Part shown: piece by piece, positions 1 to 64,000 of the stretch | Layout of the letters: every line of letters starts with the position of its first letter | How positions within the stretch are numbered: the stretch's first letter is position 1 | From: Ruditapes philippinarum | Lineage: Eukaryota | Direction of reading: 5' to 3' | Length of the DNA stretch: 64,000 nt | NCBI RefSeq assembly: GCF_026571515.1 | Contig: NW_026861405.1 | Span: 62,001-126,000, forward strand | Position numbers and translations under genes: made by a program | The notes under the pieces: generated by a model | Told to the model about the DNA's origin: nothing | Database searches by the model: none | The model's input: only the letters and a program-made list of their open reading frames with translations

Positions 1-126
1 ATTTCAGGTCATCTTAAGAAAATTACACTGTATGGATATTATGTTTAATAATAACATGCATCACCAATTAAACATTTATGTTATGTACCAATGTAGATCA
101 ATTTATCTAGTAATTTAAAGAATTTT

Positions 127-345
127 CTAGAGAACACCATGTTGTACATGTTTAAAGTGAACTATTAAACTATGTACCCTTAAACTGAAATAAAACCTTT
201 GACAAAATTCTAAGTTATCTTTATTATTTATAGTGTACATTCCACAAGATGCAGTTTTATCAATAGATAATGTATTGACTCTTGTATTTACTGTCTTGGA
301 AATATATCTTGATTTTGGAAGTACATTGTTGGTATAATCTTGCAC
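127..345 (-). mobile_element. Possible degenerate LINE ORF2 C-terminal fragment
   Basis: The translation (..NLEFCQRFY.SLRVHS..KH..GVL) loosely resembles the post-RT region of CR1/L2-group LINEs; the similarity is weak. Confidence 0.25.
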
Positions 346-1190
346 AATATGAAGTTTAGATGCACAATGGCTGTAGGCTGTGTGTCCAGTCTATAAAATT
401 CTTTACCCTTTAAAGGAGTTTCATCAATTTACCGCAACACAGCAATGTTGAGGCCTTGTTCAAACTCCGTCAGGGGCAGTCATTTTTTGTTAAGCAAGTT
501 TATTTACCCATTGCTTAGTACTAGTTGGTTCAAAGATCATATTTGATAATGTGTTTTAAGCTTATAGCTTCATACACACACTTTAATAGACTGTGCCGGT
601 ATGATATTTGTATGGTAACGTCGTTGACATCATTTTCATGCGTCACTTCTCACGGCTGTGCTTTACAAATGTGTCTCTTGTTTTATGTACACCAAACTTT
701 ACATGATATATTATAAAACATTTGTTCATTTGTATACTGACATTGCTTGTTGCACTACAAAGCTAGTTAACAGTGTCTCGTTTATCAGAGGGGTTTTCCC
801 CTCGTAAAACAGATCTTAAACTGGGAATATGTCAGAATATCGGGGGATACATATAAAAGTACTTGGTTGTAGAAATCTTTGTAAATAAAAAATGCCAATG
901 ATTGTGATATGCTGCAACTTACACTGACAGATTTATAATTAATAAATGTTCTGTAACTGATGAAATACTGAATATCAAGATTACTAGATAATAACGTTTG
1001 ACTGATAGTTGATTTAATCTCTTGTGCTTTTAAGGAGTTTCAAATAAAACACGACGCTGTCATTTTTTTTGTGTGAAAATTCCGCAATATTTAATTTACA
1101 GTACATGTAAACAATATATTAAGTTGAAAGACATGTTATGATTACATGATTTTAAGCACCTAAAGATCATTAAGCTGTCCTGGTTGAAAA

Positions 1191-3278
1191 TTATTTCACT
1201 TCATATATAGAACGTTTCCTACGTGTAACTCGAATTTCTACAATCACATATAAAGTCATAGCAACCACAAGTAGAACTAACGCTATCATAAGTTTTGTTG
1301 AGACACATAAAAAGTTCCCATAGACAAACGTTATAGAAAACCCGACAGCTTTCCACGTGTGATAATTAGCGAACGCAGCGTCTTTCTTCTCCGGAAACAG
1401 AAGTGCCACCAACGCTGAAATAATAAAATATAAAATTTTGTTTTACTGTAATTCATCAACACCATATCAAATTGTGAAAGCATTTATATTATCAAATTAC
1501 TTTTGTCATGTTAAATGGCCTAGTATCACGGGGAGTAACCTTACTTAGGCAGAGCCGCAAGGCAAACAACACTTTATAATTTTCAAACTTCTATTAAAGC
1601 TTTATTTGTGGTCAAAATGAGACTTCACACCGACAGTTGTCACAAAATAGGCAATACTTAATCTTACCATTAGATTGCGTTTGCCATATTCCTTCAGCCA
1701 ATCCCCAGATGACTGGCAACACAAATATGAGCGTTATATCATCACGTTGAGGTATCCATAAGTATAGAGTGACCAATATACCAAAGTTTACCAGCCCTGC
1801 CACGATAAATAGCAAGTGACGTCCAGTGTATTGAGATATTTTACTCAGACTTAGAGCGAAAAATGTAGTCGAGCCGCCATATGCCGACATCACGAACCCA
1901 ATTTTCTGTATTCCAACAGGGCAGCTGATAAATGCCTAAATAATAATATACGTTATAATCATCATATAAAATCAACTATAAATAAATCTAAAACATTATA
2001 TATGTGGCAGTGCATATCAGTATATATTACATATATATTGGTAGAAATATCATTCCTTGGTCCAATCGAATTCAGGTCGAAATTCAATGATAAAATTGTG
2101 ATTCTCAAAAGAAATTACATTTTACGTTCTATTTTCGAAAGAATCTATAAAAGACACATTTCATTGTTTTGTTTAAGCAATACTGAAAGCGTGTTATTTA
2201 TTTAGTTCACTCTTAGCCTGATGACGTCATTGGAAACTCATTTAGTTAAAACATAGCCTAATGTCGGCAATAGATATTACCACGCAGACTGCACTGTTCG
2301 CTTTTCAGTCAGTATTTCTTTTTTTTTCTTTTTTAAGTTGACGATTGAAAGATGGGCAAGTCCATTTAAGTTATTTATTCTGGTTAGGGTTGAAATATTT
2401 TTTACCTTGGTATAATCTGTCCACAGAATCGCTTGTTCCATCGCCATGAACATGATTAGCGGAACAAGTAAAACTAGATTAACATCGAGCAAACCTTTCC
2501 CGCACAAAGTCAGAGAACTTAAAACGTTTGTTTTTTGTTTCGAAACTTGTTGTTTCAAAGGCGGAAGAAAACATGATGTGAGGATAACACCGGCAATATC
2601 ACATGCTAAAAATATTCCTAGCAGAATATAAACTACACGATGTTCCGGTTCGTCAATGCTGGTAGCGTTCGTTTCAAGTGGACAGTCTGTCTTACCACAG
2701 TAACTTACTGTCTCATTGCTGGCAGATTTATCGTTGTACGAACCTTGCTGAAGAACTAGTGATGAAATTAAATTTCCAGTTATCTGAGTAGTTTCGTACA
2801 TGGAAAAGAAGATGCCGTTGAATTTGCTCAAAATTGCATGTATATCTTTACCGGAAGTTGTCGCGTAGGAATATGACATTTCGGAAATGTAAATACTTTG
2901 AGATGTCCACATTGGTCCAGCCGTCATACCTAATAGCACAGAAGATGGAATCAATGTAAAGAATGAGGGATAAAAGTTCGTGATTGTGTAAATCACGTGA
3001 CATAAAAATGAGATAATAAGCGTCCGTTTTTCTCCGATTACTTTTATTATTGTCGGTGCAAGAATTCCGGAAATGATTATGCATGCATACATGCTAGATA
3101 GTGAAATAATTCCAAGTCCATGTTCTTGATTAAGACTACTCTGTAGATTTTGTATAGCGAGGTATGCGGTAAAAACTGCAGTAAAACTTCCCGATAATAT
3201 CAATACATTTCTCAGTTCTCTCCCTTTATGAGCATCATTTTCTTCCAGTTTCCCACTCGAACCCGTTTCTTCTTTCAT
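1191..3278 (-). CDS. UNC93A: UNC-93-like (UNC93A-type) MFS membrane protein, 3 coding exons, ~454 aa
   Basis: Exons 3278-2406, 1935-1668 and 1414-1191, with GT-AG introns in consistent phases (total 1365 nt). UNC-93 motifs: FTAYLAIQNLQSSLN..GLG..SLS, NFYP, GPMWTSQSIY, GIFFSMYETTQITGNLISS, AFISCPVGI..IGFVM, WGLAEGIWQTQ, AAFANYHTWKAVGF. A probable acceptor (tttatag) at 3283-3284 implies an upstream non-coding exon. Confidence 0.9.
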
Positions 3279-5351
3279 AATGCTATAAATGTTGATAAAA
3301 CATGTATATTGATAACAATTTGCAGAATTTTTTTTCTGAATAATTTATCTTAGCTTGTATTTTCGTTACAATTCAAGTCACTTTTGTCATCTTAAGAAAG
3401 CATTATTTAACACCAACATCAACAACATTACAAAAGCATGACATCGTTTATCAAGAAGGAGGAAAGCATCTATTTTAATGTCATACAATAAATATTGTTT
3501 TTTTTTAGATTTATTTGTTAATTATTAAGTGGTATAATAATATAATAACCTACATAAATAGTAGAAAGTACAAAATGTAATTAATTCCCTAGTATAGATA
3601 TTTAAACACAGGGAATAATAAAGTTGTATATAATTTTGAATATCTACTCACATTGCTATGTTTATCCATATACACTAATGTGAACTGTATGACTTTCTTG
3701 GTTTATCAGCTACAATAAGATACCACATATAAATCTAATGAATCTTCGTTATCGCACAATTATATGGCGGACATACCACGCGATATTAATTTTTTGGGGA
3801 CTTAATTGAACACGATAGGTATGTCAACATTATTATGAAACATATAAAGCATATTGAATAAATAATTGGTTCAATAGTGAGTTTGTACATTGAATAAAAT
3901 CATATTATGCGAGCCTCTGTCAAAACTTGGTATACAAATATGTAACCAATGCACTTTCAGTATTACCAATTTTACTTCTTCGTTTTCATTTTCCGAGTCC
4001 AAAAATCGATATCAAATCCTTATTGTACTCCATTTAGCCTCGTTTTCATTTTTAAAATTGTTATTTAATTCCGCATAGCATCGTTTTCGTTGTCAGTGTA
4101 CGTCTGTACATAGCGCCTAGTCCAATATACTAGTAGGTTTGACATGTGGGCCTGGTTGTGAAATCTTGACAGCTGTGTACCTTTCCAATATAATTCAATA
4201 TTGTACTCAACAATGTAAAGTTACCTCATATTATGATCAAACTTATATTAATCACAACGGCAACTTGCGTGTTAAAGATTCAAGATGGAAAAATATTAGA
4301 AGAACATTTCGGATTACTTCAATTAGATTTAATTTAACTTCGCATGACTGAAGAATACAAAAGATGTTGATATTATAACAGAAATAGAATAAACATAATT
4401 TGTAAATATTTGCAACCAAAAATTGAATGAAGTATAATAAATTATTGATGATGGATATTATTTTCTTCTTGGCTGTCCAGTATGTGGGGAGTTTAGCTCG
4501 AAAACTACACAACGTTTATTTTCTGTACGTTATGTAGTATAGCCGCAGAACGTTATGTGCGCGGATCACTGATGCGTATATCACGTGATCTACGCTTTTA
4601 ACTCGGACTCGATTGTGAAGATTATTGTATTTTAGCCAATTGTTCTATATGATTTTGGAACAAGTATTTGATTGTATTTTAAAAACGCAATACAGATCTT
4701 TTTTTTCAAAAAATGCAAGTAACAGTCATGCAAATGGGTATATTTTAGCAAAGTAATTTAAACATGCTATAAGTTTATTATAATCAAACCCCGGTACCAT
4801 AGCAATAGTTTAACTTCCCATACAATGTGGGCTGATTGTTTAATCTCTGGTTTTTAACATGAACTATCATACTTTACTCTGAAATGATACTTATTATACG
4901 AATTAAGACTTACAAGATGAAATTATTGTCTTTTTCTTTCTTACACGTAATGTCATAAAATTATGTATATTTTTTATATGTATGGAAATGAAGTTGTGAA
5001 TTATTGTTTTGCAATATTGACTCGAGACTTATTTAATTTATGGAAGTTTTCCGTTGTTTCTCTTGTCACTTGTCAGACATTTATTCTTTTTTTTAAATAC
5101 ATAACAGAAATATGGGCAAATTGTATAAACAAGGGACATAATAATTACACGTCTCACATTATGTATTGGATCGTATTATCTCCCATAATCCGAAGTGACT
5201 TTTCATGAAATAAAATGTTTATTGTTTACTACTGTTCCATTTCACACTTGTTTAATGTTAAGGTAGCTTACAAATCAATCTAAATATATTTCTATATAGT
5301 TCATATATCAATTTTAACATATGCAACTATCGATTATAAATATATGCTTCT

Positions 5352-6143
5352 ATAAACAGATGCTAATTTTGAGTCACATATCAATATAAACAAATGCTAT
5401 TTTTGAGTCACATATCAATATAAACAAATGCTATTTTGAGTCAGATACCAATTTTGATATAAACAAATGCTATTTTGAGTTACATATCAATATAAACAAA
5501 TGCTATTTTGAGTTACATATCAATATAAACAAATGCTATTTTTGAGTCACATATCAATATTAACAAATGCTATTTTGAGTTACATATCAATATAAACAAA
5601 TGCTATTTTGAATCACATATCAATATAAACAAATGCTAATTTGGGTCATATATCAATATAAATAAATGCTATTTTTGAGACACATATCAATATAAAGAAA
5701 TGCTATTTTTGAGACAAATATCAATATAAACAGATGCTATTTTTTGGTCACATATCAATATAAACAAATGCTATTTTGAGTCACATATCAATATAAACAA
5801 ATGCTATTTTTGAGTCACATATCAATATAAACAAATGCTATTTTTTGAGTCACATATCAATATAAACAAATGCTATATTTGAGTCACATATCAATATAAA
5901 CAAATGCTATTTTTTGAGTCACATATCAATATAAACAAATGCTATTTTTGAGTCACATATCAATTTAAACAAATGCTATTTTTGAGTTACATATCAATAT
6001 AAACAAATGCTATTTTGAGTCACATATCAATATAAACAAATGCTATTTTAAGTTACATATCAATATAAACAAATGCTTTTTTAAGTCACATATCAATATA
6101 AACAAATGCTAATTTGAGTCACATATCAATATAAACAAATGCT
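5352..6143. repeat. ~33-35 bp AT-rich minisatellite, ~24 copies
   Basis: Unit AAACAAATGCTATTTT(T)GAGTCACATATCAATAT repeated head-to-tail with a variable T-run. Confidence 0.95.
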
Positions 6144-6987
6144 TCTTATCACGAACAAATTTAAGAATATTTAAACAATTTGAATCTGTTCAGTATGTAC
6201 AGGTTTGCAAAAAAAAAAGAATATATAATTAACTAGTGTAATAATGCATACATAAATCCTTTTATATATGATATATTATAGATACATTAAAAATCTAAAG
6301 TCAACACAAATATAATTTTGCAATAGTCAGCTGTAACCTTATGGAAAATAGTGGGGACTTTTATTTTTGTATTTTCAAAGTCCTGGCTCTCCGGACACAC
6401 ATGGAAATTCCCGTTAAAAGCAGGGCACTACGATTTTAAGTCGGTCATTTTCTGATAATCCTTACGCAAATAAAATAGTTATTTCGTTATTGATCGAACA
6501 TTTTTTTGTTATGGTCAAAGTGAGCTTGACCTAAAGATTGATATCATAAGGGCTTAGTAAGATTTTTATTAACTAAAAGAATGGATGTAGAACCGACTGT
6601 TTAAAAGCCTATAAAAAGTAAAGAACTCGATATCTAGTATTTTCAATTCTGTTAACACATTCATGTATGACCAGTTTAAAATATGTACATTGTTATCCTG
6701 ATACTATTGTTAAATCAGAATTTACAGGACAATCGGCAACAAATTTGTTTTCAATATCATTAATGTGTAGGAAAATACATTTTCTTGAAATTTTCAGAAT
6801 ATTTACGCATCTAAATATAATCTATGTATATCTACCACTTTCGGATATTAACACGGACATGCCGGCACTGTAATATTCACTTATTGAATTTTCCTTTAAA
6901 TGATGGTTTTGTGAAGAATAACAGATGGACCAGTCGAATCATTTTGTAAATTAAGGTATTCCGCACTATAAAATACGCAACGTCGGT

Positions 6988-7086
6988 AATTCTACCCTAG
7001 TGCCCATTCGTGCCTGAAATAATGCACCTAGGGGCACATGAGATCTTCCAGGAAAGCCGCATTTACAGTGTTGGTGTGACGTAAAC
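6988..7086 (+). mobile_element. 3' fragment of a tRNA-derived SINE (same family as 38222-38418)
   Basis: TTCTACCCTAGTGCCCATTCGTGCCTGAAATAATGCACC..GGGGCAC..GGAAAG..GTGTTGGTGTGACGTAAAC resembles the 3' half of a common bivalve SINE (recalled) and overlaps the 38.2-kb copy in sequence. Confidence 0.55.
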
Positions 7087-9655
7087 ATTCCGCCCCCTGC
7101 CGCCACCCCCTCCCCACAAACCACCATTATCAAAATATATTATTACTATTATTATTTCTTTAAATATTGACCTTAGTTTGATTGAAATAAGACCAAGGTC
7201 ATGATCTAACACCTAGTTTATTTGACTCTTTACGGGTGATTTTCAGTTTATTTCCAGGAAAAAAAAGAAACACCTAAAAATAGAATATTACACTCACGAA
7301 AGTCAAATAAAAACAGGACTGGGGCAAGCACGACCCGATGTCACGAAAACAGCCAGTTTGGAAATTATTACGACAGAAAATAACAGTGCATATGGTAAAA
7401 TATGCCTTAATTGGAAACTGATATGTAAATCTTTAAACAATAAAAGACCTGTACGCACGAAAAAGCAATATTTCTTTATCTGTTGACGAAAATAGCCCTA
7501 CCTGGACATGCCTTTATACTAAACAGCAATTTCCAATAATTTGCTTTTGTTTCTGTAAATATTGTAAATATGAAAGTCGGTCTAATAGTGTATAAAGTAA
7601 TACCTGCTCGTCCATATGGTATGAGGGTAAACAAACAAAATAAACACATAAATAGTATATAATACGCGTTTTAAGATATAAAGCGAGTGGTAAGACAGAC
7701 TAAACATTCAATTATTATTAAATAATCATTTGTATTGTAAAAATCTCCAAAATGCATTACTGTATAGCCAATTTAATTTAAATACGGGGCTTTTGCGTCA
7801 ACTAACTTGTATGCTTTGACGAGTATATCTAGCGTTAATTTATTAAATACATATTTAATCATAAGACCATTAATATGGTTGCTTATACATGTATATTTAG
7901 ACTATATTTGATCAAACTTTCATACAAGAGTCCACAAATAAGTGGTGCATTTATTAGAGGGTTTGTGAATCTTACTGCCAGATTTATATATTTAAAAAAA
8001 ACTAAGGTATTGGTGAATGATTTACATAGTTATTGTTTATGTTTAGAGACGATTTTAATTGCCTTGTTGTTAGACATCAATGTTTACTTTTTGTTTGTAT
8101 CTTAATGCGTGACACAACTTAAATTGTTCTTCATTGTTGATCAAATAGACATTACGAACACAAACTCGGCATTTCAAGTGTTTGAAATAGTTTATTAAAA
8201 ATATTTGTCAAAACATAGATAATACAAATCTACTGATGATATTGATCAATGAAATTGTAGAAATATTCGGTTATTTTAGTAATTATACTAACACGGATTT
8301 ACATACCTAAAATAGTTTAAAAGTTAACAAATCACTGTAATATTTTCACTCGAGATGGGTATTTTGTCATTTTTTTTTGTCAGACAGATAACAGAAATCT
8401 GTGGTTGGGTAGACATTCAAATTTAATTCACCCCTTTTTAAATACGTGTAGTAGTATTATAATGTTAACGCGTGTAATCATCGTCTGGTTGAGCGAATCG
8501 TATTCCCCCATTTAGCGGAAGATATTGAACATTTCCGATTTTATGTAAACAACCTATTAAGAAATGTTATCATCTGAAGTGTTAACTCATTGAAATGATT
8601 AAAATTGAATGTTTACTTTAGATATCATTCATTAATAAAAATAATAAAGCATGTCATTTTAACACTAGAAAACATTCGTATCTAAAGTTTGTACCCGACA
8701 CTTCACATGTAATATGTTCATCATATATCCTTTACGAACCTCTATCTAAAGGGGTAAATCCCTCCCTCCCTCCGACGTGTTTTTTTATACAAGAGATTTC
8801 TGTTAACACTGAAGAAACATAAGCAAAGTTTAGCGAAATAGGTCGAAAGCAACATTACAAAAGATCTTTTTTTTTTCTTTTTCTTTTGTAAATTTCATCT
8901 GACAGACTATATGGAGCAGGGACGGGGTCTTTTGGAAGGACTTGTTGTCAGACGGTGTTAACGCTCTTATTGAGAATTATTCACGTGATATTGTAATTCC
9001 ATGCAGTACACCAATAGTTTAAGAGACCATATATATGTAATTCAACACCATGGAGGTTGATATTCTTCTCGTGATGACTGTAAACAACACTAAAGAAGTA
9101 TGCGGGCTTTATACCTTCCCTCTAACCAAATAAAATTAATTCGGTAGCTTAAATTTCCCACAAGCCATTTTAACATATGTACGTCAAAGGAAGAATATCG
9201 GGGAAAACATGTTGATTTATTTTGTAAACCTTCTGTTTCTGTTTATTGAAATTTTACATTTTTGTTCATTAAAAGTGCATGTATATATTCAGCTAATTAG
9301 CCAATTTGATTTACCAACAATTTACTTCCATGCTTATAAAACCACACATACATTTTCACAGTTCTATACTTTGTCATTCAATCACTACCATTATAGTTAT
9401 TCAATAAAATGCAGGAAGTTTATCGATGAATAGATATGATTAATTTATATATATTACGTGTCACGTAATTGAAGACAATATATTTTAAGGAAGTTTAAAA
9501 GAAACCAATATATCCCGATCATTTATTTCTTACAATGGGAACTACTGTATATGGCGTGTATACATGTATATTTACGCATTATGTGAGATGAATTTTTTAA
9601 ATTGTGTGCTATGTTTATAGTAATATAAACTTAGTTTTGTTTTTAAACAAAGAAT

Positions 9656-9945
9656 TCACCGAAATATTATCATCATAACCAACACTACCACCACAAACAT
9701 CGCCGTTGCCGCGGCGCCGTCACCACCACCACCACCACAACTATTACAACCATCATCATCATTATGACCAACATTATCACCGCAATAATGATAATCATCA
9801 TCACCGTCATCATCATGAACATGATTACCACCACAACCGCCCATCACCCTCGTTATCACACCTCTTCTAACCAATTACCACCCTATCACCATCATCATCA
9901 TCACGACTACCATCCTCAAAATCATTATCCCCACCACCATCATCA
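9656..9945. repeat. Degenerate (CAC/CAT)n low-complexity tract
   Basis: Runs of caccac/catcat; source of the spurious His-rich and Gly/Asp-rich ORFs. Confidence 0.8.
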
Positions 9946-10020
9946 GTATGAAATTGTCAGATCATTAATTTCTTTTACTTTACTTGTTCAATTAAGTAAT
10001 GACTTTAATGGTATTTGGAA

Positions 10021-10228
10021 CCGCCTCCGTGGTCGAGGGGTTAGAGTCGATGACTTCTAATCCAGTTACCTCTCTGGCGTGGGTTCGATCCCCGGGAGAT
10101 ACTTTGGTAGTTTAGCGCGGAGGAAGGTAGTCTAGTACTGGTGTAACTCTCCAGGAACGTTGGTTAGGAAACTACCCGCCTATATGACTGAAATACTGTA
10201 AAAGGCGTAAAATGAAACAAACAAAAAA
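10021..10228 (+). mobile_element. Near full-length tRNA-derived SINE with TSD
   Basis: A-box-like TGGTCGAGGGG (10030) and B-box GGTTCGATCCC (10082). 3' end TGACTGAAATACTGT..AAGGCGTAAAATGAAACAAACA. Flanked by the imperfect duplication TAATGGTATTTGGAA / TAATAGTATTTGAA. Confidence 0.8.
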
Positions 10229-11880
10229 TAATAGTATTTGAAGATAACACATTAAAATAATGAAAAATCGCATTAAAATGGCCTTCAAATATCATTACAA
10301 ATAAAAAAACAACAAAAATAATTAACAACACACGCAGACGCACGCATTAAAGTGAAAAAAAATATAATAGTGTAAATCAAGACGGTGATAAAAATGTTTT
10401 TTGTTCGTTTTTGTTGTTGTTGTTGTTGTTGTTGTTTTTTGTTTGTTTGTTTTTTAACAGACACATGTACATATAAATGTACTATAAGTGTGATGATTTT
10501 TACTTCTGAATCACAAGACACGTGTTATATTTGATTTTTAAAAGCAAAAATAGAACTAGGTGATAATAATTATTATTCCAAACATTGTTTATATATGTAA
10601 ACACTAAACAGCGTGTGCTTCAAAATGATGTTTTACACTGTCATTATGAGTTTGTCATTTGGGTTATTAGAAAATGTTACTAATATTAGAAATAACAAAA
10701 CTGATGATAAAGTGAAGTTATTATATCCGGCATTTATTATAATTTTGCTTGCTAATCACTAGGTCAAAATACTAATTATATTTATGACATATTGTTGAAC
10801 TGAATGGTTATTTTTGTCGATCCCTGATAACATCCGCAACATAAGGAACGGCTTCGGTACACGTGACGTAGTGGTACGTCATTCTTTTCATGTCGGCTAA
10901 AGAATACATTTTAAATTGTGCTTATTTCATGCATCGCTTATTTTATTATTATATTTTATTTTTTTCTAGTTAAAATGCTAGGTATACTAATAAACGTATA
11001 CATGTGTAGAATTAACACTGTTTTCAATGTAATTGTATGTTTACTTTGATTTAATAGATCTGTAAGAAAACCTTCATTATAAAGTTATTACATTTGTTAC
11101 ATTTCGGACTAGGTTATTATAACTCTTTCTCGATTAAAAATGTTCACCATGTAAATTCGTGCTTATTAAGCATGATAACATGATCTTAAATTCACGTTAG
11201 TCTTTTTTTTTAATTCTAAGTTTTTAGTGCATATATACAAAAATTCAAACTACTAAATATATCATTCCACAACATGCATATTATTTTCAAACATGTAAAC
11301 AATTTGTTGATCATTATACTAAAGTATTTAAGATATGTGGTTAAAATGCGTCTGTTGCGTGTTAAACAAGGGCATTTATCAATGAAAATCTAGTCATTAT
11401 TAGTGAAACAATGCAAGAATTTATTTTCTACCTATTGATTTACCTAAGAATAGGTTACTTGCATAATGATATAATAGCTTAGTAAAGGCTCTAAATATTT
11501 TGACATTTTGAAATTTCACGTTTTGAAAAAAAAAATCAAATGTACCGAAAATATTCATAAAGACTGTAAGATGATGGCATGTAAAAATGTCTTGTTTCTG
11601 ACATGGTGGTGATTTCAAACGAATATTGGTTGATTTCACAACCCCTTTCATTCTTCTCCACATACCTGAACAAAATAAGATGTCTGACTAATGTGAGTTA
11701 AATCGACAACCATTAAATTTACTTGCCTATATAGAATTAACAAGGTCAAAAAAAGGAATTGACAAAGAAAATGGCTTTAACACGTTCATTTTGTATCACT
11801 CAGCTGTTTTTGTTGTTTATGAAATATGAAATTCTGTAAAGATTGGCCTCTTGATACTTTTGATACTTTTTTTTCATAAA

Positions 11881-12097
11881 TGAGCCGCGTCACGACAAAA
11901 CCAACATAATGGGTTTGCGACCAGCATGGATCCAGACCAGCCTGCGCTTCCGCGCAGTCTGATCAGGATCCATGCTGTTCGCTATCAGTTTCTCTACTTG
12001 TAATAGAGTTTGTAAGCGAACAGCATGGATGCGCAGGCTGGTCTGGATCCATGCTGGTCGCAAACCCATTATGTTGGTCTTGTCGTGACACAGCTCA
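11881..12097. mobile_element. Palindromic MITE with ~65-bp TIRs
   Basis: TGAGCCGCGTCACGACAAAACCAACATAATGGGTTTGCGACCAGCATGGATCCAGACCAGCCTGCGC at the left is mirrored at the right (..GCAGGCTGGTCTGGATCCATGCTGGTCGCAAACCCATTATGTTGGTCTTGTCGTGACACAGCTCA), with an inner inverted GGATCCATGCTGTTCGC pair. Confidence 0.85.
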
Positions 12098-13919
12098 AAT
12101 ATTTCTTCATTTTCTTATCGAAGATAGATATAATAGAACAAAAGTCAGTAGAGTGAAATGTGAATTTTGAGCTTTCATTCCATCTAGAGACAATGTCAGC
12201 ATTCAGCAAATTCAAAGCATATTTATATCAGAAAAATAGGAGTTGTTTTTAAAGGTGTTAAAATTGCGGAAGTTTTTTGCCTCCATTGTCAGTGTAACAT
12301 TTATTATTCGATGAAATTTACACTCCACGTAATGGTATGCTAATCTCTTTTTTTTTCTCTTTTTTTAAAAGTCCCTTTTCAATACAGAGTGACATTACAT
12401 TTAAAATAAACATTATGAAAAGGAATAACGTAAAAATAAATGTTGCACATGGACACATTTATGTGCAAACTTATGTACTTCGGTTATTTTGTAGAAATTA
12501 TGCCATAAAGAATTTGGTATATTTTCAAATTTCAATAGTGAAACTACAATCTATGTTTTTCCTGTTGTTTGGTATTTTTGTTGTTTGTTGTTGCTGCTGC
12601 TGTTGTTGAATTTTTACGTCACACTGATACTTAATGATCGTTATGGCGACTTCCAAGCAAATTTAACCGAACATACAAAACCGAAAATTTTGCTGTATAT
12701 ATACTACAGCGTTGATTTTGTTCTTGTATTTTATATGCAGCATTGTATGGTAATTGTAGATATTAGAAGTATAAGTTCCGCATACTCTGTTTAATAAAAA
12801 AAACGGTCACCAAATTTCAGAGAAATTGGAATATGTGTTTGAAAAACTATCAATGTACAGTGTATGTTATATATGTACACGTAATTCTACAGAAATTCTT
12901 CAATGCATTCATGTATATTCGTATATTTCATGATTACATGAAAATTAATAGGTATACATTTAAAGCTGCAATACTCCAGATGAGCCGAAACATTTCAATA
13001 AAATCAAACTTTGGAGAAATTCTAAATAAAATAAATGTTATGTGCAATTAATTACTGATTTTGCAGTATTTATCACTATATTTCTTCTGCGTGACTAACG
13101 CAGTAAGGGCTATTTTTGCTTATTTTGACATCTTGTTGTGTAGTTAACGTCGATTGTCAGTTCCGTGTAAATTGCTTTCTTCACTTCACAATACATTCTT
13201 TCTAAACATTTTCAAAACTTTCATGAACATTAGCATGAATCTGGAGGCATTTTACTTTAATATAGTTATATACGGTGAACACAATCTCAATTTTTTCATG
13301 AAGATGACCGATTCGTCGACCAGTTATCAGAAAAATATGCTCAATTTTGTATATTCTTAGTGACATTTTGTATATAGAACTGCGGCATACTAACTTGTCA
13401 CATAATAAAAATAAAGTGGTTTTTGTTCAAATTTCCGTGGCTTCTCTTCTGAGCTAGATTATATAGAATTATTATTAACTAAAATGCAGAAAAAAAAGCA
13501 AAAACCCAGGCGATGATTGGGTGTTTAATTGCTATTCGTTACTAAACTCTATACATTTTATGCTAAATAAACAGCAAAAAAATAAAATAAACTAATGTTT
13601 TATTTTATTTTGTTTATCAAATCAATTTTGTTTTATCATTTTATAAAGAAACAGAGATTGACGTGTTTTTTTGCACTATAAAGGATTCACAGGTCATCAA
13701 ACCATGACCTAAAGTTAACTTCTCCACCCGGCTATGTTTCACACATTTTTTAGAGTATAACGTATTTATGATACGCCAAAGCTCGCCCTAATGGCTGACC
13801 GCTGGTCATTCTAAATTCAACTTTAACGCACTACTAAAATAACACAGTACTGTGATACTAATAAATGCAGACCCTCGGGATATCGATGTAATGAAATGAG
13901 AATGAAAGAAAAGGCAAAC

Positions 13920-14838
13920 ATTTAAATCATTTTTTTTTATTTCAAACTTAACATTAAAAATAAATAAATAAATCTAACAAATAAAGTAAATTGTAAATAC
14001 AAAAACTTGTAAAACATAAATAAGAAAATATGTATTGCACATGTAACAGTATATTTTTTAAAGATCAAGATACCGACAAAAACTAAACGCACATCGTTAA
14101 ATACTGTACTTCTAGCAAATAAATAATAATAAAAAAACGCAAATAAATGACAATAACCCGTACACTTTCTAGCAATAGGAATTACGCAAATAAATAACTG
14201 ACATCCTTACAATTTAACACTTATTCGTCCTTAAATAGTCCCCCTCCAAAATAAATAAATAAATAAATAATAAAAAAAAATCAAAAAGATAGGATTAAAT
14301 GAAATAAAAATAATTTATATAAAAAAGTCAATTAAAAACCCCAATAAAGTAGGAATGATTGATATGTTCAAAGTGTAAATTAATTTGAAATTTGTTCTGA
14401 GTGCCTCAGCTTTTGTAGAATAAATGTATAAGAAATGCAATAATGATAACATTAATAATGATAATAATAATTGTTATCATTATAAAATAAAACCACAAGT
14501 AATATTCTCCACTCTTTAAAGAGAGAAAATGCACATCATTTATAATAAATGCATAAATATCAAACGAGCGAAATAAGGGTGTATAAATGTATATATGTAA
14601 AATATTATAAGAATAAAAATGTTAAACATCACATGTACCATAATGCTATGAACTTTAACTATATTGTAAAAGAAAAAGTCTCTGAACACATTTGTTTCTA
14701 TAAATCTAAATAAAGTATTGTACAACCTTACACTGTGTCATTATTATCATAGGGAGCCAGTATGGCCCAACATATATGTCCATAAACTTGGACAAAATGC
14801 CTTACTGGCAATGATGTACTGTCGTAATCCCAAATATC
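13920..14838 (-). promoter_or_regulatory. Putative IL-17 3' UTR with AU-rich elements and polyA signal
   Basis: The minus strand has many ATTTA/TTATTTATT motifs (e.g. 13958-13975, 14250-14272) and an AATAAA at 13941-13936. Confidence 0.5.
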
Positions 14839-15444
14839 TTATTTGGCCCATACTGGCTCATCATTTGGTGCGACTGTGGTAGGTGAAGGCGTTTGGCTTT
14901 CAGCAATACGTCTACCAGATGCTGTAAAGCCTACAGCGATTTGAATAGTTTTCTGCTTCCATACGTACAACCCCTGTGAGTCTTTTTGAGTGTCCTGAAT
15001 CAGCACAGACATGGCCTGTGTCACTGGAGTGCACTCTAATCCTTTGTTTGAACCAATGGCATAGGGACAGAGTGATTCTGCCTCAATAATGGTAACTGGC
15101 CATCTCCTTGGTTCATGTGTTACTTTGTAGTACCAGGGACAACTTGACCTTTTGTGTACCGGGTCGGATGCTCTTGTTGAAACTTCATCTGGACATACAA
15201 GATCGTTATTAAAGTCCTGCACACTGGCATCGGCAATTTCGTTTAAGGTTTTATTTTCCTTTAAGTTTTGATGTGATTCACTATTCATTTTAAACTCAAC
15301 GGTGTAATCTGACCGTTTATGCCTTTCCAAATCTTCTTGCAAACTCGACCCCGGTTGTTTATGGATCGGAACGCTCCACGTGTTCTGAACAAAAATTGCG
15401 CAGACGATAACAGCTTCTAACATCATAATGTGGTTAAAGAACAT
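14839..15444 (-). CDS. IL17: Interleukin-17 family secreted cytokine, atypical (lacks knot-ring cysteines), ~201 aa
   Basis: ATG lies directly after a tttcag acceptor (15445-15446) and is followed by a hydrophobic signal peptide (LEAVIVCAIFVQNTWS). IL-17 domain motifs are in the canonical order and spacing: RSSCPWYY, RRWPVTIIEA, ECTPVTQAMSVL, WKQKTIQIAVG. Confidence 0.8.
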   Translation of the reverse strand: MFFNHIMMLEAVIVCAIFVQNTWSVPIHKQPGSSLQEDLERHKRSDYTVEFKMNSESHQNLKENKTLNEIADASVQDFNNDLVCPDEVSTRASDPVHKRSSCPWYYKVTHEPRRWPVTIIEAESLCPYAIGSNKGLECTPVTQAMSVLIQDTQKDSQGLYVWKQKTIQIAVGFTASGRRIAESQTPSPTTVAPNDEPVWAK

Positions 15445-15601
15445 CTGAAATAAAGAAAAAAAATCTAATTTATAATTATATTTTGAGGTTTTATTTCCAA
15501 TTTTGATATTGTGCTTAAACTTCATTTATATATAAACTATATATGTAAGATTTAAAAACATTAAATGGAATAACATCCATATACAAATGTTAAACACTTA
15601 C

Positions 15602-15910
15602 AATTTTAAATATATATATAATTGTTCTATTGCTTTGTTTGATAGACAACGTTTGACTCTCTGTTCCTTATCGTAAAATGATACAGACAACTATGAACTA
15701 GACATATTTATTGGCGACTAGAGGGTTTTTCGAAAGCTAAAAATAGATAATTATATGAACGTCACTTAGCCAACCAGGAACAAGCATTTACCTCGGATGT
15801 AAACTCCCCCTACATCAACGATTGCTAATGATAACTAACCGTTATCTCACTTCCGTATGTAGATCATGTTGATTCAATATTAATACTTTTGTCAATTTAA
15901 TTTCCCCTAT
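15602..15910 (-). promoter_or_regulatory. Putative IL-17 non-coding first exon and proximal promoter
   Basis: GTAAGT donor at 15601-15596; Inr-like TCATTT at 15681-15676; TATA-like ATAAATA ~30 bp upstream (15711-15705). kB-like GGGTTTTTCG (15723) and GGGAGTTTAC (15808-15799), CRE half-site TGACGT (15764-15759), Ets core CGGAAGT (~15855-15849). Confidence 0.5.
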
Positions 15911-16285
15911 ACGTTACAATTTCAGGATGAAATACATGTATTATAAAATCGAAATACAATAACACTATTTCTTGCACTTGATGAACAATTGACATGTTGA
16001 ACAAAATCTGCAGCAAAAATTAGTCTATAAATTTCTTATATTGAACATGAAATAAGATAGACAACTTCAAGAGGTTTAAAGTAGGATTCAGTATAATTAT
16101 AAAAAAAAACCTAACCACAATATTTCATGTGATGATTTTTCTCTTGATGAGTGCATAATTTTTAAGAAGTATACTTGTAAGTAAAGCGAATCTTTGAATT
16201 ACCGAAGTAAAAAAAGACCACAACCATTAAATCATCTAATGTACCCCACAATTTTGTACTTTATAATAATTTCTTTGATGCAAAA

Positions 16286-16856
16286 TATAAATTTATAAGA
16301 TTATTATGAACTGACTGTTGCTGCCGTATAAATTTATAAGATATTATGAACTGACTGTTGCTGCCGTATAAATTTATAAAATTATTATGAACTGACTGTT
16401 GCTGCCGTATAAATTTATAAGATATTATGAACTGACTGTTGCTGCCGTATACATTTATAAGATTATTATGAACTGACTGTTGCTGCCGTATAAATTTATA
16501 AGATTATTATGAACTGACTGTTGCTGCCGTATAAATTTAATTTATAAGATTATTATGAACTGACTGTTGCTGCCGTATAAATTTATAAGATATTATGAAC
16601 TGACTGTTGCTGCCGTATAAGTTTATAAGATTATTATGAACTGACTGTTGCTGCCGTATAAGTTTATAAGATTATTATGAACTGACTGTTGCTGCCGTAT
16701 ATGTTTATAAGATTATTATGAACTGACTGTTGCTGCCGTATAAATTAATAAGATATTATGATCTGACTGTTGCTGCCGTATAAATTTATAAGATTATTAT
16801 GAACTGACTGTTGCTACCGTATAAATTTATAGGATATTATGAACTGACTGTTGCTA
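16286..16856. repeat. 40-41 bp minisatellite, ~14 copies
   Basis: Unit TATAAATTTATAAGATTATTATGAACTGACTGTTGCTGCCG; copies are nearly identical. Confidence 0.95.
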
Positions 16857-17229
16857 TAGGGGAAATGGAAGACTGTTGTCTTATATAAATTAATGAATGA
16901 GTTATAAATAAGAGACTTGCTTTGCACTGCCGAAAAATAGATTATTAATAAGAACTAGTTCTACGTATATTATACGTCTTGGAACTGATTACGGTTTCAC
17001 ATTTACTCGCATTTTTAAATTGATAACATATTTGGGTATAAAGATAAAATCTCTTATTTATCGTTTAAAATTAAAAACGCTAGTTTAAGTTTTCTACAGT
17101 GTTCGGTCTTTTTTGCCTTCTTTAATTTGGCAACAATGACACACTTGTTCGTTTACTATGACAACAGTGTACCTTAATATATACAAAACATATCAACATT
17201 AAATTTATACTTTTGCAAATGACCAGACA

Positions 17230-18400
17230 ACTTTCTATAATCACGCTTACCCGTTATCATGTACATTTTGTAGACCGTGGCTGGACAGCTGGGTGTTATG
17301 TTTGCCTTGCAGGGAGTTTCGTGACGTACTGAGGGCGAGTAGGCGTAATAATTTAATCTACGAAAGATGTGGTATTCGAGCATGCAATATTATAAGAAAT
17401 TGTCACTTTTAAACAATTTATTTAACCGTTAAGTAACATGAACTGATGGGCTGTGTTATAGCGATGGAGACAGACAAAGCGGTGAATATGAGCAAGTAAT
17501 GTGTTATAGCGCTGAAGATGGGGAAAAACGTGTAATAGCGAATGTGTTATAGCGCGGAAGATGGGGGGGGGGGGTATCTGTAAGAGCGCTGAATATGGGG
17601 GGAATGTTTTATAGCGCGGAAGATGGGAGAGAACGTGATATAACGTGAAGATGGGGGAAACATGTTATAGCGCGGGAGATGGGGGGAAACATGTTATAGC
17701 GCGGGAGATGGGGGAAAACATGTTATATCGCGGAAGATGGGGAAAACATGTTATAGCGCGGAAGATGGGGAAGGTAGGTGTTATAGCGCGGGAGATGGGG
17801 GAAAACGTGTTATAGCGCGGAAGATGGGGGAAAATATGTTATAGCGCTGGAGATCGGGAAAAACGTGTTAAAGCGCTGGAGATGGGGGAAAATGTGTTAT
17901 AGCGCGGAAGATGGGGAGAGGGAAACGTGTTATAGCGCGAAAGATGGGGGAACACATGTTATAGCGCGGAAGATGGAGGAACACATGTTATAGCGCGGAA
18001 GATGGGGAACACATGTTATAGCGCGGAAGATGGAGAACACATGTTATAGCGCGGAAGATGGGGGAACACATGTTATAGCGCGGGAGATGATGGAAAACGT
18101 GCTACTTTCTATATTCACGCTTACCCGTTATCATGTACATTTGGTAGACCGTGGCTGGACAGCTGGGTGTTATGTTTGCCTTGCAGGGAGTTTCGTGACG
18201 TACTGAGGGCGAGTAGGCGTAATAGTTCAATCTACGAAAGATGTGGTATTTGAGCATGCAATATTATAAGAAATTGTCACTTTTAAACAATTTATTTAAC
18301 CGTTAAGTAACATGAACTGATGTGCTGTGTTATAGCAATGGAGACGGACAAAGCGGTGAATATAAGCAAGTAATGTGTTATAGCGCTGAAGATTGGGGAA
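17230..18400. repeat. Tandem duplication (period ~874 bp) of a unique ~250-bp segment plus satellite start
   Basis: ACTTTCTATA.TCACGCTTACCCGTTATCATGTACATTT...GCAAGTAATGTGTTATAGCGCTGAAGA begins at both 17230 and 18104. Confidence 0.9.
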
Positions 18401-21290
18401 AACGTGTTATAGCGCGGGGGATGGAGAAGGTAGTTGTTATAGAGCGGGAGATGGGGGAATGTGTTATAGCGTGGAAGATGGGGGAAAACGTGATATAGCG
18501 TGGGAGATGAGGGAAAACATGTTATAGCGCGGGAGATGGGGGAAAACGTGATATAGCGTGGGAGATGAGGGAAAACATGTTATAGCGCTGGAGATGGGGG
18601 AAACATGTTATAGCGCGGAAGATGGGGGAAACGTGTTATAGCGCGGAAGATGGGAGAAAACGTGCTTTAGCGCAGGATATGATTCAAAACGTGCTATAGC
18701 GCAGGAGATGGGGAAGGAAGGTGTTAATGAGCGGAAGATGAGGGAATGTTTATAGCGCTGAAGATGGGGGAGGAATTTGTTACAGCGCGGTAGATAGGGG
18801 GAATGTGTTATAGCGCGGAAGATGGGTAAATGTGTAATAGCGAGGGAGATGGGAGAGGAATGTGTCATAGCGCTGAAGATGGGGGAGGGAGGAATGTGTT
18901 AAAGCGGGGAAGAGGGGGGAAAATGAGTTATAGCGCTGAAGATGGGGGAAGGAGGAATGTGTTATAGCTTGGAAGATGGGGAGGAATGTGTTATAGCGAG
19001 GAAGATGGGCAAGTAATGTGTTATAGCGCTGAAGATAGGGGAATGTGTTATAGCGCGGAAGATGGGTGAATGTGTTATAGCACAGGAATGTGTAATAGCG
19101 CGGAAGATGGGGGAATGTGTTATAGCGCGGAAGATGGGCAAGGGAAGTGTTATAGCACAGGAATGTGTAATAGCTCGGAAGATGGGTGAATGTGTTATAG
19201 CGCGGAAGATGGGTGAATGTGTTATAGCGCGGAAGATGGGCAAGGAATGTGTTATAGCACAGGAATGTGTAATAGCGCGGAAGATGGGTGAATGTGTTAT
19301 AGCGCGGAAGATGGGCAAGGGAAGTGTTATAGCACAGGAATGTGTAATAGCGCGGAAGATGGGGGAATGTGTTATAGCGCGGAAGATGGGTGAATGTGTT
19401 ATAGCGCGGAAGATGGGCAAGGAATGTGCTATAGCACAGGAAGGTGTAAAAGCGCGGAAGTAAAAGCGCGTTAGATGGGTGAATGTGTTATAGAGCGGGG
19501 TGGGAGAGGAATGTGTTATAGCGCGGAAGATGGGCAAGGAATGTGTTATAGCACAGGAATGTGTAATAGCGCTGAAAATGGGGGAAATATGTTACAGCGC
19601 GGAAGACAGAAGAATGTGTTATAGCGCGGTAGATGGGGAGGGGAATGTGCTATAGCGCGGAAGTATTGAGGAGGAATGTTTTATAGCGTGAAAGATGGGG
19701 GGAGGAATGTGTTTTAGCGCGGAAGATGGGGGAATGTGTTATAGCGCGGAAGAATTGGGGAGGAATGTTTTATAGCGTGGAAGAAGGGGGAGGAATGTAT
19801 TATAGCGCGGAAGATAGGGAAAAATGTGTTATAGTGCGGAAGAATTGGGGAGGAATGTGTTATAGCGCGGAAGATGGGGGGGGGAATGTGTCATAGTGCG
19901 GAAGATGGGGGAGGAATGTGTTATAGCGCGGACTGTTATAGCGCGGACGATGGGGGAGAAATATGTTATAGCGCGGAAGATGGGGGAGGAATGTGTTATA
20001 GCGCGGAAGAATTGGGGAGGAATGTTTTATAGCGCGGAAGATGGGGGAGGAATGTATTATAGCGCGGAAGATGGGGAGGAATGTGTCATAGTGCGGAAGA
20101 ATTGGGTAGGAATGTGTTATAGCGCGGAAGATTGGGGAGGAATGTGTCATAGCGCGGAAGATAGGGGAGGAATGTGTTATAACGCGGAAGATTGGGGAGG
20201 AATGTGTTATAGCGTTTAAGATCGGAGGATGTGTTATAGCGTGGAAGATGCGGGAGAAATGGGTTATAGTGCTGAAAATGGGGGAAAGGTTACAGCGCGG
20301 AAGATGGGGGTGTTATAGCGCGGTAGATGGGGAGGGGAATGTGCTATATCGCGAAAGAATTGGGGAGGAATGTGTTTTAGCGCGGAAAAAGGGGGAGAAA
20401 TGTGTTATAGCACGGAAGATGTGGACATGTGTTATAGAGCGGAAGAATTGGGGAGGAATGTATTATTCCGCTTAAGATAGGGGCGGAATGTGATATAGCG
20501 GGGAAGATGGGGGAGGAATGTGTAATAGCGCGGAAGATGGGGGAGCCATGTGTTATAGCGCTGAAGATGGGGGATGTGTTATAGCGTGGAAGATGGGGGA
20601 GGAATGAATTATAGTGCTGAAAATGGGGGAATGTGTTACAGCGTGAAGCGCGGAGATAGGGGGTGTGTTAAAGTGCGGTAGATGGGGAGGGTAATGTGCT
20701 ATAGCGCGTTAGAATTGGGGAGGAATGTTATATAGCGCGGAAGATGGGGGAAGAATGTGTTTTAGCGCGGAAGATGGGGGAGGAATGTGTTATAGCGCGG
20801 AAGATGAGGGAATGTGTTATAGCGCGGAAGATTGGCAAGGAATGTGTTATAGCGCGGAAGATGGGAAAGGAATGTGTTATAGCCCGGAAGAATCGGGGAG
20901 GAATGTTTTGTAGCGCGGAAGAATTGGGGAGGAATGTGTTACAGCGCGGAAGATTGGGGAGGAATGTGTCATAGTGCGGAAGATGGGCTAGGAATGTGTT
21001 ATAGCGCGGAAGATGGGGTTGGAATGTGTTATAGCGCGGAAGATGGGGAATGTGTTATAGTGCGGAAGATTGGCAAGGAATGTGTTATAGCGCGGAAGAT
21101 AGGGAAAGAATGTGTTACAGCGCGGAAGATTGGGGAGGAATTTGTCATAGTGCGGAAGATGGGCTAGGAATGTGTTATAGCGCGGAAGATGGGAAAGGAA
21201 TGTGTTATAGCGCGGAAGATGGGAAAGGAATGTGTTATAGCGCGGAATATGGGGAAGGAATGTGTTATAGCGCGGAAGATGGGGTTGGAT
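17450..21290. repeat. G-rich ~28-31 bp satellite array (~3.8 kb)
   Basis: Unit GGGGAGGAATGTGTTATAGCGCGGAAGAT repeated with sub-family variants; interrupted at 18104-18330 by the duplicated unique segment. Confidence 0.95.
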
Positions 21291-22749
21291 AAATATGGGT
21301 GTTACTATCATAGGCCCATACATTGTTTTTGACATAACTATGACCCTTTGTGAACTGAAAAAAAAACTCGTTAACGTTTATGATCCTATTAGGATTCCAA
21401 ATCTTAATTGTTTTGAGAAATAATTATGATGATGTTAAAGAAGTTACACTATCTTACTACCCATATATTTCAAGAAGGCAGAATATAAGTTTACAAAAGT
21501 TTGCCCTCGCTCCGAAAAAAGATATTCATCACAATAATAATAAAAGAGAAATTAACCACCAAACTTAATTAAAACAACAACAACAATACAAATAATTAAA
21601 AAAATATATATACATGTATATTTTTAAACATCTATAAAAAACATAAATAATTTTATAAATAAATACAATGTAGTTATTAGGAAGTCATTGGTATACTCAT
21701 TTTCATTCATTGAACTACAGTCACTCGTGACTAACACGTACAGATGTTAGCGTTAAAAGCTATTTTATGTAAGTAACAAAGTCTATATGTGGTATAGGTT
21801 AGTTGTGATTAATTTTAATACAAGTTGATCGTGCAAGGAACTGTCTTGTAACATGTACTTTGTACATAACTACTTTTACTAGTAACTTTGCTCTTGCTAT
21901 ACTGCATAAAATAAAATCCACATGATAACATAATTATAATGCATTTTAAGGGTTTAAGGGGTGGGGTACTTTTTTGTATTTTGTTCTTGAATTTTGAACG
22001 CGTTAACACTCCCGTCGATTCATTTTTTTAACAGGATAAATTCGTTTTACATAATTTGAGAACTGACTTAAACTAGTCACCATTGGGTTGAAAGTTAAAA
22101 AAATTTCTCATTGGTTTATCTTGCAACAACTGTTTATCCGTTGGCAAGTTTTAAATCATTTCTTTTTCGGAAGTAAGATTTGATTGTGCACCTCCATTCG
22201 TTGATAATTACAATATAACATTAACCATATTATTTTAGGTATAACAAAGTTGGCTGATAAGTTAGGTATATTTTCCTTGTTGGATGATTTATGTAGATAC
22301 TTGAATTCTTACATTATCGAATGACATAATCAATATATCTAACCATATCTTTATTGAATGTTCTACATTTTAAATAAAACATGGTTTAAATAAGATAATT
22401 GTTGTAACCAAAAACTTAATTTGTAGAGTAATTCATTTGGCTGACATTAATTTTATGACTAAGTTCTGATTCAATTGAAAAAATAGCAAAGCAAGTCGAA
22501 CAACGGTAGTCAAGAAACACAAAAATCAAATGCAATTCAAAACATCCGTGGTGTAAAAATTGAGCGCATTCAATAAAAACAACAATTAAAAAAGGAGTCA
22601 TGCGGGGATTCTAGATAGCAGTTTCACAAATATTAAATTCTGAAAGAATTAACAAAAAAAATTTGTAAGAAATTATAATTAATTGGAATACACGTTATAA
22701 CATCTACCCATTATAGTGGCTTCATAACTTACACTGTAGTATAAACACA

Positions 22750-22812
22750 TTACTCTTACTCATCGGTACGTGCACACCGTGGAGAGGCACAGGGCATCGA
22801 CAGAAGATATGG
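22750..22812 (-). mobile_element. Possible 3' terminus of an RTE-type LINE
   Basis: The minus strand reads GTCGATGCCCTGTGC (VDALC), then a GAGTAAGAGTAA tail, resembling RTE 3' ends. Confidence 0.3.
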
Positions 22813-23074
22813 AGCTTGGCTTAGCTTCGCTTCACAAAAACACGTTGACTGGTTAAGATCCTAGCGATTATTTAACAAAGAAGGCATCCTGGAGACCAAA
22901 CTACCACCAGTACTTAATTGGCTAATTGGCGAGTTAGCATTCTACGAACTAGCTGCCGATGTTCTGAGGAGTGGTCGTATAAACTAGACAGGGACGACCA
23001 GGCAGGAAAAGACGGCTTGAACGGTGGCGCCCTCTGTAGGCACATCAGCCCTTATCAAGGCTAACCTCCTCCAT

Positions 23075-23322
23075 TATTGTCACTTTAGTTCTAGGTGCTC
23101 AGTGACCTATATTTGGCTCAAAATAACTTCTTGGCTAATAGTCTGTCGAAATTGCACGGAGGTAAATTATTAAAACTTTATGCTTTAAAATTAACGGCAT
23201 GACTGGTGACATGTCCGGGGCAAAGGTTTCGTTCACACCACATCCATCCATCTATCCATCCGTACGTACGCACGTACGTACATACATTTCATTAATGTGT
23301 ATTGTATGGTGGTGACATATAA
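23075..23322. mobile_element. Degenerate Helentron/HINE-like element with (CATC)/(CGTA) microsatellite end
   Basis: GTGACCTATATTTGG core, a catccatccatc/cgtacgtacg microsatellite, then a short TGTATGGTGG..ATATAA terminal motif. Confidence 0.4.
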
Positions 23323-23833
23323 TAATGTCTTACCATAGACTTTTATAAAATTATATCTGGTGACTTTATGAATTTGTATTGTATTCGTCATGGATTTGTA
23401 TTGTGTTGTTATTGTTGTGCTAATTAGTTCTAAAGGCTTGTCATGAACTTGTATTGTATTCTTATTGTTGTGCTAATAAGTTTTAAAGGTTTGCCGTTAT
23501 ACTGAATTCTACTGTACGAGTACACAACTGTAAAATATATATTTGATAATACACAAATGCATAATCTCATTACTTTTTTTTTAATCATTGTGTTTAGTTA
23601 TTATAATGTCAAATCATAAATTTGTAAAATATTGTTGGTTAGTATTGTGTTGAATTTGTCATGAATTTGTGTCGTGTTGTGATTATTTTGTTGTGATAGT
23701 TATAAATGTGGTATCATTTCAATAAAAAAATACGGTCCAACATGAAAAAACATTTTAAAACGTTTCAGGTTATCTAGACATTTTATGGAAATTACTCTAA
23801 ATTATCGTGCAGTTGTTTGATTGGATACTACAT

Positions 23834-26186
23834 CGTCGCCTTATTCTAAAAATGTCCTATCTCCATTTTTACAAAAAATGAGATAACTGCACATTTTTTT
23901 AGTAATTAGTTTGTTCCCTATCTCCAAAACAAAACTTGTGAAGAATTTTACGTCATACTTTTGTAGATATAGCGGCTGTATTTTTGTTCTATGTCCAATG
24001 GAAAGCTTTGCTGTTTAGCCTTTTTTTCGTCGTATCTCCCAACACATGTAACACTTTTAGGCTAATCTTTCGTGCCAGCCAATCAAGTTGAAAAATATAT
24101 GGTCATGTGACCTGAAGGGGCCTGACAATATAATTGTTTTGTTCTAACTCCAAAGTGATAACAACAACAATCGTAATCTAAATCAGCCATGGCTAACTAA
24201 GGCAAGTAACAATTTTTAAAAAAATGGTTTCTGAAGCATGTAAGTAATATATTTTTAGCTTTCATACGTTTTATAAGTGAATTTATATTTTGTATTAGTA
24301 TTTGTTTCATAGTATTATCATTATTTATATATATTTCTCAAAGTTTCACAATCAACAAATAGTTTCGGATAACTATATTCGGAATATTCGTTATGAACTA
24401 TTTGGAACTATTTGGAGTATCGAACATTGTTGTTGTTTAATTGCTTAATGAATAATAATTTTGTCCATTTCAGGTCAGACTTACTTACATTATCAGATGT
24501 TGTCCTTACAGAAATGTTGTCTCTTAGAACATGTGACTGCAGTTAGCAGAACTTTCCACAAAACTTTGGAATTTTATATCAACAACATCAAGTCTGGTGG
24601 GGAAGTTTGACTTGCCATCATTTTTCAGATAAATCATTGTTTTCAAGTCTTAAAATATTACAAAATAAATAGATATTTAAATTCCCAATCGGGATCGGAA
24701 TACCACTGTCTTGTCAAAACATAGATTTTAAGTTTGCCCATGCGAGTTTCAGGTGTTTCTCCGGGTACAATGTCAATGATTATATTATTAGATAATAGCA
24801 GAATTCTTAAAGCAACAATACGGCAATGATCTAAAATGTTGCCGGCTCGGTTTTTTGATTTAGCACTGTTCAATATCTACGTTGTGCGACCAAAAACCAA
24901 TATGGGGGGATCGCAAAATTCACTGGATGATTAAAATCTTGAAAACGACGATTTTGCAATCTTGAAAGATTGTTAAGAACTTGAGCAGATATTTTTTTCA
25001 TACGTTGATATTAAAACCACAAACAACAATAATTGAGACTTTGAATGCATGTGGTATTGACTTTAATTGTGTGAATTAAAAAGAATTAATGGTAACATTT
25101 TAACATTGATAGAAACGATCGCAAATGTAAACTATGTATATATAACTCTATTGAATCAGAATACCACTTCTTTTATGTTGTCCAATTTATACTGTTATAA
25201 GAGAACCAAATATTTAGGAAACATTTTCATGGCCTACTATACAAAACTTTTCGGACTATATTGTCCACTAATAAAAAAAAGCTTATTCTTAAATGTGCTC
25301 ACTATGTTTCATAATGCATTTAAGTTGAGGCAACAGTCTCTTGAAGATGTAACTGCTTCTTAATTAGTTTCATTCTTGTTGCTCTTTTTGTTATATATTG
25401 TCTTATGATGTAATGTTTGTAACTATTTAACTTTGGCCATATTTTTCATGATACTCTGTTAATGGCCAAGGTAATGTTTATTTGCCGATTTTGCCAATAA
25501 AATGAAATGAAAATGAAATGATAATATAATTCTTATATCTGTATTATTTAATCACAATATTAGACATGGTTTACAATCATTTCATTTTTCATTATGGTTC
25601 AAAATATTTCAGTTTGTTTTAGCAAGCTTCCATTGACTTAAAAATTTTGTAAAATGTTTGTTTTTCTTTTTTTATGGCACAATTTTATATTGTTATTATC
25701 GAGAAAGGCCCACGTTGGAGATCACGTGAATGAATTTACACTTGACATAGTAATTTACGCAAGATAAAGTGATTCAGTGTCAGCGGTTCAACCACTCTGG
25801 CTGAAAATGTTTTTAGAATGTAAAAATCTACTAATATTCTATAGTAAAATTATTACTCTTAAAAATGCTAACTCAAAAAGATATTTACAATTTTAGCGTT
25901 ACTTTGTCATATCTCCGCAAACGTCATTTTTAGAGTAATTTTTTAATCTAAAAATAAACATTTTTGGTCTATCTCCAAATTTTTTTTTTAATTTTTACAA
26001 TTACTGCAAATTATAAAGGTAACTAATAACAAAGTGCTTTCATCACATGTTGACATCTATAATACCAATCCAGAAGTTCACACTGTTAGGAGTTATTAAA
26101 TAAAAGTTACAACGTCTTGAACCTTTAACCCCTTTTTCCCAAAAAAGAGGAAATTGTAGATACACCATTTTTAGAATAGGGCGACG
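23834..26186. mobile_element. Non-autonomous DNA transposon, ~30-bp TIRs, ACAT (or CA) TSD
   Basis: Left end CGTCGCCTTATTCTAAAAATGTCCTATCTCCA versus reverse-complemented right end CGTCGCCCTATTCTAAAAATGGTGTATCTACA. ACAT occurs on both flanks. No transposase ORF. Confidence 0.75.
25060..25520 (+). mobile_element. 5'-truncated LINE 3' end (CR1/L2 group) nested in the TIR element
   Basis: Degenerate IESEYHF..CCPIY..R.KYL zinc-knuckle-like C-terminus, followed by AATAAA and a (TGAAA)n tail at 25496-25520. Confidence 0.55.
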
Positions 26187-27319
26187 ACATGTATTTACGT
26201 TTTAAGCGGGTAATCTCGGTTTATCAGAGAAAAGGCTACTGGCAATGTCACTTATTTTATTACCGTAAGTAACGTGTCATTGATAATTGATAAATATTTA
26301 AGAACTTAATAACCTATTCACATACAGACAAATTTACCTTGGACTTAAACTGACCTTTTTTTTAATAAATAAAACAATTATAGCTTTGTTCAGTTCAACT
26401 ATAAACTTAACTTTAAAGGCAGATCGAGTCCTTTCGTTTTTTGTATTTTGACCTTACATATACGATACTTATATTAAAGAGAAGCTGTACATGACTCGCT
26501 TTTATGGCCAGAAACTTTTTTTGAAAAACTGTATCAGGATCAGGACACCAAAAAAGTCGGAAAAAGGGTTTTGAATGATGCATTTTTTTATAAAAGGTTT
26601 GTTTTTAAAAAGAGGTGTATAATTTCAAATATGCCAAATTTTTATTTACAAAAATTTTTGCCCCTGTTTTTTTAATTTCTTTCATTTTCCCAAAAGTGTA
26701 TATAAAATTTTTAAACGTGGATTTGGTTTACAGGAAAATTTTGTAAGACTCGAGTGTCAAGGTGCTTTTCTTGTGTTGTGTACGTACAAGTCGACTTGAC
26801 TTTTAACTTGGCCTATAGTAAGTCATTTCATGCCAATCTATACTAAAATACACGGTATATGTCATTTACAAACAACAGACCGATCGCCCATGTAATCGTG
26901 GCGCGCCTGTATATTTATAATTATGTCCTAGAACTTCCATAACAAGTTACTACTTTCTCTCCGTTTCTTTAACTTCGAGCCCAGTCTCTCGAACTATCTG
27001 TTCATCATTAACTTTGGTCGGAGAAATGATCTTGTACTATCAATACGACGAACACCATATCCAGACAGATTATGGCCTGCTTTTAACTTCTTCAAGGGCA
27101 GGAAAAAAGACATTTTATGTAATCGTAAGTTATTTCCAGGTTACGCATAAATACAAGAGGAAATGTATACGAAGTTTCTCTTTTTAGCCATACACAAACG
27201 CGAAATGCTACCTCCGTTTCTAGGGAAATATCGCATTGTAAAAAGGTCAAGGATATTTGACATTACTATTTCAAATTTTACCACTTTGACACAAGAGACG
27301 AGAACTTTATGATATTTGA

Positions 27320-28527
27320 CGTTTTATAATACTGCACGTTTGTAACGTCGCTTTTCATTGGATAATCGTGACGGTTATATTATTAGTTATAAAGATTGTT
27401 GACAGGTTATATGGCCCTATATAAACGGCTATTTGTAAATATAACCCGAGCCGCTAGGCGAGGGTTATATTGCAAACAGCCGTTTATATACGGCCATATA
27501 ACCTGTCAACAATCTTTATAACGAATTTATAGTACAGCAAGCATCATTTTTTAAAGAAAAAAATAAGATTTCTTCACGAGTCGACAGCAGCCGTGTATAT
27601 AAAACTTTATTACCCTTCCAGATTTTTTTCGCCTTTTTGATTGGATATTGATCACCCGAAAGAAATTGATATAACCGAGCCAGACGGGTAATATACACGC
27701 TAAATTTCCCCGTTTGGTACCCAACGTTGTAAACAACATGCGCTGAGGTGATGCGCGTACGGTTCGATTTTACGCGGTGTAAATTCCGATTTAAAAGCAC
27801 TTTTTAACTGTCAAATGATCAATATTTTACCAAAGTAGAGTAATGATACATATTACCATCAGTATCGAAAAACAAATATGACCTTGTGAAAGCTTGATAT
27901 TAATTACAAAAAAGTGCGTTCAATAGACTACTCCTTTTCTCTTGTTTACTTTCGTAAGGTACGGGAAAAATACGTCATGTATTTATGTGACGTCATGTTG
28001 TGACGAAGAGGTATCCTAAAGGGAATCTTATTTCGACGTTTCATTTGAAACAGCAATGATTTTTTAAAAAATCGTCTAAACTCGGCAGGGGAAGGGTAAT
28101 AAAATTATTATTTTGGTTTTGGAGTGATATATGTGGATATATTACCTGCCAAGATAAAATATCACCCTCGCCTAACGGCTCGGGTAATATAAAATCTTAA
28201 CAGGTAATATATCCACATATATCACTCCAAAACCAAAATAACATATAATATAAACGTCACGATTATCCAATGAAAAGTGACGTTACAAACGTGCAGTATT
28301 ATAAAGCTTTATATACATGTACACGGCTTCTGTCAGTTTATTAAGAAATTACATTTTTTTTCCCGAAAAAAGAAGTTTGCTGTATTATAAATTCGTCATA
28401 AAGATTCCTGACATGTTATATGGCCGTATATAAACGGTTGTTTGCAATATAACGCTCGCCTAGCGCCCCGGGTTATATACAAACAACCGTTTATATAGGG
28501 CCATATAACCTGTCAAGAATCTTTATA
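27320..28527. mobile_element. Cluster of hairpin-terminated non-autonomous elements
   Basis: Near-perfect ~130-bp hairpins at 27386-27521, 28108-28240 and 28398-28527. An inverted ~55-bp segment lies at 27323-27378 / 28249-28305. Confidence 0.75.
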
Positions 28528-29564
28528 TCTAATAAAAGAAATAATATATGTTGAAACAGACATGTTATAGCAATCACCCTCTCCCGCGTTCGATCTGAAT
28601 TCTCGGTTATCAGCACTATCATTTGGATCGTTTAAATTCAAGTGGCGTTATTAATATAAGCAGTCAAGTGCTCGTGTTCTTAAGGCACTTAATTACTATT
28701 ACTTAGCTGGAGAAAAAAACCACATTACCATAAACTCACTCTGTATGATATAAGTTAGTGATGAAAGTTACAGGGAAATTACCATAATTATTATTAACAG
28801 TAGGTGGACTTGTGCGGATTTTTTTTAATTCAGTTCACAAGAAATGTGGACTCGTAAATTCAAACTGAAAGTATTGAGGGGTATCCTTTCAAAATTTATC
28901 TTGAGATCAAATTTCAATATAGGACATTCTTTTGCATCCGCAATTAATTATTTTAGTCTCCGGAGAAACATTTTCATCATTGGGAACAATTCTTTGAAAA
29001 AACAAGGGATTCTATTACGGGTTAATATATAGAGACATGCCTGCCAATGCTGGAATCTGAAAGTAACGAAAAAATATCAAAATCTAAAATTGAATATAAC
29101 TTACCGAAGGTATATAAAAGCTTGGATTTCAATTAGCAAGGAAATAATATTGAGGAGGAACCATTTAATAAACAGTATCCGAAACAAATAAAAAAAAATC
29201 AACCGTATAGAATTTTTGTACATAACTTTATTAATGGATTCCTTTATTACATGTTACCAATGTAAATATTTTTAAAAATGAAGTACATGCATCTAAAAAA
29301 GACGTTGCCGTAAAATCCAAGAAAAGTTTTAAGATACCTTTGAAAAGTGATTTCAAGCCAATTAAGCCAGAAGCGCGATTCCTTTATTATTTGTTAGAAA
29401 TATGAGCGTATTATGAAAAGTTATTTCTGACCACAAAATCAAATGATAAGATGACCAGTTTACAAAATACTGTGGATAGATTACGATATACAAGCCTAAG
29501 TCATAGACTACAAACTATATACGATGGTAAAATTTATGAAATGCAAGTCAGTCTTGTGTGTGCC

Positions 29565-29790
29565 ATGGTCAGATCACAGAATACGATGGTCAGATCACAG
29601 AATATGATGGTCAAATCACAGAATACGATGATCACATTACGAATACGATGGTCAATCACAGAATACGATGGTCAAATCACAGAATACGATGGTCAAATCA
29701 CATACGATGGTCAAATCACAGAATACGATGGTCAAATCACATACGATGGTCAAATCACAGAATACGATGGTCAGATGACGAAATACAATA
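29565..29790. repeat. 21-bp minisatellite
   Basis: Unit CAGAATACGATGGTCAAATCA with 17-bp deletion variants. Confidence 0.9.
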
Positions 29791-30047
29791 GTCAGGCTAA
29801 TGTTACTTATTGTATGTCATGGTCAGATGAGAGCATATGTTGGTCAGATTACGAACTACAATAGTCAAATTACAGAATACGATGGCCAGATAAGTACATT
29901 AGTGAAGACTAAATTATGCCTTGGTCAGACTGCAGAATATAAATTTGAATTTCATGAATATTTGCAAAATTAATAATTTCAATAATCGAAACAATAATAC
30001 ATGTAAATGCTATTTCATTTGTATACTCTTGTGTCTGACATGGGTTA

Positions 30048-30410
30048 TGTTACCACAGATCAGTCAATTTTACTCCACATGTGGTAAATGTTACCACAGA
30101 TCAGTCAATTTTACTCCACATGTGGTAAATGTTACCACAGATCTGACCATTTTACTCCATATGTGGTGAGTGTTACCACAGATCGTATCATTTTGCTAAA
30201 CATGTTAACTACCACAGAGCTGGCCACTTTTGTTAACATGTAGTGTTGTTCCTACAGACTTGACTTTACATGGATGTTACCACCGAGTTGAACATTTTAT
30301 TTCCCCATGTGGTGTTAAATTTACCACACAACTGATCATTTTACTTCACATCAGGTGTATATGTTACCATAGTATTGACCATTTTACCACACATGTGGTG
30401 TACAGGTAAC
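30048..30410. repeat. 41-bp degenerate minisatellite
   Basis: Unit GTTACCACAGATCAGTCAATTTTACTCCACATGTGGTAAAT, decaying rightwards. Confidence 0.8.
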
Positions 30411-32161
30411 CATTTGACTTCACCTACACACTTGACTCCAAATGTACCATTTGACTTCACCTACACACTTGACTCCAAATGTTGTGTATACACACATTAG
30501 TATACTAATATTTCTCCCTGAACACTTTCAAAACAACCACTTGATATCCACTTAAAACATTCTCTTTACAAAATACAGAACAAAGACTGGATTTTTTTCA
30601 TTAGCACTTTACTGACATATTAAAAGTAGGTGAATGAGTAACTATGTTTACTTGTATACATGATTCATAAACTTGTAAATTGTGTCATACAACAATATAG
30701 GATCCCAGTAATTAAACATAATGTTGTATCCCACTGAACAGTCATACTTATAAATTCATATTTACTGTACATACACTCATATTTTCCAACACCAGTAAGT
30801 CATCTGCAAGGCAAAATTTTTTTTTGGAATTTATCAAAAATAATTATCAAGATGGACATTTGCAAAACTACTCTATCTCTATGAAGGGGAGAGAGGGAAT
30901 AGGGAATAATATTACTGGAAACATAACTACTCTCTAAAGTAGCACATAAGAGCAGGTTTTATGTGCTAGTAAAATATGTATCAGTAGAAGGAATATTTGA
31001 ATTAAATTCCTTTTTTCAAAATTATATATTGAACATAATAACAGAAATTATTGCAATACTAGTAGAAAAGGTGGGACAGAACTCCCTGAACATGTGATTT
31101 ATATGCACAGGTCCTCCTTAGCTGGAAGTAACTTATCAAGTTTTGATATATTCAGGCTAATGGTTGCCGAGACAGATGGGGCGTTGTATATGTGCATCCC
31201 CATTTCAGGGGAGAGGGGTGGGGGAGGGGGTTAAAATGAGGTAGAGATGATAGATGAGAAAGTTTTTATACACTGGTCCCATCCAAGATAATTTACAGAA
31301 ATCTAAAATCTAACCATGTTTCTTATATCTTACATTAACTGCTACTTACAAGAAATTTCAGTCATATCAAAAAGTAGCCTCCATTCTTACACCAGATTAT
31401 ATTCTGCACTCACATGACATTAACTTATTCATTCAATGATGCACTTGTACTTGCACTTTTCTTACATGTTTCATGACTTCAAAAGCAACACATATATCTA
31501 GAGTGATCCCATTTCCTTACCATCTTCATTCAAGAGGATGTGACACTTAAGTGAAGTTTGGTTTTTCTAGAAAGAGATATGTATAGATTATTTAACCCAT
31601 AAACTTTCCTTCCAGAGGTTTTGGTTTCAACATTGATATTAAAATGTTAGACAAGGTTTACCTTTTATATAATTATAAAATAAAAAAGGAAAATACACAG
31701 TAAATTTTATTAACAAATTTCATTTAGACTTCTTCTGAAGTCATTAACATTGTGGTAATGTTTTTTGTTGTTTCTTAACACGAAAAGAAACCCTGACAGA
31801 GTAAAGTGTCATTGACAAAAACAGAATAAATATCATTGTCCATAACATAGGCAATATCGTCAAACATAGTCTGAGATTTAAATCAAGCATTTGTCGTTAC
31901 TACTGCTTTTTACAACAAACAAAAGCAACTAATACCAAACATATTGAGTACAGAGTAAACCTATGATGCTCTTGTAACAATCATGAAAATATCTTATAAA
32001 CAAACAGAATTCACATATATTCACAACAATAAACCTTCGTATACATGATTTACATGATTTTCTAAATATGTAAAATAACAAGTTGTAATTATTCAACACA
32101 GGAAGGGAAATCACTCTTGTTGTATTGATCAGATATTCTGACTTGTGTTGTCACACATTCT

Positions 32162-35100
32162 TTATTCTGATGCGGAACCTGATCCAGACTCGGACTCGGA
32201 GGCAGCCTCACCAGGATCCGAGTGATCCGGGGAACTTAATATTTCTTCTTCATCTGGTAACTACAAAATAAACAATGATTGTATAGTGGACAGATTTAAG
32301 ATTTTGTTTCTAATTGCCATGGTATTCAGACTTCTGCTTGTAACAAAATTAACTGAAATACCTTGATGCGACTTTATGCAAGGAACATTTTTACCAGGCT
32401 TCATAAACTTATTTTATTGGTATCATACAAGAAGATGTCTGAAAAAAGTTGTGATCCTAGACCTCAGTCAAAAAATTAAAATTATAGAGACCATAGAAAG
32501 TGAATTTATCAATAAACTTTTTTTAAAAAGAAATGTTTGTAATTTCCTTAAGAGCTCACAAGCACATACATTAGATCTGGCAATATTTTATTTGCATGCA
32601 TGCAGTAATTGCTAATTGTTATAACAGCACCATAATATTACATTCTGGAATATTTTATTTTGTTTAAGTGGAATATTCATGTCAAACATTCAATGTTACA
32701 AGTCTTTAGAGAATTGACCACAATATTATGGAAACAACATAATTTTACTGTTTGTAAATTTTATAAAAATATTTCATCACAAATACTTTATATCCTTTAA
32801 GAACAATGTGTAAACTTTAACTTTACAATAAAATCAGATTTATACTTACTGAACCAACATCAGATTCCTCCCCTTCTTTCCTCTGAGATCTACGTTTCAC
32901 ACCTGTTGGTTTTTCTCCCTCCGATTCTGAACCAGATTCTTCTACCTCCATTTTCTCCTTCTTCTCTTTCTTACTTGTTTTCTGTTTCTAAACAAAACAA
33001 GGGTAATATAATAAAATATTTCTGTAATATGAAACAATTACAAACAAGAGCCGGTTTAACCAGGTCATGCTCCCCGACTAAGTTTTGGACACAGAAAGTA
33101 TATCTTTTGTAGTTTCAGAGTTATGTCCCAGACAAAGTTCAAAGTGTGATAATTCCAAACTTAGGCAAGGCAGAGGTACTGTTCTTTGCACTGCACTTCT
33201 ACTCAATGAGATCTATCTACCGACCTTGCGTGTGACACATCTGTCTAAACATGGTGATCATTTCTGTGAAATAGTTGTAAAATCTGACTTCAAATAACAA
33301 AGTTATGGGCCGGACACAATTTTGCTGCAAGGTCATGCTGTGATCTTGACCTACAAGGTAGCAACCCAAAATTTTTCGGGGAGCATAACAACCATTTTGT
33401 TGAATTAATATCCCTGTTGTATGATACAACCAACTGAATGGAAGCATCTTAGTATTATGTGTAAGAATGAAAATGAATATTAAGCTGAAATGAAGCTAAA
33501 TTAAGTACCTGATACAATTTTAGCCCAATCATTTTTAGCAAGTTGAAGCAACTAGACATCCTTTCAAGATGACAATATGAATGGTATTGCCAAATGTCAA
33601 TAGGTCATTCATTTCAAGTATGTTACTATGTTAATTACAATTTTAAGAGTAAATAATCAAAATTATCTGATTTCCCTAAATAATGTTCTGCATGGTTTAC
33701 GAGTATGAAGCCATTGAACCATAATTATACAAATTCCACTTGTATGAGACACATCTAACTTACCAAACCAGAGTAAATAGAACATTTTATTTTCTTAAAT
33801 CACAATCAAGGGAGAAAACTGGAGAAGAAATATGTTTAATAAACATCATGATTTTCCAATGAATTATGTTACAATCATGCAGTGTTACATGTTGTACTGA
33901 CCTTTTTGAGAGGTTTATCATCCTCATCTTCAGACTCGTCAGATGATGACTCACTCTCCGAAATGAATTCCTTACTTTTATATGAACCACCAGCTCCTGC
34001 CTTAGATTCTACAGCTGGCTTCTTCGGACTGGATTTTGATTTCGACTTTGACTTTTTCTCACTTGGACTGCTATAATTATATATTTTACTCTGATAAATA
34101 AAAATTAATTCTGTAAAATGTTCAATACAAAATGCCCCACACAAAGTCATAATAGACTAATCAAAGACTTAAGATATCTGGAAAACTTATAGTCACGTTG
34201 TGCATATTTTCCACATCTTGTGCCCATATTTTTTTACTAAAAGGTTTACTTTTTCGTATCTATTTAGACATTGTTGCTTTTAGGATACACAAAAACTCTA
34301 ACAATTTGCTTCTCTGGTACAGTGTTTCTGCCAGAGCGCGTTTTTGCGTTTTTGGCGCACTATTTTCAGCCATGGCGCAATGAAATTTAGTTAGTGCGTA
34401 TTTTGTGACGCAAGAATTTCACCGTCGCTGATTTCAACACAAGTCAGATATACAGACTATAAACCGTCAATTCAGTATAAAAATGTACGGAATGTTTACC
34501 GTGGGCTCCACTATAATTTTAATGAGAAATGAAATTACCGGGTCCGTGGTCCGGCATTTAGCCAATTTCAACTAGTTAATAAACGCTTGCATTATACGTT
34601 ACTGCATATATTGAAAGCGCCCAAACAAATTATTTATTTTGTTGTCGTCATATTCTGCGAACGAATAACTGTCTGCTGGAAAATGCAGTCTGCGTATATG
34701 TTAGTGTTCATATCGTTCTGTGCTGTTCTACAGAAATTAGAAACTTCGAAGGAGCGATAGCGACAGGAGAATGTTTCTAATTTCTGTAAAACAGCTAAGG
34801 ATGAACACTTAACATATTTAGTGTCAAGCTTTATTTGGCCCTTGATTACGTCACTAGGCTGTACTATGAAGCACTATGAAAAATAGAAGGCGACTATGAA
34901 CGAATTTCAATATAGTATCGACTTTCTTTCTTCTATGAAAATTAACACACATAATTTTTAAGAAATACAGCGTTATTATTGGATGACAAATAATCCAAAA
35001 TAGCAGAGATTGACCAATTTCTTCACGAAAAATATACAAAATATTGTAAATAAAACTTATAAAGTGTTACCTGTTTTTTTTTTTTACATTTTTGTTAAAT

Positions 35101-38100
35101 TTATTGGCATGACCCTTATGAATTTGAAATGACCCCTAAAATATCATACAGGGGGTCATAAAAGACCCTCAGAAAATCAGAGCTGGCAGAAACACTGCTG
35201 GTATGTTTGTGTTAAATACTTAGTTAGTGAAACACCAAAATACAGATTTCCCCCATTATAAAAGTTTCAAGATATTTTGAGCTGCTAGTCATATATCAAA
35301 TGAATTCAAATCTAAAAACGTTCAAATCTTATAAATTGAATCTCTCACCTAGATTTTGGAGGTCCTTCTTCTTTAAGTTTTTTATTGTACTCCTTAATAG
35401 CAATATCATATTCTTCTTTGGCCTCCTTTGCTTTCTCTTCAAATGGCTAAAATGTATTACATATTCCTATATATAACTGTAAGACATGCCCCTGTTAAAT
35501 TACTGTCAAATCAGACTTTTTAAAAGAGATTAAATTTTGCTGTAAAATCTTGTGAATAGTAAAATTCCGAAACTTTAAATGTTTGCTCAATGTCATATAG
35601 ATGAAAAATGACTCTAATTTAACTTTAAATGGTCTTTATTTTGGGTATGTGATAAATAGAATAAATTTGTGTAAGTTCATTACTGAATTTATTGCACTCG
35701 TTGATTTAAATAATATTATGCTCGCCAGAGGCTCGCATAATATAATTTTATCAACTCATGCAATAAATTCAGTATTGAACTTACACTCATTCAATATCCT
35801 CTATTTATAATTAACATAGCAAAACAGTCTGAAATGTTGATTTCAAGAAATTTTGGCCTAGGGTAAATTTCTGATTTTTTTTGCTTGCTTTAAATTTGTA
35901 TCTTTCTGTAGTTACTTTCTAAGCTAAATCAGTATATCAGAATAAATAAGTTGTTTAGTAATGCAAGCTGTTCTGGTTTTATAATAATAGCAAAAGCAAG
36001 TCTTTTTGTCACCAGCTTTCTGAGTTAAGATGAGAAGAGCTGGTAAAAGACAAGGGCAGAAAAAAAACCTAGTAATACATAAATAAATTTATTACCTGAT
36101 ACCTTATATAAATGTAATTTGTTATTATTTACTGTTTTCTGAAATTCTAAAAACGTCAACATTCGCGAACTGTTGACCGGTCAATAGTTTCAACTGTTTC
36201 CCTCTCGTGCTCTGACGTCATTGACGTCATAGAGGATTCCCACTTGAAGCGTCCATCGATCTTGATCATGAACCAGATTTGACGTGACATAGTTAAAATA
36301 TTAAGTTTAATTATTAACATATACAGTGCAAAACTATTTTCTTGTTCCTTTTTTCTTCTGCAAATACTGTTAAATCAGTAGTTGATCAGGTAATAAAACA
36401 GTTATTTCATGTGTGATTTGGGAACAGTCAAACAGTTGTCACTCAGTGTCGGGGATAGTGTTTTGAACTGTTGCCCTCGGCCTACGGCCTTGGGCAAAAG
36501 TTCAAAACACTACCCCCTCCACCTCGGGCCAACAGTTTGACTGTTCCCAAATCACATATGAAATAACTGTATATTGTTTAATTATTTAAGTTTGGAAAAA
36601 ACTAAACAGTTTTTGAAAGTAAAATGTTTGTAATTTCAATATAAAAAGCAAGTCTATGTAAAATACTGAAACTTTTTGCCAAAATAAAAGATTTGCCAAA
36701 TTTTTAAAGAAAAAAAAAATCCCCCTTTTTTTTTTTTTTTTTTAATCACACAACACAGAAAAAATTATAGACAAAATTCCTTAAGTGGTAAGAAAACCTC
36801 GGGTGCATTTGGGAGTTTTTTCGGGCATTGAACGGGTCCCGGTAGAACTACAAATTTCCAAAAAGCAGTGGATAAAACCTTATATAAAAAGAAGGGTTGG
36901 TTCTACCCAAATGTTAGGGAAGTGTTTTTTAAATCAACAACCAAAACCAGGGACCCCCAAATTAAACTGACTCTGCACAAAAATAGGTTAATCTGTCATT
37001 AACCATCTTTTGAAATTTTTGGGTAGGTTGTTGAATTTCTTTCCAATCAAAAAGCCCAAATATATAAACAATAATCTTTTTAAAACTTTCAATAATTATC
37101 GGGGTAATTTTTCACCTTTTTTCCCCTTTTCTGTTAAAAACCCCTTCCCCAACTTCCCGCTTTTTTTTGAGAATCAAAACAAAGAAAAACCAGGATTTTT
37201 TATGTCTTTGTTTTTCTTTCTGACATAAACCAGATGAATATCAGTCTGGGACGTTTGGGTTTTTTGGGTCACGATCTTCTTTTTTCTTCTTTTTCTTGAC
37301 CACCTTCTTTTTAAAAATTTAAAAAATTTCAAATTTTTTTCTACTTTTTTTACAATGAGTTCCCAAAAAATTTTTGTATCATGCAGGAAAATTCCAACTC
37401 CAAAATATTTTATTCCTTTTTTTTAATTTTTTTCCAAATTGTTTTTTTTCCAGGGGTTGTGACCTCAGTACCACTCAAACCAATCATACCTGGTTAAAAG
37501 GCAGATACTTTTTATCTTTCCCCCTCCCTCTATACTTATTTTCATTAATTTTTGTTATATATGATTTACATTAACATTCTGACTAACAATATGCTTCAAT
37601 CTACATTTGTATATCTTTAACTATGAACATTTTCTGTAATTTACCACAGTTTTAGAAGATTTAGATTTTTCTCTCTTCTCCATTTTTTCTTGTTTTCTCC
37701 TTTCCTTTTCTTTCCTCTTCTCTGCCTTCTTTTCTTCATCTTGTTCACCACCAGAGCCACTACCTTCCTGAAGTTATACCAATCATTCATTTTATGCAAT
37801 CTGTCATTAATACTAACACCCCCATCAAACTGTGTACTTGCATTTTCATGATACATATACAGAACAGTAAAGCCGACATAAACCAAACAGTGAGGCCGAC
37901 ATAAACCAAACAGTGAAGCCGACATAAACCAAACAGTAAGGTTGACATAAACCAAACAGTGAGACAGACATAAACCATACAGTGAGGCCGACATAAACCA
38001 GTGAGGCCGACATAAACCAAACAGTATGGCCGACATAAACCAACTAATGAGGCCGACATAAACCAAACAGTGAAGCAGACATAAACCAAATGGTAAGGCC

Positions 38101-41100
38101 AACGGTAACCAAATAGTAAGGCCAAGGTAAACCAAACAGTAAGGCAGAAATAAACACTATCACACATCAAAAATGTGAAACATGAATTATTGACTTATCA
38201 AACTTTGAAAATTTACATTGAGCCAACACTATAAAGGTCACATGGTAACTTTCCAGCTTTACCTGTGGAGGAAGGCCTCTGAAAAGACACCCAAGTGGAA
38301 CCACTAATTTTCCGTAAGGTAGCTGAAGAGCTTCCTTATATGAAAGAATTCCAGTCTGAAGTGATGAGTTGCCAGTAGTTTAAGTCAATGACCTTAATCA
38401 CTCAGCCACAGACCCCCCATTTACTGCCTGGTATTAAACTTTTAAAGGTAACCTTTACCTTGAGGCAGCACAACTGTGTCAACACAAATCAGGCACAAGG
38501 ATGGCATGGATTCTACACATTCCCTTAAGGTGAACATTTAACCAAAGTTAAAAGAAAATCCTTGAAGGGGTATATGACTTATAGCACAAACAAACTTGTC
38601 TGCCTACTGGCCATCTGATATTTAAGTATCAAGCATGATCCTGACCTTGACATGGGACATTGGTGGCATGGGTTCTGCACATTACCCTGTTTAGGTTGAC
38701 ATTTGAAAAAAAAATCCCTCAAAGGATAAAGGATTTTTATTGCAGACACATGGAGACTAACTGACCAGCTAACTGAATGACCAACCAACATGACAAAGTA
38801 ATATAGACTCTAAAACATTATGTGGTGGGGGTGTTACAAAGTGTGGGTCTTACATGTTTAAATAATCACTTAAACAATATTTATTAACTACAAAAGCATA
38901 CTGTCGAGAATTGCGCTTATAACATGTTTGCCAGTTAAAAGACCCAACGTATGCGTGGACGTCTTTTTTACCCTAAGGGGTAAAAACGGGTTTCCCCAAA
39001 CTTTTTTCCTTTTTTTGTAGTGTAAAGGTTAGTAGTTTGAATAGACGTATAAACCAGACACAACGTGTTGTACATTATTATGATAGTATAGTACCCTATC
39101 CGACACATACATAGATGCCCCAACATACCACTGTTTTGTCTGTCTACTAGCTGATAATTAAGTTACTATCTCTATGACTAAGACCATACTTACTTTCTAC
39201 CTTATGACTTAGCACCTTAGAACAGCTTTATAAATGCTAACAGATTACCAACTAACTGAAAGCAAATTTTTAAGACTACCAACTTACTGGTAACTGACTC
39301 ATTATCTGAAACTTGACTATAATTTACTGACTACCAACTTACTTCATCAGAGTCTGAGGTAGTCATAGGATTACTGTCATACTCCTCAGCAACATCACTA
39401 GCTGAATCCTCAGGTCGGAAATCTTCATCTGAAATTTATAAATGAACTTCTCAATTGAAACACTATTACTTCCATAACCCGTTCTGGGCTATGAATTTAT
39501 TACAAATGTATGTACAACAAGAGCAGTCGGAGATGACAAGAACCTGTGTTTGGTGGAATCATGCCCGTGGCACTTTTGTTCAGAAATATTATATTTTTGC
39601 TTTATCTCAAAAGGGGAAACTAATACAAAATTATAGTATTGGCATTACCTGAAGAATCACTATCATCATCAAGAGCATCACTATCCCTGTCTTTTCCTTC
39701 AGCTTTCATTCTCTCCAGATAGGCATCATGTCCTCCATCCTCATCATCACTGTCCATCATCGCATCATAATTGTTAACACCACTCTGAAATACATGTATG
39801 TAATGTTGTCAATTCTTTCTTTGTCTGGATTTTACACAAAGTTCAACACTTTTTTGGTCACATCTTGGGTCACAGCTTTCCTGGATAACTAACAAGTGAT
39901 TACCAGTATCTCAGCAATTGACTGACCACTAAAATCACATAATTTCTGAATCAACGATGACAGACAAATGACTATAAGACCTAACCTCTCGAATCAATTG
40001 TCATATTGAAATTTTGCGGTGTCTGAGGAGCGAATCATCTATCTGAACTTCTCCCTGTAAAACTAAGTGAGCATACTTTAAATTTTGACGGCATTCTTTA
40101 CCTTTAAGTCAAACCAGCAATTGAAAAAAGTTTGAAATCAGACAGCATCAGCTGAAGAATCATGTTGTATAATTTACAAGATACACACTACCTACCTTTT
40201 TATTACCAATATTTTTCATTCTCAGATTTTTATTCTTTGCAAACTCAAATAGTTTTCCATACTCATCCCTGTAAATAAATAACCATGTTTAAAACATGTT
40301 TGTGTACCAACAAGCAGTGGATCTATAACAAATACTGCATAATGACAGTATATACATTACAGTGAACAGTTTTTCCTATTCTGTAATATGGCATTAATAA
40401 AAGAAAGCCTGTGCTTTTTTTCAGTAAAGTAACTTTTCTAAGAAAAAGGAGGCACATGACCTATGTTGGACAATATTTAATGATTACTATACAGTCATAT
40501 ATCATTAAAGTCCAAAATTTCTACTTAGGTATTGAATGAGCCAATTACTTAAAATTACTTCAATTCAACACAAGAGCACCGCTAGGCGGAGCATTATATG
40601 CCCGAAAGTGTTTTTTTTTAAAGTCAAGATGAAGCATTTGTAAGAATTGGAATTAAATAAAGTATTACCTCCTTCAATTAACAATCCTCCTATGAAGTTT
40701 GAATATTGTGGTCCAAATGGAACTTAAGTTATGCCCTGAAAACTGTTTTCAGTTTTAAGGTAAGAGTGACCTTGACCTTTGACCTTGTGACCCCAAAATC
40801 AATTGGGGTCTTCTACCTAATATGGACAAACTTCCTATGAAATTTGAATATTGTGGGCCGAATGGAACTTAAGTTATGCTCAAGAAACTGTTTTCAATTT
40901 CAAAGTAATAGTGACCTTGACCTTTGATCTTGTGACAATATGGACAATCATCCTATGAAGTATGAACACTGTGGGCAAATGGAACTTAAGTTATGCTCCC
41001 GGAAACTGTTTTCAGTTTTAAGGTCATAGTGACTTAACTTTTGACCTTGTTGACCCCAAAACCAATAGGTTTTCTACCCAATATGGACAATCATTTCCTA

Positions 41101-44100
41101 TGAAGTTTGAACGCTGTGGGCCAAATGGAACTTAAGTTTCATGCTCCAGAAACTGTTTTCAGTTTTAAGTAATTGGACCTTGACCTTTGGACCTCAAAAT
41201 CAGTAGGAGTTTTACCCAATATAGACAATCATTCTTATGAAGATTGAACAGCTGTGGGCCAAATGGAACTGAAGTTTATGCTTCCGGAAACTGTTTTCAG
41301 TCATAGTGACTTTGACCTTGAGACCCCAAAATCAATATGGGTCTTCTTACCCAATTATTTGGACAATCAATCCTATGAAGTTCTTGAACACTGTGGGCCA
41401 AATGGGACATAGTTTATGCTCCGAAACTGTTTTTCAGTTTTAAGGTCATAGTGACCTTTGACCTTGTGATGCCCAAAATCGAATAGGGGTCTTCTACCCA
41501 ATATGGACAATCATCCTATGAAGTTTGAATATTGTGGGCCAAATGGAACTTAAGTTATGCTCCGGAAACCAAATTGCTAACGGACGGACGCCAGGGGGTA
41601 TAACATAATATGAAGAAGAAAGAAACAAAACAAGTTTAAAATATTTTTTAAAACTAAGACTTACTTTTCAATGTTTGAGAAGGTATAAACATTTCCAGCT
41701 TTAGTTTCAACGTCAAAATCAAAAGATCTCGTACTTCCAGCACTTCTGGCAAAGTTGACAGCTGCTAACTCGTCAAATCTGATATGCACGGGAGGTTTGT
41801 GCACGAAAATGAAACCTCTCTCAAGTGGGTAAAGGAGACCTGTAGCTGCTTTATATGAACAACCTATTGCTGGGGTACCCGAGTGCCTGGTGCAAACATA
41901 ACATATTATTACATATGTATGTTAGTAAATAATGTTTAATTAAGTAAAACAAAATATATTTATAATTCACTTCATCAAGGTATTTGTCCTCAAAAATGTA
42001 ACTAATTCTACTAGTAAATATGACCAGTGTAATTTTGGATCACTGCTACAAATCAAACATCTATGCTCAGGCTTTGTTATTTAAAGAAATTCATTCTTTG
42101 AAGGACTCCACAGTTTTTTGACAGGACTGAAAACCTTATTTTTTAAAGATGTGTATCATTTGAAGCGGGTCTGAAGTTGTGTCCAAAATTTTAGATCATT
42201 TGCTCACTTCATTTCTCCATGTTTTTGTGTGTGTGCAAAATGACCCAAAAATGAAAAGCATTTTAAACTGAGAACCATACAAATATTGATTTCTCAATTT
42301 AATTTAGAGTAAATTTTAGGTTTATAATCTTTGCATACTGGTTCTTAGTGCACCAGTTGATTTATGTAAGAATTTCAAATTTTATGTGTTTAGGCATTTG
42401 CACCTCAGTGGAGCTCCTTAAAAGGCTATTCTTATCACCTATGATCTCCTGCATCCGACTGGAATTATTTGCTATAAGGCTAGTAGATTATCATCTGTAA
42501 AATCACTTCTAAGAAGTGTCAAAAATCCAACCATTGGTTTGGGAAAAGATAATTAAAAGACATACAGTTAATGGACATAGGCCATCACAAAAAACTCATC
42601 TTTGAGAAGTTTGGCGTCTGGCTTGCAAACATTGTCACAAAAATAAACATACCCTAGAAAACTTCCTGGAACTGTGATTTTTCTAGTAGTTACAGCTTTG
42701 AACACTTTACTAACTATTTCATACTCTGGTCCATTCATTTCCTTTTGTAATTTTCCTTCATATCTTTCTTCTAATTGACTGCAGAGATAAACAAAAACAG
42801 AGTGCATTAATCATACAGAATTCTATTTTTTCAAATACTTCAAGTACAGAAACCTTATAAAATTGAATTAATTCTGATACATTACATCACTATGGTTTAT
42901 GTAACAAATCTCACATCATCTTATGCAAATCATGGCTTCATAAAACTGAGAAGCTTTAAACTGAATAGAATCAATGACAAAATATTTAAAGTTCCTACTC
43001 AAACCATTTGCATAATAACATCTTATTTTTAATGGTTGACTGCCATTGTTAACATTCTAAGAACACTTTCCAACTGAAGCTAGAAGACTCTAAAAGCTAC
43101 TATCATTATCATTTCAGGCACAAGCAGGCAACAAACACCACTCATTTCTTAGCTTACTGGCATTGGTATTGTTTAACTTTAATGACAAAGTACTGAGATT
43201 TGAAATGGTATTTCTAAATAATATGAAGCTTGCTGCTAAGACATAACTGAATGGAATGAAATTCATGAAAAATAGGTTTTGTTTGTTTGTTTGTTTCATT
43301 TTACGCCTTTTTCCAACAGTATTTCATAGTTATAAAAGTATAATATTTATGGTACATACTCTCCTAGTCCACATTCCAGTGTCATCTCATCATCTTTATA
43401 GAATAATAATATCAGAAAATGGTATCTTGTCTGACCTTGTTTTATTGGTGGATCTAAACTCACCTGAAAATAAAACAACAAACAACCGTTACATCAAATA
43501 AGAATACTTCCTCCCGACATTAAACTCCAGAAACTTTCCAAACACAATGACAACAGTTATAACAATAATCATTCATAAATATTCTAAAAACAAAGTCAAA
43601 TTTGCCAAAATACTCCGTACCCTATAAATACTTATATTTTCATTTCTTCATCCTTTACTCCAAATATTACAGGTATTTCAGATGTAATGTTCCTAATTCT
43701 ATTCCAAACTATTCACTACAGCATAGCAAATTCAAATAAATTTGACATAATTTCATTATTTGTATGTTTGCTATGGTAAGTAAATAAAGCACATAAGAAA
43801 TTTATATTAAGAATGAAAATGTATACATCACGACCTAGCTCTTTAAGATTTTTTCCAGCATACCAATCATATATCATATCAAAAAGTACATAAAAAAGAA
43901 ACAATTATTGAGTATGTACAAGAATAGTATAATGATTGAATAAAGTTATAAATTTACCACAAAAAAGATCTGTCTGCCATCTTTATGAGGAAGTAGAAAT
44001 AAGCGTAAGACAGAAGTGTATGGAACATTGTAGTTAAATGTTTTACCATGAAGCTGGAAAAATGTTGTGTACATCTTGATGTCATAACGACCCCTGTAAT

Positions 44101-46333
44101 ATAAAACCACATGACAACATTCTGTAAGTATGACACTGAATTCAAAAATTTAAAGTACTGCAAAAAATCCCTTAAAAGAAATGCATATATTGCAAACAGA
44201 AAATTGTGAATAAATTAGTCAATAGAAAATTGATGGAAAAGTTTAATTAAGTTTTTAAAAATGAAATAATAAACTAGAAATGTGTCATCATGCCAAGGAT
44301 GCCCCCGCATGCAGCCACAATTTCAGATGGTGCATTAATTATTTTTTTCATTTTAAGTTCAAAGCCCTTAAAACTTTTCAATGTTAACACAAACCATTTT
44401 CATACAATGTTCAAGGCACTGAAATTATTCAGTCTTAACCTTTTAAAAATAGCATATTGCATATTTGTAGCCAAAATAATGGCAAAAAGTATGAGTGCTA
44501 AAACTGCCAAAAAATCATCAAACCATGACCAAATTCCAACTTGACCTGCCCATTCCTTTGACATATCCATATGTCAAATTTAAGTTAGATAATGAACAGA
44601 AACTGTAAATTTCATATTATTTTCAAAGTGAAAGGGGCATTACTCTGCCAAAAATCATTGAACCATGACCAAATTCGAACTTGGCCTGGGCATTCCAAAA
44701 ACATATTCATATGTCAAATTTAAGTTGAATGTGTTGTACCATCGGGGAGATAATAAACGGAAACTGAAAATTTCATATTACTTTCAAAGTGAAAGGGGCA
44801 TAACTCTGCCAAAAATCATTGAACCATGACCAAATTTGCACTTGACCTGCGCATTCCTTTGACGCATCCATATGTCAAGTTTGAGTTGAATGTGTTGTAC
44901 CTTTGGGGAGATAATGAACAGAAACTGAAAATTTCATATTATTTTCAAAGTAAAAGGGGCATAACTCTGCCAAAATCATCGAACCACGACCAAATTCAAG
45001 CTTGACCTGTATTTTCTCATGACATATCCATATGTCAAGTTTGAGTTGAATGTGTTGTACTGTTGGGGAGATAATGAACGGAAACTGAAAATTTCATATT
45101 ATTTTCAAAGTAAAAGGGGCATAACTCTGCCAAAAATCATCGAACCATGACCAAATTCGAACTTGACCTGTATTTTCTCATGACATATCCATATGTCAAG
45201 TTTGAGTTGAATGTGTTGTACCGTTGGGGAGATAATGAACGGAAACTGAAATTTCATATTATTTTCAAAGTAAAAGGGGCATAACTCTGCCAAAAATCAT
45301 CGAACCTTACCATGACCAAATTCGAACTTGACCTATATTTTCTCATGACATATCCATATGTCAAATTTGAGTTGAATGTGTGCAACCGTTCTTAAGATAA
45401 TGAACGGAAACTGATGATGAAGGAATGACAGAATGACGGAACAGGGTAACACTATATGCCCCGGCCATTACATGGCGGGGGCATAAAAATATTCCCACTA
45501 TAAAGATACAAAATATATCACATGATATAAGAAATCAGGTATAGAAGTATTTACCTGGGTGTGAGACATTGTACCTCAGGGAGAACACAGACTGCATCAC
45601 CTGTTGCCTGTATAATCTCAGCATTCTCCATAACTTTGTTCTGAAATTCCTGATAATATAACAATAACCTTAAATAAGTTATGATGTGAAAATGATGTAG
45701 GGATGTCAGATTCAAACAAAACTTCCATGGAAAGATAACAATCAACATGAAACTATCTAATAAAATCAATTTTCCTTACAATATTCATATTGACTAAAAA
45801 ATTGAGATTAAACAAGAATATCTGCTATGGATGCTCCCCAAACCTGCACATTTGTCAATGATTTTCAATGCACATTGGGCATTAAAGTCAATAACAGTCT
45901 AAAAGTCTGTTCTAAGCAACACTGACCTTAAACTCAGCGACCCCTAACGTAAAGTTAGAGGCCCCGACCTAAGGGTTTGTCCAAACCAAATAAAAAAATT
46001 GTTAAATTAAACAAGCAAAAACCCCTTTTGCAATAAAAACACCCCTTTGGAAGCAAATTTTTTTGGTTTTTAGTTTGAGAGGTTTTTTGTTTTAGAGAGT
46101 TTTAAATATCTTACTTTTTGAAAGGGAAATAAAAACTGCTTTTGCTCAGAGAAAAAGGGAAATCTCTGACAAAAACCATTTAAAGTAAAAAAAAAACCAG
46201 TCTTTTTGACCCATAAATTTGAAAAAATCAGCTGCTCTTTTTGGTCATCCCAAAACCAAATTTTTAACAAAAAATTTCCCCATAAATGCAGGGAAAAATT
46301 TATCAACCAGAACCCAAAATTTTGGGTTTTCCA

Positions 46334-46366
<33 letters not shown>

Positions 46367-49300
46367 TGGACTGGGGGTTACACTTATGCCTCCAACCCCA
46401 GCAATTTATGGCAACGACAAAAAAAACCCACCTTTATGTGAGGGTCAAAGGTCAAAAATTATAAAAAAAAAATTGGCAATAGCTCAAACTTACTTGAACT
46501 GTATCTACTTCTTGGTTAGCTGGATCACCAGGAATATGAAATCGTATCTCCATTAGAGAGACCGCGGCATCGTCATTTTGATGAAACTCTAGCGTGATCT
46601 CATTTTTGGCTGTTGTTGTTGTAGATACATTGTTCAGTGGAAGCTCAAATGCCAAGTTATTGTCAATCATAAAATTCAAACCATTACCTGAAGATAACAG
46701 ACTAAACAATACTAGTAAGAACTAAAAATGTGTCCACAAGACACTTATGACCCTACTTCAGTTGTATGTAACACTGGCTCAGATGAGCTACAAACAATAT
46801 GCCTAAATCCTGAAATAAACATTACGGATAAGTGTTTATGAACGCCTTGTTGGAATTAAACTACAGAAAAGAAGTGGCCACCAAATATCATAGTTAATAT
46901 CGTCAGTTTGGATTCAATATCAATTGTCACTGATGTGGAACTTGTAGCAATAATTTTTCCATAGTTAAAATCCATGCTACAGTTATGGTTCTTAAATAAT
47001 GACCTTCAATTATGCTCCAAAGATGTATGAAGTTTCAAGTAGTAGTTAAAGCAGAACTTTACCCCAAACACTAAGAACATGAATTTGGTAAGTTCACAAA
47101 CTGTAATACCAGTAATTCAGGAACAATCTGGGCCAGTTAAGGTTTTTGGAAAGTGGCCTTCAATTATGTTCTGAAGACATGTGTCAAGTTTCAAGGGAAC
47201 ACTGACTCTTCAAGCAAATCTTGAACTAGTAAAGTTTAAGTTCACATAAAGGGCTATTATTCCATTGAAATCCATGCTACCGTTAAACCCATGGAAAATT
47301 ATCTCATAGGTAGGTGTAAAGTTTTAAGCAAATACCTTCCATGATTGGTAAAATAAACAGTTGGCTGCTAATAAAGTAGCTACTAGCATGCATAACTTTA
47401 ACAAAAGGTATTACACAGTCACTTTCACATGGGTGAGCAAGATAGCTTCATTATTCTCTGAACAGTTTTATCAATGTCCAGATATACAATCCAATTATAT
47501 TTGCACATATTAAATTTACTGCATCAAAATCTGCATACCCTTTTTTAATTTCATGCATAAAGGTCCTTGAATTCAACATTATAGGGAGTTTTATTGCTTT
47601 ATCTTTATAGGAAATACCTTCAAATTTAGCCTGTCCCCAGTTCCATCCTTTAACTGAAAGATCAACAGGTTCCAGCTTCGTATTGTAATTACGTGAAATA
47701 AATGATCCCAGTTTGTCCTGATCCTGTAAATCAAAAATTCATAGATAAAATATAGATATAAATTTAAACAATGCAAATCAAGGAACAATTAAAACATACA
47801 AGTCAACCCAAAATCTATTATCGAATACATTTTTTTAAAAAGTTTTCCCTATTATTCCAGACATTATAAAAATAAGTGACCTCTGGGTTGGGGTTAATAT
47901 CAGGAACATAATGCGATCTATCTTTCTGGAGATCTACTAGAATATGCCTCACATTGAAGCTTTGAGCCTGGAAGATGTTCAAATTTTGTTATCAATCAAA
48001 GTTCTGTACAGAACAAAAATATTTGAACATATTAAGATTTGATATTTAATGTAAAGAACGTTCCTTCCAAGATTCATCTTCATTTACCTTAACCTGACAA
48101 GGTGTCTTTTTGTAGTAACATGAGCTTAAACTCAAATCAATAAATGAAGACGGAAGTAAAACAGGAAGTACAGGTATAGATTGACTAAAACAAGCGCCAT
48201 AGAAAAATTTCAAGAAGCACAATTATACTGAAAAAGAACTATTTTTTTAAATATCTGAATCTGTATCTTACTGTTTCTTTAAAGCCATCAAATCTGTGTA
48301 TATGTCCACTGTGTAAGACAATTTTGAGACAGTAACCCCTTGCTCTCTTCAACCACTTCACCTCATCTATATCAGTTCCTTGAAACTGATCAACCCTTCC
48401 GGTCTTTGTATTTTTAAACACTATACTGTTCCCTTGAAACTTTAAACGACCTGGATTCTGTAAAGAACAAATAAGATTACTTTTACCCTGTTTATCCAGT
48501 TCAGAACATTAAATCCTAAAATTGCAATTAGGCAGTTCTTAAAAAAATGTTTGTTTGCAGTAACCCGACCCAGAATTTTCAAGGTGGGTAGGTAGGTCGA
48601 TAATTCTTTTATTATTTTTTTTTTATTGAACTGTACTCCCAAATAAACATGGAATTTCAAAATGCTGGACAATATATACTTTGATAAGCTGGTAACAATT
48701 AATAAATTGATAACTGAATCCTAATTTAATAAGAACTACATTTTATTTCTTCTATTAACCTTTAAAAAACGAAAACAAAGCACAAGGCATAATTTTCTGA
48801 TTAAAAAAAAAAATTTTTTTTATCCAGACCATGAAAAAAAATATGAGTAGGGGCAAATTTTGTGAGTCAGTCGCGTTACTGCAAATAAACATTTTTTTAA
48901 GGATGGCCTTAATTTTATCTCTCAGATGCTTTTAATTTTAGTGTTTTGTTACAGTTTCCAAAATTGTACTCATTGGCCATATGGCTGAATCAGGGCTCGC
49001 GCTGGCGGGAGCCAATGAGCAAATTGGCTCCAAAATTATTAAATTGGCTCAAAAAAAACATGATTGGCTCCAACTTACGAAAAGTATAACTTTTGGAATA
49101 TCCAGTCTAAATTTAGCATTTGCTATTTTAAGAATGGAAAAGTACACATTTGGTTTACCATATACAACTTCCGCTTTACCGCTTCTTATCACAAAAGACA
49201 GCGACACAGTCTCCTTTTTGTGGGGTCATTGACTGGTCTATATTTGGTACTTCCCTTCCAAATAAAATATTGTTATAAACAGTAACACAGTCTAATACAT

Positions 49301-50938
49301 TGACCTCATGGTATGTTTACATGTTTATCAGCTGATAAATACGACACTAATTGGTGTGAAAAATACCTGTGGCAGATTGTTAAATGTGCACTGGATAATT
49401 GGTCTTTATATTCAATATAAAAACAATAACTAGCGGCATCTTAAGATTATCGCCAATTAAATCAACAGTTTGGTTATGAAATGGAGGACTTTACGGTAAG
49501 TTTGCATTCATTAAATTTTATTGTTGTTGATAAAAAGATCAAAGGAATTATGAGTTATAGAATATAAGTTGTTTTTTTTTAAATTGCAAATTAAATCGGA
49601 CCTAAAAATTGTTAAAAAAAAAAACTTATATAAATTTGACAAGGAGTATATTTGACAATTAGTATTCCTGGAAAAAAATTGACCTTACTTTGTACATAAC
49701 ATATGTCTGGAGCATTCATTTACAAATGGCATATGGCTGTGAAATGTTTAAGGAAAATTCAAGAAGCATACAAAATATTTTTAGGAAACTTATGCTAATA
49801 ACTTTACTCTTATAATGAATAGTATGTCATTTTTTTCCTGAATTATGTTTAGTTTAGAACTTTTCAATATTCTTTTCTTCATTAATAATTATTCTTCTTG
49901 CTCTCAAATGTTTCTGTTTTTATAATTTCAGATACAGATAGTCCTCAAACAAAGTCTTTGGCATTAACCAAGCAAGCTGAAGCAGCACATTAGAATGTGG
50001 TTCTGATGTCACTGTCATGCCACTGACTTAGATTTTATGAAAACATTGCTGAACAACTTAGCCTGGAAAATGTTATAGCTACTGAGCTGCAAGCTTTTAT
50101 GATCAGTTTTAATGTGATAAAAATGTAGCTACCAAAATAAAGTTGTAAAATATAGTTTATGTTTTTTTTTTTCTTCTAAATATCTCATGCCTTTTAAAGT
50201 GTTCCATATATGAGATAATGCAATAAGTAAGTCTGACAATTGAATTCTGGTTATTCTGCAGTACCATGATTGCTTGTTTGAAAATAAAATACAGGCACGC
50301 AATTTTCGCCGCGAAAAATTGGCTCAAAGAAAAAATCTGCCAGTGCTAGCCCTGCTGAATTAATCATAGCTGAAGTTATAGTGTCAGATTTAGTATTTTG
50401 TATGGAAGATAAAATTCTACTCTCTATGTTTTAGCTATGTTTCTGACAAATTTGTTTCACAGTCATCAATGCTGTTTTCACATAATATGCAGTAAACATG
50501 TTCTTAATCTAAACAAGTCAAGAGAAAAAATTACATATTTTTTAAATATGTATTCATTTTTGAGGCTTAATGTACCTTTAAAAAGCTTATTTGTTTGTTT
50601 GGTTTTATGGTGCACTAACACAATAGTCATATGGTGCCAAAACAGGAAAGATGATTCTGGCTAACCTTGGGTGTTACAAACTTAAAGCAACACCAATGGT
50701 CAAAATGGAGCTATGAAATGATTTGAACCCGTTTAATTGTCTCTTACAGTCATGCAGGGATAAAGGAAGACTGCAATTCTGAGGCCTCAACCCTTAAAAG
50801 CAACCCATCAGCCACAAGGGTGGTCTTTAACAAAATCTTAACATGCTTAACGTTAGGCTTATCACCACACATAAGACTTACTAAAGCTCCTCTCACTTCC
50901 TGTACAACATCTGGATATTCTTGATAGTCACTGCTCAT
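32162..50938 (-). CDS. SSRP1: FACT complex subunit SSRP1, 18 coding exons, ~780 aa
   Basis: Exons (minus strand): 50938-50882, 48457-48272, 47723-47618, 46687-46494, 45649-45555, 44093-43958, 43463-43360, 42778-42653, 41886-41665, 40268-40196, 39784-39649, 39428-39343, 37767-37645, ~37310-37116 (corrupted), 35446-35349, 34070-33902, 32987-32850, 32260-32162. All clean exons are GT-AG with matching phases. Motifs: [136 protein letters not shown]. Confidence 0.95.
33043..33400. mobile_element. Helentron/HINE-like fragment in SSRP1 intron
   Basis: Starts with an AACAAGAG...ATGCTCCCC terminal motif and contains AAAGTTATGGGCCGGACAC and TGATCTTGACCT core motifs like the other intronic copies. Confidence 0.45.
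34320..35197. mobile_element. hAT-like non-autonomous element with 6-bp TSD
   Basis: Perfect 15-bp TIR CAGTGTTTCTGCCAG; CTGGTA on both flanks. Confidence 0.85.
35660..35805. mobile_element. Solo long hairpin (CTCG-apex family)
   Basis: GTGTAAGTTCATTACTGAATTTATTGCA...TGCAATAAATTCAGTATTGAACTTACAC with apex ATGCTCGCCAGAGGCTCGCAT. Confidence 0.7.
36397..36572. mobile_element. Long hairpin terminus (CTCG-apex family)
   Basis: ACAGTTATTTCATGTGTGATTTGGGAACAGTCAAAC...GTTTGACTGTTCCCAAATCACATATGAAATAACTGT with apex GCCCTCGGCCTACGGCCTTGGGC. Confidence 0.7.
37116..37310 (-). other. SSRP1: SSRP1 first HMG-box exon, frameshifted in this sequence
   Basis: The minus strand gives recognisable pieces (K-rich run, DRDP, PKRP, FIWFMSE, NPGFS, SKKAG) in shifting frames, inside a homopolymer-distorted block. 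Confidence 0.65.
37862..38156. repeat. 23-bp minisatellite in SSRP1 intron
   Basis: Unit GAGGCCGACATAAACCAAACAGT, ~13 copies. Confidence 0.9.
38222..38418 (-). mobile_element. Degenerate tRNA-derived SINE
   Basis: Minus strand: GGGGTCTGTGGCTGAGTGATTAAGGTC (A-box head) ..GAATTCTTTCAT..AGGAAGC..TTACGGAA..CTTCCTCCAC..AAAGCTGGAAAGTTACCATGTGACC. Confidence 0.65.
40567..41610. mobile_element. Helentron/HINE-like element with ~140-145 bp internal tandem repeats
   Basis: ACAAGAGCACCGCTAGGCGGAGC hairpin end, ~7 units containing CCTATGAAGTTTGAA..GGGCCAAATGGAACTTAAGTTATGC, and a (CGGA)n microsatellite near the other end. Confidence 0.75.
43276..43333 (-). mobile_element. SINE 3' tail (same family as 10021-10228)
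   Basis: Minus strand TGAAATACTGTTGGAAAAAGGCGTAAAATGAAACAAACAAACAAAC. Confidence 0.7.
44272..45489. mobile_element. Helentron/HINE-like element carrying a 160-bp satellite (BIV160-like in size and context)
   Basis: AACTAGAAATGTGTC..ATGCCCCC start. AAAGGGGCAT recurs at 44631, 44792, 44953, 45113 and 45273 (160-161 bp period). It ends with GGAATGAC repeats and the terminal hairpin ATGCCCCGGCCATTACATGGCGGGGGCAT. Confidence 0.8.
48531..48908. mobile_element. PIF/Harbinger-like MITE (TTA TSD)
   Basis: GGC...GCC termini with a ~35-bp imperfect TIR (CTTAAAAAAATGTTTGTTTGCAGTAAC / GTTACTGCAAATAAACATTTTTTTAAG); TTA on both flanks. Confidence 0.7.
48991..50354. mobile_element. hAT-like non-autonomous element with 6-bp TSD
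   Basis: TIR CAGGGCTCGCGCTGGC / CAGGGCTAGCACTGGC, subterminal ATTGGCTC repeats, CTGAAT on both flanks. Confidence 0.85.
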
Positions 50939-51678
50939 TGCTATGTTTTAGAGACTCCTGTAATAACAATAGAGAGATGTCATTGCTTTTCCATTAAAAA
51001 AATATCAACAAAGTCTAGGCCTTCTTTTTTTCAGTATTTTGGAAAGCCACTAACAGTTTTACACCATTGGAATTGTTGGGAAAATTGTACACAGTCTTAA
51101 TTGGGAATTTCAGACTAATTAATTGAAACTACTGAACACATGATAACAAGAAACACTTCAATGCTAATATTGATTAACTTATGTGAATAGCTCACCTGAC
51201 ATTGCTATCACTCAGGTGAACTAAATATATAACAAGACCTGTCTTCGGACAGCACACTCCATTTTTCTCTGCGTTGAGGGGGCATACATTTTGCAAATAT
51301 GCAACAGGCTTAGCAGTCAACAAATATCTCAGGTTCGAAGTGAATACCTTTCATGGTTTTTGAGAAAAAAGGAAAATATTCCAAGTTAAAAAAGGAAATA
51401 ATTAAGCAAGAAGGGCTTTGAGGAAATGATAATAGCGTTAGAGTTCAGGTATTGCACTCTTGACATCAGAATTTTCAATGTCAACATTGCAATAGACACA
51501 CAACTGTTAGTGTTACCTCTCAAGAAAGTTAAAATCAATTTAATTTACTTAACCATAGAAGAAACATATTAATAAAAAAAGTCTGATATATCTCAACCAC
51601 TGAACAAAGTAAACAACTAAATCAGCATTTTAGGAGCTGTTCGGTTTTGATGGTTATCTGGTTTTGCATGTACCTTAC

Positions 51679-52411
51679 CAGGCTTCGCGAAACTGCTGAA
51701 ACATTTGCCTGACATCCGGTCAGACAAACTTTCAATTCTTGTCTGACCGAAAGAACTTTTGTCTGACCGAATTTTTTTTCCAAATATATGTATATGGTAA
51801 TACGTTTGTGTTTTTTTAAAGACATAGGAACTTTTAAAGATTTGCAACACAATTTTATTCTCTTAAATAAAACATCAGTTTATCCAGATTGATGGACTCT
51901 GTCTGGAAATTTAAACATTCATGATCAAAATCATCATCATCATATGATCTTTATAAAATTTATGACACAATGTACATTTCATCTTATTTTCTTCCTCGTT
52001 AAAAACCAACCACGAGCGGCCATTTTTCCATTTACCCACAAATTTTCTCGGCAGGCGCCTGGACTCGTATTTCTTTTGTTTCGCTTTTTTCCTTCATTAG
52101 ATAATTTACGTTTTTTGCATGGCGTAGCGCCAACGTAATAATTTAATAATGCAGTAACACCAACATTTTCTTCCGAGTACAAGATCATTGAAAGTTGTAT
52201 GTATCTAATTTGATTGGACACTAAAAATGAAACGGCGAATCAAAACTCGTTTTACATTTTTTTATTCAAGGGAGAAAACTCGGTCTTGATTGGTCTTGGA
52301 TATATCCCGGTATTCGTACCGGACATAAGGTCTGGAACTCGGAAAAAAATATCGGACCGGCCTAATTTTTGTCGGACATGTCCGACGGTCCGGCAACTTT
52401 CGCGAAGCCTG
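51679..52411. mobile_element. hAT-like non-autonomous element with 6-bp TSD
   Basis: TIR CAGGCTTCGCGAAA, subterminal GTCTGAC/GTCGGAC repeats, CCTTAC on both flanks. Confidence 0.85.
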
Positions 52412-52587
52412 CCTTACCAGTATGGCTCATTATAAAAGATTGTAAACTTATATTCAAGTCTTTTTTGCCCTTTTATTGCAAACCAATTTACCATTAATAG
52501 TCATACAAATTATCAAATACACATGGTCATCCAACATATCAAACATTTTAATAACAAATGCATAATACAGCAGAAACTCCTTAGATT

Positions 52588-53155
52588 AACAAGAGCTGTC
52601 GGTAGGACAGCAACGCTCGACTATTCTTAGTGCTTGATAGTAAAAAAACCTTGAAAATGTAAAATTTTCTGAGTTAACAAAAGGGTAAAATTTTTCTTTA
52701 AGACCATGTTACAGTTATAGGCCTTGAAGAGAGTCCTATTATGCTCTCAAAGATTAAAGAATAAAATTTCAACTTGTTTCAAAGCCAGATGTCAATAGAA
52801 TATGAAAATATCTGAGGTGGTATGCAAACTTAAATGTAAATTCTAAGTCGAAAAAGGGGCATAATTCTGTCAAAATGCTTGATACAGTTACTTCCTCCTG
52901 TCTACAGGTTAGGGTCATGATGGTGAACAAGTGTGCAAAGTTTCAAAGCCATATGTCAATGGACTTTGAACATATTTGAGGTATTACAAAAACTTTAACG
53001 TAAATTCTAAGTCGAAAAAGGGGCATAATTCTGACAAAATGCTTGATAGAGTTACCTCCTTCTGTCTACAGGTTGGGGTCATGATGGTGAACAATAGTGC
53101 AAAGTTTCAAAGCCATATGTCAATGGACTTTGAAAATATTTGAGGTATTACAAAA
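52588..53155. mobile_element. Truncated Helentron/HINE-like element with ~164-bp repeats
   Basis: AACAAGAGCTGTCGGTAGGACAGC hairpin end; AAAGGGGCATAATTCTG..AAAGTTTCAAAGCCATATGTCAATGG units at ~52853 and ~53017. Confidence 0.7.
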
Positions 53156-53354
53156 AACACAAATTGACCTAAAGGACATCAATTGCTTAAAATTTAAATA
53201 GGTCAAATTGGACCACTGTAAACACCTACCACATGACATGGAAATATGGCACTACTGTGATATTATTTAGTGTTGTTCACTATTGAACAATTTTTTGACT
53301 GATTTGGTTTTGACTTCACGTGTGTCTGTAAATTTGACAAAATAATAGAATGTA

Positions 53355-53760
53355 GGCCTGGTCAAGATGGCGGGAAAAAGAGCTGACAAATGACCTAAAC
53401 ATTAATAACAGATCTACAACGTATATATTCATCGAAATATATTGAAGACAACCACATAACAATAAGTATACATTTTTACAATTGTCTACTCTTTCTTTGT
53501 AAACTAAAAAATTGTCAAAAGTTATTTACACGTTAAATGTTTAACAAGAGCTATCCAGTGCTGCTTCTTCTTCTTTTTCGATCACACCGACGCTTGCGCA
53601 ACTTATTCAGCTAAACCCCGTAAACACGTTCCGTTTGTTCTTGGTTGTAAAGTACTAAATACAGCTGGCTCACCACGACATATTTCCTGACCTTTATTGT
53701 ATGTTATACTTCAGTACTCAAGTCGTTACGTTCTACGTTGACAGTATACATAAAAATAAA
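53355..53760 (-). promoter_or_regulatory. Candidate SSRP1 promoter / 5' non-coding exon region
   Basis: The ATG exon starts with an acceptor at 50958-50959, so an upstream exon is required. This region is locally CpG-richer and has a YY1 motif CAAGATGGCG (53362) and a GTGAG donor at 53673-53669. Confidence 0.35.
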
Positions 53761-55107
53761 AAAAATGGTTATAATTAACATAACAGTGAAATTGTCAGAA
53801 TTTGAAATGCATGTCTTTAAAGTGAAACCCATATGTAGCAATAAAAATATTTACACATGTTAATTTTGGTAATGAACTTTACGTGCTAATTCTGGTAATG
53901 AACTTCAAAACATTTGCGTGATGAAGTTAAAGATGTGAAATACCAGGTTTGATATCAAACCAGAGACTTGTATTACATATTTAAATCAAGCTCTTTGATC
54001 AAACTTAAAATTCCTTAACTTTTTTTTTTTGGATTTCAATTAATTATTCTATATTTTCACACTGGCCATAGCTTTCGCAGAAGCGGTGGGTCTACCGCAG
54101 CGACGGTGGAGTATTCGTCGCAGAAGCGGTGGATAAAATATGGCCGTTTGCTGTTGTCGGTAAGTATACGACAGAATTTTGTTTTATGTTTTAATGTTTT
54201 ACTGGAAACACTCAGTGAGACTGGAGCCCACATATGTACTCTTTCAACCTATTACACGGATACGGTGCAATTCATTGCCGTTTATGCAAACACTTCTGTA
54301 CAGTTTGATGAGGGGACGCCACTTTTGCCTAATTTTGGTTAAAACACATACAAATGTGTGCAAAACGACCCCATCATACATCGGCATCACATCCGATCAA
54401 TGATACTTTCACAAATTAATCATAATTTGAAAAATTGGGAAATTATTATTGCCTGTTTATAAAATAAATGAAAAAAATGTTTTCGTCGCAGACGGCGGTG
54501 GATTCGATTGCAACGCAGTGCGGTGGACCCGATACCATTTTTGTATATTTTAAGAATTTAACTTGACGTAAGGCACTTTTTAATTGAGTGCAGCCATTTT
54601 CTTACTTTGACATCTGCCATAATTATCATAGAATAATCCACGTTCAACAATTTATTGCGGGTTATTACTAAGTATCAAGTATATTTGATTGTGAATGCAC
54701 CATTCCAGTTGAAAAGCGCAGGAAAGTAAGAACATATAATAATTTTATATATAATGCCCTTTATCATATTTGTATTTCCAAGTTCATATTAGGGTTCATG
54801 CATTTGACAACCCGGACCGTAGAGGAAACGGCGGAAACTAAGAGTCATAATATTTGACCTTGATGCACCACCGAAAGGTAATATAGCGATGTGCAGGGAA
54901 TTCCACAAATGTGATGAATCCAGCCAAAATATCACATGTGTCAGACATTTACATGTTACACGTGATCACGTGTTATACCTTATAACCAATGCCGATTTCT
55001 GACTTATTAAAAGCGGCATGGCAGGTATGCATATATTTTTGCATTACGGCATATGAGTTATAAAAACATAAAGTTAACACATATTCATGGCATTTTCGAG
55101 AGTATCA

Positions 55108-56128
55108 TATTAGTTATAAAGATTTTGAAAGGCTATACAATATGGCCGTATATAAACGGTTGTTTGAAAATATAATTCATAAACATAAATTTTTTATTAA
55201 ATAAACAGCAGTCGTATATATAAACTTTATAATACTGCATGTTTGTAACGTATTTTTTCATTGGAAAATCGAGACGTTTATCTAATTATAGAGCTCTTTG
55301 GTTTATTTGTAACTTTATTTTCTGATTTTTACAACATGTACAAGTATTATAAAGAATTTCGATCGATAGCCATTAATATTGCGAACAACCGTTTATATAC
55401 GAACATATAATCTGTTGGATTTATTTACAACGAACTCATAATACATCAAGCATTTTTTGTTAGAGAAAAATGAGATAATTTCATAAATCGACGGCAGCCA
55501 TGTATCTAAAAAGTACATTGTATGTATTTATTACATGTTTTGCAGTAGATTACTGAATTATTACGGTTAATTATATTCTGATAATTTCACAGTAATGATT
55601 ACCAAATATAATTTCACAGTAGCCGAACTATATTTGGCGTAAAAATAAAATATTTATCATTAATGAATGTTTTTTTCAGCGGAAATGTAGTCAATCATAA
55701 TAAAAAATGTACGTGATAACTGTAGTTCGTAAATATTTTCGAACGTTGTGCTGAAAAACATCTAAAATCTAAAAATAATCATGGAATTATATTTTGCTTC
55801 AACATTGTGACGTCATATTTGATGACGTCATGAAGATAAGAGCATGACGTTACGCGGCAAAAATCAGTAAAATGGTGTAAAAATCGTTAAAAAATCATGA
55901 AATAAACAGAAAATTTGTTTGTTTTACATGTAAGATCAAATAATATTTCACTCGTGAACCCCAGCTATTATATTTTCACTCGTGGCTACGCCACTCGTGG
56001 AAAATATTGCATCTGGTGTTCACTCGGTGAAATATTTTTCGATCTTACACTGAAACCAACAAATATCCTCTATATAAACGTCACGATTATCCAATGAAAA
56101 GTGACGTAACAAATGTGCAGTGTTATAA
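55108..56128. mobile_element. Second cluster of hairpin-terminated elements, nested in the CAC element
   Basis: Degenerate copies of the 27.4-kb hairpin family (55108-55282, 55347-55505), a hairpin at 55912-56066 with apex CACTCGTGGCTACGCCACTCGTG, and the ~55-bp end segment at 56073-56128. Confidence 0.7.
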
Positions 56129-56342
56129 ACACATACACGCAGAATTAAGGAGGTTCAATATAATTATATTCTTTAAATTAAGCATGATGCTAGAATATGA
56201 TAACATAAACATTTAGAGCAGAAAAAAACTTAGGGGTCACCGATCTCATTTCCTGTACGTGAATTTGATTTTTTCCTTAATTGTGGTTATTTCAAGGTCA
56301 TATAACTTAAATGCAAGTCTGAAAAATCTTTTTTCTCCCGCT

Positions 56343-58586
56343 TAATATGAAAAAGGCAAAGCCTCAAAGCGAGCTCGATGTACTTTTTACATGTTTTACG
56401 TGAAATAGTATGAAATAATCGCTCTTTTTTATTTCAAATGCAGTGACGAGTGCGTGTGACGTCACACGAACTGTGTTAAATATGTCATCGCCCCTGTCGT
56501 GAAATGAATAACTAGTTTTGAAAACGTTGATAGCGAGCTCGACGAGTTTTTGTTTTGCACGTGCTGTTTGGCGCTACATTGTGACGTCACGTAAACAATA
56601 CTTTAAACGTCTGTACAGCATTAACGACTGAATAAAAGATATTGGTGTTCGGATTCATTTTCTTAGTTAGACCATTTTCTTTCATTCTAGATAGTTTTCA
56701 CAACAAAATTCGACAAAAAAATGTTTTTATTTATCAGATTTCAAACAAAATGGCGCCTTCGATTTTCATTTTTTATACACAGCTTCCGTTATTCTGGTTC
56801 CCTGTCCAATTATGGTTCCCATAGACGTGCGCGGGTGACCAGTCTACACATCCGTTTTCAGTCAGAATTCTTCAGTTTTTACCGTTATCTTTAAATTCGA
56901 AAGGTTGCGATGTGTCCAATTCGGTACTTTGGACGAAAGTTTTCAAAACCATCACTTAGCAGGTACTCGCGTTACCGTAAAGCTCGCTTTGCGAGCAGGC
57001 CCTTCGGGCCAGCTCGTCGAGCTCGCTAATATGAAAAAGGCAAAGCCTTAAAGCGAGCTCGATGTACTTTTAACGTGAAATAGCATGAAATAATCGCTAA
57101 TTTTTATTTCAAATGCAGTAACGAGTGCGTGTGACGTCACACGTACTGTGTTAATTTATGGATCCGCCCCTGTCGTGAAATGAATAACGAGTTTTGAAAA
57201 CGTTGATAAAACTTTGTTTATTTTATTTCACTCTATAAATTTTCAAGCGAAATAAAGATTATTTAAAGTGAAATAAATGTAAAACTTAAAACATTTGCGA
57301 CATTAAAATAGCGTACTTGATTTGTTTGTTTTGCACGTGCTGTTTGGCGCTACATTGTGACGTCAAGTAAACAATATTTTAAACGTCTGTACAGCGTTAA
57401 CGACTGAATAAAAGATATTGGTGTTCGGATTCATTTTCTTAGTTAGACCATTGTCTTTCATTCTAGATAGTTTTCACAACAAAATTCAACAAAATTGTTT
57501 TTATTTATCAGATTTCAAACAAAATGGCGCCTTCGATTTTCATTTTTATACACAGCTTCCGTTATTCTGGTTCCCTGTCCAATTATGGTTCCCATAGACG
57601 TGCGCGGGTGACCAGTCTACACATCCGTTTTCAGTCAGAATTCCTCAGTTTTTATCGTTATCTTTAAATTCGAAAGGTTGCGATGTGTCCAATACGGTAC
57701 TTTGGACGAAAGTTTTCTAAACCATCACTTAGCAGGTACTCGCGTTACCGTAAAGCTCGCTTTGCGAGCAGGCCCTTCGGGCCAGCTCGTCGAGCTCGCT
57801 AATATGAAAAAGGCAAAGCCTCAAAGCGAGCTCGATGTACTTTTAACGTGAAATAGTATAAAATAATCTCAAATGCAGTGACGAGTGCGTGTGACGTTAC
57901 GTACTGTGTTATGGCTCCGCCCCTGTCGTTAAATGAATAACGAGTTTTGAAAACGTTGATAAAACTTTGTTTATTTTATTTCACTCTATAACTTTTCAAG
58001 CGAAATAAAGATAATTATAAGTGAAATAAATGTAAAACTTAAAACGTTTGCGACATTAAAATAGCGTACTTGATTTGTTTGTTTTGCACGTGCTGTTTGG
58101 CGCTACATTGTGACGTCACGTAAACAATACTTTAAACGTCTGTACAGCGTTAACGACTGAATAAAAGATATTGTTGTTCGGATTCATTTTCTTAGTTAGA
58201 CCATTTTCTTTTATTCTATTTCACAACAAAATTCGACAAAAAATTGTTTTTATTTATCAGATTTTTCAAACAAAATGGCGCCTTCAATTTTCATTTTACA
58301 TTTTCCGTTTTAAAACTGTCATTCGATATTTTATACACAGCTTCCGTTATTCTGGTTCCCTGTCCAATTATGGTTCCCATAGACGTGCGCGGGTGACCAG
58401 TCTACACATCCGTTTTCATTCAGAATTCCTCAGTTTTTATCGTTATCTTTTAATTCGAAAGGTTGCGATGTGTCCAATTTGGTACTTCGGACGAAAGTTT
58501 TCAAAACCATCACTTAGCAGGTACTCGCGTTACCGTAAAGCTCGCTTTGCGAGCAGGCCCTTCGGGCCAGCTCGTCGAGCTCGCTA
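56343..58586 (-). mobile_element. Three head-to-tail copies of a ~700-790 bp Helentron/HINE element
   Basis: Units start at 56343, 57027 and 57800 (TAATATGAAAAAGGCAAAGCCT). SubTIRs AGCGAGCTCGA / TCGAGCTCGCT, small terminal hairpin AGGCAAAGCCT, and GC hairpins at the opposite end. Confidence 0.8.
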
Positions 58587-59729
58587 TTAAGTTCTTTACT
58601 ATATTTGTGTACATTTTTAAAGAAAGACTTAATTCCATAAAATACTTCTATTTCCTTTTTTTTTATTTCATTTCATACTTTAAAATTCTTTAAACATATA
58701 CCATATCTGAAACCATTTTTTTATATATATGTCACAATTTAAGAAAAAGAAGAAAAAACGCGTAGGTCTTTACTAAAAAGTAATAGAGAAAAAACTTTTC
58801 CTGAAACAACTCTTACGGTGTTAACATAAAATTTATTTATATTAGTGTTCTCACTATATGGTAATATAACACAGTGACATTAAAAACTGAGGTTGTTTTT
58901 CGTATTCAAGAAGCATGTTCTGTTTATCTTTACGAGTATCTTTTATATGTCTGTATGACAAAAAATGAACTTACGGTCTTTTTAAGTTCAAGGTTGAACG
59001 TAGATTATTCAATGATAATTATGGCTGAAGTAATTTTCAATGTCAGGAAAATGAAAGCGGACCTCGGACATATACTTGTACGAACGTATATATAATAATT
59101 AATATCGTTTTAAACATCAAATAAGCACGTTTCTCAGATGTCAAAGTAAGAAAAGGGCTGTACTCAATTGAAAAATGCCTTACGTCAAGTTAAATTCTTA
59201 AAATATACAAAAATAGTATCGGGCCCACCGTACTGCGTTGCAATCGAATCCACTGCCGTCTGCGACGAAAACATTTTTTTTCATTTATTTTATAAACAGG
59301 CAATAATAATTTCCAAATTTTCCAAATTATGGTTAATTTGTGAAAGTATCATTGATTGGATGTGATGCCGATGCATTATTGGGTCGTTTTGCACACAGTT
59401 GTATGTGTTTTAACCAAAATTAGACAAAAGTGGCGTCCCCTCATCAAACTGTACAGAAGTATTTGCATAAACGGCAATGAATTGCACCGTGTCCTTGTAA
59501 TAGGTTGAAAGAGTACATATGTGGGCTCCAGTCTCACTGAGTGTTTCCAGTAAAACATTAAAACATAAAACAAAATTCAGTCATATACTTACCGAAAACA
59601 ACAAACGGCCATATTTTATCCACCGTCGCTGCGGTAGACCCACCGCTTCTGCGAAAGCTATGGCCAGTGTGATTTTGGGACAAGAGTAATTTGTGGATTT
59701 TTCTGAATAAAAAAATCGTTTTAAGGTTC

Positions 59730-61625
59730 TCATCTACATCTACATTGTACGTCGGCGCAATCACACTTGATTTTGACGCGACGGGTGGTGCTAGGTCAAG
59801 AAAAAGAAATATACAAGAAATGATAGAAAGTTAGAAGAGGTTGGATAGTACAAAGGTAGAGATATAGACAAAAAGTATGGCCAGCTACATTTCGCCTCTT
59901 CAATCCAAACCTCTCCGGTTACGGTGGCCGCTGCCGGCACAGCCTTGGATATCACTAGTGGGTACTTGTAGCTGGGCCCCTAAGGCGACTTAGAATGTGA
60001 GGGCTGATAGCCCCTGCTTGAAGGATACCAAGTCAGGGGCCTCTGCAACGGAGGCAGGTAGGCTGTTCCATATTGTGGCTGTACGAGGTAAGAAGGAGTT
60101 CTTGTAGTACGATGTAAATGTGGATGGTAGATGGAACTTCTTGGAGTGGTCACTTCTAGTGCGGCTCGGGGCAGGGGTGAGATAATCGCTGACTGGTATG
60201 TCCACAAGGTCATTGGTGATCTTGAACATCATGGTCAGCTGGACTTTGGTCCGTCGTGACTCTAATGTCTCCCACTCCAAGTGTTGGATCATTGAGGATA
60301 CGCTGCTTGTGTTGTGGTAACGGTTCGTCACATATCTTGCAGCTCTCCTCTGGACTATCTCGAGCTTGCGTGTAAGGTCCTTGGTATAAGGGTTCCAGAC
60401 GGTGGAGCAATATTCAAGGCCTGGTCGCACGAGTGACATGTAGGCTGTGCTCTTGACCTGTTCATTGCTGATGCGCAGGTTGCGTCGAAGGAAGCCGAGT
60501 GTACTGTTGCCCTTCTTCACGATCTTGTCAACATGTTGATTCCAGGAGCGGTTTCCAGACATATGGACTCCGAGGTACTTGGTTGTCGAGTCTATCTCGA
60601 GTGTGTGGCCCTTCAAGGAGTACGGGTATATGATGGGGTTCCTCTTCCTGTGGATCCTGATTATACTGCATTTCTCTGGGTGGAAACTCATGCCCCAGCG
60701 TTTCTCCCACAATGCCAACTTCTTCAGGTCATCCTGTAAAATGTGGCAGTCCTCTTCAGTGGTGATTTCCCGGTATACCACACAGTCGTCAGCAAAGAGT
60801 CTGGCTTTGGACGTGACATGAAGTGGCAGGTCATTGATGAAGACCAGGAAGAGTATGGGTCCGAGCACTCTTCCCTGGGGGACTCCGCTGATAACGGGTG
60901 CTGGGTCGGACGTTGCTCCATCAACAACTACGCGCTGAGTGCGGCCTGTGAGAAATGCCTCAATCAACTTCAGGGTATGGTTTCTGATGCCATAATGATG
61001 GAGATTGACAAGCAAGCGACTGTGTGGGACGCGGTCGAAGGCTTTGCTGAAGTCCAGTACTGCGAGGTCATGTTGTTTACGCCGGTCCATGGACTTGGTG
61101 AGCTCATCTGTCAGCGTTAGTAGCTGGGTTTCGCAGCTCCGCCTTCTTCTAAATCCATACGGGCTGTCGGTGAGTATCTTGTGACTATCCAAATGATTCA
61201 TTATGTTGCTAACGATGATGTGCTCCAGCATCTTGCAGGCTATGCAGGTGAGGGATACCGGTCGATAGTTGCTGGCTTTGAAGCGCTCCCCTTTCTTAAA
61301 TATGACTGACACGTTGGCTGTTAACCACACCTCAGGTATGCTGCCAGTAGAGAGGCACTTTTTGTAGATGACGACCAGGTATGACGAATACTGTTCAGCC
61401 ATCTCCTTAAGGATGCGCGCAGAGATCATGTCTGGGCCTGCTGCCTTCTTTGGGTTGAGCTTCCTGAGTAGTGTAAGCACTCCCTTGTTGGTAATCTCTA
61501 TGTCAGGCATGGTGGGGGATAGTTCGCCCTCAGGATTTGGGATGCTGGATTTGTCCTCCCTAGTGAAAACGGATTGGTATTGGTTGTTTAGGATATTGGC
61601 TTTGTCGATTGATTCAGCATTGATT
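59730..61625 (-). mobile_element. 5'-truncated CR1/L2-group LINE
   Basis: GC-rich block with an open RT frame, a ~260-bp 3' UTR and a (GTAGAT)n tail at 59745-59730; the endonuclease domain is absent. Confidence 0.9.
59990..61510 (-). CDS. Non-LTR retrotransposon reverse transcriptase (ORF2 fragment)
   Basis: Motifs KAAGPD, NYRPVSLT, GFR..RSCETQL, LDFSKAFDRV, SGVPQG.VLGP.LF, FADD, KYLGV. The frame stays open upstream to ~61620 (KANILNNQYQSVFT). Confidence 0.9.
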   Translation of the reverse strand: MPDIEITNKGVLTLLRKLNPKKAAGPDMISARILKEMAEQYSSYLVVIYKKCLSTGSIPEVWLTANVSVIFKKGERFKASNYRPVSLTCIACKMLEHIIVSNIMNHLDSHKILTDSPYGFRRRRSCETQLLTLTDELTKSMDRRKQHDLAVLDFSKAFDRVPHSRLLVNLHHYGIRNHTLKLIEAFLTGRTQRVVVDGATSDPAPVISGVPQGRVLGPILFLVFINDLPLHVTSKARLFADDCVVYREITTEEDCHILQDDLKKLALWEKRWGMSFHPEKCSIIRIHRKRNPIIYPYSLKGHTLEIDSTTKYLGVHMSGNRSWNQHVDKIVKKGNSTLGFLRRNLRISNEQVKSTAYMSLVRPGLEYCSTVWNPYTKDLTRKLEIVQRRAARYVTNRYHNTSSVSSMIQHLEWETLESRRTKVQLTMMFKITNDLVDIPVSDYLTPAPSRTRSDHSKKFHLPSTFTSYYKNSFLPRTATIWNSLPASVAEAPDLVSFKQGLSALTF

Positions 61626-61827
61626 CTGGCACAGATAGATCTGAATTATTTGTAGATCTCAAGTTTAGCTGATGTTTTTGGTGTATGAATTGGAATATTG
61701 AGGAAATAGAACATTTCCATTTTCTAAAGTTAATCAATGGACGGTGCATTATAATTATTCTTGCAGCTTATCATTGAATAGATCAATTAACTGCTGCTTT
61801 TATCCCAGATTGTACAGTTATAATGTA

Positions 61828-62121
61828 AGTGTGGCTGGCACTAGGGAAACGCGCCAAATGGCGCGTTGTCGCACTGTCGTCTTGTCCCTAGTGAAGCACG
61901 ACAAACGGCACGTTGTCGTGCGGCACATTGTCGCCCTTTCGCTTGGCTTATATATATAAAAATAGACAATCCTTCGATTTGAGCCGAGCGACAACGTGAC
62001 ATCGCAACAACACATCGCACGACAACAAGACGAAAGTCCGACAACGCGCTGTTTGGTCCCTTTTCGTTCTGTCGCTAGCGACAACACGACGCACAAAAGC
62101 GTTCCAAATCAGCCACCATAG
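61828..62121. mobile_element. Degenerate MITE with CGACA subterminal repeats
   Basis: GTGGCTG...CAGCCAC ends, with many TGTCG/CGACA motifs in opposing orientation. Confidence 0.45.
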
Positions 62122-62299
62122 GTAAGATATATGCCGAGATATTGTACATTTCTGGTTAGAAAGTGTAACTAATTATTGTATTTTAAGCAAATTCTCTGTG
62201 TGGATTTTCCATTTCATTTTATTGTTGACAAAAAAATAAAGTAACTTTTCGGTTTCAGAAAATTCATTTACCTGATCTTAAAGGTGTAATGGTGGTTAC

Positions 62300-62960
62300 A
62301 AAATTATAGCTGTGTAATGTTAGATGTGTCAGTTAACACCATTGCATTTTGTCTGCACCAAAGACTGACATGTTCTAGGATAGTTTGACGTTTGGATCTT
62401 AGTTCTTGTGCCAAAATGTCCTGATGCTGTAAGGTAGATGTACTCTTCAAGATATCTATTCTGACATCGCCAACATTAAGAGACAAATCGTTAATAAAAA
62501 GCGAAAACACAAGGACAGACCCTTGAGGTAGTCCTGATATGTTAATTTGGTAGACTCAAACAGTTTGCCTGGTACACTGACTCTCTGTGTTCTGTTTCTT
62601 GGTAGATAAGTTATAAACTGAATAATATTGTGCGAAGAATAATGGTAATAATGAAATAAGAAGCTTGAGATATGTCGAGGAGAATTGTGCCGGTTAGTTC
62701 TCCCTTATTCATTGCATTTATCCATTTGTCATGTTGTGACAAGAGTGCTTAGATCTAAATCCTGTCTGTCATACAAATATTTTAGAAATGAGTGGTAATA
62801 CAGATATTGGTCTAAAGTTGTTTCTTTTTTCCCCTTTTTTTGATCCTGTTTTATGAATGGATATAATTGTTTTTACCTGGTTTTAATACTCATATTGATA
62901 ACAGACGTTAAGCGGTCTGCATATGTGAGAGAGTGCAGTTTTTAGAAATATTGCACTTAT
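62300..62960 (-). pseudogene. Degenerate LINE RT fragment
   Basis: Minus-strand remnants NFRPISVLP, ILLD, GLPQGSVL, FSLFINDL, WCRQNAMVL, with stops and frameshifts. Confidence 0.75.
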
Positions 62961-63149
62961 TTCCAATCGCATCTTGTTTACGCTAAGAAACTTAACATAG
63001 AAACAAGTAGTAAACTTGTAAATAAGTCGAATTACAATTAAAAAGAGTATTAATTAATACTGCATATGCACTAACAAGTTACATGTACGAGTAGAGTTAA
63101 TAAGAATTAATAGATAGAATAAAATAATATCAATTGATCTATTGTAACA

Positions 63150-64000
63150 ATGAAGTCCTATATACTCACATTTAAAGCAATACCTTGAGGAAAATCAACT
63201 TCTCTACCAACGTCAGTCTGGATTCAGGTCAAATCATTCATGTCAAACTGCACTGATTAGAATTATTGATGATTGGATTACAGTTACTGACAAAAATGAA
63301 ATAGTTGGTTCAATTTTCCTTGATCTCTCTAAAGCTTTTGACTATGTGGATCACTCTATTATTATTGGCAAGCTTAGAATGTATAACCTAGACCTTTCAA
63401 CAGTTTCCTGGTTTTCCTCCTATTTAGATTGCAGAACCCAACAAACTTACATATCCGGTTTATATTCAGAGTCAAGTTGAGTAACTACTGGAGTTCCTCA
63501 GGGCTCAGTGCTAGGTCCTATACTGTTTTTAATCTATATCAATGACCTGCCTTTGTCTATGGAAAAAAAAGAAACTGATATTTTTGCTGATGACACCACC
63601 CTTTCAACCTCTGATGTATCCCTAAACAGAGTAGTTGAATCTCTTACTCATGATCTTTTAAATGCCAACAAATGGTGTGATTTGAATCGCAAGTCTGGTG
63701 TCTATCAATGTTAACAAAACTAATGTCATGTATTTTTTCTCAAAACACAAGCAAAATTATATTCATGAAAGTAATCCTTGTATTTCATATAAAACAGAGC
63801 AAATTTTTTGAAGCTCTGAAGAAAAATTATTGGGTATTACAATTAATAACACATTGTCTTGGCAAAGCCATATTGATAATGTTCTTAAAAAAATGTAACT
63901 CATTGTTGCATTTATTATCACGTATAAAATTATATCATATCTATACCTGTACGTAAAATGTTTTACAATGCAAATATTTTACCACATCTTGATTATCGTT
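63150..64000 (+). pseudogene. Degenerate CR1/L2 LINE RT fragment (runs off window)
   Basis: [50 protein letters not shown]; in-frame TGA at 63478-63480 and later frameshifts. Confidence 0.85.

Follow-up and report, generated by a model that had tools for sequence, protein, structure and literature searches.

Six long hairpins lie in a 64,000-nt stretch of Ruditapes philippinarum DNA (contig NW_026861405.1, positions 62,001 to 126,000; hereafter the window). According to an earlier note, their stems are unrelated but share a CTCG/CTCG mismatch next to the apex, which would imply that an enzyme recognises the folded strand, much as at integron attC sites or HUH-type hairpin ends. This raises the question of what these hairpins are, how constant the mismatch is, and what kind of enzyme might act on it.

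The hairpins are the ends of five element families

All six hairpins are real, and lie where they had been placed or at most 2 nt away. Their predicted DNA folds have z scores of −8.8 to −17.7, and for each of them none of 200 shuffled sequences folded equally well or better. The TC/TC 2×2 loop that had been described for all of them is predicted in five of the six, but the degenerate copy at 28455 lacks it. The division into five different stem families (A, B, D, E and F) stands, as none of the ten pairwise comparisons of 45-nt arms gave an alignment above z 2.7. The 36476 apex had been called degenerate; it is not, since CTCG/CTTG is the usual form of family E (27 of 31 copies). The window hairpins are the ends of five non-coding transposon families. 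Family A is represented twice, by the hairpins at 27445 and 28455, one copy being nested inside the other.

27324–27380, plus strand: 5′ part of the outer family A copy (A2), up to its internal ATAT-N6-ATAT site
27381–28304, minus strand: inner family A copy (A1), inserted in reverse in the internal site of A2 and interrupted by B
27382–27526, minus strand: terminal hairpin of A1, apex 27447–27462 (minus strand), fold z −17.6
27607–28247, plus strand: family B element, 641 bp, in the internal site of A1; copies 96–99% alike
28089–28102, plus strand: internal inverted copy of the first bases of B, which pairs across the head-to-tail junction in locus L038
28108–28241, plus strand: terminal hairpin of B, apex 28167–28182, fold z −17.7, followed by a 6-nt spacer (28242–28247)
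28305–28534, plus strand: 3′ part of A2, with hairpin 28391–28533 and degenerate apex 28455–28470
35643–35804, plus strand: 3′ end of a family D element, with internal complement, hairpin (apex 35721–35735) and 7-nt spacer
36089–36573, plus strand: family E element, 485 bp, with internal complement 36384–36396 and hairpin 36398–36570 (apex 36476–36492, CTCG/CTTG)
55108–55527, no strand assigned: older family-A-like remains hosting F and continuing at 56074–56129, 68–91% alike to A copies
55528–56073, plus strand: family F element, 546 bp, with internal complement near 55896–55905 and hairpin 55915–56062 (apex 55979–55997)

A and B thus form a three-deep nest (B in A1 in A2). The sequence immediately preceding the A hairpin is complementary to the start motif of A2 at 27324. 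The B insertion site in A1 consists of ATAT (27597–27600), 6 nt, the cut, and a second ATAT (28248–28251), and the flanks of B, once joined, match uninterrupted A copies without a gap. The D hairpin carries up to three YTCR/YTCR loops, two of which are clean in the window copy, a copy without the 5′ start. Family F copies are 99% alike, and reads and one contig skip exactly 546 bases at F. Because the F flanks are multi-copy, this skip may reflect a paralogous repeat rather than an allele, but it fixes the boundaries of F either way. For E, contigs from four runs were compared with the D/E region, and none joined across the element as an empty allele would.

The mismatch is kept among copies and across the genome

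A pattern built on the A/B apex has 1,286 matches in the genome, compared with 0 for the reversed control; the looser pattern YTCR-loop-YTCR was uninformative (322,227 matches, with 264,696 for its control). With any letters allowed in the 2×2 loop beside the apex, a scan gave 143 hairpins, of which 113 carry TC/TC, 30 carry TC/TT or TT/TT, and none carries another combination, a count that is biased because most of these loci were fetched by their likeness to the window families. Over 600 kb of unselected sequence, the motif was judged by eye to be present on 7 of 20 long inverted repeats. The mismatch is also kept across the genomic copies of individual families (A, 14/21; B, 40/44; D, 36/38; F, 31/32). 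A further pattern, admitting both the mismatched and the corrected form, found 2,656 sites, and a hand count of the first 50 gave 28 mismatched sites and a single one in which correction had made the pairing perfect; most of the remaining 21 belonged to a different repeat or were half forms.

Elements coding for a tyrosine recombinase have the same ends

The suggestion that Crypton-type elements drive these hairpins was borne out: in ten families of the same genome, intact or near-intact ORFs for a DUF3504 tyrosine recombinase lie between ends of this design. The alternative link to HUH enzymes found no counterpart in the delimited elements. The recombinase-coding elements are 2–4 kb long, and their recombinases are 19–59% identical across the ten families. 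Among 20 recombinase loci tested, the predicted start was found with the ORF inside in 14, representing the ten families, although two of the 14 are weak; it was not found in five (L291, L301, L305, L307 and L310), and one hairpin belongs to a passenger element.

Full-length Y1 and Y2 elements are 2.2 kb long and have a single recombinase ORF, with no reverse transcriptase or DDE transposase. The catalytic residues R, K, HxxR, H and Y (R-K-H-R-H-Y) are present in both, and the Y1 copies are 96–98% alike. The Y3 copies, in the frame read, stop short of the last catalytic motifs, and Y4 has a second short ORF beside the recombinase. The Pfam family PF12012 matches Y1–Y4 with E values of 1e-20 to 2e-29, and the homologues that carry a name, from molluscs and cnidarians, are annotated as 'KIAA1958-like' or 'ZMYM2-like'. 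A structure model of the recombinase (pLDDT 89.8) has QRICH1 as its best fold match and also matches Cre, with a TM score of about 0.6, against 0.50 for the integron integrase. The orientation of the ORF relative to the hairpin varies, with five families of each kind, and corrected or flipped apices occur in the recombinase elements L127, L315, L339 and L370.

Two of the window families can be connected to these elements. Family D has both ends in common with Y2, of which it is the short partner, and family F and Y3 have the same terminal motif and type of apex. For A, B and E we found no coding element whose ends match, and these three families are filed as CryptonA-type by design and target only. 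The L301 recombinase, with an A-type hairpin downstream, was considered as a partner for A and rejected, as no A start was found upstream of it. Stem alignments among representatives exceeded z 4 in only 2 of 171 pairs, both within the D/Y1/Y2 group.

The 27 non-DUF3504 recombinase loci of the genome (DIRS-like where checked) had no such hairpin as their own end within 1.5 kb. One of these loci held an inserted B copy.

A strict TC/TC hairpin was present 250–1200 nt downstream in 14 of 30 metagenome recombinase loci with room for one, compared with 5 among 1,200 stranded windows of host DNA taken without selection. The strict test was missed by the other 16, of which 7 are without any long hairpin. 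The closing pairs in the metagenome took the forms CTCG/CTCG (14) and the compensatory CTCA/TTCG (8) and TTCG/CTCA (3).

Insertion sites, spacers and the informative strand

The target is a weak palindrome, WTAW-N6^WTAW. Target duplication was not detected, as overlap lengths over 123 insertions were no higher than with shuffled pairing. The elements themselves, which start with TTA or TTG, share one layout: the start, further in an inverted copy of the start, 5–6 nt, the long hairpin, a 6–7-nt spacer and the end. Because the inverted start copy precedes the hairpin, a strand joined end to start would fold in the manner of an attC site. The central spacer of such a fold would be unequal (7 versus 5 nt in D, E, F and the recombinase families, 6 versus 5 in A and B), and in all delimited families the crossover is exactly the point where the base of the hairpin adjoins the internal complement. 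The comparison with attC extends to its details: an internal stretch is complementary to the start, the spacer is unequal, and the crossover falls at one of the spacer's edges. End-to-start reads were found for F (n = 5), with which circles and tandem copies are equally consistent. A rule whereby the internal complement sets the base before the cut fitted B, D and F, and was abandoned as it fails for E.

In a hand count, 98 of the first 100 listed D ends carried their own spacer with at most two changes. The same spacer was seen on 3 of the first 100 listed starts, all three at tandem junctions, and on none of the 97 non-tandem starts. That the spacer stays on its own end is expected if one strand is exchanged. 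It should be said that one-sided retention fits any insertion without a heteroduplex, and not only one-strand exchange.

On the opposite strand, what had been described as a TC/TC mismatch reads as a tandem G·A motif (CGAG/CGAG). Of 19 representatives, 12 have an apical loop of the GNA/GNNA type on the GA strand and none has one on the TC strand, and the D/Y1/Y2 loop forms a GNA on neither strand. Unpaired stem bases on the TC strand are pyrimidines in 68 of 92 cases. By standard DNA folding energies the GA strand is favoured by 1–6 kcal/mol in B, D, E and F, and the TC strand in A. Standard folding parameters model sheared G·A stacks and GNA loops poorly, and the energies alone do not settle the preference. 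The informative strand is probably the GA strand, with its tandem G·A pairs, rather than the strand with TC/TC. Most of the G·A loops are 20–70 bp away from the crossover. From their placement, the loops most likely decide which strand folds, and those nearest to the crossover may also be touched by the enzyme.

A proposed folded-strand mechanism and its alternatives

The account that we consider reasonably probable, judging from the sequence, is that each hairpin forms the terminal structure of a short non-coding element with a CryptonA end design, and that a recombinase joins a single folded element strand to a double-stranded target. The ends would be joined into a circle, either by one strand being copied out or by a hairpin being extruded from a double-stranded circle. 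The CGAG/CGAG strand would then fold preferentially, because it can form sheared tandem G·A pairs and mostly GNA/GNNA mini-hairpins, compared with weak T·C bubbles on the other strand. Pairing of the end-to-start junction with the internal copy would give two binding arms and an unequal spacer, as in integron attC sites, and the recombinase would cut the folded strand at the spacer's 5′ edge, exchanging it with one target strand. Exchange of a single strand at the spacer edge would make spacer homology unnecessary. Finally, replication would complete the insertion. Both the folded-strand chemistry and precedents for it have been described (PMC5027507, PMC3458562, PMC13037366, PMC8163305).

The ends might instead be Crypton ends at which an ordinary double-stranded circle junction recombines, the hairpin serving some other step: priming second-strand synthesis, templating the junction, as is thought for the internal complementary region of DIRS elements, or binding an accessory domain. 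We regard this as unlikely, though far from negligible. Most of the G·A loops are outside the recombinase footprint, the recombinase model is most like Cre, a review covers GNA mini-hairpins at the origins of single-strand replication in phages (PMC13037366), and the active CryptonF of Chlamydomonas fits donor–target site recombination (PMC9977147). Against a double-stranded junction stands the exact meeting of hairpin base and internal complement at the crossover, and two-strand exchange should give a spacer that is matched to the target and swapped between sides, neither of which is seen. Movement of the short elements by an HUH Rep-helicase, as Helentron-like (HINE/DINE-1) rolling-circle elements, is very improbable. 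HINEs likewise combine a 3′ palindrome with a subterminal inverted repeat and have no reported target duplication, but their palindromes are 5–10 bp and their targets T-rich (PMC4067079), compared with stems of about 50–90 bp, a two-armed palindromic target and a 6-nt spacer here. Moreover, the long elements found with these ends code for a DUF3504 recombinase and, at 2–4 kb, are too short for a Rep-helicase.

The constancy of the apex might also follow from one recent common ancestor, with no function involved. The D, Y1 and Y2 stems are indeed related, and copies of one family will carry the mismatch simply through descent. The remaining families' stems, however, do not align and their recombinases are only 19–49% identical; the closing pairs vary in a compensatory fashion while TC/TC stays constant; and although palindrome correction does occur (one of 29 informative sites, and L127), young families are still mismatched. 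We give common descent very little credence. Scarcely any weight attaches to a hairpin that acts in RNA, as a structure of the element transcript. In five families it does lie on the coding strand, 300–2,100 nt downstream of the ORF, but in five others it is upstream with the GA strand coding. A reading of the apices as RNA UNCG tetraloops was also discarded, since it does not pair; the loops close as 3-nt loops.

Relation to known systems

The proposed folded-strand elements share with CryptonA a single DUF3504 tyrosine recombinase related to QRICH1, ZMYM and KIAA1958 (Kojima and Jurka 2011, PMC3212892; Glomhopper, PMC13465315), an autonomous form of about 2 kb with far more numerous short derivatives and no described target duplication (PMC3212892, PMC13465315), and, in the window families and their partners, the lack of DDE-type terminal inverted repeats. 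The published account of animal Cryptons found no terminal repeats, with supplement entries given as 'n.d.', and it models movement as the recombination of a double-stranded circle at short direct repeats (PMC3212892). Here, in contrast, the ends are defined, by an internal complement, a long hairpin, one-strand G·A motifs and a palindromic target. We found no printed description of this Crypton end design in the literature searched.

The parallels with integron attC sites are a site that lies at the 3′ end and needs the start of the same or the next unit to be complete, an unequal central spacer, a recombined strand that is purine-rich where unpaired, with a GAA terminal loop, a crossover at one edge, tandem arrays, and stems of variable sequence (PMC5027507, PMC3458562). 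Unlike integrons, the elements are eukaryotic, encode their own enzyme and use many dispersed AT-rich targets instead of one attI. The enzyme is DUF3504 rather than IntI, with a fold closer to Cre, and the GTT/AAC core is absent; attC has single extrahelical bases where these longer stems have symmetric tandem G·A loops. The elements would work like attC but are not an integron.

Exchange of a single strand pair by a tyrosine recombinase is also known from CTX phage integration by XerC (PMC3442271) and from the SE elements of Vibrio (PMC9345347), although those systems are bacterial and use fixed targets or several proteins. In Vibrio, a circular copy of one SE strand is made while the donor stays in place (PMC9345347), and by analogy this could be a fitting model for the rise in copy number. 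DIRS elements have a tyrosine recombinase and an internal region complementary to the element ends, but also code for a reverse transcriptase and carry long terminal repeats (PMC13465315). Helentrons, HINEs and DINE-1 resemble the present elements in their 3′ stem-loop, subterminal inverted repeat and proposed single-strand intermediate (PMC4067079); the partners found here, however, code for a tyrosine recombinase and not a Rep-helicase.

Implications

Active algal Cryptons both excise and multiply (PMC9977147), which the double-stranded circle model as published does not explain (PMC3212892). The end design, together with near-identical young families (F, 99%; Y1, 96–98%), gives exact substrates and an exact target, so that the mechanism is testable with oligonucleotides and one small protein. 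The design also provides a rule for finding Crypton ends and for classifying thousands of unassigned hairpin repeats; extrapolating from 7 in 600 kb, the genome would hold roughly 10^4 of them.

More broadly, we lean slightly towards the view, drawn from sequence features, that animal CryptonA elements are the eukaryotic counterpart of integron cassettes. Their self-coded Cre-like recombinase would read structure rather than sequence, on one folded strand that sheared G·A pairs would mark out, and exchange a single strand into practically any palindromic site rich in AT. It would be the first eukaryotic case of tyrosine recombination on a folded strand, recently active and present in thousands of copies across molluscs and probably cnidarians. 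If true, it would offer a compact integrase that places single-stranded DNA without duplication or homology, and would bear on the evolutionary origin of the human genes ZMYM, QRICH1 and KCTD1.

Hairpins and the elements that end in them

All six hairpins that the earlier note had listed in the window were found, with fold z-scores of −8.8 to −17.7 against shuffles, and its five different stem sequences represent five families with unalignable arms (10 pairs, top z 2.7). Each hairpin ends a short non-coding element of family A (copies A1 and A2), B, D, E or F. Element ends, which are sharp, were set by comparison of copies. The window is otherwise animal DNA (34% G+C); it carries a LINE fragment and genes for an UNC-93-like protein and IL-17.

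Features in the window
2277-3344, minus strand: UNC-93-like membrane protein ORF (Pfam E 3.6e-15)
14839-15525, minus strand: interleukin-17 family ORF (Pfam E 5.9e-10)
27607-28247: family B element
36089-36573: family E element
55528-56073: family F element
59990-61645, minus strand: LINE reverse transcriptase, 551-codon open frame, 5' side cut
3' end only: family D, a 350-bp family

In every family the hairpin stands last in the element; a spacer of 6-7 nt follows it, and ahead of it lies the internal complement, in which the first 10-24 bases of the element recur in inverted form. In natural tandem copies (loci L038, L124 and L317) the stem runs across the end-to-start junction and an unequal bubble remains (most families: 7 versus 5 nt; A and B: 6 versus 5). 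An exact 546-base skip at F was present in three reads of one run and one contig of another. The left cluster is a nest in which A2 contains A1 (reversed) and A1 contains B, both insertions lying at family A's internal ATAT-N6-ATAT site; the context of B inside this site is common to 8 of 30 B loci. The site itself (27377-27380 with 28305-28314) is a perfect target that collects A, B and F into cassette-like nests.

Other repeats were also observed. A miniature element at 11876-12102 has long terminal inverted repeats and an inner palindrome, lacks the TC/TC motif described below, and has similar elements in many of the fetched loci. Positions 17230-21284 are taken up by a tandem repeat of 4 kb whose G skew is strong, reaching 0.6, and an inverted duplicate of 560 bp, 91% alike and 4.5 kb apart, lies at 54057-54616 and 59135-59672.

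The apex motif

The apex-motif hairpins are a real and very abundant feature. Across the genome (1.41 Gb, 15,874 contigs) the A/B apex occurred 1,286 times, against 0 for the reversed control. The mismatch, a TC/TC 2x2 loop where the strand reads CTCG/CTCG (the TC strand), had been described as conserved; this holds for most copies of A (14/21), B (40/44), D (36/38) and F (31/32), and E usually has CTCG/CTTG (27/31). When loops adjoining the apex were scanned for any letters, 113 of 143 hairpins, from loci mostly retrieved by likeness to the window's families, had TC/TC, 30 a TC/TT or TT/TT variant and none any other 2x2 loop. Five families encountered by chance in flanks also carried TC/TC, one as TTCG/CTCA, and in unselected host DNA (60 x 10 kb) the motif was seen by eye in 7 of 20 long inverted repeats.

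Related loci were also present in metagenome contigs (80 loci, 30 of them with 900 nt or more of downstream sequence). A long hairpin followed in 23 of these 30, and a strict TC/TC test was positive in 14, for which the background was 5 of 1,200 stranded windows of unselected host DNA. The closing pairs showed compensatory variation (CTCG/CTCG 14, CTCA/TTCG 8, TTCG/CTCA 3); a further 20 loops differed from these, seven of them being GA/GA, and some apices had three stacked loops. Prediction of the element start from the internal complement also worked in L311 and L317.

A seventh long hairpin (34696-34817), with a GA-rich apex, may be a decayed family member in reverse. The stretch 56343-58589 holds roughly three ~770-bp units arranged head to tail. 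Every unit contains clustered short hairpins rich in GC, several CTCG motifs and a loop that reads TTC, or GAA on the minus strand; this array may be a further single-strand element. L315, L339, L370, L127 and L110 have copies in which the apex has been flipped or restored to perfect pairing with end orientation unchanged, a change that template switching in palindromes would be expected to produce.

Elements coding a recombinase

The earlier guess at a Crypton tyrosine recombinase as driver is supported: DUF3504 elements of ten families share the hairpin end design. In the DUF3504 search, 150 of 393 candidates were scored and 149 kept, with wider stretches taken for 40. Y1 and Y2 are families of 2.2-kb elements with a single recombinase ORF, copies 91-99% alike, and the same hairpin design at their ends as the window families. 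D and Y2 have both ends in common, and in L124 a D copy stands head to tail behind Y2. For A, B and E the recombinase loci yielded no partner with matching ends.

The far element end was predicted from the internal complement in 20 recombinase loci, and in 14, from the ten families, the predicted start was present with the ORF inside. Five predictions failed, and one more hairpin proved to be the end of a short passenger element. L300 and L294 were weak positives, the L294 boundary being confirmed by a second copy; in L292, L295 and L296 the wrong-strand control scored above the prediction owing to an internal repeat, and their copies diverge exactly at the predicted start. Among 27 non-DUF3504 recombinase loci (DIRS-like where checked), none had the hairpin design as its own end within 1.5 kb.

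The recombinases of the hairpin-ended elements are 19-59% identical, and the named homologues of the genome's recombinases occur in clams, scallop, oysters, mussel, snails, octopus and cnidarians, which makes a bivalve the most likely host. In the Y2 protein the catalytic residues are present; its structure model (pLDDT 89.8) matched QRICH1 and then Cre (TM ~0.6), and gave TM 0.50 against integron integrase.

Two arrangements were noted in passing. L061-L090 hold many intact DIRS-like recombinase ORFs with long inverted repeats and a methyltransferase-like frame upstream. L124 and L317 come from two different organisms, and in both a short derivative that shares the start of the recombinase element stands behind it, head to tail, which suggests a preference of the enzyme for its own ends as target.

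Insertion scars and the strand probably exchanged

For 123 insertions of B, D, E and F the flank overlaps were those of shuffled pairing, so there is no target duplication. The pooled target reads W-T-A-W, six free bases (the last mostly T), the cut, and W-T-A-W, which is the shape of a tyrosine-recombinase core. Joined flanks matched uninterrupted DNA elsewhere in 44 of the 123, most without gaps, some being self-tandems. A two-strand exchange would require a matching spacer or put the element's spacer on either side. A D-end pattern that left the spacer free matched 1,672 ends; in the first 100 of them the spacer was exact in 77, carried one or two changes in 21 and three in one, and was foreign in one. 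Ahead of the start, the spacer was found in 3 of the first 100 of 1,453 starts, all three tandem junctions. Tyrosine recombinases cut each strand at the spacer's 5' edge. A crossover there means that the GA strand, the complement of the TC strand, is exchanged; the motifs favour this strand too.

On that strand YTCR/YTCR becomes YGAR/YGAR, that is, tandem G·A pairs, and a pyrimidine-GA-purine context favours the sheared G·A form. Unusually strong sheared stacking is described for tandem GA-AG mismatches, with mention of sheared GA-AA (PMC8163305), the form present in family E. Apical loops are GNA or GNNA in 12 of 19 representatives on the GA strand and in 0 of 19 on the TC strand, the exceptions being the D/Y1/Y2 group and four others; loops of this type are reported to give very stable DNA mini-hairpins (PMC13037366). 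Unpaired stem bases on the TC strand are pyrimidines in 68 of 92 cases. Motif polarity tracks the element ends and not the ORF, which lies on either strand (five families each), and this argues for a role in DNA and against one in RNA.

Comparison with known systems

Kojima and Jurka 2011 describe animal Cryptons as without terminal repeats, and the word 'hairpin' is absent from six of its supplementary files (PMC3212892). The Glomhopper paper describes repeats as variable or poorly conserved, and 'hairpin' does not occur in its main text (PMC13465315). Kojima 2018 reports conserved termini common to salmon Cryptons and human Eulor5/6 (PMC5753468), and active CryptonF are reported both to excise and to multiply (PMC9977147). 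The superfamily is known; within the literature searched, mostly titles and abstract starts outside Repbase Reports, subscription journals and bioRxiv supplements, we found no description of the end design.

At integron cassette recombination sites (attC), a folded single strand has been shown to integrate through one strand exchange, with replication finishing the process (PMC3458562). attC sites are described as having a central spacer that stays unpaired, unpaired parts rich in purines and, in most cases, a GAA loop on the strand that recombines (PMC5027507); the clam elements likewise have an unequal spacer at the junction and mostly purines among the unpaired stem bases of the strand presumably exchanged. 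Unlike integrons, the clam elements lack a GTT core, the integrase IntI and the platform site attI, and the hairpin-ended element is not an integron. For a single-strand source there is precedent in SE elements, from which a circle of one strand is reported to be copied out (PMC9345347), and in CTX phage (PMC3442271).

The main rival retains the Crypton identity and gives the hairpin only an accessory role. Against the folded-strand reading, the scars are compatible with any insertion that makes no heteroduplex, computed folding energies barely separate the two strands, and some recombinase elements have corrected or flipped apices. Integration of a folded single strand is nevertheless the best-supported reading, and we consider it rather probable: the folded element strand would be joined to its target by one strand exchange, and replication would complete the integration, a mechanism that we infer and that is directly testable.
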